Assembly: GCF_021869535.1 (NCBI RefSeq)
Contig: NW_026262723.1
Span: 9,114,001-9,178,000, forward strand
DNA: 64,000 bases
Source: Mytilus californianus
Lineage: Eukaryota
Direction of reading: 5' to 3'
Of the stretch, positions 1 through 64,000 are shown in pieces. The position numbers and the translations under genes were made by a program. The first letter of the stretch is position 1. The number at the start of each line of letters is the position of its first letter. Below the pieces are notes generated by a model. The model was not told the DNA's origin. It saw only the letters and a list, made by a program, of their open reading frames with translations, and made no database searches.

Positions 1-794
1 AATTCCAAAAAGTTGTGCCAAATACGGCTAAGGTATTATATGCCTGGGATAAGAAAATCCTTAGTATTTCGAATAATACATACTTTTGCAAACAGTAAAT
101 TTATAAAAATGACCATATAATTGATATGTAATATATTATATTTCTTGTTTTGTAAGATTGACGATACATGTATTTTTTTTTTATAGAGTTTGATTGAATT
201 ACGAAGATTTTATGTTATTTTTACGGAGTTTATTAATGTGTTAAATCGGCCTTTTCATCACAAACATCTCATAACGTCATACGAACCTAATTTAATATGT
301 TTGTGAATCGTCTTCCGATTTTTACACATTATGAAGGCAAGTTGTCACTTCAGTTCAAAAAACCGTTTTAATATAATATTGTTCTCTAAATGAATTGAAT
401 TAAGGCGACGCTTTCTGAAAGAATTTATGTATTTTTAACGATTAAGGATTGGCAAGTTAATCGATTCATAATGTTTGCTCTACATTTCGCCAAGTTATGA
501 GAAACATATCTGTTTTCATACATACATTGTACATAGGGAGATTTGCAATTGTTTCTTAACAAACCTTTTCCGAAACACTTACACAAATCAATAAGTGACG
601 GGAAATGAACTATGGTACATACATATCAATGTTAACATCTGCTTAGAAATACAAAACGGAAGATACTTTTCCTTTTTAGATTAGAAAAAAAATATTACAT
701 AGGTACGAGCAAACCTCAAGAAATCTGAATTAAATTTATGTAGCTTTTGTTCAACCATACATGTAAATTCGATGTTAAAAAGAATTGTGCTTAC

Positions 795-2731
795 ATTGTT
801 GGAATATGATCGTCGTTGAAAGTATTAGTAGAATAACACATCAATAAGCACGATTTCCCAACATTGCTGAAACAGAAAAACAGTATTTGTAATATGAGCA
901 TTAATGGGAGAAGGATCGACATGAGGACATATAGTGTGGGCATGAAAAACCTATACAAACATGGCGGAACAGATATTTCTTTCCAGTTTCTTTTTTTTTC
1001 TTAATTTGTTTTCAAATATCATTTAGACATACATTGGTACGTAAATTACTATCTTATTGCACTAAAAATTGGATTACTGTTAACCCAAAAGTGTATATCT
1101 AATTAACGTAAAGTATGATGAAAAGTAAAACAAAATGCAAAATCCGTTGTTAAAAACCAAAATATCCTCCTAGAGCTCAGCACGTAGCACATTTTTCATA
1201 TTAAATAATCTACTGCAAATCGTGCTTTATTGGATGTTAAACCATTGGTAGAACTCATTAAAGATACTAGGCTCATAGTTTGGTACATTTGTCTTTATGA
1301 AACTTTATTCAGTGCCGATCGAATAAAAAAAGTCCGAAAGCTAAATCAAATAACAATTTAAAGATCATTACAAGCCGATAACTGTTAGTACCAAGAACGG
1401 GTAAGGCAATCATGTCTTGGGTTGCTATATCTTACTGATTCGAATTATTCGATTGAAACATAAACAGTAAATTTAAAGAAAATGACATTTCAATGATCTT
1501 TTATGTGAACACAAAAGTAGCTGATATCCTCTGGCACGAAGTGTCCAACAGAAGTGGCATCGACCAAATGACTGTAAAAATTCATAAAAAGATACCAGCC
1601 ATATAATTTGGTACATGAATTTTTCTTTATGAGACTCCTCAGTGGCCATCGAATAAAAAAAAGCCGAAGGCCAAATCATATAAAAATATAAAGAACATTA
1701 CATACCGATAACTCTTTATACCAAATACGGCGGCGTAGGCAATCATGTCTCAGGTTGATACATCTTACTGTTTTGAATTTTTTGATTGACAAATAAACAG
1801 AATTTTATACAGAAAATAAACATATCAATGATCTTTTATGTCGAAACAAAAGTACTGGATATCCTCGGGTACGTAACGTCCACCACAAGTGGCGTCGACC
1901 AAATGACTGTAAAAAACCTCAAAAGAGATACCAGACTTATAAATTGGGACGACAGACTAGCGTTTCTTCTACACAAGACTCATGAGTGGCGCTCAAAACA
2001 AAGCAGTAGGAAGGCCAAATCATATAAGAAGATGACGAGCATTTAATATCGAAAATTTTGAAACGTTTTGCCAAATACGGCTACCGCAATATTTTCGTAC
2101 GATTTTTCTAAAATAGAAGTTTATTCCATGATTGAATCGACGTTTAATCATGGATTTGCATGTATTATTTCAATCTATATAGAAAACTGTAATAAACCAC
2201 AGGACTGCGCGGTGTTTCAGTCAACGCAATCAAAATTTCATTTGTGCACACAACGTTCTGTCGTCATCCTTTCCTCTCGGTCACGTTGAACTGAGAAATA
2301 TCCAAGTGAAATGAACGTCATACTAGTATTATTGAACAGTTTGTTTGTTATTTGATAGATACATGAAGTAAATCGTGTATAGTTCCAAAATTTCCATATT
2401 TGTTGAGTGAAAGGTTTCGTTTCAAGAATCAGTAACACAAACTATGAAAACGAATGGGTTATGTCATCCTTACAATTCGAAATTTCATCTAAATTTTAAT
2501 ACAATGCCAATAAAACAAAGTTGATAAATCAGGGAAATAATTTTCAGTCAAAGGTTAAATACACACAAAATGTTTGCACACTGAAATAATGAAAAACAGT
2601 ATGCACAAACACTAAAAGAACTATATATATATAATCGGTTTCTCATTAGTGAAAAATATTCATTCAAATAATTAGTGATAATCAAATTGTACCCACCCAT
2701 CACCGACAACAACGCATTTTACATCCTTCAT
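795..2731 (-). CDS. Rac/Cdc42-like Rho GTPase, gene 0 (5' part; exons 2697..2731 and 795..866; remainder lies left of the window)
   Basis: Spliced translation [12 protein letters not shown]|[24 protein letters not shown]. Exons of 35 and 72 nt with GT/AG sites match Rac gene structure; P-loop GDGNVGKS. Confidence 0.85.
1255..2090 (-). mobile_element. Degenerate ~330-bp tandem repeat (about 2.5 units) with hammerhead-core relics; retrozyme-like
   Basis: AAGATAC...TTGGTACA-like anchors recur near 1261, 1589 and 1922. The minus strand has CUGAAUA, CUGAGGA-GUC and CUCAUGA-GUC...GAAAC-GCUA-GUC at the same spacing. Related sequence at 1..130. Confidence 0.6.
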
Positions 2732-2994
2732 CTTAAAGTTTTGATTTTAGGTTAACGAGATTATAACATCTTTTGTTCAACTTTAAATTTATTGTAATTT
2801 TTATACATTCACAGTTCAGATTGTTAACAAGAACCGAAAAAGGATCAATTTCCTTGAAACAGGAACCAAACAAATGTAATCTATATCTATCAATAAAACA
2901 AACTTTATTTTGAAGTCATATAATTAAGCAAAGCGTCAGTGTTACCTTGGTTTCTACTATATCTTTTTATTTACATTTTCATATGGTTATCCTA

Positions 2995-3146
2995 GAATTT
3001 TATGTAATACAAGGCCATAACGAAATGACGTGTCATTAAGGTAAGGAATTTTATGTCATACAAGGCCATAACCAAATGACGTGTCATTAAGGTAAGGAAT
3101 TTTATGTCATACAAGGCCATAACCAAATGACATGTCATTAAGGTAG
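2995..3146. repeat. 51-bp minisatellite, 3 copies
   Basis: Unit GAATTTTATGTCATACAAGGCCATAACCAAATGACGTGTCATTAAGGTAAG starts at 2995, 3046 and 3097. Confidence 0.95.
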
Positions 3147-3180
3147 GACTATTGATACTCCAAGGTACACATATTTAACA

Positions 3181-3311
3181 TACTGTACAGTAAACCAACT
3201 TATTTTGCAGATACAAGTTTTACGTATTCGCGGCGATTTATATTTGCGTTATTTTTTTCTCGCGAAATTCGCGAAAATTAAACGCACGGGAAAATTAGTT
3301 GGTTTACAGTA
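3181..3311. mobile_element. Small MITE-like foldback element
   Basis: Ends TACTGTA(CAG)TAAACCAACT and AGTTGGTTTACAGTA are inverted repeats with TA termini. Confidence 0.55.
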
Positions 3312-4029
3312 TATAAAGTTAAGACGGATAAATTATTGCGTTCATCGTTATATTGATCCAATTGCTGTTCATTCTTAACGTCCAGTTGCAAATATTTCAA
3401 AACATATTTCATGTATTTAGATAAAATAAACAAAAATCAGTTGATAGGGTATGAAAGCGGATGGACCGACAGAATGTACTGACAGAGTAGATTGTCATCA
3501 CTAGTATTGTATTATAAACTCTAATGACTAAGTGAAATTCGCTCAATTCAATCGAAATACTTGGAAGCACATACACAGTGACTGCTTTCAACATTGATAT
3601 TTTATTGGAGTTTACTAAATTTGCAACAACAAATATTCTATGCTTTTTCCGAAAGAGATAGAATTAAGCAAAACTAGACCGTACAGTAAGTGGAAGTGGA
3701 GCTTGATGAAAAGCGGCAGTCGGTCTTTCACTTGTAGGCTTGAAAAAGGCTGGGATTTTTCCCTTAAAAAATGGCAAATACATGCCCTTCAAAGAAATAT
3801 TGCAGCGGTTCTACAGCGTAAAGAAAACGCAGCATCCTCAATGCATAGATTTAACGTTCCAATTCTGATTTGAATTGATCGTGTATCTAAACTACAGCGA
3901 AACTGGAAACGACCTCCACATTACGCATAAATATAAATAACCACACAGTTCTACATTATGATACATGTACCCATGTAGTCAACCACTGTTGTTCCTTGAT
4001 CACCAACTGAGAACTCATAATGATATAAA

Positions 4030-7000
4030 GAGAACAAAATATGTCCTGATTGTAGAATGAACTTCTTATTAACCAGAATTATTTGACCATAAATGTCATC
4101 TACGGATTAGAGTGTAACCTTTCCGAATTGGTATACGTCGGTGAAACGACAGGAAGGCTAAACAAACGTATGTGCGGCCATAGATCAGACATCAACCACA
4201 ATGCAAGCGACATTCTTTACCAGTATTTTAACCAGCCTGATCATTAAATCCTTTCTATGCAAGTTCGCCTCATCGAAAAATTACACCCAAGTTCTATTGT
4301 TATCCTTCATAGCTTCTATTTCTGAAACAAGTGTAAATTGAATAGATCTATATATATATATAAATGTGTGTACGTTACGAATAACAATGGATTTTAGCCA
4401 CAGGGTGTGACGAGCGGGGTTTCTGGAAACCCCTGCTTCTACATCCCGAAAACAAAGTCCATTGTTATTCATTCAATAGAAATTGATTGTTTTTTTAAAT
4501 AGCATGAACATAAGAGAAATTACTAATAGTGTTCACTACAAGTTGTTTCAAGATATTAAAAAACACATGTTAGGAAACTGCAATAGCGAAAAAAATATGA
4601 AGCATCTATTTTGAATAAAAAAAATCCTTCAAGGGAAAAATAATTTGATTGATAGCGTTGAAAAACTAAATAAAATTGTTCGCGATTTGCGAGAAAAAAA
4701 AATTCTGACTCCGACAAAAAATCATACCCCCCCCCCCCTTTCAAGCAAAGATGTATTTAGGGAGCAACCATTTTAACTTCAAAGGAGTTTCGGAGTCAGA
4801 ACTTTTTTTCTCGCAAATCGCGAACAATTTTATTTAGGTTTTCAACGCTAGATCTGGATCCCGGTCGTCGGGTTTCTAATCAGACACACCTATCCCTCAG
4901 TGTGTCCGAATATAAATGTTTGTTTATTCTCGAAAAAGTACTTTGGGTTATAATATTGCCTTTATCTTTAGTCTCTTCTACCAAATCCAACGCTTGACTC
5001 AAAATGTCGTCCGTCTTATACCCGTCCATATTGACAACTGCCTACAAGGAGCATGATGTATTTTTTTTTGTGATAAGAATGCACGAAACGATCAACCTAG
5101 AACTTCTGATCCATATTAGCACCAGGATTTAACGGGAATATATGCAAAACAGCAACTTTGACATTTTTAAAATCTACTCACTGGTTAAAGTTTGAAAGAA
5201 CATAGCCAAAGTAAGGTCACTAGTGGGGTTTCATGTAAAAAACAATATTTTTCTTATAATTCATGGTTCAATTTTGTCAATGAAAATGCTATCCATTCTT
5301 TTTCATTTAATTACCAATGTTAACAAATATAGGGTTTAACATTGGGTGTAAGTTAGTTAAACACTTTGGGATACGGCGTGTCTGGTTAGAAACCCCTCCG
5401 GCCTCCGGCCGTCGGGGTTTCGTATCCAGACACACCTATCCCTCGGTGTATAACTATTACATATACCACAGGACTAACAATCCTCAGCTTGCAACGCCTC
5501 TCCGTAGACAAAAAGAAGACTCTGGATTCGACAATTGGGAACTGCGACACCATATGGTTGCATTGACAAAATTGATGGTATAGATATTCTATCTAGTCCT
5601 TCCTGTAGCTCGGTGAATGTGATGAATATTTTCAACTCAACTCCTCGACGTAGACACAATCATGGTCATCGTCGTTATACATCACAAACTCTCCATGATG
5701 TCTCTATTAATGACTTGCTGCCATTTATACAAAAGGTATTCATCACATTCGCACGAAGCTTTATTCATTACCCCTTTCAAAACTTCATTTTCTGTTCAAT
5801 TTATGTTTGGAAACCACTGTTACAAACCCTCTTTTAAACCAATACAAACTTACAGCTATCATTTCGGATATTGCAAGTCATAGACTTTTCAAACCAGTTT
5901 GCATTGGAAAAGATGAAAAAGAGAAAAGATCCTTTCTTAAACTTTCCTTTACCAACAAAGGTCTCGATGCCGTCAACTTGGACAATATACTTCATCATTA
6001 ATTAGTTCAATCGAAAATATCTCCCTATTTTAAAGATCAGTCTGTACCAATCATTTCTTATACCTATACCAAACCAATTGCAACTAAATTTTTCAATTAC
6101 AAACACGTGTTGCAGGATCTCAATATTGACGATTTCAAGTCTGAACTTCCTCATTGCACCTCTGCTAGTTCCACATTTATATATAATCCGGCTGGCCATG
6201 TTATTACCGGTGACTTCACCATTGTCAATAACACTTCCCTGCGAAATATGTTATCCAAAGGGCCTAAATCCATCAATTGGAAACACAACTTCAAAATACT
6301 GATGGATTCAGTCGAGGATTATAACCAGGCAATGGGTTAAACGCAATAAAGAAGACGTAAATACTCTTACCGAATAGATTAAGGCTGTGAGGTCGTTGAT
6401 ACAAATCAGAATTACGAAACTGAATGTGTCTATCAATACCCATACTACGTCAATCTTTAAAGACCCAAATGTTGCAAAACACTTGTCCTACCTCCATGAC
6501 AAATATGTTGTTGTCCCCGCAGATAAAGCCCCAAACAACATCGTTTCTGTGTGAAAATCACATTACATAAACTGCTTGATAAATGAATTTGGTATTGACA
6601 ATTTACTTGAAATCCCAACATATACCCACACGACACTTACTAAAGAGGAAATCCTGGATAGTCATAGGTCTGTTCTATGTTCCTTTGGAATTTCAACCAA
6701 AGATGAAGAACTGGATCTTCAATCATTGTATTGGATACCTAAACTACATAAGTATCCTTACAAACAACGGTATATTGCTGGGTCTTTCAAATGCTCAACG
6801 AAACCTCTTTCTAAACTATTAAGATCTTTTAGAGTACATACAATCTAAGACTCGCCCATCTTGAAATAGTATTAACACATTTGACTTTTCTACACTTTAC
6901 ACAAGTATTCCCCATTCCAAACTAAAAGACAAATTGAAAGAGTTGGTATTGCTTTGTTTCATAAAAAAAGAAGGGCCAACGTAGATACAAGTATCTTGTA

Positions 7001-8050
7001 TTAGGGAGGGATAAATCCTACTTTGTAAAAAATCACTCTGATACAAACTAAAAATTCTCTGAAACTGACATTAATAAGATGCTTTATTTCTTGATTGACA
7101 ACATATTTGTTAGGTTTGGAGGACGTGTTCATCAACAAACTATCGGCATGCACATGGGAACCAACTCTGCCCCTCTTCTTGTCGACTTGTTCTTTTGTTC
7201 TTATGAGGCTGAATTCATACAGGAACTTCTTAGGAAGAAAGAACAGAAGCTAGGAGTATCCTTTAACTTTACTTTCAGCTATGTAGATGATGTTCTCTCA
7301 CTAAATAATTCAAAATTTGGTGACTATGTTGACGCATCTATCCCATCGAACTAGAAATAAAGGATACAACAGATACAGTTTAGTCTGCCTCATGTCTTGA
7401 CTTACATCTAGAAATTGACAATGAGGGTCGGTTGAAAACAAAACTTTACGACAAAAGAGATGATTTCAGCTTCTCAATTGTGAACTTTCCATTTCTATGT
7501 AGCAACAGTCCCGCAGCGCCTGCAAACGGAGTATATATCTCCCAATTGATACGATATTCCTGGGCTTGCTGCTCACAAGGAAGCTTTAAAACCAAAAGTT
7601 CCAAATGGTGAAATTGGAATCATCCCTTCGTTAATTTTACGGACGCCATCAGGAGTTGGTTGACCGTTATGGAATATCCGTTACACATATGATAGCGGAT
7701 ATGTTCCTAATGTCGTAACTACAATCCCGTTCCCTTTTCACGAATGTGACCTACCGAATTAGACTATTGACCGGGTTTGTACTAACTTGAGCGACACGAC
7801 GGGTGGCACATGTGGAGTAGGATCTCTTACCCTTCCAGAGCACCTGAGATCGTTGATACAAATCAGAATTAAGAAACTGAAAAACCCTAGTTTTTGATGG
7901 GGTTCGTGTTGCTTAGTCTTAAGTTTTCTTTGTTGTGTTTTTTCTACTATTGTTTGTCTGTTTGTCTTTTTCTTTTTTAGCCATGGCGTTGTCAGTTTTT
8001 TTTTCGATTTATGAGTTTGAATGTCCCTCTGGTATCTTTCGCCCCTCTCT
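4030..8050 (+). mobile_element. Degenerate Naiad-type Penelope-like retroelement (GIY-YIG endonuclease N-terminal to RT) with 3' tail family I; interrupted at ~4283..5460
   Basis: NVIYGLEC...YVGETTGRLNKRMCGH (4092..4280) continues after the insertion as IYHRTNNPQ...WIRQLGTATPYG. Linker CTSASSTFIYNPAGHVITGD (decayed CxC). RT motifs LYWIPKLHK, FDFSTLYTSIPH, GTNSAPLLVDL, YVDDVL, KLYDKRDDFSF. Many stops and frameshifts. Confidence 0.85.
4283..5460. mobile_element. Composite foldback/MITE insertion inside the Naiad endonuclease region
   Basis: Hairpin 4379..4470, ~62-bp inverted repeat arms at 4653..4714 and 4790..4850, and hairpin 5377..5432. The GIY-YIG reading resumes across the block. Confidence 0.65.
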
Positions 8051-8109
8051 GGTAGATATTCTATCAGTTGTCGCTGAAAACAATTATAAGCCTTGACCAT
8101 CAGAACAGT

Positions 8110-9170
8110 GAAAAGTAAAATAACAAAAATACCAAACTCCAAGGAAAATTAAAAACGAAAAGTTTATCAAATGGCAAAATCAAATGCTCAAACATATCAA
8201 ATGAATGGAAAACAATTGTCATATTCCTGACTTGGTATAGGCATTTCCTTATGTCGAAAATGGTGATTTAAACTTGGTTTTATAGCTAGCTAAACCACTC
8301 ACTTGTATTCCATTATATTGACAAAGTACATATTAAGCAAAAATAAAAAAACCAAGAATATTAAATTGACCATAGAACAATAACACAATGTCGGGATGTA
8401 TGAATACCGAGCCACGCCAAAAGTATATTACCAAATATAGACTAAACAGTAAAGGTAAAATATGTACAAGGACAAATTAAAAGAACACTTTAACACGTAA
8501 TTAAGTTGATAAACAACGTCAGAACCTAGAATCTATACCTCCCAGACTATCATGTATTATTTGTGAAGTTGATACGGAATATTTACAAGGTCGTGGTATC
8601 TTCCGATGAACTTTTTTTTAGAAAAAGAACAAGACGTTCTTTGACATAACCCTGGTTCATCATCTTTCTTATCAGACACTGGTGACAATGTATAGAGTCT
8701 GAGTAGCAGATACAAGCTCTTGAATACCGAATGAGTTGGTAAATTGCTGCTAAGGTGGGAAAAATCTAAAATTTCAAAATTAAAATCGTCTCGTTTGTAA
8801 TATATTCTGGTACTGAGATGACCGCTTATGTCAAATTCGAGGTATATGTCTATAAATTCTTTAATTTTAGTTCTGGAGGATATATTAATGGAACCTAATC
8901 AGAAAAGTTTGGATTGTTAATGGAATAAACATCATCAATATATCTGAATCTATAATTAAATTATCTGGCTTCTTTGATCTTCTAGTTTTGACAAGTATCT
9001 GAATGAACTCCGACTCATATGAAAATAAGCAGAGGTCGGTAAGGAAAGGTTCACAGTTCGTTCCCATAGGAATGCCGACAATTGTTGAAAAAGCTTAATT
9101 CCAAATTCAACAAGTATGTTGTCAATTAGAAACCCCAGCATACTGGTAACTTGTTCTTCTGTGTAGCATG
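8110..9170 (-). mobile_element. Second Penelope-like (Naiad-type) relic with tail family III, tail-to-tail with the first element
   Basis: Minus-strand RT remnants FLIDNILVEFG and GTNCEPFLTDL (8885..9141), running into the tail at 8110..8330. Confidence 0.7.
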
Positions 9171-10169
9171 TTTCGCCGTTTTATGCACTAATAACAAAAT
9201 ATGCCGTATGGTATCCCAAAGTAATTAATATTTTTTTTCGAGAAAATGGTACGTTAGACCTGATTTCATGGCAAGCTTAACCTCCCATTTGTATGATAGT
9301 TTTATATGAAATACCAGTGGATGATAAATATAGTTCTCTCACCTGACAATAACATCCACGCTTAAAAGAGTCGTCCGTTTACTATGCGAGATGTACAAAT
9401 AAGCCACATTTTGACGAAATGTGAAAGTTAAATTCGATTTACCCGATCTTAGACGAGGAACTTGATCTGGATACCAAAACTACGTAAATGTCCCTACCAA
9501 CAACTTGAGGAAACCTCTTTCCAAACTATAAGCATCTATTTTGTCAGCAATCAAAGTCGGGCGTCAGAATTATATGTGGAAACTAAAAAAATAAAATGAT
9601 CAGTTAGGAAGAGCACATATAGTGTAAGCATATTTCTTCTTCACCCTACGCTAGTAAAACCAATTCTAAACCTAAAGACAGTTGCAAGAACTTGTCCAAC
9701 TTTGTTTCATAAAAGGAATGGCCAAAAATGAAAACAACACGTTATAAGTTTTATGCGTCCGACGCGCTTTTCTGGATTTACCTTCATCAGGAACGCTCAA
9801 AGCCGAATATATGAACGTCAAGAATGTATAATACCCTAAACAGTTGAAGAGCTATATGATAGATACAGATATCATGTTTTAGGAAAGAAAAACATACTAT
9901 TTAGTCTGTTGGTGGACTGTTAGTCAACGAGGGTATCACCAGTCCAGTAACCAGTACGTTCATACTGGCATCAACATACGGATAATGTTTCTTTTTAAAT
10001 GTTGTGATATACAATTTAAAAAATCATTTAAAATCAAGAAATATATCTCTCTATTGCAAAGCTCTGATTACTTGTCTATACTTTAAGTCCTTTTTTTTTT
10101 GGTTTGATGAGCTCTTTAACGTATTTGTAAGTTGTGGTTTTGCCAAACAGATGGGTGCATTTCTAACCT

Positions 10170-10560
10170 GTACAGCTAGTTAACGTAATGATCAAGCATA
10201 CAGTTCGGTTGAAGACACCCATTCGATAGTTTTACGGACTTACGAGTTGGTTGACCGATATAGAATATCTGTGCCACAAATGACAACGGATATATTCCAA
10301 TTGTTTTAAACATAATCCCGTTTTCTTTTTCTCGATTGTGCCATCAACAAATGAGGCTTTTGACTGAATGCATACTTGTATGAGCGATACAACGGATGCC
10401 ACATTTATAGCAGGAAGTTCTTACCTTTCCGGAGCTCCTAAATTCTCCCCCAGTTTTTTGTGGGGTTCGTTTTGCTAAATCTTTAGTATTTGTTTTTGTA
10501 ATATTTTATGGACTTGTTTGTATTTTCGTCTGTTTTTGTTTTGTTTTTTTCTATGGCGAT
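10170..10560 (+). mobile_element. 3'-end relic of Naiad element plus tail family I
   Basis: TTTTACGGAC...GAGTTGGTTGACCGATATAGAATATC and the following tail are homologous to 7635..7990. Confidence 0.65.
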
Positions 10561-11160
10561 GTTAGTTGTCCGTGTTTTTCATTATTCATACTTGAATTAC
10601 GAATAAACCATCATTGTTGATTTTTGTTGGTATCAACGCGGATGTGTTTTGTTTAAAAGAACTATTCTCTGATAACAGGCTAACAATCGTTCCCGTGGTA
10701 AAACATACTTAATGTTCGTTATTAATGAAGTAAACACTAGGAACGAGTGGTGGGACATAACTTTTGGAATCTTTCGTACGTTTAGCTAACCATTTCTAAA
10801 GAAATGTTTCCAAGTTTCTCAATAACCCAGATAACTCTAATTCTGTTCCACATGAATGCTTGCTGGACGTTGCAGAAAGTAATGGCTACAACAATAGCTA
10901 AACTAATTTAACGACTTACTCCCTTGACCCAGGTCTAATCCATTCATTGTCAGATGTTCTTTTGAACTACGAATCACTTGTCGCAATAATGTATCTATCG
11001 AGCAATAGCGTATACTAGAAGCTAAGCCAAGAATCTGAAGAGAAAGAAGGCCTTTGACAATTTATACAATCATTTGTTTATTATTTAATTTTGAATGTTA
11101 TATTTGTAAACGCTAGCGCTGTTTACAATGATATTACATATTGTATCGTGCTGAACAATT

Positions 11161-14100
11161 TCACAACAAAATACACGGTCTGCGTTTTTGTTTGTGCTGA
11201 GATGGAAATAACACAGCCTTTATAGCCACTTCAAACACCAAATGCAGCCCTTCCTGAGTTTTGGCTGAACATTCTAAATATTTTACGGCATCGACTTTAT
11301 TGGCTAAAGATTGTCCTTCACTGAATGATACAGTGTTATTATTTTTGTAAATATGTTTTGATTTTTGTGGTTCTCCGTCTTGTCGAATGTCAAGTTTTGT
11401 GCCCACTAAAATGACTGGTATTTCTGGACAGTGGTGACGGATTTCAGGAATCCACTGTAATACAATAAAGTAATTAAATGGCAATATTTAGTTTAGATGT
11501 AATATGAAATAACCTGCAACGTTGTATATGAGAGACCTACGTCATAAAGAACACAAATTTAAAACGGTCTTTACCTAATGACGATATTGATTGGGTGACA
11601 TTTTATATTTTGAGGGGGAAATAAACGGTCTACTTGTCAGTGAATAATCTATTGGAATATGCTGTTTTCTTCAGTTACTGTAATAAAAATCTAAAAAAAT
11701 CCAAATACTTTTGTTGTCGGTCAACTATTTTTTATTCGAACGAGTAGACAGCGCCTTAACATGTCTGGTATATTGTTTGATACCGGACGCATGACTATGA
11801 CGTCATCCCGGCAAATTTTATGTAGGCCAATGTTAAAGGACAATACAGGTATCTCCTAATTCATTTGGTTTCTAATAAATATTGATTTAACCGACTGCAT
11901 TGATGTGAATAATTTTTTTTCCATCCAAGACGTTCTTTTTGTTGTAAATAGAAATTCAAGGTTACGTTTAGATGTACATGTTGTAAGGGGTAGACTATTC
12001 TATTTTCAATGCAGAACAGAAACTTTCACAGATTTCACTCTCTTTTTTTCAAATAAACGATGCACTCTCAACAAAAATAGAAATAAAATAGAATTGATAT
12101 CCAGTATGAACCGATTTTTATTTTTACATCGACGACAAATAAGCGGTCACTTTCACAACTAAAGTATATAATAATTATCTACTATATTCCTAACACAAGT
12201 CTGAGTCTGGGGCGCGTGACACATCTTTCTTGGATTTAAAAAATTCAAAAGGTAGAAACGGTTTGAATAAACTCATCAGAGATATAAGATTTAAAATTAT
12301 GTACGCCAGCCACGCGTTTCGTCTACAAAAGACTCATCAGTTACCTTCGAATAAAATAAGTAGACAGAGCTTCGACAATTACATCCCGCTCTCTGCTTTT
12401 GAAGAAATTTTTCTGTGAAGATGTTTCGTAAATATCTGATTCAGATAAATATTATTTATATAAAACAGGGGACGAACAAATCTATTACAGAATTAATTCT
12501 TTGTTGAAAATGTTGTTAACAAGCAGACGTTTTGAATTCACTTTACAGTTCGATATTTATTATATGATAATACTTTACTTTCGAAACACTCATCAAAACA
12601 CACCCTGCCTCGTTCAGTGTGGGTTTAATAAAAAAAAATACATCTGTAAATACTTACTCTGTCAGTAACATTTTCAAAACTTGTCCGATGAACAAGTGAA
12701 AAACATACAAGAACTACATCCTGAAATTGAAATATTGTATGATTATTAATGTTTTGTAGACAAACATTTTAAAACTTTCTTTAGTTACATATCTATATAT
12801 ATATATATATATATATATAATACGGTATCTATATTGATTAGTCTTCATCTTTTCAATTTAAGCGCTAATCTCAAATGCCGGCTGAAGTTTTGTATAGCAG
12901 CAGAAGCTTATCCTGTTAACGCTTCCGGTCTTGCATTGAATGAAGTTCAATCACTTATTTCAGTTTTTGTTTCTTTCTTTATATTCTAGATTGATTTAAG
13001 ATATAGAAGATTGCTTAATTTTTGTTAAATAAATACTACAAAATGTATACGTGTATTATAAATCCATGACTTTTTACTTCCCGTGTGCATTATGTTTTTT
13101 CTTCATTCATGTTTATTATGTTTTATTAGTCTTCAGCGCGTGTAGTTTACCTCAGATTATGTCAGAGCTACATGTACGGAATAACAAATCAGAAAATTAC
13201 TTAAAATAAATGGATTAAAAACTTCCAGAGATTGTTGACAGCACACGTAGTTTAAATATTGCAATGCTCTGACTAGGATGAGGATGGGAAGGGGTATGCT
13301 TTATACGAAAATATAATGTGAATTATAGTTTTCCGAGTTTGAGGTCATTACTTTAAAGAAATGCGGGTGCCTGACCGTTATTAAATATATGTATCAGAGC
13401 ATAACGCAGAAAATGGTCACTTTCTAGGACAATCTGCTATCCTTCCGCAGCACCGGAAATAAAACCATATGTTTTCGGTTAGGCTTGTATTGAACAATCC
13501 TTATTTGTTGTATAGTATTTTGTTAACTTTTTCTTTTTAATGTTTTTTTTCTTTTTGGCAATGAGTTTTTTTTTACTTAATCTTTTTTTATAGCACTTTA
13601 GTATCTTTCATTCTGTTGTATTGTAAATTGCTTCAAAGCCGTAGAAAGAAAACATAATCAAAGAACAACTAACAGATTGTATTCAGGTGATATTACCGTT
13701 CCTTTATCTAAAATTTACATTCCTGTTCAATTTTGAACGGAAAATCTAGACAGACCCAAAAACTTACCGTTTGTGGATATGATAATGGGCGGAATCGATC
13801 GAAATCCTCTTGACCTGCTGTATCCCATAATCCTAACTCTACGTAAATGTCATTCACCTTTACGGTTGTTTTATAATTATCAAATCTACAATGAATATAT
13901 TTAACATATTTAATGCATGTTCACTTTCATATAAAAATTAAAAAAATGAGATATGATTACCAATGAGACAACTTTTCACCAGAGAACAAATGATGTAGAA
14001 GTTAGCAACTATATGTCACCGTACGGCATTTAACATCGAGCAAAAATCCATACCAAATAGCAAGCAATCAAACGTCTCGACATGACATACGTTAAACAAT

Positions 14101-17100
14101 AAATACGAGGAAACTAATGTGTCCATTTGACAAAAAAAATTTAATTAATAGTAATTTTCATATATAGAATAGAATAGAATAGAATAGAATATTTTTATTT
14201 CCCAAATTACAGGGCCCATAAAGGGCATAAAATCAGATACAATTGATTTACATAATTGGCTTTATATGTAAATTATATTATGTTTATATAATAATATATA
14301 AACATAATAAAGTTAAATGAAATTCAAAAATTTTTATATTTTTAAAAAGCTACTGAATTTCAATTTTGAAACAAATTCGCACTATTCTGAGTAAAGGATC
14401 GTCATTAACATTTGTGGGCATGTCATGTTTTTTCACAAACGTGGTTAGAATTACCAACCGGAATTTACAGAATTGTTTGTGCTTCAGAAGAGGATAATTT
14501 TTTATGATGAACTATAATTATTAGTACGTGTTTTCAACTGGTATCCAGAAATTATTTAAGATAGTTGACCGAATCTGGCATTATGTACAAAAGCGGGATT
14601 TTGCCTAGTACTGAAAATCATCAATTTTGATAAGTTGTCGTTATCTCTTATTTCTAGCCCATTAACAACATGAGAAGTTAATTAATTTGGTTTCTATAAC
14701 TCAAGATATGGGACTGTTAAAATATTTTCCTTTTGTTTGACGTAACGATACCTAATTGTGCAAAAAGAGAGGCAGAGGATACCAAAGGGACATTGGAACT
14801 CATAAATAAAAAATAAACGGACAATGCCATGGCCAAAAAAGAAAAGACAAACAGACAAATAACAGTACACAAAACCAAACACTGAGCACCACGAACTCCA
14901 CCTAAAACTGGGAGTGATATAAGGTGCTCCGGAAGGGTAAGCAGGTCCTGCTCAACATGTGGCACCAATTGCTACAGGTTTGTACGTGAGATATCAGCCA
15001 TTGAAAGATGTGTACACTTCCCAATCAAATTTGCATATCCCATAATCTACACAACATTTGATATTTGAATGATGATGTAATATTATCATTAACTATAATG
15101 TATGCGAACAACTTTGAAACCTTGGTTATATATAGCAGGAAGGAATTATATTCAGTAGTAGATTTTATTATCTCTTGGCCTGGAGCATCACTGAAGAGAC
15201 ATGTATTGTCGAAATTGCGTATCATGTGTCGGTATTTATCAACGATGGCCATAACTTGAAAGTAAATCCATTGAAATTTAATCATAAGTTTAAGTATTTA
15301 ACAACATCTCAGCCGAATTGTCGTAGAAACGTGCATCTCTAAAACATGTAAAAGGCCTAATGATCTAATAAATCTGATAAATAACAAGATCGAATTTTCC
15401 GTTAAAGTTGACCGACTCTTCGCAAAAATGCTGCAAAAAAGTACAACAAAAACACAGAACCCCATCGAAAACCCCAAAAGTGGAAGTCCATAAAATCCGA
15501 CAAAAGTTAAACGCTATTAATCAACGGAACAAGTGAAAAACAACTACCACACTCCCACCTTGGCACAGGCATTTTCCAAAGAAAATGATGAGTTAAATCC
15601 TGGAATTGGAACATTATTGTGATATCTACTGCCGACATTCAACTTTGAGTTTTATTCAGAGTATTACTATGAGATAAGGAGTTGTCGTCTTGTACGTTCT
15701 GTTGGTAGTTTGTATGTAACCTGAGTATATATGTTTGTCAGTTGAGAACCACGATGGTTTATTATATACTATTTCTTATCATAACATTTTTAAGACACTT
15801 GAAAGTTGTTTCCATATTCAAACAGTCGATTAAATGTAAATAGAAAGTGATATCAAGAAAAAGCACTTCAGATGCATACACTTTATGAAGAGCTATTTTT
15901 ATTATTTTCTAACGATCATGGAGCAGCTTGTTAAGCTATAAGTAATGTTTTCACAAAGTTTTAAAATTGTGAGGGGAAAAGATATGTTTACATTTACAGG
16001 GTATAAGTACTTTAAATCATAGACGTATTTCCCAGATATTTATACATACAATAAGTAACGGGAAGTTAAATTTGTAACGTATAAATTATAATAGATGATA
16101 TTTTCTGCGAAATGTAACACGAAAACACCTTCCCTTTTAGAAGAACCCTGTCAATTCTCTATTACAAAACTTTGAATTTTTCAAAATACTTGGGATGCTT
16201 TACCACAGGAATATATTACATTAAATTTAGCTGTATTTGGTAAAACCTTTGAAAGTTAGTGTATTCAATGCTCTTCAACTTTATTTGGCATTTTAAACAT
16301 TTTTGATTCGAGCGGCACTGATAAGTATCTCGTAGACGAAACGCGCGTCTGGTGTACACATTTTGTTCCATGCATCTAAGATGGGTTTATTAACTATTCT
16401 CCTGGCAGATATTTAAAACCATGCGGAACATATCGGTTGATTTTTCTACGTTAAACGGAGTAATAGTTTTTTATCTTAAACAAAATGATAATAGATAGGT
16501 TTGAGTAACTACAAAGAAGTAGAAATTAGTGTGGCCTTTTACTACAAATACATTTGAAATCGATGATGAGTAAAATAAAATATGTGCTTACATTGTTGGA
16601 AGATAATCGTCATTGAAAGTATTAGTTGAATAGCACATCAATAAACACGTTTTCCCAACATCTCTGAAAAAGAAATAAAAGTATCTTTAATTCCTATTTT
16701 AATGCAATTCGTTGTATAGTAGATGTTGATTACTATTGGGTCATATTTCGTAAAATGTCCTAGATTTGTAAGGAATTACCCATAGTTCTTTAGATTCCGT
16801 AACGGCTAATGATTAAATAGAATATACATTGTTAATTACAACATGACATACATTATTTGGATTCTAATTAAAAAATATGCAAATGACAAGAATTTGTCTT
16901 TTTTGTGTTCAAATTATCATATGTCATATTTTTTTTCTGTCCATCATCGTGTAATGTGTACTGCATTTGTTTACATGAAAGATATCCCAGAAATCATCGT
17001 GTACTGTGTACTACATTTATTTACATGGAAGATATTCCAGAATGAAACAAGTAACGTCATATCAGAATTTTCCATATTCGCATTGTTTTCTGCTCTGACA

Positions 17101-17480
17101 TTTTAAGTATTTGACGTATATATCCAACATTTCATATTGATATAGTGAAAGCTTCTTTTCCTCAACACATTACGTAAAAATGAGGAATATTTTGGAAGGG
17201 TCTAGCTGACGTTGGGATTTCATCTTAAATTGAATCAAATGATAACAACGAATGAATGATTTAAAGATCGAGATTATATACAACATAAAATATAAAACTG
17301 AGACTCTCTGAAAAAAAAACCAGTTTAATGAACAAACTGTAAAGAAAACTTTAAGAGAATTTTTTTCATATAATTATATGCCAGGTAATCGTTTTCCTTT
17401 AGATATTCGTACGAATAAAGAAAACATATTAGAATGTTTACTCACCCGTCACCGACTACAACACATTTGATATGTTGCAT
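11161..17480 (-). CDS. Rac/Cdc42-like Rho GTPase, gene A, 193 aa; exons 17446..17480, 16592..16663, 13768..13885, 12658..12720, 11161..11454
   Basis: [40 protein letters not shown]...[20 protein letters not shown]|[21 protein letters not shown]|[10 protein letters not shown]...GTKLD...ECSAK...[10 protein letters not shown]. All introns GT..AG, frame intact, polybasic tail plus CAAX. Confidence 0.93.
12301..12345 (-). ncRNA. Minimal type I hammerhead ribozyme relic
   Basis: CUGAUGA-GUC-UUUUGUA-GAC-GAAAC-GCGU-GGC. Core and stem II intact; the cleavage triplet GUC is changed to GGC. Confidence 0.55.
12794..12819. repeat. (TA)n microsatellite
   Basis: About 13 TA units. Confidence 0.9.
14762..14965 (-). 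repeat. Naiad tail family I orphan copy
   Basis: Reverse complement of the 7790..8050 tail (GCCACATG...CCCTTCCGGAGCACC...GGTATC). Confidence 0.8.
15186..15228 (+). ncRNA. Minimal hammerhead ribozyme relic
   Basis: CAUCA-CUGAAGA-GACA-UGUAU-UGUC-GAAA-U-UGCGU-AUC-AUGUG. Catalytic core intact, stem I partly broken. Confidence 0.55.
16311..16355 (+). ncRNA. Hammerhead relic within repeat 16190..16390
   Basis: CUGAUAA...GAC-GAAAC-GCGC-GUC-UGGUG. Palindromic GCGC in stem III; core G8 is mutated. Confidence 0.5.
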
Positions 17481-18161
17481 TTTAAACTTTTTTATAGATA
17501 AAACAATGTATTACTTCCTCAGTCCAATTCTTAAATTTATTGATATTTTCTATATTTACTTTTAACTTGATAATTTTTTCCAGGATTCAGTGAAACTATT
17601 GTTGATAAGTGCTTTATAGTTGTACAAGTTCATGTAAATATAAAAATGATTAATTGAATTCACATGGGAAAAAATATCTATTTCAATAAAACAGGAAATG
17701 AAACTGATATAAAAAATTTGAATAAGCAGGTATGAATAATTAAAATTTTAAATATAAAGTTAACATCTAATTGAAATGGCGTTTTTGGGGTAGGTGTTGT
17801 TTTATTTTCAATTCTTTAACTGTAATCGCACATTTATGGGTTGCAGCCATTTAGTAAATATGGCAGATCACTTTTAAGTACGAAATGTTAACTTAGGATT
17901 TACGGTAAATAGTAGCCAATGGAAAAAATATAAATTTAAAAGTCATATGCAAGCCTTGATTGTTATTTGCAAATATTTCATAAATATAAAGAACAAATAA
18001 ACAGCGTAGCCTTTGATAGTATCTGAAATAGAAACGGAACGATTTTTATCACACTTATTATATCAAATATTCAAGAGATTTGCAATCAATTCAACAGAAA
18101 TAATCTTGAATTTGGAAACCAATACACAGTGACTGCATTAAACACTGATTCTATATTATAA

Positions 18162-18913
18162 GTTATCTACGTTCATATCCGTAGATATGGGTATTTTAAC
18201 ACCCTGAAGTATCTAAGTACACCCTGAGGTGCAGCCGAAGGGTGTACAGGGTACTGAAGGGTGTTAAAATATCCATATCTACGGATATGAACGTAGATAA
18301 CGAATTTATCCCCGGTCTTAGTCTAAATCTGGCGATTTTTAGAGAAATTCGACCACAAAGGTAAACGTGAAAGCAACGTTTTTTTCATTTTTTAAATATC
18401 TTTTATTGAAATTTGGGAATTTGACATATTTTAAACGGGGTGTAGGGTACTACCTTTGGTAGAACCCTACAGGTAGACAAATATAAGACGTTTTTAAACT
18501 AGAGACAGAGAAACTGAAATGGGTCGAATTTGGCTCGCAATGTTGTGAGAGTTACATCATAAACGGTGTGACGTCAACGTGGGTCATTTGCATAGCTAGG
18601 TCAGTAGTACCATTCATTGACAATGTGGCTGCATAGTGATGCATTTACTAAAATGAGTGCAAATAATCGATATAATAAGATAAAATCGTTAGTGGATTAA
18701 ATATTTAATTATACAGACATCATGGAAAATCTACAAAATTCGATATTTCATAAGGAACAACCATGGAACTAAGGAAAACGCGCGTAAAATTCCCCGATGT
18801 AATGGGTAGCAACGTCCGGGGATATGGGTTAGCAACACCCAGGGGCTATGGGTTTTGTAACGACGTACGTTAACCAATCAGAATCCTAGAAATATACTAA
18901 GCCGGGGATAAAT
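18162..18913. mobile_element. Palindromic MITE-like element
   Basis: Near-perfect ~138-bp hairpin at 18162..18301. Inverted repeats ATTTATCCCCGG(T)CTTAGT at 18304 and ~18893..18913. Confidence 0.7.
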
Positions 18914-19859
18914 GGGTTTACTTAACTTGTAACCGAAAATAGTCTATGCTTATTCAGGACGACAACGAAATCAACATAAACCAGTATGCTCTTAGGTTAT
19001 GCTGTTACACCACGGCCCTATGTAAGTTTGAGGACTGAGCGCTCAAAATCCTTATCCCGTCTTAAGTCCGGAAGGAGTCTATCATTCGGTAGTTGTCGAT
19101 TGTTCCTACCTCTCATATTTGTCTTTTGTGTATTTTTATACATAAAACATACATGTATCATGTTTTCTGGTTAAACCTTTTTCATACTTTGTCGGGGGTT
19201 ATATAGCTTAATTAGTTAAGGGCAATTATTTGCATTACAAAAAGTCACATATAGACCCTGCATAGATTTATTGCAGCAATCCACAATGTAAAAGAACACT
19301 CTTAAAATAATGGCTTTAACGTTTTAATTCTGACCAGACTTGATTTTCTATCAATAATTCTACCATACAGCGAAACGGACCCCCTTCCCTCCGCTTTTAG
19401 CATGAGTTTTGATGTCAAAGTCAATTTGACCACATTTGTATTATACATGTTTATTCAATATCCACTGAGATTCAATTACTAATATCTCCTATAGAGAACA
19501 ACATATGTTTTGGTGATTATTTTTAGCAATTCGTTTCTACCATAAGAGTAACTGTTGTCCAGAGTTGTTTGGCAGAGATAACACCGGTTGTCGCTATAAA
19601 CAATGATAGCATGGACCGATCAATAGGTCTATAATGAACACTAAAACTCTTTACATTCGTCCTTTATTTTGCCTTTACAACATTTTTATTTGAGTGTCAT
19701 TGTTGAGAATTGTGTAGACGAGACGTGTTTCCAGCGTACACAATTTTAAACCTGGTATCTATGATGAGTTTTCTAGTGTCGGCAAGTTTACTAAAAGTCT
19801 ATTTAGTCCTTTCTGATCACGCGTATAGTGTTCTTTTATTTGTCTTTGTAAATTATTAA

Positions 19860-20345
19860 CCTTTACTGTTTAATCTATTTTTTGTGATATCCTTTCGGCG
19901 TGGGTCGGTTATTATGTTTCCCGCCAATGTGTTTTGCTGTGGTCATTTTTTGTATTCTTGTCTTTCATTTTTGCTTATGTGCTTTGTCTATATGTTATTT
20001 TGTTTTTCTTTGTTGACATATTTGTTTGTTTTTATAGAGTTTATGATTATAACACAATGTTGATTGTTGTTCCCCTATTTTTGACATTTTTACCTATTAT
20101 GTCTGTTTGTTTTGTTCACACATTGTTGTCAATATAATGGAATTGTATGCGACTGTCATACAAGTGAGAGGTGTAGCTTGCTACAAAACATAGATTCAAT
20201 CCACCATTTTCTACATAAGGAAATGTCTGTACCAAGTCAGGAATATGACAGTTGTTTTCTATTCGTTTGATGTGTTTGAGCTTTTGATTTTGCCATTTGA
20301 TAAGGGACTTTCCATTTTGAATTCGGTATTTTTGTTATTTTACTT
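19860..20345 (+). repeat. Tail family III copy carrying a twister-like motif at 20151..20253
   Basis: Homologous to 28930..29365 and to the reverse complement of 8110..8330. Confidence 0.75.
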
Positions 20346-20835
20346 TTTATCTGTAATATGAATTGATATATGTAAAAACCTATAAAAACAATCTACATAG
20401 ATTGACAGGGCAAGGGATATTAATATGATCACTTGGAGTTCTCCAACCCTGCAGTAAAATCCATGCTTAGATAAGTATCAATTTGGCTAAGTTTTATAAG
20501 GTCTGTAGAACTGTGGATGTTTCATCCGATTCCTTGCTCAGGGAGGGTGTAAAGCTCTTGTAATCAAACAAACTCTTGTAACAACTCTTTGAGGGGATAC
20601 GATTCCTCGTTCAGGGAGAGTGTAACGATCTTTTACGTAAACGAACCCTTGTTACAACTCCTTAAGGTGATCCGATTCCTCGTTCAGGGAGAATGTAACG
20701 CTTTTTTACGTAAACAAACCTTAGAACAATTCTTTGAAGGAATCCGATTCCTCTTTGATATAGAGTGTAACGCTCTTTTACGTAAACGACCCTTATAACA
20801 ATTCTTTGACCAGATCCGATTCATCGTTTAGATAG

Positions 20836-21468
20836 TGTTACGGCCAGAAATCACCTTTAAACTGTAGCCAACAGACACAAATCAGTAATAAAATTTAACA
20901 AGATTTATTATACAATTTTACAAGAAATATTATACAAATCGAAATGTCAACTTAACTGTTAAAATATATGTCCGATCTTTTGTCTTTTCTTTATCCGGAA
21001 TTCTTCTCTTCACTGTAACGAAATCCAAACAGAATATTATGTCCAGTAGTTACAATCTAGTATGATTTTCGTAAATAAAAATGTCAACTCCAGAGAACTT
21101 CTGAGAATATTAATGTCTAATCTGAAAGTCTAACTTTAGTGTCTATATATATAAAGTTGTGGCCGAAATCTCTAGAACACTGTAGAAGGGAAACTCCTAG
21201 AAACTGTAGAACGGTAACTTCTGGAATACGGTAGAATTTTAAATTACACATCGTAGATAATGATCATTCCAGAATTAATATTTAAGTCAAATAGAAAGTT
21301 CTATTCATCAGTATCTATGATTGTTCCAGTGATTTCTAAACTGCATAATTATATCATTATTTTGTAAACAACTATAAATAATATGTTAGCATATTATACA
21401 TGTTATAAGGCCAAACAAAAAAAAATTAGGCCAAGATAAATAAACATAATAATTACAATATCATACCA
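20836..21468 (+). mobile_element. Putative solo LTR (633 bp)
   Basis: TGTTA...TACCA termini, 4-bp ATAG duplication at 20832..20835 and 21469..21472, TATA-like run near 21143, AATAAA near 21438. Orientation is tentative. Confidence 0.6.
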
Positions 21469-21555
21469 ATAGAGTGTAACGCTCTTTTAAGTAAACGAAT
21501 CCTTGTAACAACTCTTTGTGTCGATCTGATTCCTCATTCAGACAAAGTGTAAATA

Positions 21556-21985
21556 GAAATAAGACGATGTGGTATGAGTGCCAATGAGACAACTCTCCAT
21601 CCAAGTAATAATGTGTAAAAAGTAAACAATTATAGGTCAAAGTACGGCCCTCAACACGGAGCCTTGGATCACACCGAACAGCAAGCTATAAGGGCCACAA
21701 AAAGACTAGTGTAAAACAATTCAAACAGGAAAACCAACGGTCTAATCTATATAAAAAACGCGAAACGAGAAACACTTAAGAACCACATCAACAAACGGCA
21801 ACCACTGAAACAGGTTCCTGACTTAGGACAGTTGCAAAAAATTCAGCATGTTTAAACGTTTTAACAGGCGCCAACCTTCACCCTAACCTGAAATAGTAGT
21901 GTAACCTTATAACATAGAAAGACACACTATAAAATAGCAACTGAAATGGCTTACCTCAATCAAAAAGACATATTAACAAAAACAA
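21556..21985 (-). repeat. Tail family II copy (degenerate twister-like motif ~21811..21890)
   Basis: Starts GATGTGGTATGAGTGCCAATGAGACAACTCTCC; homologous to 40045..40445 and 48300..48610. Confidence 0.8.
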
Positions 21986-24621
21986 TTAAACATACACTGA
22001 ACAGATAAATTTTATCTATGACACAATATTAAATACAATATTGAATAAAAAAGGGGGATGTAAAACAATATCAAAAAGACAACTATAATTTTGGACAAAA
22101 TGACGTTAAATAAAATGACGTACACAGGTAAATTTAAATATAATAATTTTGTTGTTAGGAGGACGAAAATATGTTTTACAAAATAAATGATTTTGTTGTT
22201 CATAGTACGAGAACAGCAGTGAAAATTTATCGTCATACTAAATACTTACAAAGGTGGTACATATTAAAAATAGCGAGACGAGATATAACACAAAATAAGT
22301 AAACATTGAATAACAAAAATGTATCGCTTTTTTACGTAAACAAACACTAATAACAACTTTTTGAGGGGATCCGATTCCTCGTTCAGGGAGAGTGTAACGC
22401 TCTTTTACGTAAACGAACCCTTTAAACAATTCTTTGAGGGGATCCGATTCCTCGTTCAGGGAGAGTGTAACGCTCTTTTACGTAAACGAACCCTTAGAAC
22501 AATTCTTTAAGGGGATCCGATTTCCGTTTCAATTAGAGTTTAACGCTCTTTTACGTAAACGAATCCTTGAAACAACTCTTTGAGGAGACCCGATTCCTTG
22601 TTCAGATAATGTGTAAAGCTCTTTTACATAAACGAATCTTTGTAACAACTCTTTGTTGATATCCGATTCTTTTACATAAACAAATCTTTGTAACAACTCT
22701 TTGTTGATATCCGATTCTTCGTTCAGAAAGAGTGTAACGCTCTTTTACGTAAACGAACCCTTTGAACAGTTATTTGATGGGATCAGATTCCTCGTCTAGA
22801 TAGAATATAACGCTTTTCACGTAAACAAACCCTTGTAACAACTCTTTGAGGATATCCGATTCCTCGTTCAGATAGACTGTAAGGCTTTTTTACGGAAACA
22901 GCACTTTTAACAATTCTTTGGTGAGATCCAATTCCTCGTTCAGATAGAGTGTATCGCTCTTTTACGTAAACGACCCTTGTAACAATTTTTTGATGATATC
23001 GGATTCATTGTTGAGATAGAGTGCAACGCTCTTTTTGTAAACGAATCCTTGGAACAATTCTTTGTAGGGTTCTGAAGATGCATTTACGTGAATTGTTCTT
23101 CAAAAACAGACAATCATCATTTCCGAAACAATTTAATTCTGCATGTATATGCAGTATTAAATTATTTATCCAATAGATTGGATTTTTTATCGATCCGTTT
23201 CTAGTAAGAGCCCTTTGATTTAAAGCTGTGCAAGGTAGCATTTTTTTTAACAATTTTAATTCAAAACGAAAGACAATAGTTTATTTGATTCTAGGGTTTC
23301 ATTTTTAACCTTTTCATCGTTGTTGTTTAGATTGTTTTCCGTCTACATGAAATAATACCTGCATTGCTTTTTTTATCATTCATAGCCGTAATATTTGTAT
23401 TATATCTTGCTTACTTGAAATACTGTTTAAATTAATTGTTAGTTTATCTCTGTCGTAAAACCTCATACATCGAGTTAAAATGAGCCATTGACAGTTCTTT
23501 TTCAGATTACGACCCACCATCCGCCCCAGTGGTAGGAAAGTGTGTATTAGACTTTGGATTTTTAATAACATGTATAATGGCAGCGAACATCGCTGAACAA
23601 AAATGATGTGTCAAAATGCGCATCTGGTGCAGTAAAGTATTACCGTTTAAGTTTTAAGGATGTTCGCTTGTCTTGTTTGTGTCTTTTTGTCAGATATTTG
23701 GAATCCTCTGGTTTTATCCATGTGATGCCATTAAATCATTTTGCCATCTAACCACTATTTTTCTTTCGTAATTTTAATACATATAGGTCTAGCCATATTT
23801 GAAAATTTTATAGATTTCTTGTTCTTTTTTTTCATAGTTTTTGAAAGAAACAAAATGTAAATTGATAATAAAATCAGGTTTAATCCACCATTTTCTACAT
23901 AAGAAAATGTCTGTACTAAGTCAGGAATATGACAGTTGTTATCCATTCGTTTGATGTGTTTGAGTTTTTGATTAGGGACTTTCCGTTTTAAATTTCCTCG
24001 GAGTTCGGTATTATTGTTATTCTACTTTTCATTAAAAATCTAGAGAAAATGATTTCCCGCCAAAGTTTCAATGTCTTGTATCTCAAAAATAAGGACATGT
24101 ACCTTGCATAATGTTCTGCTTTATTTAGTTCCGTTATATACATACTATGTATTTATAACAGTCTTTTAAAAAGCTTGTTATTTTGAAACGTAGTAGCTAA
24201 GATTTTTAGGTAGGTAAATTTTAGATAAATGGACATAACTCTTAAAAAGTCACTGGTGCGTTTGGATTTATCACTGCTTTAAGAATGTTCATAAGCTTCT
24301 GAGTAAAAACAGATTGTTTTTGTACGATGTTCCATGAATGCAACGCCGATTTTAAAAAGTATGGCTTTTACAATAGCATTAATAATCTAACGACGTATCT
24401 CCGGTAAAACTCTAAGATGATACATCGACCTTGATTGTATATATTATCTTGATATATTTTCTTTGATAATTGCATTTGATTAACAACGGTTAATGGAAAC
24501 TCATGTAAATTCATCAGTAGAAAGAAATACGTCTTTAGTCGGTTAATGAAATTGCTTTGGTATTTCCAAACGCTGTATACAATTAAAACACAATATATTA
24601 TGTATATTATTCTGATCGATT

Positions 24622-27600
24622 TCACAACAAAATGCATGGTCTGCGTTTTGGTTTATGCTCAGAGGGAAATAACACAGCCTTTACAGCCTCCTCAAACACC
24701 ATTTGCAATCCTTCCTGAGTCTTTGCAGAACATTCTAAATATTTTACGGCATTTATTTTATTTGCTATAGATTGTCCTTCACTGAATGATATAAGCTGGC
24801 TATTTTTGTCAACATGTTTTGATTTTCTTGGTACTTCGTCTTGTCTAATGTCCAATTTTGTGCCAACTAAAACGATTGGCGTTCTTGGGCAGTGATGCCG
24901 GACCTCTGGAATCCACTGTAAAATAAAAAAAAACTATGAAACGGCAGCATAACTATACTTTTTGTGTGGCTGTTTTAGGAAATTATCTGCAATTTGAGAT
25001 ATGAGGCACGTATGTCAAACATAATACAAGTTCAAATGTTATTAGCTTGTAATCACTATCTCGATTGGGCAAAACTGTATAATCTGAGCAGAGGGGGGAT
25101 CTAATGTCTTCCAGTCAGTAACAAAGACAACTGCTATTTAAAAACTGGTTTTGAAAAATTTTATTTTAATTCCGAAGTAGACTCAAAACCTAAAAAATGT
25201 CCTGTATCTTCGTTTGACGTCGAAAGCTACACAGATAAACCAATATTGAACTGAATCGGTCATTTTGATGAACACTTCTTAAAAGACTAGACAATAAATG
25301 ATTAAGTTTAGTATTTCAGTAAAGTTTCAGACTTATTCACTGCTTACAGTAAATTCAGTTATTGTTCCGACAATTCGCTTGCACTCAATTAAGATATGTT
25401 CAGTTCTGATTGTTCAGTGGTTTTTACTTACTTGTGCAAAAAAACTGTCGAAAAAACTACTAAACAGCACTAAATTGACTGCAAGCATAATGGCTGACCA
25501 GCTCTGAATTCACAACAAGAAATTATCTGAAAATTACCTTAAACTCTTAACAGGGCTCATCGTTTGTAGCTTCAGACTTTTCAAATGATGTTATATAGAA
25601 CCAGTGCTAGAAAAGTAAAATAACAAATTATAAAAGAAACTGTGAACGTTCAACGCACCTTTCTTGATTAACCTTCACCAGGAACGCTCAAACTAAAAAT
25701 AATAACCAAGGATATATAACTACTTATACATAATTCTTACATTCATGAAACGTGTAGTATGACGTAATATGTACCATTAGTAAACGAAGTGCAGTCTTAA
25801 ACGGTCATTTTGATATTAACATCATTTGAAAAGTCTGAAGCTACAAACGATGAGCCCTGTTAAGGTGGTATCTCATAAGCTCCGAATTCAGTGCTTCGGT
25901 ACTGACATGATTTTAAAACATACCTTTCCTGAGTTCTCCGTTGATAAATTATGAAACTTTGCTCCAACTCCTTTGTGCAAAGTTGTGTGTTTTTTTTTTA
26001 AACAAATCCCTTGGAAAATTCGAAAATCACCATCACGTTGTGGTTGACCGTAATGAAACATTTGTTTTACAAATGACGACGGATATCATGGATATGTTCA
26101 AAAAAATTTACAACAACACGTTATAAATTTCCGAAAAGCTTTTCAGGATTTACCTTCATCAGGAGCTCTCATAGCCGAATATTTGAAAGCCAAGGATGTA
26201 TAAGAACCGAAACTGATGAAGATCTATATTACCAAAAAAGGACATAAACACCAATACATAATAGACAATCGTAAAGTACAAATCCATCCACAGTTAACTT
26301 TTCCTGAGGGAGTTGAAACCTTAGTTTCTAATGATTTCAAAATTTATTAACGGAAGCACTTTTCTGGGTCTACCTTCATCAGGAACGCTCAAAGCCGAAT
26401 ATTTGAAAGCCAAGGATGTATAAGAACCGTAACAATTGTCGAAACCACAACCCCGTCCTCTTCCCTCGAATGTGATCTACCGAATTAAAACTTTATCCCC
26501 GGGTTTGTACTTGCATGAGCAACACGACTGAAGCCACATGTGGAGCAGGTTTTGCTTATCCTTCCGAAGCACCTGGTGGGGGTCGTGGTGCTCAGTCTTT
26601 AGTATCAGATGGTATGTTTTGTAAACTGCTGTATGTCTTTTGATCGTTTTACTTTTTATGTCATTTTGCCGACTTACAAGTTTGAATGTCCCTTTAGTAT
26701 TTTTTGCCTCTACTTTTAGTCACTGATTTGGTAGGATTTGCAGACGGGGGGATACAGCGATATAAATACACACTGATTCGCTGATTTAAAAAACTTACTC
26801 TTTGAATTACATTTTCCAAACTTGGTCGATGAACAAGTGAAAAACATACAAGAAATACATCCTGAAATTAAATAAGTTTTTATAGATGATATTTGCAAAA
26901 CCGTTATACAGTCTTTATATACGATATATATCTTGTGTAATCTACTTCTTTGCAAGTTAAGCTGTTGCGAGTTTCGAATAGCACTTACTCTTCCGATGCA
27001 CCCGGTTACTTTCTGAATAGAATTGTTTCAATTTCTTTCCTTTCTTTTTTTTTCTTTTTTTAGTTCATTAAGACTTAAGCCTTAAGTTAAGGTTAGGAAC
27101 ATTACGTAACTCAATACTCGATTAAAAGACCATGAAGATTTTTTACTTGACGTCTGCATTATGTTTTTGTGTGTGTGTGTGTTCTTCATTTATCTTCACT
27201 ATGTGTCGTCAGCTTGTGTATTTGTTTGTGTAATCCAAAGACCTTTATGTGATAAAAACAGACAATAGTTTACAAATCAAGTTGAAAAAGCAAAAGATTG
27301 TTGCCAGCACACTTAGAACATGTAGAAGTTTTATTATAAAAAGGGTGTCACGACGATGAGGTGAGGAAGGGGACATGTTTTTTAAGAAGTACAAGGTATA
27401 TAACTGTTTGACAAGCTGAAAATAATATGCAATATCTGTGTCACAGAAGACCACGCACGTGTTCTATTTTTTTAGTAGGACATTACCGAATGCGACTTAT
27501 CTCGGATTTGTTAGTCATGAGGATAACACAGAGAATGGCATACCCTTTCATAGCAGTGGAATTCAATCCCTATTTTTCATGTAGCTTGATTTGTGATTTA

Positions 27601-30600
27601 TTTAATGTATAGGTTTTTGTGCGCTTGTTTTTCTATCCACCATTGGTTGTCTTTCTTTGAATTAAGAATTATAGGTTTCATAACGAGTGAGAATTGGATA
27701 TCGCTTGCTATCAACTTGAGTAGTTTAATTCAAATATAATGATTTTTAAAATTAAAAAACTAGAGTTGATTTCAAGCGATACCCAGTTATCACGAGTTGT
27801 TAAACCTATTTCTCTTATGATCAACACTCGCATTGTGTTAAAAGTTCCGCGAATCGTTGATCTAGTCTATTGAACATACCAGTATGACCTCATATGTCAT
27901 ATGTCCTGTTACTGCGTCAAAAATTAACATCATACATTTTAAAACATTTGGTGCGCTCCATAATGTAATAAAATTTGACAAAAAAGAATATTTTCAGGTA
28001 AAAAATGTGAGGGTTTTTTTAATATCGAAGAAATCACATCTGTCAGTTGAAATGGACAAAATATACATGTCTTATCCTTTGAAAGTTGTCAATGACCTAA
28101 TGAATAGCCAATGCCAATGTCGTAATATCGATGATATCATGACGCTGGATAAGCCAATCAAAAGCAGTTTTCGTATCACGTTTTCGTATCACACTCCGTG
28201 TAGTGTGACACGAGAAATATCTCTTCATGCAAGATATAGATAACAGGTCACAACCATAAAAAATTGTATGTATCGCACTGAGGTATCTTTTTTCTTTTGT
28301 ATCATTTATTTGCTTCTAAACTTTAGAGAGAAAAATATTTGCTTTTATCTATATCATTTTAAATCGGGTTGATATCGGTCTCATTGGCAGTCATATCACA
28401 CCTTCTATTTTTTTTTAAATATATGCCTAAATGACGACAAATAATTGATAATCTACAATATAACCTGTCATATCACCGACCTTATTTTTGTTTAATTCAT
28501 ATTCCCATTCAACTTTGAACGTTAAGTCTAGATAGTCCTGAAAACTCACCGTTAGTGGATATGATAATGGACGGAATCGATCGTAATCTTCTTGACCTGC
28601 AGTATCCCATAATCCTAATTCTACATAAATGTCATTCACCATTATAGTTGTTTTGTAATTATCAAATCTAAATTGAATATATATGCAGTATTTTTAATAT
28701 AAAATCACAATAAAGTTCTGAAATTTTTCATACGTTTCAAATGTTACTAAATTTTTAATTTTGAAATAATTTACAATTATCTTGTTCACAAGCACGACTA
28801 AAACATGTCTTTTATACATGTATTTTAATTCAAAATTAAGTGATTGTGTATGAGCGACAGATTGCTAACTGGAGTTTCAACCATTGAAAGGTGTACATTG
28901 TGTGGACTCGTCTCAATCAAATTTGCAATCTAGCCATTGTGTGACTGTGCTATGGTAATTTTTTATATTCTTCTTTTTCATTTTTGCTTATGTGCTTGGT
29001 CTATATGCCATTTCGGTTTTCTTTGTTGACCATTTTTTTGTTTTTATAGTGATTAAGATTATAACACAATGTTGACTGCTGTACCCCTATATAACATACC
29101 TATTATGTCTGTTTGTTTTGTTCACACATTGTTTTCAATATAATGGAATTGTATGCGACGGTCATACAAGTGAGAGGTTCAGCTAGCTATAAAACCAGGT
29201 TTAATCCACCATTTTCTACATAAGGAAATGCCTGTACCAAGTCAGGAATATGACAGTTGTTTTTCATTCGTTTGATGTGTTTTCGCTTTTGATTTTTCCA
29301 TTTGATAATGGACTTTCGTTTTTGAATTTTCCTAGGAGTTCCATATTTTGTTATTTTTCTTTTTGTAAAATGCGAATGGGAAATGAAATCCTTATAGATA
29401 TTGAAAATTTAATGTTTATTTAATATTATATCATGTTGATGTAACATTATCTACAGAGATAATGTATGCTAACAGCTTTGGAACCTAGGTTATATACTAG
29501 AGTATAATATGCAGGGGAAAATTGTATTATCTCCTTAAATTATATTCTCTTTCAACCATGGCTATAACCGTTAAAAGAGAACGTATTTACATTAAAACAT
29601 AACTTATAGTTTTCAAAAATTTCTTAGCCGAATCTTCGTCGAACCATTTCCAAAGGTCAGTAGATAATGATAATGACCGGGTTTGTACTCACATGAGCAA
29701 TACGACGGGTGCCACATGTGAACCAGGTACTTCTAACTCTTCCGGAGTACCTGCTACCACCCCCAGCTTTTGTTGGGCTTCGTGTTGCCCAGTCTTTAGT
29801 TTTCTATGTTGTGTTCTGTGTACTGTTGTTTGTCTGTTTGTCTTTTTCTTTTTCTAGCCATGGCGTTGTCAGTTTATTTTCTACTTATGAGTTTGAATGT
29901 CCCTTTGGTATCTTTCGCCTCTCTTTTTTAATATATCTGATAAATTTGGTATATGTGTGTATAATGATGTCTCCGGGCGTACTAAATAAAGACAAATCCA
30001 GAAAAGCGCTTCGGACGCATGCAATTTATAAAGTGTACATTTTTACAGCACTGGGTCGATACCAATATTTTACATCCTTTCTTTTCGATTTTATATCTGA
30101 TGTTTATATTGAATGTGATAGGTAAATAAAGCATTTCTGAAAGTAATTATATCTTTCAGTCCAAATTCCGTCTGGCAAAAACTACGTTAGCTGGATTTGG
30201 CTACTATTTTAGGTACCTTCTGGTTATAGAGCTCTTCGCATGTTTCAGTACATCATTGGCTATTAAATATTTTGGCTTTTAGTGTTCCTGATCGTTCAAC
30301 TTATAAAGTATTATTTTCAGTTGTTTCCGAACGATAATTTAGTAGATAGATAAGCTATGTTTGAATCCAATTCAATAAAATGGAGGGAACCAAATCTGTT
30401 AACATTTACAGGGTATTTTTAATTTTAACAAATAAACGTACTTCCGAGATATTTACACAGATCAATAAGTAACAGGAAGTTAACTTTGTTACATATGATT
30501 TATAAAAGATAATATCTACTACGAACTACAACACGGAAAACACCTTCCCTTTTGAAGATTAAGAATAAAATACAATTTAGACCACAATGATTTTTTTTTT

Positions 30601-31921
30601 GTAATTTGAAATTATGAAGACACGTTTAGGAAGAGATAAAAGAAAGGGATTTCTTCATAAATAAAACATGCGCTGTAAGGTGGGTGTAGTTGGTAAAAAA
30701 TTATGCCGGATAATTTTAAAAGACACAATCTATTTCATTAGTAAAACAAATAATTTCAGAAAACCCTGCGATCTCTCTTTTTTACTATTTTCCTATCTAT
30801 CAGATGTAAAAGACCATGCAGAATTTCAGCGGATTTGTTTTATTACATGTAGATAAGCTTAAGCATATTCAAAGATTTAAAATTTAAATTAGAGTTGTCT
30901 TTTAACAACATATACATTTTAGATCGACAATGACTTAGATAAAATGTGTGCTTACATTGTGGGAACATAATCTTCATTGAAGGTATTCGTGGAAAAGCAT
31001 ATCAATAAGCACGTTTTCCCAACATTTCTGAAAAAATGAAATAGAAGTATCTTTAATTGATATTGTTTGGCAATTCGTGGTGAAGTGGATGTTGATTATT
31101 GGTAGGCCATATTTTTCTTAAACTTTCCAAACATTTTTCTAGCCTGTCTATTCGCCAAGTCAGAATGCTATGCATTCTAAGGAATATTTTCAAAATCGTA
31201 TGTATACCAAAACCTCGTAGTTGGCTAATCCAACCAATGTCGTGACGTTATTTTCTTTTTATGGAACGTACAATATAATTCCCTATAGTCATTTAGATTC
31301 TGCAATAGCAATTTTGAAAAAGAACATATATTGTAAATTACAGCATGAAATACATTATTGTGATTTTAGAAGGAAAAGGTGCAAATAACAAGAATATGTC
31401 GTTTTTGTGTGTGTACAAAACGTATTATTACGTCATCATGTCTGTCGATTTTGTTGTATTATGTTCTGCGTTTTTAACGTAGAAGAGTTCCCAGAGTCAA
31501 ACAAGTAACGTCATATCAGAATATCAGTCATATGTTCGTGTTGTTTGCTCTGACATTTAATATCAGTTTTGCATATTTCCAAAATTTAGTCAAAACTTTT
31601 TTCCTCGACACTTTAAACACAAATATCATAAGTGTTTATGTAGTATTTAGCTTACATTGCAAATGAAGAAATGATAACAAAGAAGGAAATGATTTTAGGA
31701 TCGAGATATATACAAAAAACTTTAATACTAAAACGCTTCAAAATAAAATTTTGATTTATGAAAAACAATAAACACTAAAGACTGATGTTTTGTCTATTAT
31801 TTTGTACTAATATGATATGTTGGTAACCGTTTTCTTTAAATTATTCATACTAAAAATAATAACAAAAATATTCATGTTTTACTCACCCGTCACCGACTAC
31901 AACGCATTTGATATGTTGCAT
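24622..31921 (-). CDS. Rac/Cdc42-like Rho GTPase, gene B, 193 aa; exons 31887..31921, 30956..31027, 28550..28667, 26799..26861, 24622..24915
   Basis: [40 protein letters not shown]...[20 protein letters not shown]|[21 protein letters not shown]|[10 protein letters not shown]...ECSAK...[10 protein letters not shown]. Intact frame, GT..AG introns. Confidence 0.93.
25551..25859. mobile_element. TTAA-flanked element with perfect 43-bp terminal inverted repeats
   Basis: CAGGGCTCATCGTTTGTAGCTTCAGACTTTTCAAATGATGTTA at 25551..25593 and its exact reverse complement at 25817..25859; TTAA on both sides. Confidence 0.7.
26130..26430 (-). mobile_element. Two hammerhead-like cores 220 bp apart (retrozyme-like tandem)
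   Basis: CUGAUGA-AGGUAAAUCC-UGAAA and CUGAUGA-AGGUAGACCC-AGAAA with duplicated flanks at 26152 and 26372. Same family at ~9750..9860 and ~29960..30270. Confidence 0.5.
26450..26715 (+). repeat. Naiad tail family I orphan copy
   Basis: CTACCGAATT...GAGCAACACGAC...CCACATGTGGAGCAGG...GAATGTCCC. Confidence 0.8.
29161..29254 (+). ncRNA. Twister-ribozyme-like motif (permuted, type-P5-like) in tail family III
   Basis: P5 GUCAUA/UAUGAC, GA-GGU pairing with loop ACC, UAA-UCC-AC, P3 CAUUUUCU/AGGAAAUG, P4 CCUG/CAGG, loop U-ACC-AA-GU. P2 only partly paired. Confidence 0.55.
29670..29930 (+). repeat. Naiad tail family I orphan copy
   Basis: GACCGGGTTTGTACT...GGGTGCCACATGTG...GGTATCTTTCGCCTCTCTTTT. Confidence 0.8.
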
Positions 31922-32459
31922 TTTAAAGTTCCGATTATAGATTAACCAATTTATAACTTCATTTCAGCCCACTTCTAAAGATTTATTGACATTTTGTATA
32001 TTTACTTTATAACTTGATAATAACATATGTTTTTGTTCTTCCTGCATGGATTCAGTACAAACATTGTTTATCAGGGCATTACGTGTACTTGTAAATATAA
32101 ACATGATTAACATAAATTTACAAAAGAAAAAAAGGATCGATTTCAATAAAACAGGAACCCAATTGTATTAAAACGATACGAACAAGTATGAATAAATAGA
32201 TACATAAAAAAAATATTTAAAAAGTAACATTTTTAGGAGTAATATCATATAAACATCTCTCAACATAGACAATTTGAGGTACTAGTAATCCGTTTCCATA
32301 AGAAAGAATAGTTCATATATCAAAAATGAATACTTCTGTGAAAAAAAATATCATACATGCATAAAAAAATCCAGAAAGATTCATTTACCTTGACGTTAAA
32401 AATGCAGTAACATTTTATCGTTATATTCATCTATTCGCTGTTATTTGCGTAATTGAATA

Positions 32460-34060
32460 GAGAAGAGAAACGGGGAATGTGTCAAAGAGACATCAATTAG
32501 ACCAAAAATCAGAAAACAGCCGAAGGCTACTAAGGGGGTCTTCAACGCAGAGAGACAATCTCGCAACCGGAGGCGGGCTTCAACTGGCCCCTGAACAATA
32601 ATGTATACTAGTCCAACGAAATGGATGCCACACTAAACTCTGAAATATAAAAATGACCCAAATTATAAAGAAAAAAAAATACAAGACTAACAAAGGCTAG
32701 AGGTTCCTGATTTGGGACAGACTTAAAAATGCGGCGGGGTTGAACGTGTTAAAAGATAGAGGGACGAAAGATACCAGAGGGACAGTCAAACTCATAAGTG
32801 ATATCTCATCCCTCCGTTATACCTTCTAGCCTATGTGGAATAAACAAACCCTTCTGAATAAGTCTGTTTAAAGGTTTTGTTAGCTTTTGAGATGAATGAC
32901 GAAATTTGTGTGCTTTGGATAGACATTTACCATAATAGATTGGATGTGAAATGCTAGAACATATAAGATGTCTGCACGTTGATTTATATTTACGAATGAT
33001 GTCCTTGTAGCGATGATAAGATTTGGAAAAGTTTTGACATATTTGTGGTATCGAAAACTCTGGTGTAATAATTTTTCCGTATTACAGGGATTTCTTTCGT
33101 TAAAATCAATTACGTTGTTACATACACAAGCGAATCGAACAAGTTGAGATATATAAGCACCATACGATGGTGCCAAGGGAATGTCAACATCTAAAAACGG
33201 ATAATTGACAATAGGAAATGAAAACAAACATCTCTTTTCTCGTAAGTTGTAGTACTAAGCCTCTTGTTACAGATATAGATATCACGATCCAGGAAAGGGC
33301 AGTGTTCATTATTTGTATTAGCTTTTTTTAAAGTAATTTCAACAGGATAAATCCCTTTAGTGTACATACTTAAGTCGTCATTATTGAGAGCCAAAATATC
33401 ATCTAAATATAAAAAGTGTTATTAAATTTTTGCATCCGATGTTGTTTCGATGGATCTTTGCTGATTTTAGACATAAATTGTGATTCGTAACAATACAGAA
33501 ACAGGTCCGCAATACGCGATAAACAGTTAGTCCTATTGGAATTCCGACAACTTGGCAATATACGGAATCTCCATAGCGAACAAAACTGGTATCTAGTAAA
33601 AGTTCAAGCGCACGCAGTTATTATATCAAAGTAGGTCCATTTGACATATTTCTTCTGTTTGTTGTTACTGAAAAATAACTTAAAAGAGTTTGAACATATA
33701 AAAGTAATATTCACATTCCCGACCTTTCAAATGCCAATTTGATTAGGTATGTGATGAGATTATGAAGCAGAGTTGTATATAAGGTCGAAAATTCAAAACT
33801 TTGAACAGATTCGAAGGCACCCATATGAGCATGCAATTTATCAAGCTAGAACTTCCAACCAATTTTCGACACTCCAAAAGTAACTAATTCCATTATGTTT
33901 CGTAGACCTTATTCGAAAAAATTATTACCAGGTTTTTGATTGTACCAAGAGTACTTGAAAGTAGAAAAGACAGTTTAGTAGTGAAACAATGGCTTGGCGA
34001 CGAAATAAATCTATAGTTGTAAGGTATTATGTGCAGTTTCGGAAACCAGTACATAGTTGG
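32460..34060 (-). mobile_element. Third Penelope-like (Naiad-type) relic: RT fragments plus tail family V
   Basis: PTMYWFPKLH (33893..34060), ALNNDD...CPFLDRDI, FSFPIVNYPFLD...YGAYISQLVRF (32880..33400). Tail 32460..32830 shares the twister-like core and is split by a family I fragment. Confidence 0.7.
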
Positions 34061-35116
34061 AACTTTTGAATGTCCCCTTGGTATCTTTCGCCTCTCTTTC
34101 ATGTTATTCGGTTCTGATTGTAAAGAGGTAGCAAACGTTTATGTTTGTTAATGATGTCATTTTCCAAAAAATTAGTCAGTTGGGATGTTGGTAAATTTGT
34201 GATTTCCTATTCCAGAACCTCCATATAAAATTTACGTCTGACAATAATGATGACAATAATGCTTGTCAGCCTTATTAGCCAGGACAAACACAAATTCCTT
34301 GCCGAATTCTTTTAGCTTATGATTGATACGGGAAACAGGGCAATAATGGTTGTTGTTAGAAGTAAAATGTTCTTTGAAATGTTTAATACAAAAATACCAA
34401 CTAATTTCATTAATGAATTAAAAAAAGAATGAACGGATTTTTGTCAGATTTTTTCGTTTTATTCATTTTGTACAGTAGGTATGGAGTGAGTCATGAAAGA
34501 TGTCATGACACTCATTCTAATTGATAATTGACGGTGGACGATATTTAGATCTTTTTCTAAGTAATGATTTTAACGTAGAAATGATGTTTGCGCTCGATTC
34601 AACAAAAAACGATCTAGCAAATATGTTAAGCTAATTAAGATTTAAGATGAAGATTAAGATCGGAAAAGGAGGTAATACTTGATAGGAGATAGACAATTGC
34701 TTGAAAATAGACAAGATTTAAAGAAATATTGTAAGGGTTTAACTGTGTGAAAATATATAGTCTATACATCGCAAAAGCCGAATGGTAGAATTCCAGAAGA
34801 CAACATTTCTATTAAATATGTAGCCCAGTCATCTCTTAAGGTTTCTTTAAATCCATTAAAAGTTTATAAACTTATATGGATAACAACATTTTTGCAACTC
34901 GTTCCTACGATAGAAATAAATGTTTATACTAACTGATGTATGTGCACATAACAGATAAAATATTGGCGTATACATATGGTCATTTGCAGTTTTCCCAACC
35001 GGAAGTATAAAATCATGCTAATATGCTAAGAAAAGCGTTCGTTTGGCCGTTAGGTATATAAATACGCAGCTACGTCCAGTCGGAATTTGAACGTTAAATT
35101 CGATACCTTCGTTTAA

Positions 35117-35390
35117 GGTGGTACCTAACACTACAGGGAGATAACTCTGTAAAAATCAGCTAAACGTTTTAATTACGTTGTATTGTTAAGGAAATATTAA
35201 GCTTCTCAATGATCAAAATTAGTGTTTGTCAAACTGCTATATAACTAACGAAATTTTTCTGATAAAGTGGTTGGTTCAAATTTTTTGAATTTTTTATATT
35301 TTTGTCAAAGGGTCAAAGTAAACATTTTGTCAAAATTTTATGAAAATTAAACGAGCCAAATTAATATTAGTCAAGGTGTTGGGTACCACC
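35117..35390. mobile_element. Kolobok-like MITE (274 bp)
   Basis: TTAA on both sides; 15-bp TIRs GGTGGTACCTAACAC / GTGTTGGGTACCACC. RR...YY termini with TTAA target are typical of Kolobok. Confidence 0.7.
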
Positions 35391-36729
35391 TTAAGAGGAG
35401 TGTCACGCTCTTTGAACACTTGCATGTTTAAATTCAAAGAATACGTGCAACAAATGTTGGAGGGATCAGTAGGTGTATGAGCATGGTTATGCACAATTTC
35501 TGCCTCCAACTAACACATCTTCGTTTCCCTGTCTAATAGCATATTTTTCATTAAGTTCGACCCACTTTTCAGAAACCATCATTTCCGAAACATAAATATA
35601 CGTGTAGGTGCGACTGTTTTGATTGTTGTTTTTTAATGTGTGTTTGTTTACTTTATTTTTCTCTATTTATGTACTCTCTGGTTTAAGGTGGTAACATTTA
35701 CTTTAACAACAGAAATGTGAAAAGCTAAACAAGTTGATGCCGTTTAAACATTGCATATTATGTATATCATGTGTTTGTACTACTAAGTATGTCTAGTCTG
35801 ATTACTAAGTTGAGTGAGGCTATAGTTTTCTCATTGATATTTTGAAGCCAACGTACGCTTGCAAATTGTCATGTGAATTTCACGTGAAAATCTCACTTGA
35901 TATTCACGTAAGCCATAATTTCCATGAATTGCACATTAGTTTCACGTAAAATGAGACTAACGTGAAATTCACGCGATCAAAATTTGCCTGTGTATGAAAA
36001 TTTCAAACAAAGTGTACAATCTTTAACTTGTATACGAAATGAAAGAGAAATCGACGTATGCGTACTACTTATTGGTTTCAAATTTTTATATGTATCTATA
36101 TTTTTAAACTTTATTTTACCCAACGAAACGTTATGTCCATCTGACCAAAGAAAAGAAAATACGAGCATTTGGGGGAAGGGGGGCGCATGGGGGAGGGGGA
36201 ATGGGAACTTTCTTTTAATCAGTATACACAATAATTATACTTTGCAAATACTGGCACTCGATGATTTTAATGTATTGTTTTTTTGTTAAAATTTTATTTG
36301 TATATTAACCCAAACTTGATCTACTTCTGATTTGATTCATACATATATACATTGCATCTTTTTTTTTTTATTATTTATAAGATTTATAATGGGGATATTT
36401 ATAGCGCCCGTAAATTTAGATGCGATCAACGTAAAGTAATTGATCCTTTGAATAAAACGTAGTTCTTAAAAGTTATTAATTACATGTAATACCGTAGCAA
36501 ATTCTGTAAATATCTTTTTTTATCGGTACGCACATAGATTTTATTTTAGATAAATTAAAACGCTACTAAATATGTATCTATATACTGTTATGAACTGTGG
36601 TCCTTCATCCTGTCGATACTATGTCCTTATATTTAGGCATCGCATAAGCTTTTCACAAATTGATTCTGACATCTTTATTCTAAATCTAATGGATGTGTAC
36701 TTTTCCTTTGATACTTCAGTTTTTTATAA

Positions 36730-37760
36730 CACAATTAATGTATCAGCTTTAATTGGCTTCATTTGTCTATACCTATATTTTGGCATTGCACAAGGTCATG
36801 TTTTTCTCTGAATGTTAATGACGTCCTTACACTAAATCCATTGGATGTTGGATGTGTACTGATTGATAATTATGTCTTAGATACAGGATTTTATTAGTTG
36901 TTATTGGCTTTGAACTATCTGTCAGTAACTGCGAATACTCTCTGATCTTTACATAGTATCTTTTTTTTTGTTATGGGATGTATAGATACTCTGCCATGTC
37001 CGGTCTTTGTTTTCGTAAGATGTTTTCTGCTTTGTATCCATCTGATGAGTTTATATATAAAAGAAGCAATGGTATGATTGCCAATGAGACAACTCTCCAC
37101 AAGAGACCAAATGACACAGAATTTAACAACTATAGGTCATCGTACGGCCTTCAACAATGAGGAAAGCTTATACCGCACAGTCAGCTATAAAAGGCCCCGA
37201 AATGACAATGTAAAACAATTCAAACGAGAAAACTAACGGCCTAATTTATGTACAAAAAATTAACGAATAACAAATGTGTAACACATAAACAAACGACAAC
37301 CACTGAATTACAGGCTCCTGACTTGGGACAGGCACATACATACATAATGTGGCGGGGTTAAACATGTTAGCGGGATCCCAACCCTCCACTAACCTGGGAC
37401 AGTGGTGTAACAGTACAATATAAGAACGAACTATAAAATCAGCTGAAAGAGGCTTAACTCATCTGATGGATAAAAATACAAATACTACAAATACAAGTGG
37501 ACGTATTTTCAACTGATTTTTATAGTTTGTTCTTATGTTATACTGTTACACTACTGTCCCAGGTTAGAGGAGGGTTGTGCGCTCACTAACAATTTTACCT
37601 CGCAATATTCTTTATGTGCTTGTCCCAAGTCAGGAGCCTGTAGTTCAGTGGTTGTCGTTTGTTCATGTCTTTCATATTTGTTTTTCGTAAATAGTTTTGT
37701 TATAAAATAGGCCGTTAGTTTCCTCAGCTGAAATACTGAAAGCTAGTTCAAAGCCTATTA
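36730..37760. repeat. Nested and inverted tail family II copies
   Basis: Copy at 37060..37500 is flanked by opposite-orientation pieces at 36730..37030 and 37500..37760. Twister-like cores at ~37311..37396 (-) and ~37560..37640 (+), both mutated. Confidence 0.75.
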
Positions 37761-37789
37761 CATCATGTGCTCCCAAAAAAAAGTATCCG

Positions 37790-38115
37790 GCAGTAAATCC
37801 CTTTGCTACCACATCTGGTCAGATGGGAACGTTGAATCCGATGCCTCATATAAAGAGAGTACCACGCTCTTTTCACGCTAAGATCCCTTACAACAAGTCT
37901 ATGAGTGGTTCGAAGGTGGCCTATTGCAAGGCAAAATGTCTGTCTCCATTAAATATACCCTCATTTGCCAGTTGCAGTTCAAATATCCTCGACTTTCATT
38001 CTGGAAGGCCTCTATTACAGGACCGACCTATTGTATGTATTGTTAATTTGGTCTCGTCCTGAACATGCATGAAATATTTGCCACTGAATATTAAGCAACC
38101 AACAGTCAATCAATC
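37790..38115 (+). mobile_element. SINE-like relic (tentatively Deu/Nin-type core) ending in (CAAT)n
   Basis: GGTCAGATGGGAACGTTGAATCCGATGCC core and tail CATGAAATATTTGCCACTGAATATTAAGCAACCAACAGTCAATCAATC. Family assignment is from memory of the consensus. Confidence 0.55.
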
Positions 38116-40044
38116 AATCAAAGGAACATCCCACACGATTTTTGAATTTTCAGTAAATATCAACCGGTTAATTTATTAATAAAATCAACAGACTTTTGAA
38201 CGGCCGGAACAAGTTTACTATTTTTGTTATGTTAGCAGCCAAACAAAATATCTCCTCCTTTGGTATCAAATAATTTATTGAACGAAAAAACAATGTTCCC
38301 CATAAAAAGATGATTGATCGGTGCCTTATTGTTGATTCATGGTGTTTAGCTACCTGTGAAAAATGAGAAGAATATCTTTAAATTACTACAGAACAGATAC
38401 TGAGCAAAAGACAGTTAAGCAACTACAATAAATTACACGTTGAATTATTTTTTTTGAATCGTTTCGTCTTATCAAATACACATTTAATTGCTTCTTCTAA
38501 CACTGATTGAATTCCCTCTCCTGTTTTTGCAGAACACTCTATATATTTTACTGCTTGAATCCGTTCTGCCAGGTTGATTCCTTGCTTATAAGAATATAAA
38601 TTGCTTGTGTCTTTCTCCCTAATTTCCTGTTCATTCTGCCCAATAGTTATCAAATCTTTTTTGGTACCAACAAGCAAAGTTAATGCATTTGGACAGAGAA
38701 GTTTGATATCTGGGTAACACTGAAATAAAAAAAAATAATAAAAAGACAAAAAGAAGAAAAGGGAAGATATGAACGAGGCAATACACAATCATAACACGAC
38801 TAAAAAAAAAAGAAAAGCAACACGATCTCCCCTTTTTTTCCACCCCAAAAAGGGTCAAACTATATGTGCTCCGGAAGGATCAGGAGTTCTTACTCCATAC
38901 ACCAGTCGTGTCACTGACCTCCTGTTGCAAAACATCAATGTGTCAATTACCTAATAGATAAAATGATCGACTCGCTTCTCCGTCAGTGGTGTTGTACGAT
39001 TTACAGCAGCGCACAAAAAGCATACATCAATTTTAAAACTAACAGATTGCGAACATGATCGATTTTTTTAAAATATCTTCAAATTGCTTCATGAATAAAA
39101 TAAGGGAAACTTTAAATGGACAGGAATTCTTACTCTTACGAAGCTCACTCCCTTATTTTATTGCTGCTTTTCAGTTAAATTAATTCTTATTTGTTGTTTT
39201 TATTATTGTATTATGGTTTTCTGATAGTATCGTTTCTGTCTTTAAGTTTCTCATTTTAAATCGCCCTGTTTATGTATGAAATATTTGTCACCGGGCGTTA
39301 AGCTCACAACAATCCATAAACCAATTTTACTGTGGACATCTTATCGTGACCTGTTCTGTAATTACTCACTTTTTGCTCAATAAATTCAAAGCTGTCTGGG
39401 TCATCCAGAGAAAAACAAACAAAAAAGACATCCTGAAATTATTGTTATTATTAATCACTCAATCGGTCATTACTTTATCATAGTTATAATAAATATAAGT
39501 TTAGTGTATAAGAAAACACAATAAATGTAAAGCAACAAATAAAAACACGAACAAGCAGTTCTTACAACTAACATCTAAATTACCCGACGCCTTACAATTT
39601 ACTTTCTTTCTTGATGGGCAGATATTGAAAAAAAACACATAAGGGCTGACGCAGCTTGAATTGAGTCATCAAGGAACATATCTATTTCAATCACGCGTGC
39701 ATATGTGTCCGTCCTAGGACTGTCACTGTCGTTTATGTCAATTTAGAACCCTTTTATCTTCTTTTATTCAGATATATTACTGACTTTATTACAAAAAGCG
39801 TGAATATAGCATTGCAATTTTATCTGATCAAAGATCAAAATAACTATACATAGTTTGTACTCTTTGTCAATCAATTCAGGGAAAGATATAATTGGCTTTC
39901 TGTTATTCTTTGTAGTTCGTCGTTTCAAATATCAAAGAACCATGCTTAATATCGGACCCCAGAATGGAAAAAAACGCCACGTCATAGGATACATTCCAAT
40001 CGTTCCGGATGTTGATAACTAATCAGAATATCTTTGTAGATATA

Positions 40045-40445
40045 AGAAGATGTGGTATGAGTGCCAATGAGACAACTCTCCATCCAAGTCAAAATTTATT
40101 AAAGTAAACCATTATAGGTCAAATTACGGTCTTCAATACGGAGCCTTGGCTCACACCGAACAGTAAGCTATAAAGGGCCCCCAAAATTACTAGTGTAAAA
40201 CCATTCAAACGGAAAAACAAACGGTCTAATCTATATGAAAAACGAGAAACACTTATGAACCACATCAACAAACGACAACTACTGAACATCAGATTCCTGA
40301 CTTAGGACAGGTGCAAACAATTGCAGCGGGTTTAAACGTTTTAATGGTACCAAACCTTCACCCTTATCTGAAACAATAGTGTAACATTACATCATAGAAA
40401 GACATACTATAAAATATCAACTGAAATGGCTTAACTCAATCATTG
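40045..40445 (-). repeat. Tail family II variant copy in intron 3 of gene C
   Basis: Homologous to 21556..21985, 48300..48610 and, inverted, 41812..42070. Confidence 0.85.
40290..40370 (-). ncRNA. Twister-ribozyme-like motif (permuted, type-P5-like), best-preserved copy; predicted U^A cleavage between 40334 and 40333
   Basis: CAGAU-AA-GGGU-GA-AGG-[linker]-UAA-ACCC-GC-UGCAA-UUGU-UUGCA-CCUG-U-CCU-AA-GU-CAGG-A-AUCUG. P5, P2, P3, P4 and pseudoknots T1 (CCU/AGG) and T2 (GC/GU) all pair; P1 is non-canonical. Confidence 0.65.
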
Positions 40446-43400
40446 TGTGCGTTTTTAAAAATATTACCCAGAAAGCATTATGCAAATTGTTTAATAGCTA
40501 TCCCAAGTGAAATAAAACTCCATAGAACATATTTGAATTTCAAATTATAATAACATTATGAAGTGTGTCATTAGTGGAGCAGGATCTGTTTAGTATTCTT
40601 CTGGAGCATCTGAAATTAAACCCGATTTTTTGGTGGGATTTGCGTTGCTCAGTCTTTTTGTTGATATCTAGTGTTTCATGGACTTGTGTGTCTTTTCGTC
40701 GTCTTTCGCCTTAGAGTTATTGACATTAGTGTCTCCGTACTGATAGCCTTTCATTGTCTTTTAATGTATCTTCCACCTCTTTTTACGTGCAATGTAAATT
40801 CGTTAAATTGAACCTTTTCGATGAAAGACGAAACGTACAACCACATGTTAATAACGAATGCAATAAAAAAAAGGTATTTCTAAACGCATGTAGTAATAAC
40901 TTACTGTATCTGGAAGGGATAATGGACGCAGTTTGTTATAATCATCACTACCACACGTGTCCCATAAAACGAGGTCTACTACTTTGTCGTTCGCAGTTAC
41001 AGTTGTTTAAAAATCAAATCTGAAATTTAGTAAACAGTGTTTAAATTAATAATTTTAAAATTACTTTTGATTTTATTGTGCTGTATACTTGAGTAAGTTG
41101 TTAAAACATTTATGTACTTTATCAATTCGTTGTTATTATCATAATTATGTGAGGAACTTCATTGTAGATCATTTTTAACTTTAACGACAACGAAAACATC
41201 CAAACGCTCTGAGGACATGGAATAACGGGAAAATCATTATGGCTATGCCCGTGATAACGTTATTTTTGAAATATATCAGTTTATATGAAGTTCCAATATT
41301 ATTTGTTATTTTTCAACTCATGCTGCTGTATAAGCGAGATTTTATTGTTTTCTCTTTGATATCCGCATTCGTTAAGATGTATAGCGATCACAGACATTAT
41401 GATGAAAAATTAACTGATGGAGGTAAAAAAAGAAAAAAGATGCTCTAGACGTTGCTTGTTAATCAAGCAATTGAAATAAGAGCACCTTTTGTGTTGACCT
41501 CCATCAGTTTTTGTTTTATATTTATCATAGTATAATTCATTTTCACAAAATTATGGTCATTTTTCTCTTTAATTGGTTTACTCACCTTGTGTTTATATCG
41601 GAAAGTTAACAAAAACTATTGAAATTTAAATTATATTGGCACCAAGACTTTGACAGTGACTGATAATGCTATGACATTGTACGAAACCAAAAGGGGTCAA
41701 TGTTTATATTGAATCCCTGGACACACAAAAAAATCTCGATCAAGGGTAGCGGCCAAAGCAAATTATGCTAAAATTGTTATACATTATGGAAATAATTGGA
41801 CTAAAACTGACTTCTGATGTTCAGTAGTTGTCGTTTGTTGATGTGGTTTATAAGTGTTTCTCGTTTGTCGTTTTTTATATAGATTAGACCGTTGGTTTTC
41901 CCGTTTGAATGGTTTTACACTAGTAATTTTTGGGGCCCTTTATAGCTTACTGTTCGGTGTGAGCCAAGGCTCCGTGTTGAAGACCGTACTGCGACCTATA
42001 ATGGTTTACTTTTATAAATTTTGACTTGGATGGAGAGTTGTCTCATTGGCACTCATACCACATCTTCTTATATTTATTTACAACACAAATAATGCCTACG
42101 TAAGGGGTCAGTACTTCGTATTTATATGTGATACGCCTTAACGAGGTTGGTTAATGTATGTTAATTCTAACATCACAACAGTTACTATTCGTTTGAAAAA
42201 TTTGAAGTATTTTTAGCAAATTAATAAAAACATATCTCAGGGCCAATGTTCATTCTTTGTTAACCTAGTCCTTTACTTTCTGCTGCATACAATATGCAAA
42301 CTTAATTTTCAAAACAAAAGTATAACAAAAATACCGAACACCAAGGCAAATTAAAAAAGTCCATAATACTGACAAAATCAAATGATATTAATCAACGAAA
42401 CAAGTGAATAAACAACTGTCATATTCCTGACTTAGTACAGGCATTTTTTGAAGAAAATGGTAGGTTAAACCTGGTTTTAACGCTAGCTAAACCTTCTACT
42501 TGTATAACAGTAGTTTGCATGTCCGTTGTATCGACAAAATTGGGTGAGCAACCCCGAATAGTCATAATAGGTTAATGTGACAATAATTGGGATTCAGCAG
42601 CCAAACTGTGTAAACAAACATCACAGACATACAACACAACTGACTAAACAATTCAAACAAATATAAAAAATAATCTAAAGTAGACTTACACGAGTGGAAT
42701 ATCTTCTTCCTGAAATATGTTATATGCGTACGACATAATCAATGATGTCTTCCCAACCTTTCTGAAATACAGGTATAATGTAGTAATGTTGTACAAAATG
42801 TATGCTAACTAATATTATTAGGTAACAGTCAGATTGTTATAACTTTTTTCACTCAATGTAGACATATTAGTCAAAACACTTCTTTTTTCACTTTTTTTTT
42901 GGGGGGTGTGTCTTCAAATGAGTAAAGAGTATTAAACGCCAAACACACGGTAAAATAGATTTGTGTATGTTTTTTCTTTTCTTTGTTTTTGTTAGTTGAA
43001 TTGTGAATTTTGTACCGATGTAGCTTATACATAGTGTGTCTTGCAAGCGAGCCCTTTTCAACTGATTTTTACAGTTTCTTATCATGTTGTGTTGTTACAC
43101 AACGGCCCAAGATTAGAGTATGGTTGACTCCGTCGCATACGAATATATGAGCATGTCCCTAGTCACGTAAGATTACTCGATTTATGAGTTTTAATGTCCC
43201 GCTGGTATCTTTCGCCCCTCTTTTAAATATGTATCATCTTCCTCTGGTGTCTTTTGGATATTATCTCAATCATACCAAATTGCCCTTATATTTTTAGTAA
43301 AAAAAATACACATGATATACACAACATTAATGCAGAAACTGCTTAAAAAATAGCTGACGTCATTTGTAATGGAAAGAGTAAAAAGTAGGATGCTATCCTC

Positions 43401-45584
43401 CATACTTACATATCTCCCATCACAACACATTTTACTTGGATCCTGTCCATAAATATTTCTTTACTCTATTAAAACTTATATTTAATCCCGATCGGAAAGT
43501 CCGGTTATTAGTGATCATATAGATAAGCACGTATATATAAAAAGAAGGAGATATGTATACTGTACAATGTAATCTATTGCGAAAACCCATAAGAGTCACG
43601 CACATGTACAAAAATGTACATGTGCATACATGTATGTAATGTTGAATGAGAGGTATTTGTGTGAAAGTTTAATTTACAAAAATTGCCTTATAGTATAACG
43701 TAGGATTAAAAATAATAAAATTAATTCATAATAGCTTCCTTTTAATGTAGTATCTTGTATATCGAACATGTCAAGGATATAGTTTACATATAAATATTTT
43801 TACGATGGTCAAATAATAAAAAAGCGAGAGTATGGAACAAAAACTTTAATCACTATCACAAGGAATAATCACTGTAGCTATCATCACTACGGGTTACACA
43901 ACTGGAGAAGGAACTGCATATACCTGGGTTCACCATGGTTTTTAGTGAAGCTCGTATTAAGCAGTCATTGACTGTACATTGCGTGTTGATTGTCATTTCT
44001 TTCTATTTTCTTTAGACTGATCTATCTGTCTGTTAATGATTTCTCACTACCATGTTTGGTATCTTCTGGTTATTTTTTCTTACGGCATCAGTATCTATTC
44101 CGGCCATTGTTTTGCAAGTTTGATTTGATTCTTTCTTATATAAACAAGATTTTTTTTATTTACTTCACCGCATAAAAAAGTGACCGCAATGAAATTGTAC
44201 CGAAGTACAGAAAATGACAAACTATGATAAAAAAAAAGTAAACAAATCTGTAGTCAGACATTGATTTCAAGTAAGGACATAGGAAATGAGAGCCCATATC
44301 GTCCCCAATTTACAATAGACTAAGTTCTAAAAATACTTAATTGTTTGTTGTCACCTAGTTCACCTTAAGAGATCATAATTAGTTTTTATAGTATATTATA
44401 TTTGGATATCTGAATTTTTTTTATTTTGACGTGAATGTGATGAACATCTATACATGTGCCCAAAATACCCTTGTCAAAAGTACAAGGTACCAATAAATAT
44501 TGTTAAAGATTAAATATTGCCTCTATGTGCCTTTCGATGATTTCCATTTATTTTATTTATTTATTTTTTTTTGGGGGGGGGGGGGGGGCTGTCTTATTGA
44601 TGTATAAACCCAGATCTCCTTTTAATCATAAGACGCCAATATAAAGATTATGATGTTGCAAGTGTTAGATGACAATGTCAATCAAAATACTACAAAATTA
44701 TAGAACAAAATTGTAAAACTTTTATAAAATTTTGAAGCTTTCATATTGTAGTGATTTCGCCAATCACAGGTTCAAGAGATCGTCCAGTTTGTTAAAGATT
44801 GATTGCATGATTATTGTTTGCTTAATGTCCGGCGGCAATTTTTCCAATTTTTCATGCATATTCAGGACGAGAACAATTTAACAATGAATTCGAAAGGTAT
44901 TCCTTACAAAGTATGTCGTACGGGATGAAGGACGGTAAATTTAGACTGCAATTGGAAAAAAGGATATTATGGTTAAGAGTAGAAATTTTGCCTTGAAACT
45001 GATCACCTATAGACCCCTAAAAATTGATGAGGGATACAAATGAAAGAAGAACTTTCAAAACGCACTTTAAGAAGATGATGTGGGGTAAATGTCAAAGAAG
45101 CACAGTCAGACAAGTGACACAAATAACGGCAGGACATATATTGGTCATGTACAGAACAATCTGATTTCTAAAAAGCGCTTCAAGTTGTTCCCTTTCTGTC
45201 ATCAGCCCTTAGACAAAATTGGGTTTATAGACTTCCCTCTGGATATTTTCCAGAAGGAAAGTACCACAACTTTTGAAGAACTTTTTACTAGCAAACCTCA
45301 TATAACATACTTTATTACCACTATCGGAACGATATATGGAATAGGTAACAAAGATCAATTCTACAGTACACGAGTGCATAAAATTTGCAAAGCAAACAAA
45401 AATCTGCTCTTTAAGATAGCAATAACCAATGTATTTGAAAGCATTCGGGAACATGCAGATCCTATGGTATCTGATGTAATGATAGCCGTGTGTATGCTTT
45501 GGTTAAACTTTTTGTCCTTAGTTAGTTTTATAAGCTTTTCATTTTTTGAATAAGTGTTGGATTTTCAAATATTTTGGTCTCGAG

Positions 45585-45626
45585 CATCACTGAAGAGATA
45601 TTTACTGTCGAAATGCGCCTCTGGTG
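45585..45626 (+). ncRNA. Minimal hammerhead relic, one substitution from intact
   Basis: CAUCA-CUGAAGA-GAUA-UUUAC-UGUC-GAAA-U-GCGC-CUC-UGGUG. Stems I and II pair; the stem III pair 15.2-16.2 is broken. Confidence 0.55.
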
Positions 45627-45769
45627 TAGAAAAATTGGTACCGTTTATGCTATTGTAGGGTGTTGAAAAGAACCGAAAAAAGATATTAAATTTTATACTT
45701 TTTTTGTCATACGCTTTGTTTTGTCATACAAGATGGATAATCTTATGATAACAAATATGAAAATAAGAT

Positions 45770-46310
45770 GATGTGGTGTAATTGCTAATGAGACAAATCT
45801 CCACCAGAGGCCATAGAAGTAAACAGCTATAGGTCACCGCACGACCTTCAACAATGAGCAAAACCCATACCGCATAGTTAGCTATAGAGGTTCCTAAATG
45901 ACAAATGTAAAACAATTCAAAATGGAAAACTAACCGCCTGATTTATGTAAAAAAACAGTGAACGAAAAACAAATAAGATATACAGCAACAAACGACAACC
46001 ATTGAATTACAGGCTCCTGATTTGCGACAGGCACATACAGAATGTGGCGGGGTTAAACATGTTAGCGGACGACAACCCTCCCCTAACCTGGGACAGCGGT
46101 GTAACAGTACAACATATGAACAAACTATAAAAATCAGTTGAAAAGGACTTAACTCATCAGATCGATACAAAGCAGAAAAAACAAGTAACCGACCGGACGT
46201 GGCAGGGTATCTATACATCCCTACAACAAAAAAGACACTAACTACAGATCTGACAGTACTCGCAGTTACTGACAGCTAATTCAAAGCCAATAACAACTGA
46301 TACAAGAATA
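45770..46310 (-). repeat. Tail family II copy
   Basis: Homologous to 37060..37500; twister-like core ~46010..46090 with mutated loop. Confidence 0.8.
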
Positions 46311-46372
46311 ATCTAACACTTGATGTTCCGGAAAGGATTTCATTTCCGTCAAGTATGCAGCATCATCCGTTT

Positions 46373-46790
46373 TTATTGATTTATTGATTGTTGGTTGCTT
46401 AACGTCTAGTGGCAAATATTCCATGCATGTTCAGGAAGATAACAAAATAACAATACATATAATAGGTAGTTCCTGTAATACGAGTCGAACGGGATGAAGG
46501 GTAGGGAATTTCAACCGCCACTGGAAAATAAGTAAATGAGATTGGGACAAAAACTAAGCACTGTAACAGGCTATCTACGGACCCCTCAAAGAGTTGTTGC
46601 AAGGTTCTTAACATCAGAGCGCGTGGCATTCTCTTTACAATAGGCATCGGATTTAACGTCCTCATTCTGACCAGACGTGACTGGGAACTTATACATTCCA
46701 CATAACCACATTGACGTCCCACTTTGGCAAGGGTTTTACTGCCGGTCGGAAGAAGACCAAGTGTCCATATTTCTATTCCCAAGTCACCTT
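46373..46790 (-). mobile_element. SINE-like relic, same family as 37790..38115
   Basis: Reverse complement contains GGACGTTAAATCCGATGCC...AAGAACCTTGCAACAACTCTTTGAGGGGTCCG and the GCCACTAGACGTTAAGCAACCAACAATC tail. Confidence 0.6.
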
Positions 46791-47389
46791 TGGGGTCTCA
46801 ACCGTTTTGTATTGCATGTATTAGTGTAATGTCGTATTCTGATATTTTTCCCACAGTAATGTTTAGATTCAACTTCCCATTTTAAAGGTGACATGACTTC
46901 AACATGTTCAATACGGTGATCTATTCGGTGATATGCTGTTCGGTGTTTTCCTTCATCATCGTAGACCTTCAATGTGACTTCTTAGAATTTAATATATATC
47001 CCAGACTTCTTTTTTCCATCAATGGAGATAGAAAGGAAGTGTGTTTAGTGCTAACATACCATAAAAGCCTTGTTTAAACCCGCCACATATGCATTTGTCT
47101 GTCTTAAGTGTGGATGTGGTAATGCCCTGCTTAAGACAATAGGGGTATTATATTTTCCAGTCTTTACACTGTCCGTCCGTTACTCTTCGAAGATTTTGGT
47201 TAAGGTACAGTTAACATAAACTTGAAACTAAGTTGACATGTTAACGTTTTGGTTAAAGTAGTGAAGCACGAATTTGTTGTCATATTGGCTAAAAATCTAT
47301 CAATCATACTTATTAGAATCTGAAATTTTAAAAATGTACGGATTTTCATGTAGATTTTGCGGTTTACTGAACTGAACCTTCAGAATAAG

Positions 47390-47645
47390 ACTTATCACCG
47401 GGTTTGTACTTACATGAGCAACAAGACGGGTGCCACATGTAGAGCAGGATCTTTTTACCATTTCTGAGCACCTGAGATCACCTCCGGTTTTTTGGTTGGG
47501 TTCGTGTTTCCCCGTCTTTGGTTTTCTGTGTTGTGTTTTGTGCACTGTTGTTTGTCTGTTGGTCTTTTTCTTTTCATGCCAAGGCGTTGTCAGTTTATTT
47601 CCGACTTTGAGCGACCCTTTGGTATATTTCGCCTCTCTTTTGTAA
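47390..47645 (+). repeat. Naiad tail family I orphan copy
   Basis: ACCGGGTTTGTACTTACATGAGCAAC...GGGTGCCACATG...GAGCACCTGAGATCACC. Further copies near 40570, 43910 and 54420. Confidence 0.8.
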
Positions 47646-48208
47646 ATATAACAGTAGGTTGATATTGATCAGTGAATTTTTTAAAGCATATTCAACAATT
47701 CAACAAAAGTAAAATTCTCAACAAGAACTAGTATTAATAAAAACTTCAAAATCTAAACTCGCTTAAAATTCCAGTAAAGCACAGTTTTATATATATAAAT
47801 TTTACTGATTGTATAATTGTTTGTCACACAACTGGCTTGATTTACATATACTAGATACTTGACAAAGTAAAAACATATATTTTGAAATATTGTTTATACT
47901 ATTATGATCTATACACAAAAGAATATGTTGTTGTTGTTTTTTTTAGATAAAGCGTTTGATACAGTTTTTTCCTTATTGAAAACACCTTTATGTCACATTG
48001 CTTTTCTTACTAGTACTACTAATTTGTAAAGACACGTGTAAAATTGAGAACATACAGACAATAAAAAACTTACTAACAAAAAACGAGGAAGTGCCTTGGT
48101 TTTCCTGTCTTTTGTAAATCAATATAAAAGATGGTAAGTTAAAATATTGTTATATAGTTGGCATTTAACTAAAGTTTTATTGCAAATACCATCAGGATAT
48201 TGACAGAA

Positions 48209-51200
48209 ATGTCTCCTACGTTACAAGGTAGGATATGTTAAAAATATGATGATCAAAATCTTTCAGTTTTGTAAGAGCAAGATTATATGTTTTATAGAAA
48301 TAAGAAGATGTGGTATGATTGCCAATGAGACACCTCTCCATCCAAGTCACAATGTGTAAAAAGTAAACAATTATAGGTCAAAGTACGGCCTTCAACACGG
48401 AGCCTTGGCTCACACCAAACAGCAAGCTTTAAAGGGCTCCAAAATGACTAGTGTAAAACAATTCAAACAGGAAAACGAACGGTCTAATCCATATAAAAAA
48501 TGAGAAACACTTAAGAACCACATCAACAAACGACAACCACTAAAACAGGTTCCTGACTTAGGACAGGTGCAAACAAATGCAGCGGGTTTAACGTTTTAAC
48601 AGGCGCCAATTTAACATAGATAATATAACTAATGTATGAGTATTACATAAAATCTGACAGATTCATAAAGATTTTTTTTGCAAAAACACATCTTAACATT
48701 TTTTCTTTTGTTGATTCTTTAATCAGTTATCTCCAATTGCTTTCCTGGACAAAGTCAGGAACATGACAGTTGTTTTCCATATTTTCCGTTGGTTAATAAC
48801 GTCTAACGTCTGATTTTGTCAGTTTTTATGGACTTCTCTTTTCGAATTTACTTTTTAGTTTGGTATTTTTGTTGATACTATTTTTAGACATATTTGTTTT
48901 TTGGGATAGAACGACACTGTTTGAGAATAAGCAACGATTGAAATACTAAAGACACAGGGGAGCCATTTATATCAAAGAGTCAAATCTAACGACAAAAAGC
49001 GATGAATCGTGGCGGATTGGAATGAATAAAATAAAACTTCCTAAATTTCTCGAGCTTAACTAGAAAGAGCCTGGCTAAGATAGGTTTTTCTAGTCACATC
49101 AAATCTCCCTTGTGTATGAAATTAGTTCTCAAGACCAAGTTTTCCATTATTAAAAACACATAATTACCCTATTTTTTTTTCTTTTTTCTAATTTTTGTAT
49201 TACAGGGCTTAAATTTTTCTTCCTGTTGCTTGTCATTTACATGCAGTTCATGCAAACAACTAGTGTTGGAGGAATTGTCGATTCACCATGTCCTTCTTCA
49301 ATATGCACATGTCAAGACTTTGAGGCTATCTGTTCAGGAGAATATATTCCACGTATGCCAGCAAGGGTTAAACAGATAACGTTTATGAACGGGCAAATAA
49401 AAATACTTTCTGGAATAACAATGGCAAACCTCACAAATAGTAATGTGACACGTCTGAACTTCACTAACAATGGGATTCAGGAGATGAAAACAGACGCGTT
49501 TTTACATATGACAACCATGATACAATTATCTATTTGCGAAGAATCAGCCTTGAATCCGATTGATGTTAGGAATGCTTTGAAAAATATATCTCCAAATCAG
49601 CTACGAAGAATTAGTTTTACCGACAACGCTTGGAAGGAGGTCCCGATTGATATGTTTGATTCTCTTCAAAACAGGAAATCTAAAATCATTGCTCTTACAG
49701 GCAACAACTTTAATGTTTTCAATTTGTCAACATTTTCAAATGTAGAAAAATTGATTAAGCTAAATCTCCAACAAAATCAAATAAGAACAGTTATATTAGG
49801 ATATCTATCGAATGTTCAACGACTGGATCTTGGATATAATGACATTAGCGACATTCCTTCTTTTTGCTTTCATAATACCAGCAACAGTAAAATGCCAAAT
49901 TTGGCATTTCTTAGTTTGGCCTTTAACAGTTTAAAGAATCTACGACCAGTTAGATGCCTCCCAAGGCTGAAAGAACTTCGCTTGGAACAAAATTCGTTGA
50001 AACGTATTCAAACAAACACATTCGCATATTTGAATTCTTTGACAAAATTATACCTCATGGCTGTCGGAGGAAAAAACTTAGATACTTTAGAGAAAGGAGC
50101 TTTCAACAGTACCTCTCTAAGACATTTGTCCTTACGTGACTGTAATTTCCATTTTGATAAATTGAATCTATCTGCTCTCGCAGATCTGTTTTCAAACTGC
50201 AAAAATCTCCAACATTTGGACCTTGCTCAAAATGATATAAATCCTGGTAGGATACTTTTAGGACCAATGCTTTTTCCTTTAGAAAGGCTGATATACCTTA
50301 ATCTAGAGTTAACTAAGCTAACTTATTTGCCAAACCAAGTGTTCTCAAAAATGTCTCTTTTGGAAACCCTAAGCATTAATTCAAATAAGATATATGGTTG
50401 GGACGAGGCTAGAATATTTGACAATGTAACTACTCTACAAGAACTTGACGTGAGTAACAACTATATCAAAGTTGTAAATAAATCATCCATTCCACCTCAG
50501 CTGTTGTCAAGTTTGCGTAGAATAAATCTTGCTACGAACCAGTTTTCTTGTACCTGCCACCAAATGTGGTTTGTCAATTGGCTCAGAAGTACCAAAATTG
50601 ATATTGTCAATTATCCAAAAAGATATCGTTGTGTGCAACCACCAGCTTTAAACGGTGTGCAACTTAAAGACTATAAGCCAACTGTTGAGTCATGTACTCC
50701 CTGGAATCCACTTTTTACCATAGCAATTTCAATGTCAGTCTTCGGATTTATCATTATTGTATCAATAACAGTTTTTGTAAGGTGCTATACTAATTTAAAG
50801 AATTATATATATCTTTTAAAAGTAAGTCGACGACGACGACAGGGTTATCTTCCAATAGATAACAGTGAAGATTATGAGTATCACGCGTTTGTCGTTTACT
50901 GCGATTCTAACCGTTTATGGGTGCATAACGAGTTTGTCAAGAAGCTTGAAAACGAGGAAGGATTTAAACTGTGCATTCATCACAGAGATTTTGCTGTAGG
51001 TGAAACGATAATTGGAAATGTAGATACATTATTGAAAAAATCTTGGAAAGTCGTTGTCATAATGTCAAATGCATTTGCCAAAAGTGAATGGTGTCAGTGG
51101 GAAGTTGACATTGTTCAAGAAAGACGACGAAGGCAAGGTCGAGAAGTTCTTCTTTTGATAATGCTTGAAAATATAAATTCGAAAAACATGACCAGTCCCT

Positions 51201-51328
51201 TGCGTACCTTACTGGACAGTACACCTCACCTTAAATATAAGAAAGGTATGGGTGAAGAATTGTTTTGGAAAGCTATAACCGAGGGTCTTCGAAAACCGAT
51301 TGGACAACCACCAATTTCAGTTCTTTGA
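48209..51328 (+). CDS. Toll-like receptor, single-cysteine-cluster type, ~713 aa; predicted exons 48209..48227 and 49206..51328
   Basis: ORF has LRR-NT (CPSSICTC), multiple LRRs, LRR-CT (NQFSCTC...YRC), a TM helix and a TIR domain (YHAFVVY, LCIHHRDF, SEWCQWE). Acceptor TTACAG at 49205; upstream ATG exon MSPTLQG with phase-1 donor CAAG|GTAGG gives signal peptide MSPTLQGLKFFFLLLVIY. First exon is inferred. Confidence 0.92.
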
Positions 51329-51728
51329 AGTTTTGAAATTAAAATGGACTACTTATATTTCGAGATAATTGATGGTTATAGTATATATTGCATGTTATAA
51401 TACTAAGGTTTTGATACCCCTCAGGTAAAATTGCAACTAGACGGCTTCGCTTGTTCTGGAAAGGCCTTTTAAGTTTTATGCTCTAATATCTATATATATT
51501 TTTGGCTTTCTTAACTATTATTTTTATCAATTACTTGCAATTACAAGTTTACAAATTTATGAAATATCATTAATTACCATGAATATTTACTTAAATATAA
51601 TAGCCCATGCAATTTAACGTAGAAAGGTAGACTAGTGTTCATCGCACAAAGGCAAATACTACAGGCATATCAGGACGAGAAAATGTTAAAATAATATGAA
51701 TATGAACCCCGCTGCTTTATACTGTACC

Positions 51729-52374
51729 AGCATCAAACGTGATAGTTCACGGGGAAAACCTGTCAACCTACCCAGACACATAGCATCAAACGTGATAGTT
51801 CACGGGGAAAACCTGTCAACCTACCCAGACACATAGCATCAAACGTGATAGTTCACGGGGAAAACCTGTCAACCTACCCAGACACATAGCATCAAACGTG
51901 ATAGTTCACGGGGAAAACCTGTCAACCTACCCAGACACATAGCATCAAACGTGATAGTTCACGGGGAAAACCTGTCAACCTACCCAGACACATAGCATCA
52001 AACGTGATAGTTCACGGGGAAAACCTGTCAACCTACCCAGACACAATATTCTTAGCGTGATAGTTCACGGGGAAAACCTGTCAACCTACCCAGACACATA
52101 GCATCAAACGTGATAGTTCACGGGGAAAACCTGTCAACCTACCCAGACACAATATTCTTAGCGTGATAGTTCACGGGGAAAACCTGTCAACCTACCCAGA
52201 CACAATATTCTTAGCGTGATAGTTCACGGGGAAAACCTGTCAACCTACCCAGACACAATATTCTTAGCGTGATAGTTCACGGGGAAAACCTGTCAACCTA
52301 CCCAGACACAATATTCTTAGCGTGATAGTTCACGGGGAAAACCTGTCAACCTACCCAGACACAATATTCTTAGC
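51729..52374. repeat. 53-bp minisatellite, 12 full units plus a partial, two variants (order AAAAAABABBBB)
   Basis: Shared core CGTGATAGTTCACGGGGAAAACCTGTCAACCTACCCAGACACA plus TAGCATCAAA (A) or ATATTCTTAG (B). Confidence 0.97.
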
Positions 52375-53560
52375 ACGTTACCATGAGATAACGTGAAATT
52401 AGACGTACATGTAGAATTCTAATTACTACTCCAGAAAACACTTCAATTAGGAAGAAAACAGTGCTATTCCTTTCGAGGGAAATAAATTGCAGTAAATGAA
52501 AATTCAAGAGTCAATGCTCACCCACCCTCAACCCCCCCCCCCCCCCCCCCAAAAAAAAAAAACGCAAAACAAAAAAAAAGATCGATAATAATTCTAATTC
52601 ACTGTATAAGTTTCCATTTTTCAAATTGTGATACGCGGTACATGTACAATCCACTTCTTTATTTATTTATGTGTAAATATTATACATTTAAAGAAATTTC
52701 CCCTTTGAATATCATAAATAAATGTTCTGTCGGTTGAGATGATATGAGTTAGAATTAGTTTCATGTAGTTATACATAAAAAAAAGTTAAAAAGAATATAA
52801 CAATATTTTATTATAATAAGATGTACAGGTAACAAGTTTAATCTTTTATCTCCAAACAAAATTTTTACTATTTAGCTTTTTTTATTGTTAAACCATAAAC
52901 AAAATCCCATAATAGTAAAGCGATGTACGTTCCGCACGTTGAGTTGAGTTTATAATTAGATCTTATAGCTGGCATTTATGATTGACAGGTATTCATCTTA
53001 TATTTCCCGATACGTTGTATGCTTATAAAATCTTCCTTGTTCGCAAATAAACAAAATCTACTAAAATGAGGAAGATAGTAAAAACATGCTTTCCACTAAC
53101 GAAAATCTATAGTATCCTTATCGCATCCTTCAATGATTTACTTTAAGTTAGTTCGCAAACATAATCTTCTATTGTTTTCACCCCCCTCCTCCCAAAAAAA
53201 CTCAACAACAACAAAAATCGAAACAAAAGCATCCTCAAGTAAAAAAACATGCTCATAGAAAAAGACACTCGATCCAATCCAAAACCAAAATCCACGGGTA
53301 TAGAGAAAGTCTAGACAAAAACTAAATATTTTTGCAACGTATACATACATATCGTGTAGTCCAATCAAAAATAGAAGTTATGTCAAGTGCTTTTGATGGC
53401 TTATCTCTGTTAGGTGCATTTGGTGTCCTTTTAAAAAAATATAAAGGCAAGTTCAATTTTGGTACGTTTCGTCAAATAAAAATCCATATAGAGTAATAAT
53501 ATTCTCAATGAAAACGAGTATTTTATTCTTATAACAGTAAAATACAATAGTGAAATATGG

Positions 53561-56500
53561 TTATAGTAAACCACATTTCCCTTGACCGTCCTGTCTTATT
53601 TTCTTGTGATGTAGAACTATTCTAACAGCATCTTCAAAAACTTCCTTTAGACCCTCTTGTGTCATTGCAGAGCATTCTACGTATTTTTCGGCTCTTATTT
53701 TCTCAGCTAGTGCCTGTCCCTGTTCGTGTGTTATAAACGTTTGTTCCTGTGTCTGTGGCTTGTTTTTCATTCTTTCATATGTATTTCTTAAGTCAATCTT
53801 TGTTCCAACAAGTAACAGTGGTGCGTCATGACAGTGATGGCGGACTTCGGGAAACCACTGAAATGTAAAAAGAAAAGCTCTTTTTTTTTCAGACAGTGAT
53901 TTGCATTTCATGGATATGAATATACTTGATTACGAAATTATGCTCTTTGATATCGGATAAATTTGATAATGTGTTAATGGGTTTTAATGAAAAGATTGAT
54001 ATAACTTATAGGTTAACAATACAAAAAGTCGCATTTATCAAAAACCGTGCATTTCTTGCGCTGTTCGCACAAAAAAACAAAATAAAAATTAAATCTTTTA
54101 TATCCTGTTCCTATGATTTTTGTTTGTTCATGTGTGCGTAGTGATTTTATGTGAAGATGCTTGTTATTATGTCATGTGTTCCGCTCAGTGGTTTAATGTC
54201 ATGAATTTATACACAATATCCTCCCTTATGCATTACATATACTTTTGGGGTATTAGATTTCTTTTTCTTTTTGTAATGAAATGTAGCCTACTTATTTACA
54301 TTGGGCTTTAATAGATTTCACACGTCATGGCGCTGCTGTATGAAATATACTTGGAAGTACAGCAGCTGATATGACAGTACAAAGAACTTATACCTAAGAT
54401 TCCTTACTATGATCAACATGACAAGTGCCACTAATGGAGCAGGATATACTTACCCTTCCGGAGCACATGAAACCATCCCTAGTTTTTAAAGGGGTTCGTG
54501 TTGCCCAATCAATAGTTTTTTATGTTAGTATTATTGAAATGTGTGGGCCTGTTTGTCTTTACATCATGTTGCAATTTTTGTCATGGCATTGTCAGATTTA
54601 TTCGACTTATGAGTTTCAAATGTCCCTTGGTATCTTCCGCCTATTGTTTCTGTAACTAGACAGATTCTTTAGCACGGTATTTATTATTGTTTACTTTCAG
54701 CTGTGCATGTTCTTTTGCTTGAACTACCAATATGATAGTGTGAGGCTATTATATTGAACTGATTTTCATTTACGCTGTGAATTCTACTTTGCGCTTTCCG
54801 AAGTTCCACTGGTCACAGTTATTAAGTAATGAGCCGTAAAAAAATCTAACTCTGGCATATGTTGTCTTTAAATACATCTCAGTATTTCTGTCTTGTAATA
54901 ATTGCAGTTTTCTGGCATGTTTTTTGTATTTGTTAAATTTATTTGTCACAACTTTGTCCAGATTCTGGCCGATTTACAGCTCGACATATATTATAATTCC
55001 GGACTCAATTTGTTGCTGACCGTTTGTTGTCCACTACATATGTAAAAACTCTTTGCATACACTGTATGTATATTTATCCAATTCTGAACAGGAGAACTAA
55101 TATCTAGCATCTGAAATCTGGCATCTATATGCTTTATTCTATCTTGTCCATAGCAGATGCAGCCGGTTGTACGAACGTGTCATTAGCCTAATTGGTCATT
55201 AAGTCTTCATTTAGCCTTTATGATGCATTAGGCTAATGACACGTTCGTACAAACGGCTGCTGATTATTATAATCCTTAAACTTACTTTTAGTTCAATATT
55301 TTGGTAACTTACTGGACCTTCAACAGTGAAACACAAAAGGAATATGTCCTGCAAAAAATTTTCAATGAAGTAAATTTCTTTAAAATATTCACTGGACAAA
55401 CATGTTATAGGAACATAACACTGGTCGTAGTTTAAGACAGAAATAGAAATTAAGGACGTTGCATGAAATACCTCTTGCTTTAAATGGGATACTCTATGTG
55501 CATTTAACCCCAAGTATTGACTTTCATATAGATATTGTCAGTTTGACTTTTATTCACAAATTGAACCCTTAATAAAGATGGGATTCCTTTTTTGGTTAGA
55601 TGCTTAAAACCTCCGTTCACACTTGTGAGCTTCAAGTTAAAGTTCGTGTATAGGGAATGTGACACTTTTTCAGCAAGTTTAAGAACCCGTGCAACACCTC
55701 TTTCAGGGGTCTGATGAACATTCACCCTCCATCTTCCGTCCTTCACGCCGGGCAATCTACTTTTCTGAACCTTATTTATTGTTAATTTGATTTTGTCTTA
55801 ATTTCATGAAATATTTGCCACTGGACGATAAGCATTCGTTTGAAGACGAGCCTTTTTTATCGCCTGAATTTACAAAATTAACACTATTTATTTTTATTTT
55901 TCTACATTATTGCATCAATTTTATAGTAATTATGATCGATAATTAAAAACACTTAATTTAATAGGTCATCCTTAAGCTTGTTAAGCATGTATCTACATAT
56001 GAACACGTGTCGAAATATGCTGTCTAACGATATGAAAGCCACTATAGATATCTTATTACATGTGTCTAATCAAATAAGAAAACTCAGATTACATATGATG
56101 CGGACATATTGTAAATTGAGAATATTACACCAGATTTTTTTATTGACTAAATCTACTGGACGAATATTGGTACAATGAAGCTGTTTTTTTTAGTAAAGTC
56201 AACATGTTTTCATTACAATAATAGATTAAGAAATCAATGGACAACTTATTTACCAACAAAATGATACGACTGATATATTGATTGTTGTGTGCTTAATGTC
56301 CAGTGTCAAATACTTTACATTTAACACGAAAACAAATGTAGTATTACAATAACCCCAAAGTGTGGATCGACGGGAATACAGGGATAGAATTTTGACAGCC
56401 ACTGAAAAAGAGGTAATATATGATAGGGCAGTCGTTTAGACTTAGTATACAGTAACAGGCACTCCCTCTTCACTGTGCTTCAGATAAAACGTTCTGTTTG

Positions 56501-59500
56501 CAAACAAATGTGGCTGTGTATTTACACATCCCACGCAGTCAAACGGGTGCACTCTTTAGCTTTGATTTTAATGTCGGTGACCATATTTCGTAACTTCAGT
56601 CAATATTTTGGGTTTGAATGGCAGGAAGAAACGGGAAAGTTCAAATTGGTTCTTGCATATTTGGCAAATCTAAAACAAAGTTACAACTGGATAGAATATC
56701 GTATCAACATATCCAAACACGTTACACCGCAAACTCTATATAAATACAAGCATGGACGTTGTCTAAAATTCACCCACTTTATAAAGTAACAGTGCATAGC
56801 TGTCTCGGTTCGCTTCGAATGCTGGGTTGGTGGGATCGATGATCAAAGACTTCAAAATGGTGATAACTGCTTCTAAGCAAAGCACTAGGGGGTTAAAATT
56901 ACATCGGAGTCAGAATAATGTGTCTGAGTAGGATGGTTAATTTAATTAATTTAGTTGTCATCCTGAATGTGCATGTAACATTAGCCACTGGACGTTTAGC
57001 AGTCAATGAATCGATACTACTTTGCAAAATAATGCATTTAGCATATCACAATTAGTTAGTTTTAAAAAAAAAGTCCAACTCGTAACATTCATAATTTAAC
57101 ACTTAATTTAAACTATTCACACACAACTCATAAACAGTTCGTTGTAGTAAACATAAATTTCGGCTTAAAGAAATTACAAATAGAAACATTTTATTAGTTT
57201 GAAAGCAATATTACATGAAATAATGTGAAGTAATTGTTTTTGAAGTACGTTAACTCGACATTTATATTTGATTTGAAGTAAAAGGCTTAGAAAAAAACCG
57301 AAACCCTGTCTTAATCGATAAATCGTATGCAACGTTTGCATGTGTGCAAGTGTAAAAACTTGAAAACTTACTGTGAGTGGATACGACAATGGTCTCAGTC
57401 TGTCATAGTCATCTTGTCCTGCTGTATCCCATAACCCTAGCTCTATACAATTACCATCTACCATTAAATTCGCATTATAATTGTCAAATCTATAAATTAT
57501 AAGCTTTTTATAGAGATAAGTATTTTTGTAACGAATGTTTTCGTTGTTTGCGCAAATGAAATGAATCATTTATAAAAAAATTAAAATAACAGTTTACAAT
57601 TTCATCCAATGTCAACTTTTAGATTTGAAAGACCTATAATTATTAAGTTATATAAGTATACGGGTGTGGTGAAATAATTGCATCTTGTTATATCTATACA
57701 TATTTTAAGGGGGGTTACATTTTTTTCGGGAGTAGGGCGGTAAATTGATTCGCTTATTTATAATATGAAACTGATTATATTCTCATCATTTTGTTTTTTT
57801 TTCTGTACAGAAGTTTTAAAACAGACTTTAAGCATATGACAAAATTTTGTTTTCCCGCATTAATCCTGAATATATGAAATCCATTCGGACGTAAACCATC
57901 CTATTTGTATACCAGCACAATAAGCACTTCCCGATATTATTTAGTATTGTATTAATTGTAACAGGCAATTTTTTCATCTGTAATACATACAATATATACC
58001 AGCTAAATACTTTTCCAGAATTGCATTTTAATGTGCGCAACTTTAGGAAACGTAGAGGCTTTCAACTGATCGATATAAACATGGGGAGGATAGTAGTCAG
58101 ATAAGAACCATCAAATATGTCTCTCCAAATAAACTTTATATACTTTGCAATAGTCCCATGTGAATACTCTTTATGAAGGTTTTTCCATTTAATAAAATTG
58201 ATAATGGAAATGGGGAATATGTCAAAGAGACAACAACCCGACCAAAGAATGCAAAAAGTATAAGATGAAAATATAATCAAGTTTTGTATTACCACTACAT
58301 GTGAGATATCTTACATTGAAGGAACGTGTTCATGTTGGAATTTGTTGCTAGAATAAGACATTAAAATACATGTCTTTCCTACATATCTGAAAATAGTGAA
58401 AAATATCATAATCAAAACGAATTATCTTGCAGTTTAATATTTTTTATATTCTTTAATTCGCGCTTATTGGTTGATAAGAGTTACATGTATTATAGAATAA
58501 AAGTGAAATGCGAATTGCCGTTTTTTTGCAGTTTTGGCGTACGCCTCTACAACAATCAAACACAGTCTATTTTTCACCGTCTACTGTTTACTTCTGATTA
58601 TAATTAACCTAAAGCTGTCACGGAATAGAAGTTACTTCATAATATAAGTTCCAAATGAAAATAATATTCTGTAATATTATTTCCACTGGAATAAATACAA
58701 CAGTAAATGTTCCTAACGGAATAAATGGAAGTAGAATATGTGTTTCAACAGGAACAGATATTATGACATTGTTTATAACAAAGTTTCCAGTAGAACTTCT
58801 GTTAGGCGGAACAAATATACGTTGACAAAGCATGAATGAGCAGTAATATTTAGAAATTTCAATCTCATTTATTATCGAATCATGTTATATTCTGTTGATT
58901 ACCACTATCTATAATAGTTCCCTGTGTCAATAGGACTTGTCAGTACTTTGCAAGTGAATATGTATATTAGTACATGTAAGTACAAAGAATATTAGTAGAT
59001 AGTAAGTACTTGAGGAAGTACTAGTAGCTTGAGGAAGTACTAGTAGCTTGAGGAAGCACTAGTAGCTTGAGGAAGATTGCTAGATGGTTAATATATTGCC
59101 TTATTTACTTTTAGTTGAAACATGTGTGTATTCTAAGTCGGTTTTTTTTGGAAAATATTTTTTTTCATTTAGAAATCTGTTGAATTGATCCATAACTTAT
59201 CAAAAACTCAACGTAGTTTTTGGACACGTCTTGATTATGCATAAAACATTGCCGCGGCGTTATTTATTATATAAAGCAAGCAACACTCAATCAATATATA
59301 TATATAGAATAATAACACTTTTACTTTTGATACTGACTTTATCAGCAAGAAAATCAAACGAGCTCGCTAGGAGCCCGCTAGGGCGAGTTGATATTCGATC
59401 GAGCTGATGAATATGAAAATAGAAGATGTGGTATGATTGACAATGAGATAACTATTCTACAAAGTTCAAATGAAGTGGATGGAAGCCAGTATAAAAAAAA

Positions 59501-59991
59501 ACAAAATGCCATCATTCTTAGTATCGGAAATTTGTTTTTACAATTCGTTTTTTTTGGGGGGTTGAGAATATGAAATAAAATTAATTAGTTAATAAAACTA
59601 CTTTTACGCGTACTCAGTGGTAGTTGTTTGGTTACATATGAATGAAGTCAGGTGCATTTCATTGATAAATTGACACGAATGAACATGAACACGCGACGTT
59701 GCTGCATTGATACGTATATTTTCGAGTATTAAGTCCAGTCCATGATCTAACCAATATAAGGCAGTTGGATCAAAGAAAAAATGTACTAATTGCCAATAAA
59801 CATGTTATACGGATGCCGAAGACCGTAATATCTTGATGTTTTTTCTAGTTGTATCGCAGTTAAATTAACGTTTACCCAACGTCTCATTTCATTGATTTTC
59901 AAACAAATATTGAATGAATTGAATATGAACATGATAAGTAAATACATCTTACTTACCCGTCTCCTACAACGACACATTTTATATGCTGCAT
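53561..59991 (-). CDS. Rac/Cdc42-like Rho GTPase, gene D, 194 aa; exons 59957..59991, 58315..58386, 57372..57489, 55286..55348, 53561..53857
   Basis: [40 protein letters not shown]...[20 protein letters not shown]|[21 protein letters not shown]|WFPEVRHHC...GTKID...ECSAM...GKCGLL. Intact frame; alternative in-frame ATG at 59997. Confidence 0.93.
55159..55260. other. Inverted repeat, 34-bp arms with one mismatch, 34-nt spacer
   Basis: GCAGCCGGTTGTACGAACGTGTCATTAGCCTAAT / ATTAGGCTAATGACACGTTCGTACAAACGGCTGC. Confidence 0.9.
59009..59075. repeat. 19-bp tandem repeat, ~3.5 copies
   Basis: CTTGAGGAAGTACTAGTAG units start at 59009, 59028, 59047 and 59066. Confidence 0.9.
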
Positions 59992-60779
59992 CGTCATGCA
60001 ATATTTATAACCAAATGATTTCTCTTTAATAATAAAGATTATCAAAGTAAACAAAACACCCGGAAATATGTACGTTCATATTGTGTATAGTTCTGTAAGG
60101 ACATAAAAAGCGTGGTATGATCGAATAATAATTATTTAGCGTAAGCTTGTAGGAAATGATTATACATTGTACAACGACTAATTTTACAAAGTTTACGTTT
60201 GTATTCAGCATGTATTTGCCAACTTGAATTTTAAAGGATAATATAGTATGACTTGGTGTCCCTCGTCCGACCGTCTGTTAACTTTTTGAAGCTGCATCAT
60301 GTTTCCTGAAATAATTTGCCCAAAATTGGCCATGGTTTTGAAGAAATAATATTTCTAAGTTATGTATAAAATTTCATCTTTTTGGGGGCAAAAATTAATC
60401 CCACTAGAAGCAGTGCTTGTTTCTAATAATTTTTTGAATTTCCAGGCTATGATATTGTAACCAATAAAACATATCGCATAAAACTGAAACGACATAGAAA
60501 GCATGATAATATTTTATGATCAACAAAAATACATAATGTTAGCGTACAAATAATAATAATAAACTAAACTTGTAGGAAATGATTATACATTGTGTATAAT
60601 GAATCATAAGTAAGTTTACAACGTTTCTAAGAATGTGTATCATTTGTTGTGCGTTATTGTTTATCGTTATAAGATCGCGTCTATTTCCTGTGAGAAATAT
60701 ATGTAGGTTGGTGTGGTTTGTTTAATGATACAATATTTTCGGTAAATCCTGTTATCCTTTGTTTATTCTAAGCAATAGA

Positions 60780-61420
60780 TTGACAGAACAAGTTAAACTT
60801 TGTTTCCTGAGAAAAAAAAAATGGCCAACGCATATACAAATATCTCGGTTTAGGAAAGTACAATTCTGACTTTGTAAAAAAAAACTCTGATTCGAACAAA
60901 AAATCAATGAAACTAATATTATCAAAATGCTGGATTTTTTTATCGACAACACGTTTAGGGAATTTGTTATTCAACATATCATCAGTATTCCTATAAGAAA
61001 CCAACTGTGTGCCTCTACTTACCGACTTATTCCTTTATTCTTATAAGGCAGTCTCCATACAAAAGATGAGCAATACAGATGAAAAAAAGCTGGCATTATT
61101 CTTTAACTTCATTTTCCGCTATATGGATGATGTTCTAACACTGGCTTGTTCTAGATGCTAGAAACTGTGCATCTAAACAGTGGCGGATCCAGAAGGGGGA
61201 GGGGGGGGGGTGGGGGGTCCGGAGGTTGGAAGTTGGAACCCCCTTTTTTGGTCGATCGATGCATTTGAATGGGGACAAATGGTTGGAACCCCTCCTTTAT
61301 CCTGGGTTGGGAACCCCCAACCCCCCCTCCCTTTTGAAAATGGCTGGATCCGCCCCTACTAACCCAAATGAACATGAAATAAAGGATCATACCAATAGAG
61401 TAAAGTCTGCTTCATATCTA
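60780..61420 (+). mobile_element. Penelope-like RT relic interrupted by a GC-rich MITE
   Basis: LDFFIDN, TNCVPLLTDLFLYSY, FNFIFRYMDDVL remnants; resumes after 61358 with EIKDHTNRVKSASYL. Confidence 0.65.
61178..61358. mobile_element. GC-rich MITE-like element
   Basis: Terminal inverted repeats CAGTGGCGGATCCAG / CTGGATCCGCCCCTA with G/C runs. Confidence 0.7.
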
Positions 61421-61499
61421 TACTTATATATTAATGTCATGGATGAATACCCCATATCCTTTGATTTTCAAATATAATAAGAAATTGGCAATGAGCGTC

Positions 61500-61890
61500 G
61501 GTTGAGAACTAAAAGAGAGGCGAAGGATACCAAAGGGACAGTTAAAACTCATAAGTCGAAAATAAACTGACAACGCCACGGCTAAAAAATAAAAAGACAC
61601 AAAACACAACATAGAAAACCAAAAACTGAGCAACACATACACCCTAAAAACTTAGGGTGATCTCAGGTCTCCGGAAAGGTAAGCAGATCCTGCTCCACAT
61701 GTGGCACCCGTCGTGTTGCTCATGTAAGTACAAACCCGGTGATAAGTCTAATTCTTTTGTCACATTCGGGAAAAAGAGGACGGGTTGTAGTTACGACAAT
61801 TGGAACATATCAGCTTTACGACAAAAGGTATTATTTCAATTTTTCCATTGCGATCTTTCCATTTCTGTGTAACAACATTCCAACAGCGCC
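61500..61890 (-). repeat. Naiad 3' end plus tail family I
   Basis: Reverse complement of 7480..8050-type sequence; well-preserved structured tail at 61628..61722. Confidence 0.8.
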
Positions 61891-61911
61891 AGTGTATCGA
61901 GTATGACGTAT

Positions 61912-61980
61912 ATATAAGATGGTAATATACGAAGCTGATGTTATTTTATAACGTCGTCTTCGTATATTACCATCTTATAT
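61912..61980. other. 69-nt hairpin with perfect 23-bp arms
   Basis: ATATAAGATGGTAATATACGAAG / CTTCGTATATTACCATCTTATAT with an inner TGATGTTA/TAACGTCG stem. Confidence 0.9.
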
Positions 61981-62919
61981 TAGTACCGTTGCTTTTTTTA
62001 AATTGGTTAGATATTTTCTGATTCAAGAATTGTCTAGTAATTTCAGGTAAATAAAAATTTGAGCCCTGTGGTCTTTCTTCTACCCCAAAACCACTTAGAA
62101 GGGGTGGGGGTTCTGACAAGTTGAGTTCAGTATGTTTATATCCAACTTCAAGGCGGCCATATTATCTATTTCCACTCAGACAAGGACCAGAATATTTATT
62201 TTCTGCTCCCCCGAATCAAATGATTCTAAAGGGGACTTTAAGTAGTTAAACTTTCATGATACAGATCGTGAAATTAAAAATATATATGTGCAGTCTATAT
62301 GATACATGAAAATATAATTTCATTAAAACTTCTGTAAAGGAAATATTTCAGAATATTCATTTTCATGTGTGATAAGGCAATATTATGTTTTCCAACTCAA
62401 TGGGTGCTAGAGTATTTATTTCCAAAATCCTCCCCCTTCAGAATCAAAACAAAAGAGAATGGTCGGTGGGTTTATTCCCGATTGTCCCACTTTTTAAAAT
62501 TTAAGAGTTCTGATTGTCCCACATGAAAAGTTCTGATTGTCCCACATTATTTTTAATGTTCTTAAATAAACAATGTAATTGTTGTTTGTTTTGCAATATC
62601 AAATTAAAATTGATTATTGCATGAGCAAACTAGTAGTTGATATCAATTTTATAAATGTAACTATGAATTGTTAAATAAATCATCAGTTAAAATGCACTTT
62701 TGATTAAGCAATATAACATATATGTAATAAACGATATCTATTATGTTAGGTTAAGCGACTGATTTAAAAAAACAAAACATTTACAATCTCAATATTACAT
62801 AAGCAATTTTTATATGTAATAAAATAGATTGCAAGGTCTCAACATATATTCTCACTAAGGGAAAAGAGATAGATGTGGACCAGAAATGTCATCAATGTCC
62901 TCTGAACTCATACACTGTT

Positions 62920-63215
62920 TTAAAAACGTCCAGTGGCAAGTTAAATGCTTTAAGCAGGACGAGAACATGTTGGTGTTAGATGAATATGAAACCTTCTTTG
63001 AAAAGAACTAGACCGACACAGTCATCAAGCCGGAATTTTAACTTGCTAGTTCACAGGATAACAGTCCGCAGGAAGACACATGTGTCACCATACATAGACA
63101 AATTATTCTAAGTAAGGACTGACCAGTCTTTCCTCTTAGTCCAAAATGTAGCGTCCTTTAAGGAGAAGCAACAAATTCCAAATTTCTGTTCATTGGTTGG
63201 ACCTGGCTGGGGTCA
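62920..63215 (-). mobile_element. SINE-like relic, second family (tentatively Meta/MESC-type core)
   Basis: Reverse complement GGAATTTGTTGCTTCTCC...AAAGACTGG...AATAATTTGTC...GCGGACTGTT; related relic at 56800..57010 (+). Assignment from memory of the consensus. Confidence 0.45.
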
Positions 63216-63339
63216 GTTTATTCTTATTGTGTAAAGTTAGACCAGATATCTATACAATGAACATATCTGCATATTATTTCGTTTTAAGTTTATGATTTTC
63301 TAATTCAAGGATTTTCTTATTAATATTCAAATAAAACTT

Positions 63340-64000
63340 TCCCCATTTTTATGCCATCACTTGGCGTCCGTCGTCGTCCGTCGTCTGTCGTCGTCGTCTG
63401 TCGTCGTAAACTATTTCAAAAATCTTCTCCTCTGAAACGACTGGGCCAAATACCTTCACACTTTAACTAAATGTTCCTTAGGGTATCTAGTTTATGTTTT
63501 GTATCCGAAGTTTTGATCCATCGACAAACATGGCCGCCATGGCTAAAAATAGAACATATGGGTCAAATGCAATTTTTGGCTTATATCTCAAAAACTAAAG
63601 CTTTTAGAGCAAATCTGACATGGGGTAAAATTGTTCAATTGGTCAAGATCTATCGGCCCTGAAATTATCAGACGAATCGAACAACCCATTGTTGGGTTGC
63701 TGCCACCGAATTGGTAGTTTTAACAAAATTTTGCAGTTTTTTGTTATTTTTTTGAATATTATTATAGATATATATAAACTGTAAGCAGCAATAATGTTCA
63801 GCAAAGTAAGATCTATAAAAAAATTAATATGACCATAATTGTCAATTGACCCCTTAAGGAGTTATTGCCCTTTAAAGACAATTTTACACAATTTGTTCAT
63901 CAAATTTGCTAACATTTAAAATTCTTCTCCTCTGAAACTACTGGGCCCATTACCTTCAAACTTTAACTAAATGTTCCTTAGGGTATCTTGTTTAAAAATT
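63340..64000. mobile_element. Helentron-associated (HINE/pearl-like) non-autonomous element, truncated by window end
   Basis: CATCACTTGGCGTCC followed by a (GTC)n microsatellite and internal repeats (TCTTCTCCTCTGAAAC...TTAGGGTATC at ~63424 and ~63923), the layout of bivalve HINE elements. Confidence 0.6.

Follow-up and report, generated by a model that had tools for sequence, protein, structure and literature searches.

The 64 kb window analysed here (64,000 nucleotides of Mytilus californianus chromosome JAKFGE010000007.1, ~9.114-9.178 Mb) is probably part of a tandem expansion of Rac-derived genes that has so far been seen only in the genus Mytilus. Five Rac-like genes, all co-oriented on the minus strand, could be reconstructed from the letters of the window and are labelled G1-G5 by coordinate (Table 1; A, B, C and D of the initial annotation are G2, G3, G4 and G5, and its fifth gene is G1). 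Their exons measure 35 or 41, 72, 118 (115 in G4), 63 and 294-297 nt, with AG/GT at every internal splice junction. Because exon sizes and junctions agree, intron positions and phases are identical among the five, and the rebuilt models bear out both the co-oriented paralogs with shared intron positions and the spacing of about 11-17 kb that had been proposed (14.7, 14.4, 11.5 and 16.5 kb from start codon to start codon). The description as a five-gene array holds in part: five genes are present, but the window edge truncates G1, G4 carries a stop codon and the array continues past both ends. In total, at least eight co-oriented Rac-like genes span ~125 kb of the chromosome, including P0283 and P0294 downstream of the window and a further gene, G6, just outside it on the upstream side.

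Table 1. Features of the window, with residues of interest (Rac1 numbering) and C-terminal motifs.
Feature	Coordinates	Strand	Residues; C-terminus	Remarks
G1	exon 1 2731-2697, exon 2 866-795	-	N13, S17, N29, H32; CILL	remaining exons (3-5) precede the window
G2	17480-17446, 16663-16592, 13885-13768, 12720-12658, 11454-11161	-	D13, N29, F64, F67; CILL	193 aa, NCBI P0284
G3	31921-31887, 31027-30956, 28667-28550, 26861-26799, 24915-24622	-	N13, N29, F67; CILL	five exons, 193 aa
G4	43450-43410, 42761-42690, 41019-40905, 39432-39370, 38719-38423	-	I12, K13, Q29, D32, L35, C59, S61, C97; CNLL	five exons
TLR	49241..51328	+		single-exon ORF, annotated 695-aa gene between G4 and G5
Tandem repeat	51729..52363	.		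53 nt x 12, between the 3' ends of TLR and G5; spacer, in neither coding sequence
G5	59997-59957, 58386-58315, 57489-57372, 55348-55286, 53857-53561	-	Y13, Q29, H30, H32, S35; CGLL	196 aa, NCBI P0001 'Rac2-like'; gene span 52904..59997

Origin, range and constraint of the array

The spliced models of G2 and G5 match their NCBI proteins at every residue, and full G1 corresponds to P0295 (193 aa), the start of which matches the two in-window exons. The NCBI annotation already names these genes "Rac2-like"; no published description of the family was found in the literature. Exon-skipping isoforms are also annotated, namely P0306, which is G3 without exon 2, and P0309. Pfam PF00071 matches the exon translations of the array genes, and their nearest relatives of known structure are Racs: phmmer against the PDB gives E-values of ~1e-27 for Rac2/Rac1, 2e-22 for RhoC and 1e-21 for Cdc42, and the top 24 Foldseek matches are Rac1/2/3 at ~60% identity (RhoA 49%, Cdc42 57%). 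Gene structure points the same way. Canonical Mytilus Rac1 has an exon plan of 36/72/117+1/63 nt and a single last exon, in the same phases as the array genes (the M. coruscus exons cover residues 1-12, 13-36, 37-75, 76-96 and 97-end), and the plan of scallop Rac (5 exons, 192 aa) also agrees (PMC4669188). In the tree, G1-G3 form a clade with Mytilus orthologs (support 98/91), and a G5 clade and a G6 clade are supported as well; the backbone is a polytomy that includes a partial Cdc42 row, with G4, G5 and G6 on long branches, so that it is their place in the tandem row and their gene structure that argue for a common origin of G4-G6 with G1-G3. The AU test does not reject a topology that unites the array in a single clade (p = 0.40).

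Word and exhaustive searches returned relatives closer than canonical Rac only from Mytilus species and from one Logan transcript of unknown species, which supports the proposal that the expansion is lineage-specific. Since the representative search was clustered at 50% identity and mytilid genomes may not all be represented, the range could widen to Mytilidae. Local duplication of Rac followed by divergence is seen in other invertebrates (oyster CgRac-2; sea urchin, amphioxus and Ciona Rac1-4; PMC4669188), but one or two copies are usual: scallops have one Rac and the oyster one full and one truncated copy (PMC4669188), whereas the Mytilus array comprises many tandem copies, at least eight, which are full-length, strongly diverged and with derived neighbours of the catalytic site.

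Rac is among the most conserved eukaryotic signalling proteins. Mussel Rac1 shares 87-97% identity with fungal, cnidarian and vertebrate (including bird) Rac, against 48-64% between the array genes and the mussel's own Rac1 (residues 1-177), and the claim that the array evolves fast relative to Rac1 is supported accordingly. This divergence is nonetheless constrained: pairwise dN/dS lies between 0.15 and 0.44 overall (0.25-0.44 among the five-gene pairs, 0.26 for G2-G3) and is 0.155, at dS 0.27, between G5 and its M. edulis ortholog, so evolution of the array is neither unconstrained nor broadly adaptive. The array genes tested are intact, bar G4, and under purifying selection. The derived residues at 13, 29-32 and 35 are identical in M. 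edulis and M. galloprovincialis orthologs, with residue 13 varying between some close orthologs (N/D, A/F). Expression was seen directly for G5 alone among the array genes: spliced RNA contigs join its exons 3, 4 and 5 precisely at the modelled junctions, with zero intergenic depth, and place the end of its 3' UTR near 52904.

Derived residues and predicted switch properties

Compared with canonical Rac1 (M. coruscus RAC1 P0013 residues 1-192; human RAC1/RAC2), the array shares the five-exon plan, the fold, W56, TKxD, CaaL and a partly basic tail, and switch II departs little from Rac1 in G1-G3 and G5 (17-18 of 19 residues kept). It differs in that no window copy retains Ala13 or Pro29-Gly30, although Phe28 is always present; the motif table thus confirms what had been read initially at positions 13 and 29 of all five genes, together with Leu67Phe in G2 and G3. 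All nucleotide-binding motifs are kept in G1, G2, G3 and G5: P-loop Gly/Lys, Thr35 (Ser35 in G5), DTAGQ, TKxD and SAK/SAM, with G12, A59 and Q61 retained. The G-domain motifs are broken in G4 (I12, L35, DTCGS) and in G6 (DTACK), and among the window genes only G4 has substitutions of Rnd/RhoH type at 12, 59 and 61. Rac-type W56, T115 and K116 are found in every window gene, and each ends in a CaaL geranylgeranylation box, preceded by a basic run in G2 and G3 (KQKRRP/KPKRRP) and a weaker one in G5. The Rho insert segment, which in the family measures about 13 residues and lies between strand 5 and helix 4, is of the right length (+1 residue) in all copies and matches Rac1 at only 1-4 of 14 residues; in an AF2 model of G2 of moderate confidence (pLDDT 73.6) it falls below a pLDDT of 50 and has no predicted helix.

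We hypothesize that G1, G2, G3 and G5 would act as working membrane-anchored GTP switches. Like RAC1 P29S and the atypical Rho GTPases that occur naturally, they may load GTP more readily on their own and respond only weakly to GAPs, and the set of partners they bind is predicted to differ from that of Rac1. When RAC1 loses Pro29, switch I opens, intrinsic exchange becomes faster and GAPs act less effectively (PMC9029563; bioRxiv 10.1101/2025.03.04.637030). Like the fast-cycling and atypical Rho proteins (RAC1 P29S, RAC2 P29L/Q, F28L, Rac1b, RhoU/V, RhoD/F), the array is without Pro29 in switch I, but there are a number of differences: (i), Asn, Gln or Asp stands at residue 29 in place of Ser or Leu; (ii), residues 13, 30 and 31 are also changed, and Phe28 is kept; (iii), the array states are germ-line and selected rather than somatic. 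No published test of N, Q or D at residue 29, or of N, D, Y or K at residue 13, was found for any Rac. GEF independence, which the initial annotation had raised, is a reasonable inference from the published RAC1 P29S biochemistry, and no more.

G4 and G6 may have advanced further, to a Rnd/RhoH-like state unable to hydrolyse GTP. Hydrolysis is lost when residues 12 and 61 are changed, and the corresponding motif of Rnd3 is DTSGS. As in Rnd1-3 and RhoH, G4 has a non-Gly12, a bulky polar residue 13, a non-Ala59 and a non-Gln61 (DTCGS); G6 reads DTACKE, with K61, has lost Gly60, Gln61 and Trp56, and ends in LCTL, without CaaX spacing. The two do not group with Rnd/RhoH, and because both lie in a Rac-derived array and have Rac gene structure, the likeness appears convergent. 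G4 in addition carries Thr35Leu and a stop: its exon 3, at 115 nt shortened by a one-codon deletion, holds an in-frame TAA at 41009-41007, so G4 is probably a pseudogene or a null allele of a Rnd/RhoH-like copy. A G4 ortholog is present in M. edulis (exon 1 seen).

Mytilus keeps its canonical Rac1 untouched while maintaining selected copies with fixed changes at positions known from cancer genetics, and the array, whose members range from almost canonical to dead switches, offers a natural gradation in which to ask how extensively the Rac cycle may be altered without loss of a useful protein. The array may also be an instance of the lineage-specific expansions that are typical in mussel stress and immune biology. 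Its value is moderate in that the genes carried annotation beforehand, neither fold nor family is unusual and the roles are predicted from sequence.

The neighbouring TLR

The TLR reported inside the array does lie between G4 and G5, on the strand opposite to the GTPases. It contains an LRRNT-like Cys cluster, LRR_8 (5e-27), LRRCT, a hydrophobic transmembrane stretch and, following that stretch, TIR (8e-17); the annotated Met is not followed by an evident signal peptide. A rival explanation, which we consider unlikely, is that the array is an immune-specialised expansion that acts with, and is co-regulated with, this TLR, for example as Rac-like adaptors below TLR signalling in haemocytes. Rac1 acts in mammalian TLR2 signalling, the order G6-G5-TLR-G4 is preserved in M. 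edulis, and TLR and G5 transcripts are both detected, at low depth and with no condition contrast, in RNA runs X1 and X2. The arrangement of the genes argues against the co-regulation that had been suggested, because the TLR is convergent with G5 (stop codons 2.2 kb apart, with the 53-nt satellite between them) and head-to-head with G4 at a distance of 5.8 kb between starts, so that a shared promoter is excluded. A single TLR would moreover serve at least eight GTPase genes, five of them 20-80 kb away from it. Mussel TLRs are typically single-exon and Mytilus has the largest TLR repertoire of any animal surveyed (PMC10279657), given which it is not unusual to meet a TLR in a stretch of 64 kb. 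Linkage in a related species was found, as the initial annotation would have it, but synteny is the default expectation at dS ~0.27, and the M. edulis TLR copy has a 1-nt frameshift in that assembly. The TLR would therefore seem to be a neighbour that synteny has kept in place rather than a proven partner in function.

Improbable alternatives: toxin decoys and decay

A second rival casts the paralogs as bait for bacterial Rho-modifying toxins, or as spares insensitive to them, with effectors imposing selection on switch I, Gln61 and the C-terminus. Tyr32, Thr35 and Gln61, which the literature describes as toxin targets, are indeed altered in some copies (Tyr32 to H in G1 and G5 and to D in G4; Thr35 to S in G5 and to L in G4; Gln61 to S in G4 and to K in G6), but G2, G3 and P0283 keep all three. 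The toggling of residue 13 between close orthologs would fit such a conflict, as would a dN/dS of 1.38 in the Rho-insert segment, the sole segment above 1, although this value comes from 17 codons and non-independent pairs. Between orthologs, switch I shows conservation rather than diversification, and overall dN/dS is well below 1, and we regard a decoy or guard function as quite improbable. We are similarly doubtful of a broader reading, that of a private Mytilus family in which 'P29-mutant' Racs, self-activating or GAP-resistant, grade into hydrolysis-dead or pseudo-GTPases and serve as toxin-insensitive spares or as decoys or guards in innate immunity against bacterial Rho-modifying effectors, possibly wired to the TLR.

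Least probable of all, and already disfavoured for the array as a whole, is that redundant Rac copies are drifting to pseudogenes and owe their odd residues to relaxed constraint: the stop codon of G4 and its loss of Gly12, Thr35 and Gln61, the residues lost from G6, the exon-skipping isoforms and a dN/dS of 0.25-0.44, far above canonical Rac tolerance, would agree with decay, but G1, G2, G3, G5, P0283 and P0294 have intact ORFs, splice sites and CaaX boxes, dN/dS is clearly below 1 (also for G5 between species), the species agree in their derived switch residues, G5 is transcribed and its introns are removed, and four or five Mytilus species still carry orthologous lineages.

A tandem family of Rac-derived genes in Mytilus

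The array is a tandem gene family, restricted to Mytilus, that arose by DNA-level copying of Rac. GTPase signatures in the window lie exclusively on the minus strand, and the five Rac-like genes, numbered G1 to G5 by coordinate, are indeed co-oriented paralogs with identical intron positions, as the initial annotation had it: exons of 35 (G4 and G5, 41), 72, 118 (one codon less in G4), 63 and 294-297 nt, AG/GT at every internal junction, identical phases, and start codons spaced 14.7, 14.4, 11.5 and 16.5 kb apart. G2, G3 and G5 are complete, with five exons each, while G1 contributes only exons 1 and 2 to the window, which contains no N runs. The P-loop is interrupted by intron 1, which falls between the second and third bases of codon 12; with the Gly12 codon divided in this way, scanning the window for an unsplit P-loop motif gave no match, and first exons were located by separate scans for the GK[ST] motif and for short first exons. 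The count of five stands for the window but not for the array, which comprises at least eight genes over ~125 kb: P0283 and P0294, encoded downstream of G1, are each 193 aa with exon sizes and strand as in G1-G5, and a further gene, G6, lies just past the window end.

The array genes are previously annotated, under the names "Rac2-like" or "ras-related C3 botulinum toxin substrate 2-like". The G5 exon-5 translation retrieved NCBI protein P0001 ("ras-related protein Rac2-like [Mytilus californianus]"), identical at each residue to the spliced G5 model; P0284 is the G2 protein, and the start of P0295 (full G1) is the two-exon translation of G1. These proteins map to GCA_021869535.1, JAKFGE010000007.1 (record coordinate = window coordinate + 9,114,000). 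Exon references and NCBI proteins served as database queries; for G3 and G4, the spliced proteins were used only in local alignment, trees and dN/dS. Literature searches found no published description of the Mytilus array family; they yielded a bivalve Rho-family survey that does not include mussels (PMC4669188).

Exons of the canonical M. coruscus Rac1 end exactly where those of the array genes do (residues 1-12, 13-36, 37-75, 76-96 and 97-end), and scallop Rac has five exons on the same plan (PMC4669188). A retrocopy origin was rejected because introns are present. Descent from Cdc42 or RhoA was likewise rejected on Trp56, TKxD and the match ranking: the Rac-type residues Trp56 and Thr115-Lys116 are present, solved-structure sequence matches begin with Rac2 and Rac1 (E ~1e-27) with RhoC and Cdc42 behind, and the AF2 model of G2 (pLDDT 73.6) finds Rac1/2/3 as top Foldseek matches. 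Phylogeny against Rac relatives, a check proposed initially, gave a partial answer: in the maximum-likelihood tree, a clade with support 98/91 unites G1, G2 and G3 with P0283, P0294, P0308 and orthologs from four other Mytilus species, but G4, G5 and G6 are left on long branches within the Rac polytomy. A single clade of all array genes was not rejected (AU test, p = 0.40). In the canonical Rac1 gene of M. coruscus, the last exon is present a second time (L007:28903-29190, 67% identical, 8 kb downstream of the first) and is fused into an annotated model of 286 aa; this extra copy may represent a partial duplication or else an alternative last exon.

The expansion is lineage-specific, as first proposed. 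Among the matches listed by word searches with P0001 and P0274 (M. edulis, G2-type), all that are closer than canonical Rac belong to five species (M. californianus, M. edulis, M. galloprovincialis, M. trossulus and M. coruscus), apart from one Logan transcript, P0301 of run SRR30826388, that is not assigned to any of them. When the G2 last exon was searched exhaustively with phmmer against 1.84 billion cluster representatives, only two single-domain matches exceeded ~55% identity, both from M. edulis, with the representatives clustered at 50% identity and non-Mytilus mytilid genera possibly under-sampled; the remaining high-scoring matches were multi-domain fused models from unrelated taxa. 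Scallops have one Rac, and oyster one full and one truncated copy (PMC4669188). In Dreissena polymorpha, a Rac1-like model (P0287 residues 1-188) carries Lys16Leu, Pro29Ser and further switch I changes, has a canonical Rac1 tail fused on, and falls among the canonical Rac1 sequences of molluscs, a placement suggestive of a separate local duplication of Rac, followed by decay, in a bivalve outside Mytilus.

Features in and next to the window (window coordinates unless a locus is named)
Feature	Position	Strand	Remark
Satellite-like arrays	20524-23064		72-73-nt unit, 76-84% matches; G2-G3 intergenic region
G4 in-frame TAA	41009-41007	minus	exon 3
TLR	49241-51328	plus	from first ATG; 695 aa; sole long ORF of the window
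Tandem repeat	51729-52363		53-nt unit x 12 (96% matches); between TLR and G5 3' ends
Interspersed repeat	54375-54573		G5 intron 4; very high depth in RNA contigs
G6	L001:131-2131 (M. californianus locus), ~3.9-5.9 kb past window end	minus	next array gene upstream of G5

Derived residues and constraint

Purifying selection acts on most array members, which are also intact; the single gene checked, G5, is expressed. Next to the nucleotide pocket and in the effector loop, residues have changed to derived states that are conserved. The changes reported at residues 13 and 29 were recovered in all five window genes by alignment, and the Leu67Phe attributed to two of them (genes A and B of the initial annotation) is found in G2 and G3. 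Derived residues 13, 29-32 and 35 are common to orthologs across species, and differences between orthologs fall outside the switch regions. G1, G2, G3 and G5 retain Gly12, Lys16, Thr/Ser17, Asp57, Gly60, Gln61, TKxD and SAK/SAM, and each window gene ends in a CaaL box.

Derived residues of the window genes, numbered on M. coruscus canonical Rac1 (P0013 residues 1-192)
Gene	Residue 13	Residue 29	Other
G1	N	N	S17, H32
G2	D	N	F64, F67
G3	N	N	F67
G4	K	Q	I12, D32, L35, C59, S61, C97
G5	Y	Q	H30, H32, S35

The array is fast-evolving, as had been claimed: its genes are identical to mussel Rac1 at 85-113 of 177 positions, whereas mussel Rac1 itself shares 154 with Mucor Rac, 161 with bird RAC2, 164 with Hydra and 171 with limpet Rac1. 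Divergence is densest in switch I (8-10 of 16 residues kept), strands 2-3, helix 3 and, most strongly, the insert (1-4 of 14 residues retained), with switch II close to intact, G4 excepted. The genes are nevertheless clearly under constraint, with dN/dS of 0.25-0.44 in ten pairs from five genes (G2-G3, 0.26) and of 0.155 (dS 0.27) between G5 and its M. edulis ortholog. In insert codons 121-137 of G1, P0294, P0283, G2 and G3, mean pairwise dN exceeds dS (0.32 and 0.24), giving a ratio of 1.38, compared with 0.2-0.3 in every other segment; drawn from 17 codons and non-independent pairs, this apparent elevation is only a lead. AF2 predicts no helix for the Rho insert.

We infer that the intact members would act as prenylated GTP switches with a cycle and partners unlike those of Rac1. 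A bulky residue 13 would be placed next to the phosphates. In RAC1, P29S opens switch I, accelerates intrinsic exchange and confers resistance to GAP (PMC9029563; bioRxiv 10.1101/2025.03.04.637030).

Putative dead switches, G4 and G6

Exon 3 of G4 has an in-frame TAA and lacks one codon at the Tyr40/Lys41 position; a 2-nt frameshift was ruled out, the bases being accounted for by these two changes. Elsewhere the gene is open and splice-competent. To judge from the present genome sequence, G4 would be a null allele or a pseudogene on account of the TAA. Its residue pattern resembles the changes that leave Rnd and RhoH proteins without GTP hydrolysis. In M. edulis, where the locus covers the first 1.7 kb of the G4 ortholog, exon 1 is the same and position 12 is Thr (Ile in M. 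californianus). G6 looks like a pseudo-GTPase: its switch II reads DTACKE (G60C, Q61K), Trp56 is replaced (W56V), and the tail, ...FLCTL, has its Cys at -3 and hence lacks CaaX spacing. Orthologs are kept in M. edulis (P0009:1-92) and M. trossulus (P0010:194-313). By their residues, G4 and G6 would both be Rnd/RhoH-like dead switches.

Synteny, the TLR neighbor and expression

The TLR, which the initial annotation set between its genes C and D, lies between G4 and G5 on the opposite strand, convergent with G5 (2.2 kb between stop codons) and head-to-head with G4 at 5.8 kb. Already annotated as a gene of the same length, it encodes LRRs, an LRRCT, a hydrophobic transmembrane stretch and a TIR domain; mussel TLRs are as a rule single-exon (PMC10279657). 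Gene order in M. edulis (G6-G5-TLR-G4, the TLR again on the opposite strand) is that of M. californianus, and so the linkage between TLR and GTPases is kept in a related mussel. A chance neighborhood is nonetheless a simpler account than the immune role and the co-regulation with the TLR first proposed, because the TLR is on the opposite strand, the GTPases outnumber it by at least eight to one, Mytilus TLRs are exceptionally abundant (PMC10279657), and the synteny check spans a short divergence. TLR dN/dS between the two species is 0.35 in the ectodomain half and 0.13 in the TM-TIR half. The M. edulis TLR ortholog has a 1-nt deletion (L002 ~28059-28101; TTTTGGAAACC in M. californianus, TTTTGAAACC in M. 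edulis) that shifts the frame near residue 367 and is spanned by an annotated intron; the deletion may be a genuine lesion or an error of the assembly.

In M. galloprovincialis the G5 protein is P0004. M. trossulus (L008, 10001-15905 and 27183-37182 examined) carries an extra, less derived Rac-like copy directly upstream of G6, which retains Ala13 and Pro29-Gly30 and is identical to Rac1 at 121/177 positions. No G5 exon was found there in the 10 kb downstream of G6, nor any M. trossulus G5 ortholog among the protein-search matches, which may reflect presence/absence variation.

Read mapping covered the TLR and G5. Contigs of X1 and X2, two sequencing runs from the same organism, span the G5 last exon and ~650 nt of 3' UTR, leap 53857>55286 with minus-strand GT..AG ends and then run into the reverse complement of the exon 3 end; G5 is therefore spliced across exons 3-4-5 as modelled. 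Run X3, from a related species, has an identical junction. Intergenic bins have zero depth in X1 and X2; no run among the indexed holders carries an RNA label, and it is solely from these empty bins and the spliced contigs that X1-X3 are taken to be RNA. The TLR is covered in X1 and X2 at a depth below that of G5; a raw-read RNA run, X21, gave ~1x. An X3 contig jumps 51713-52321, indicating that the 53-nt repeat is absent or different in that species. The G5 intron 4 repeat, for which there was no Rfam match, has a core occurring at least six times in the window (0.01 expected) and reaches a depth of ~580 to 2,400 in the RNA contigs, compared with ~10 for the G5 exons.
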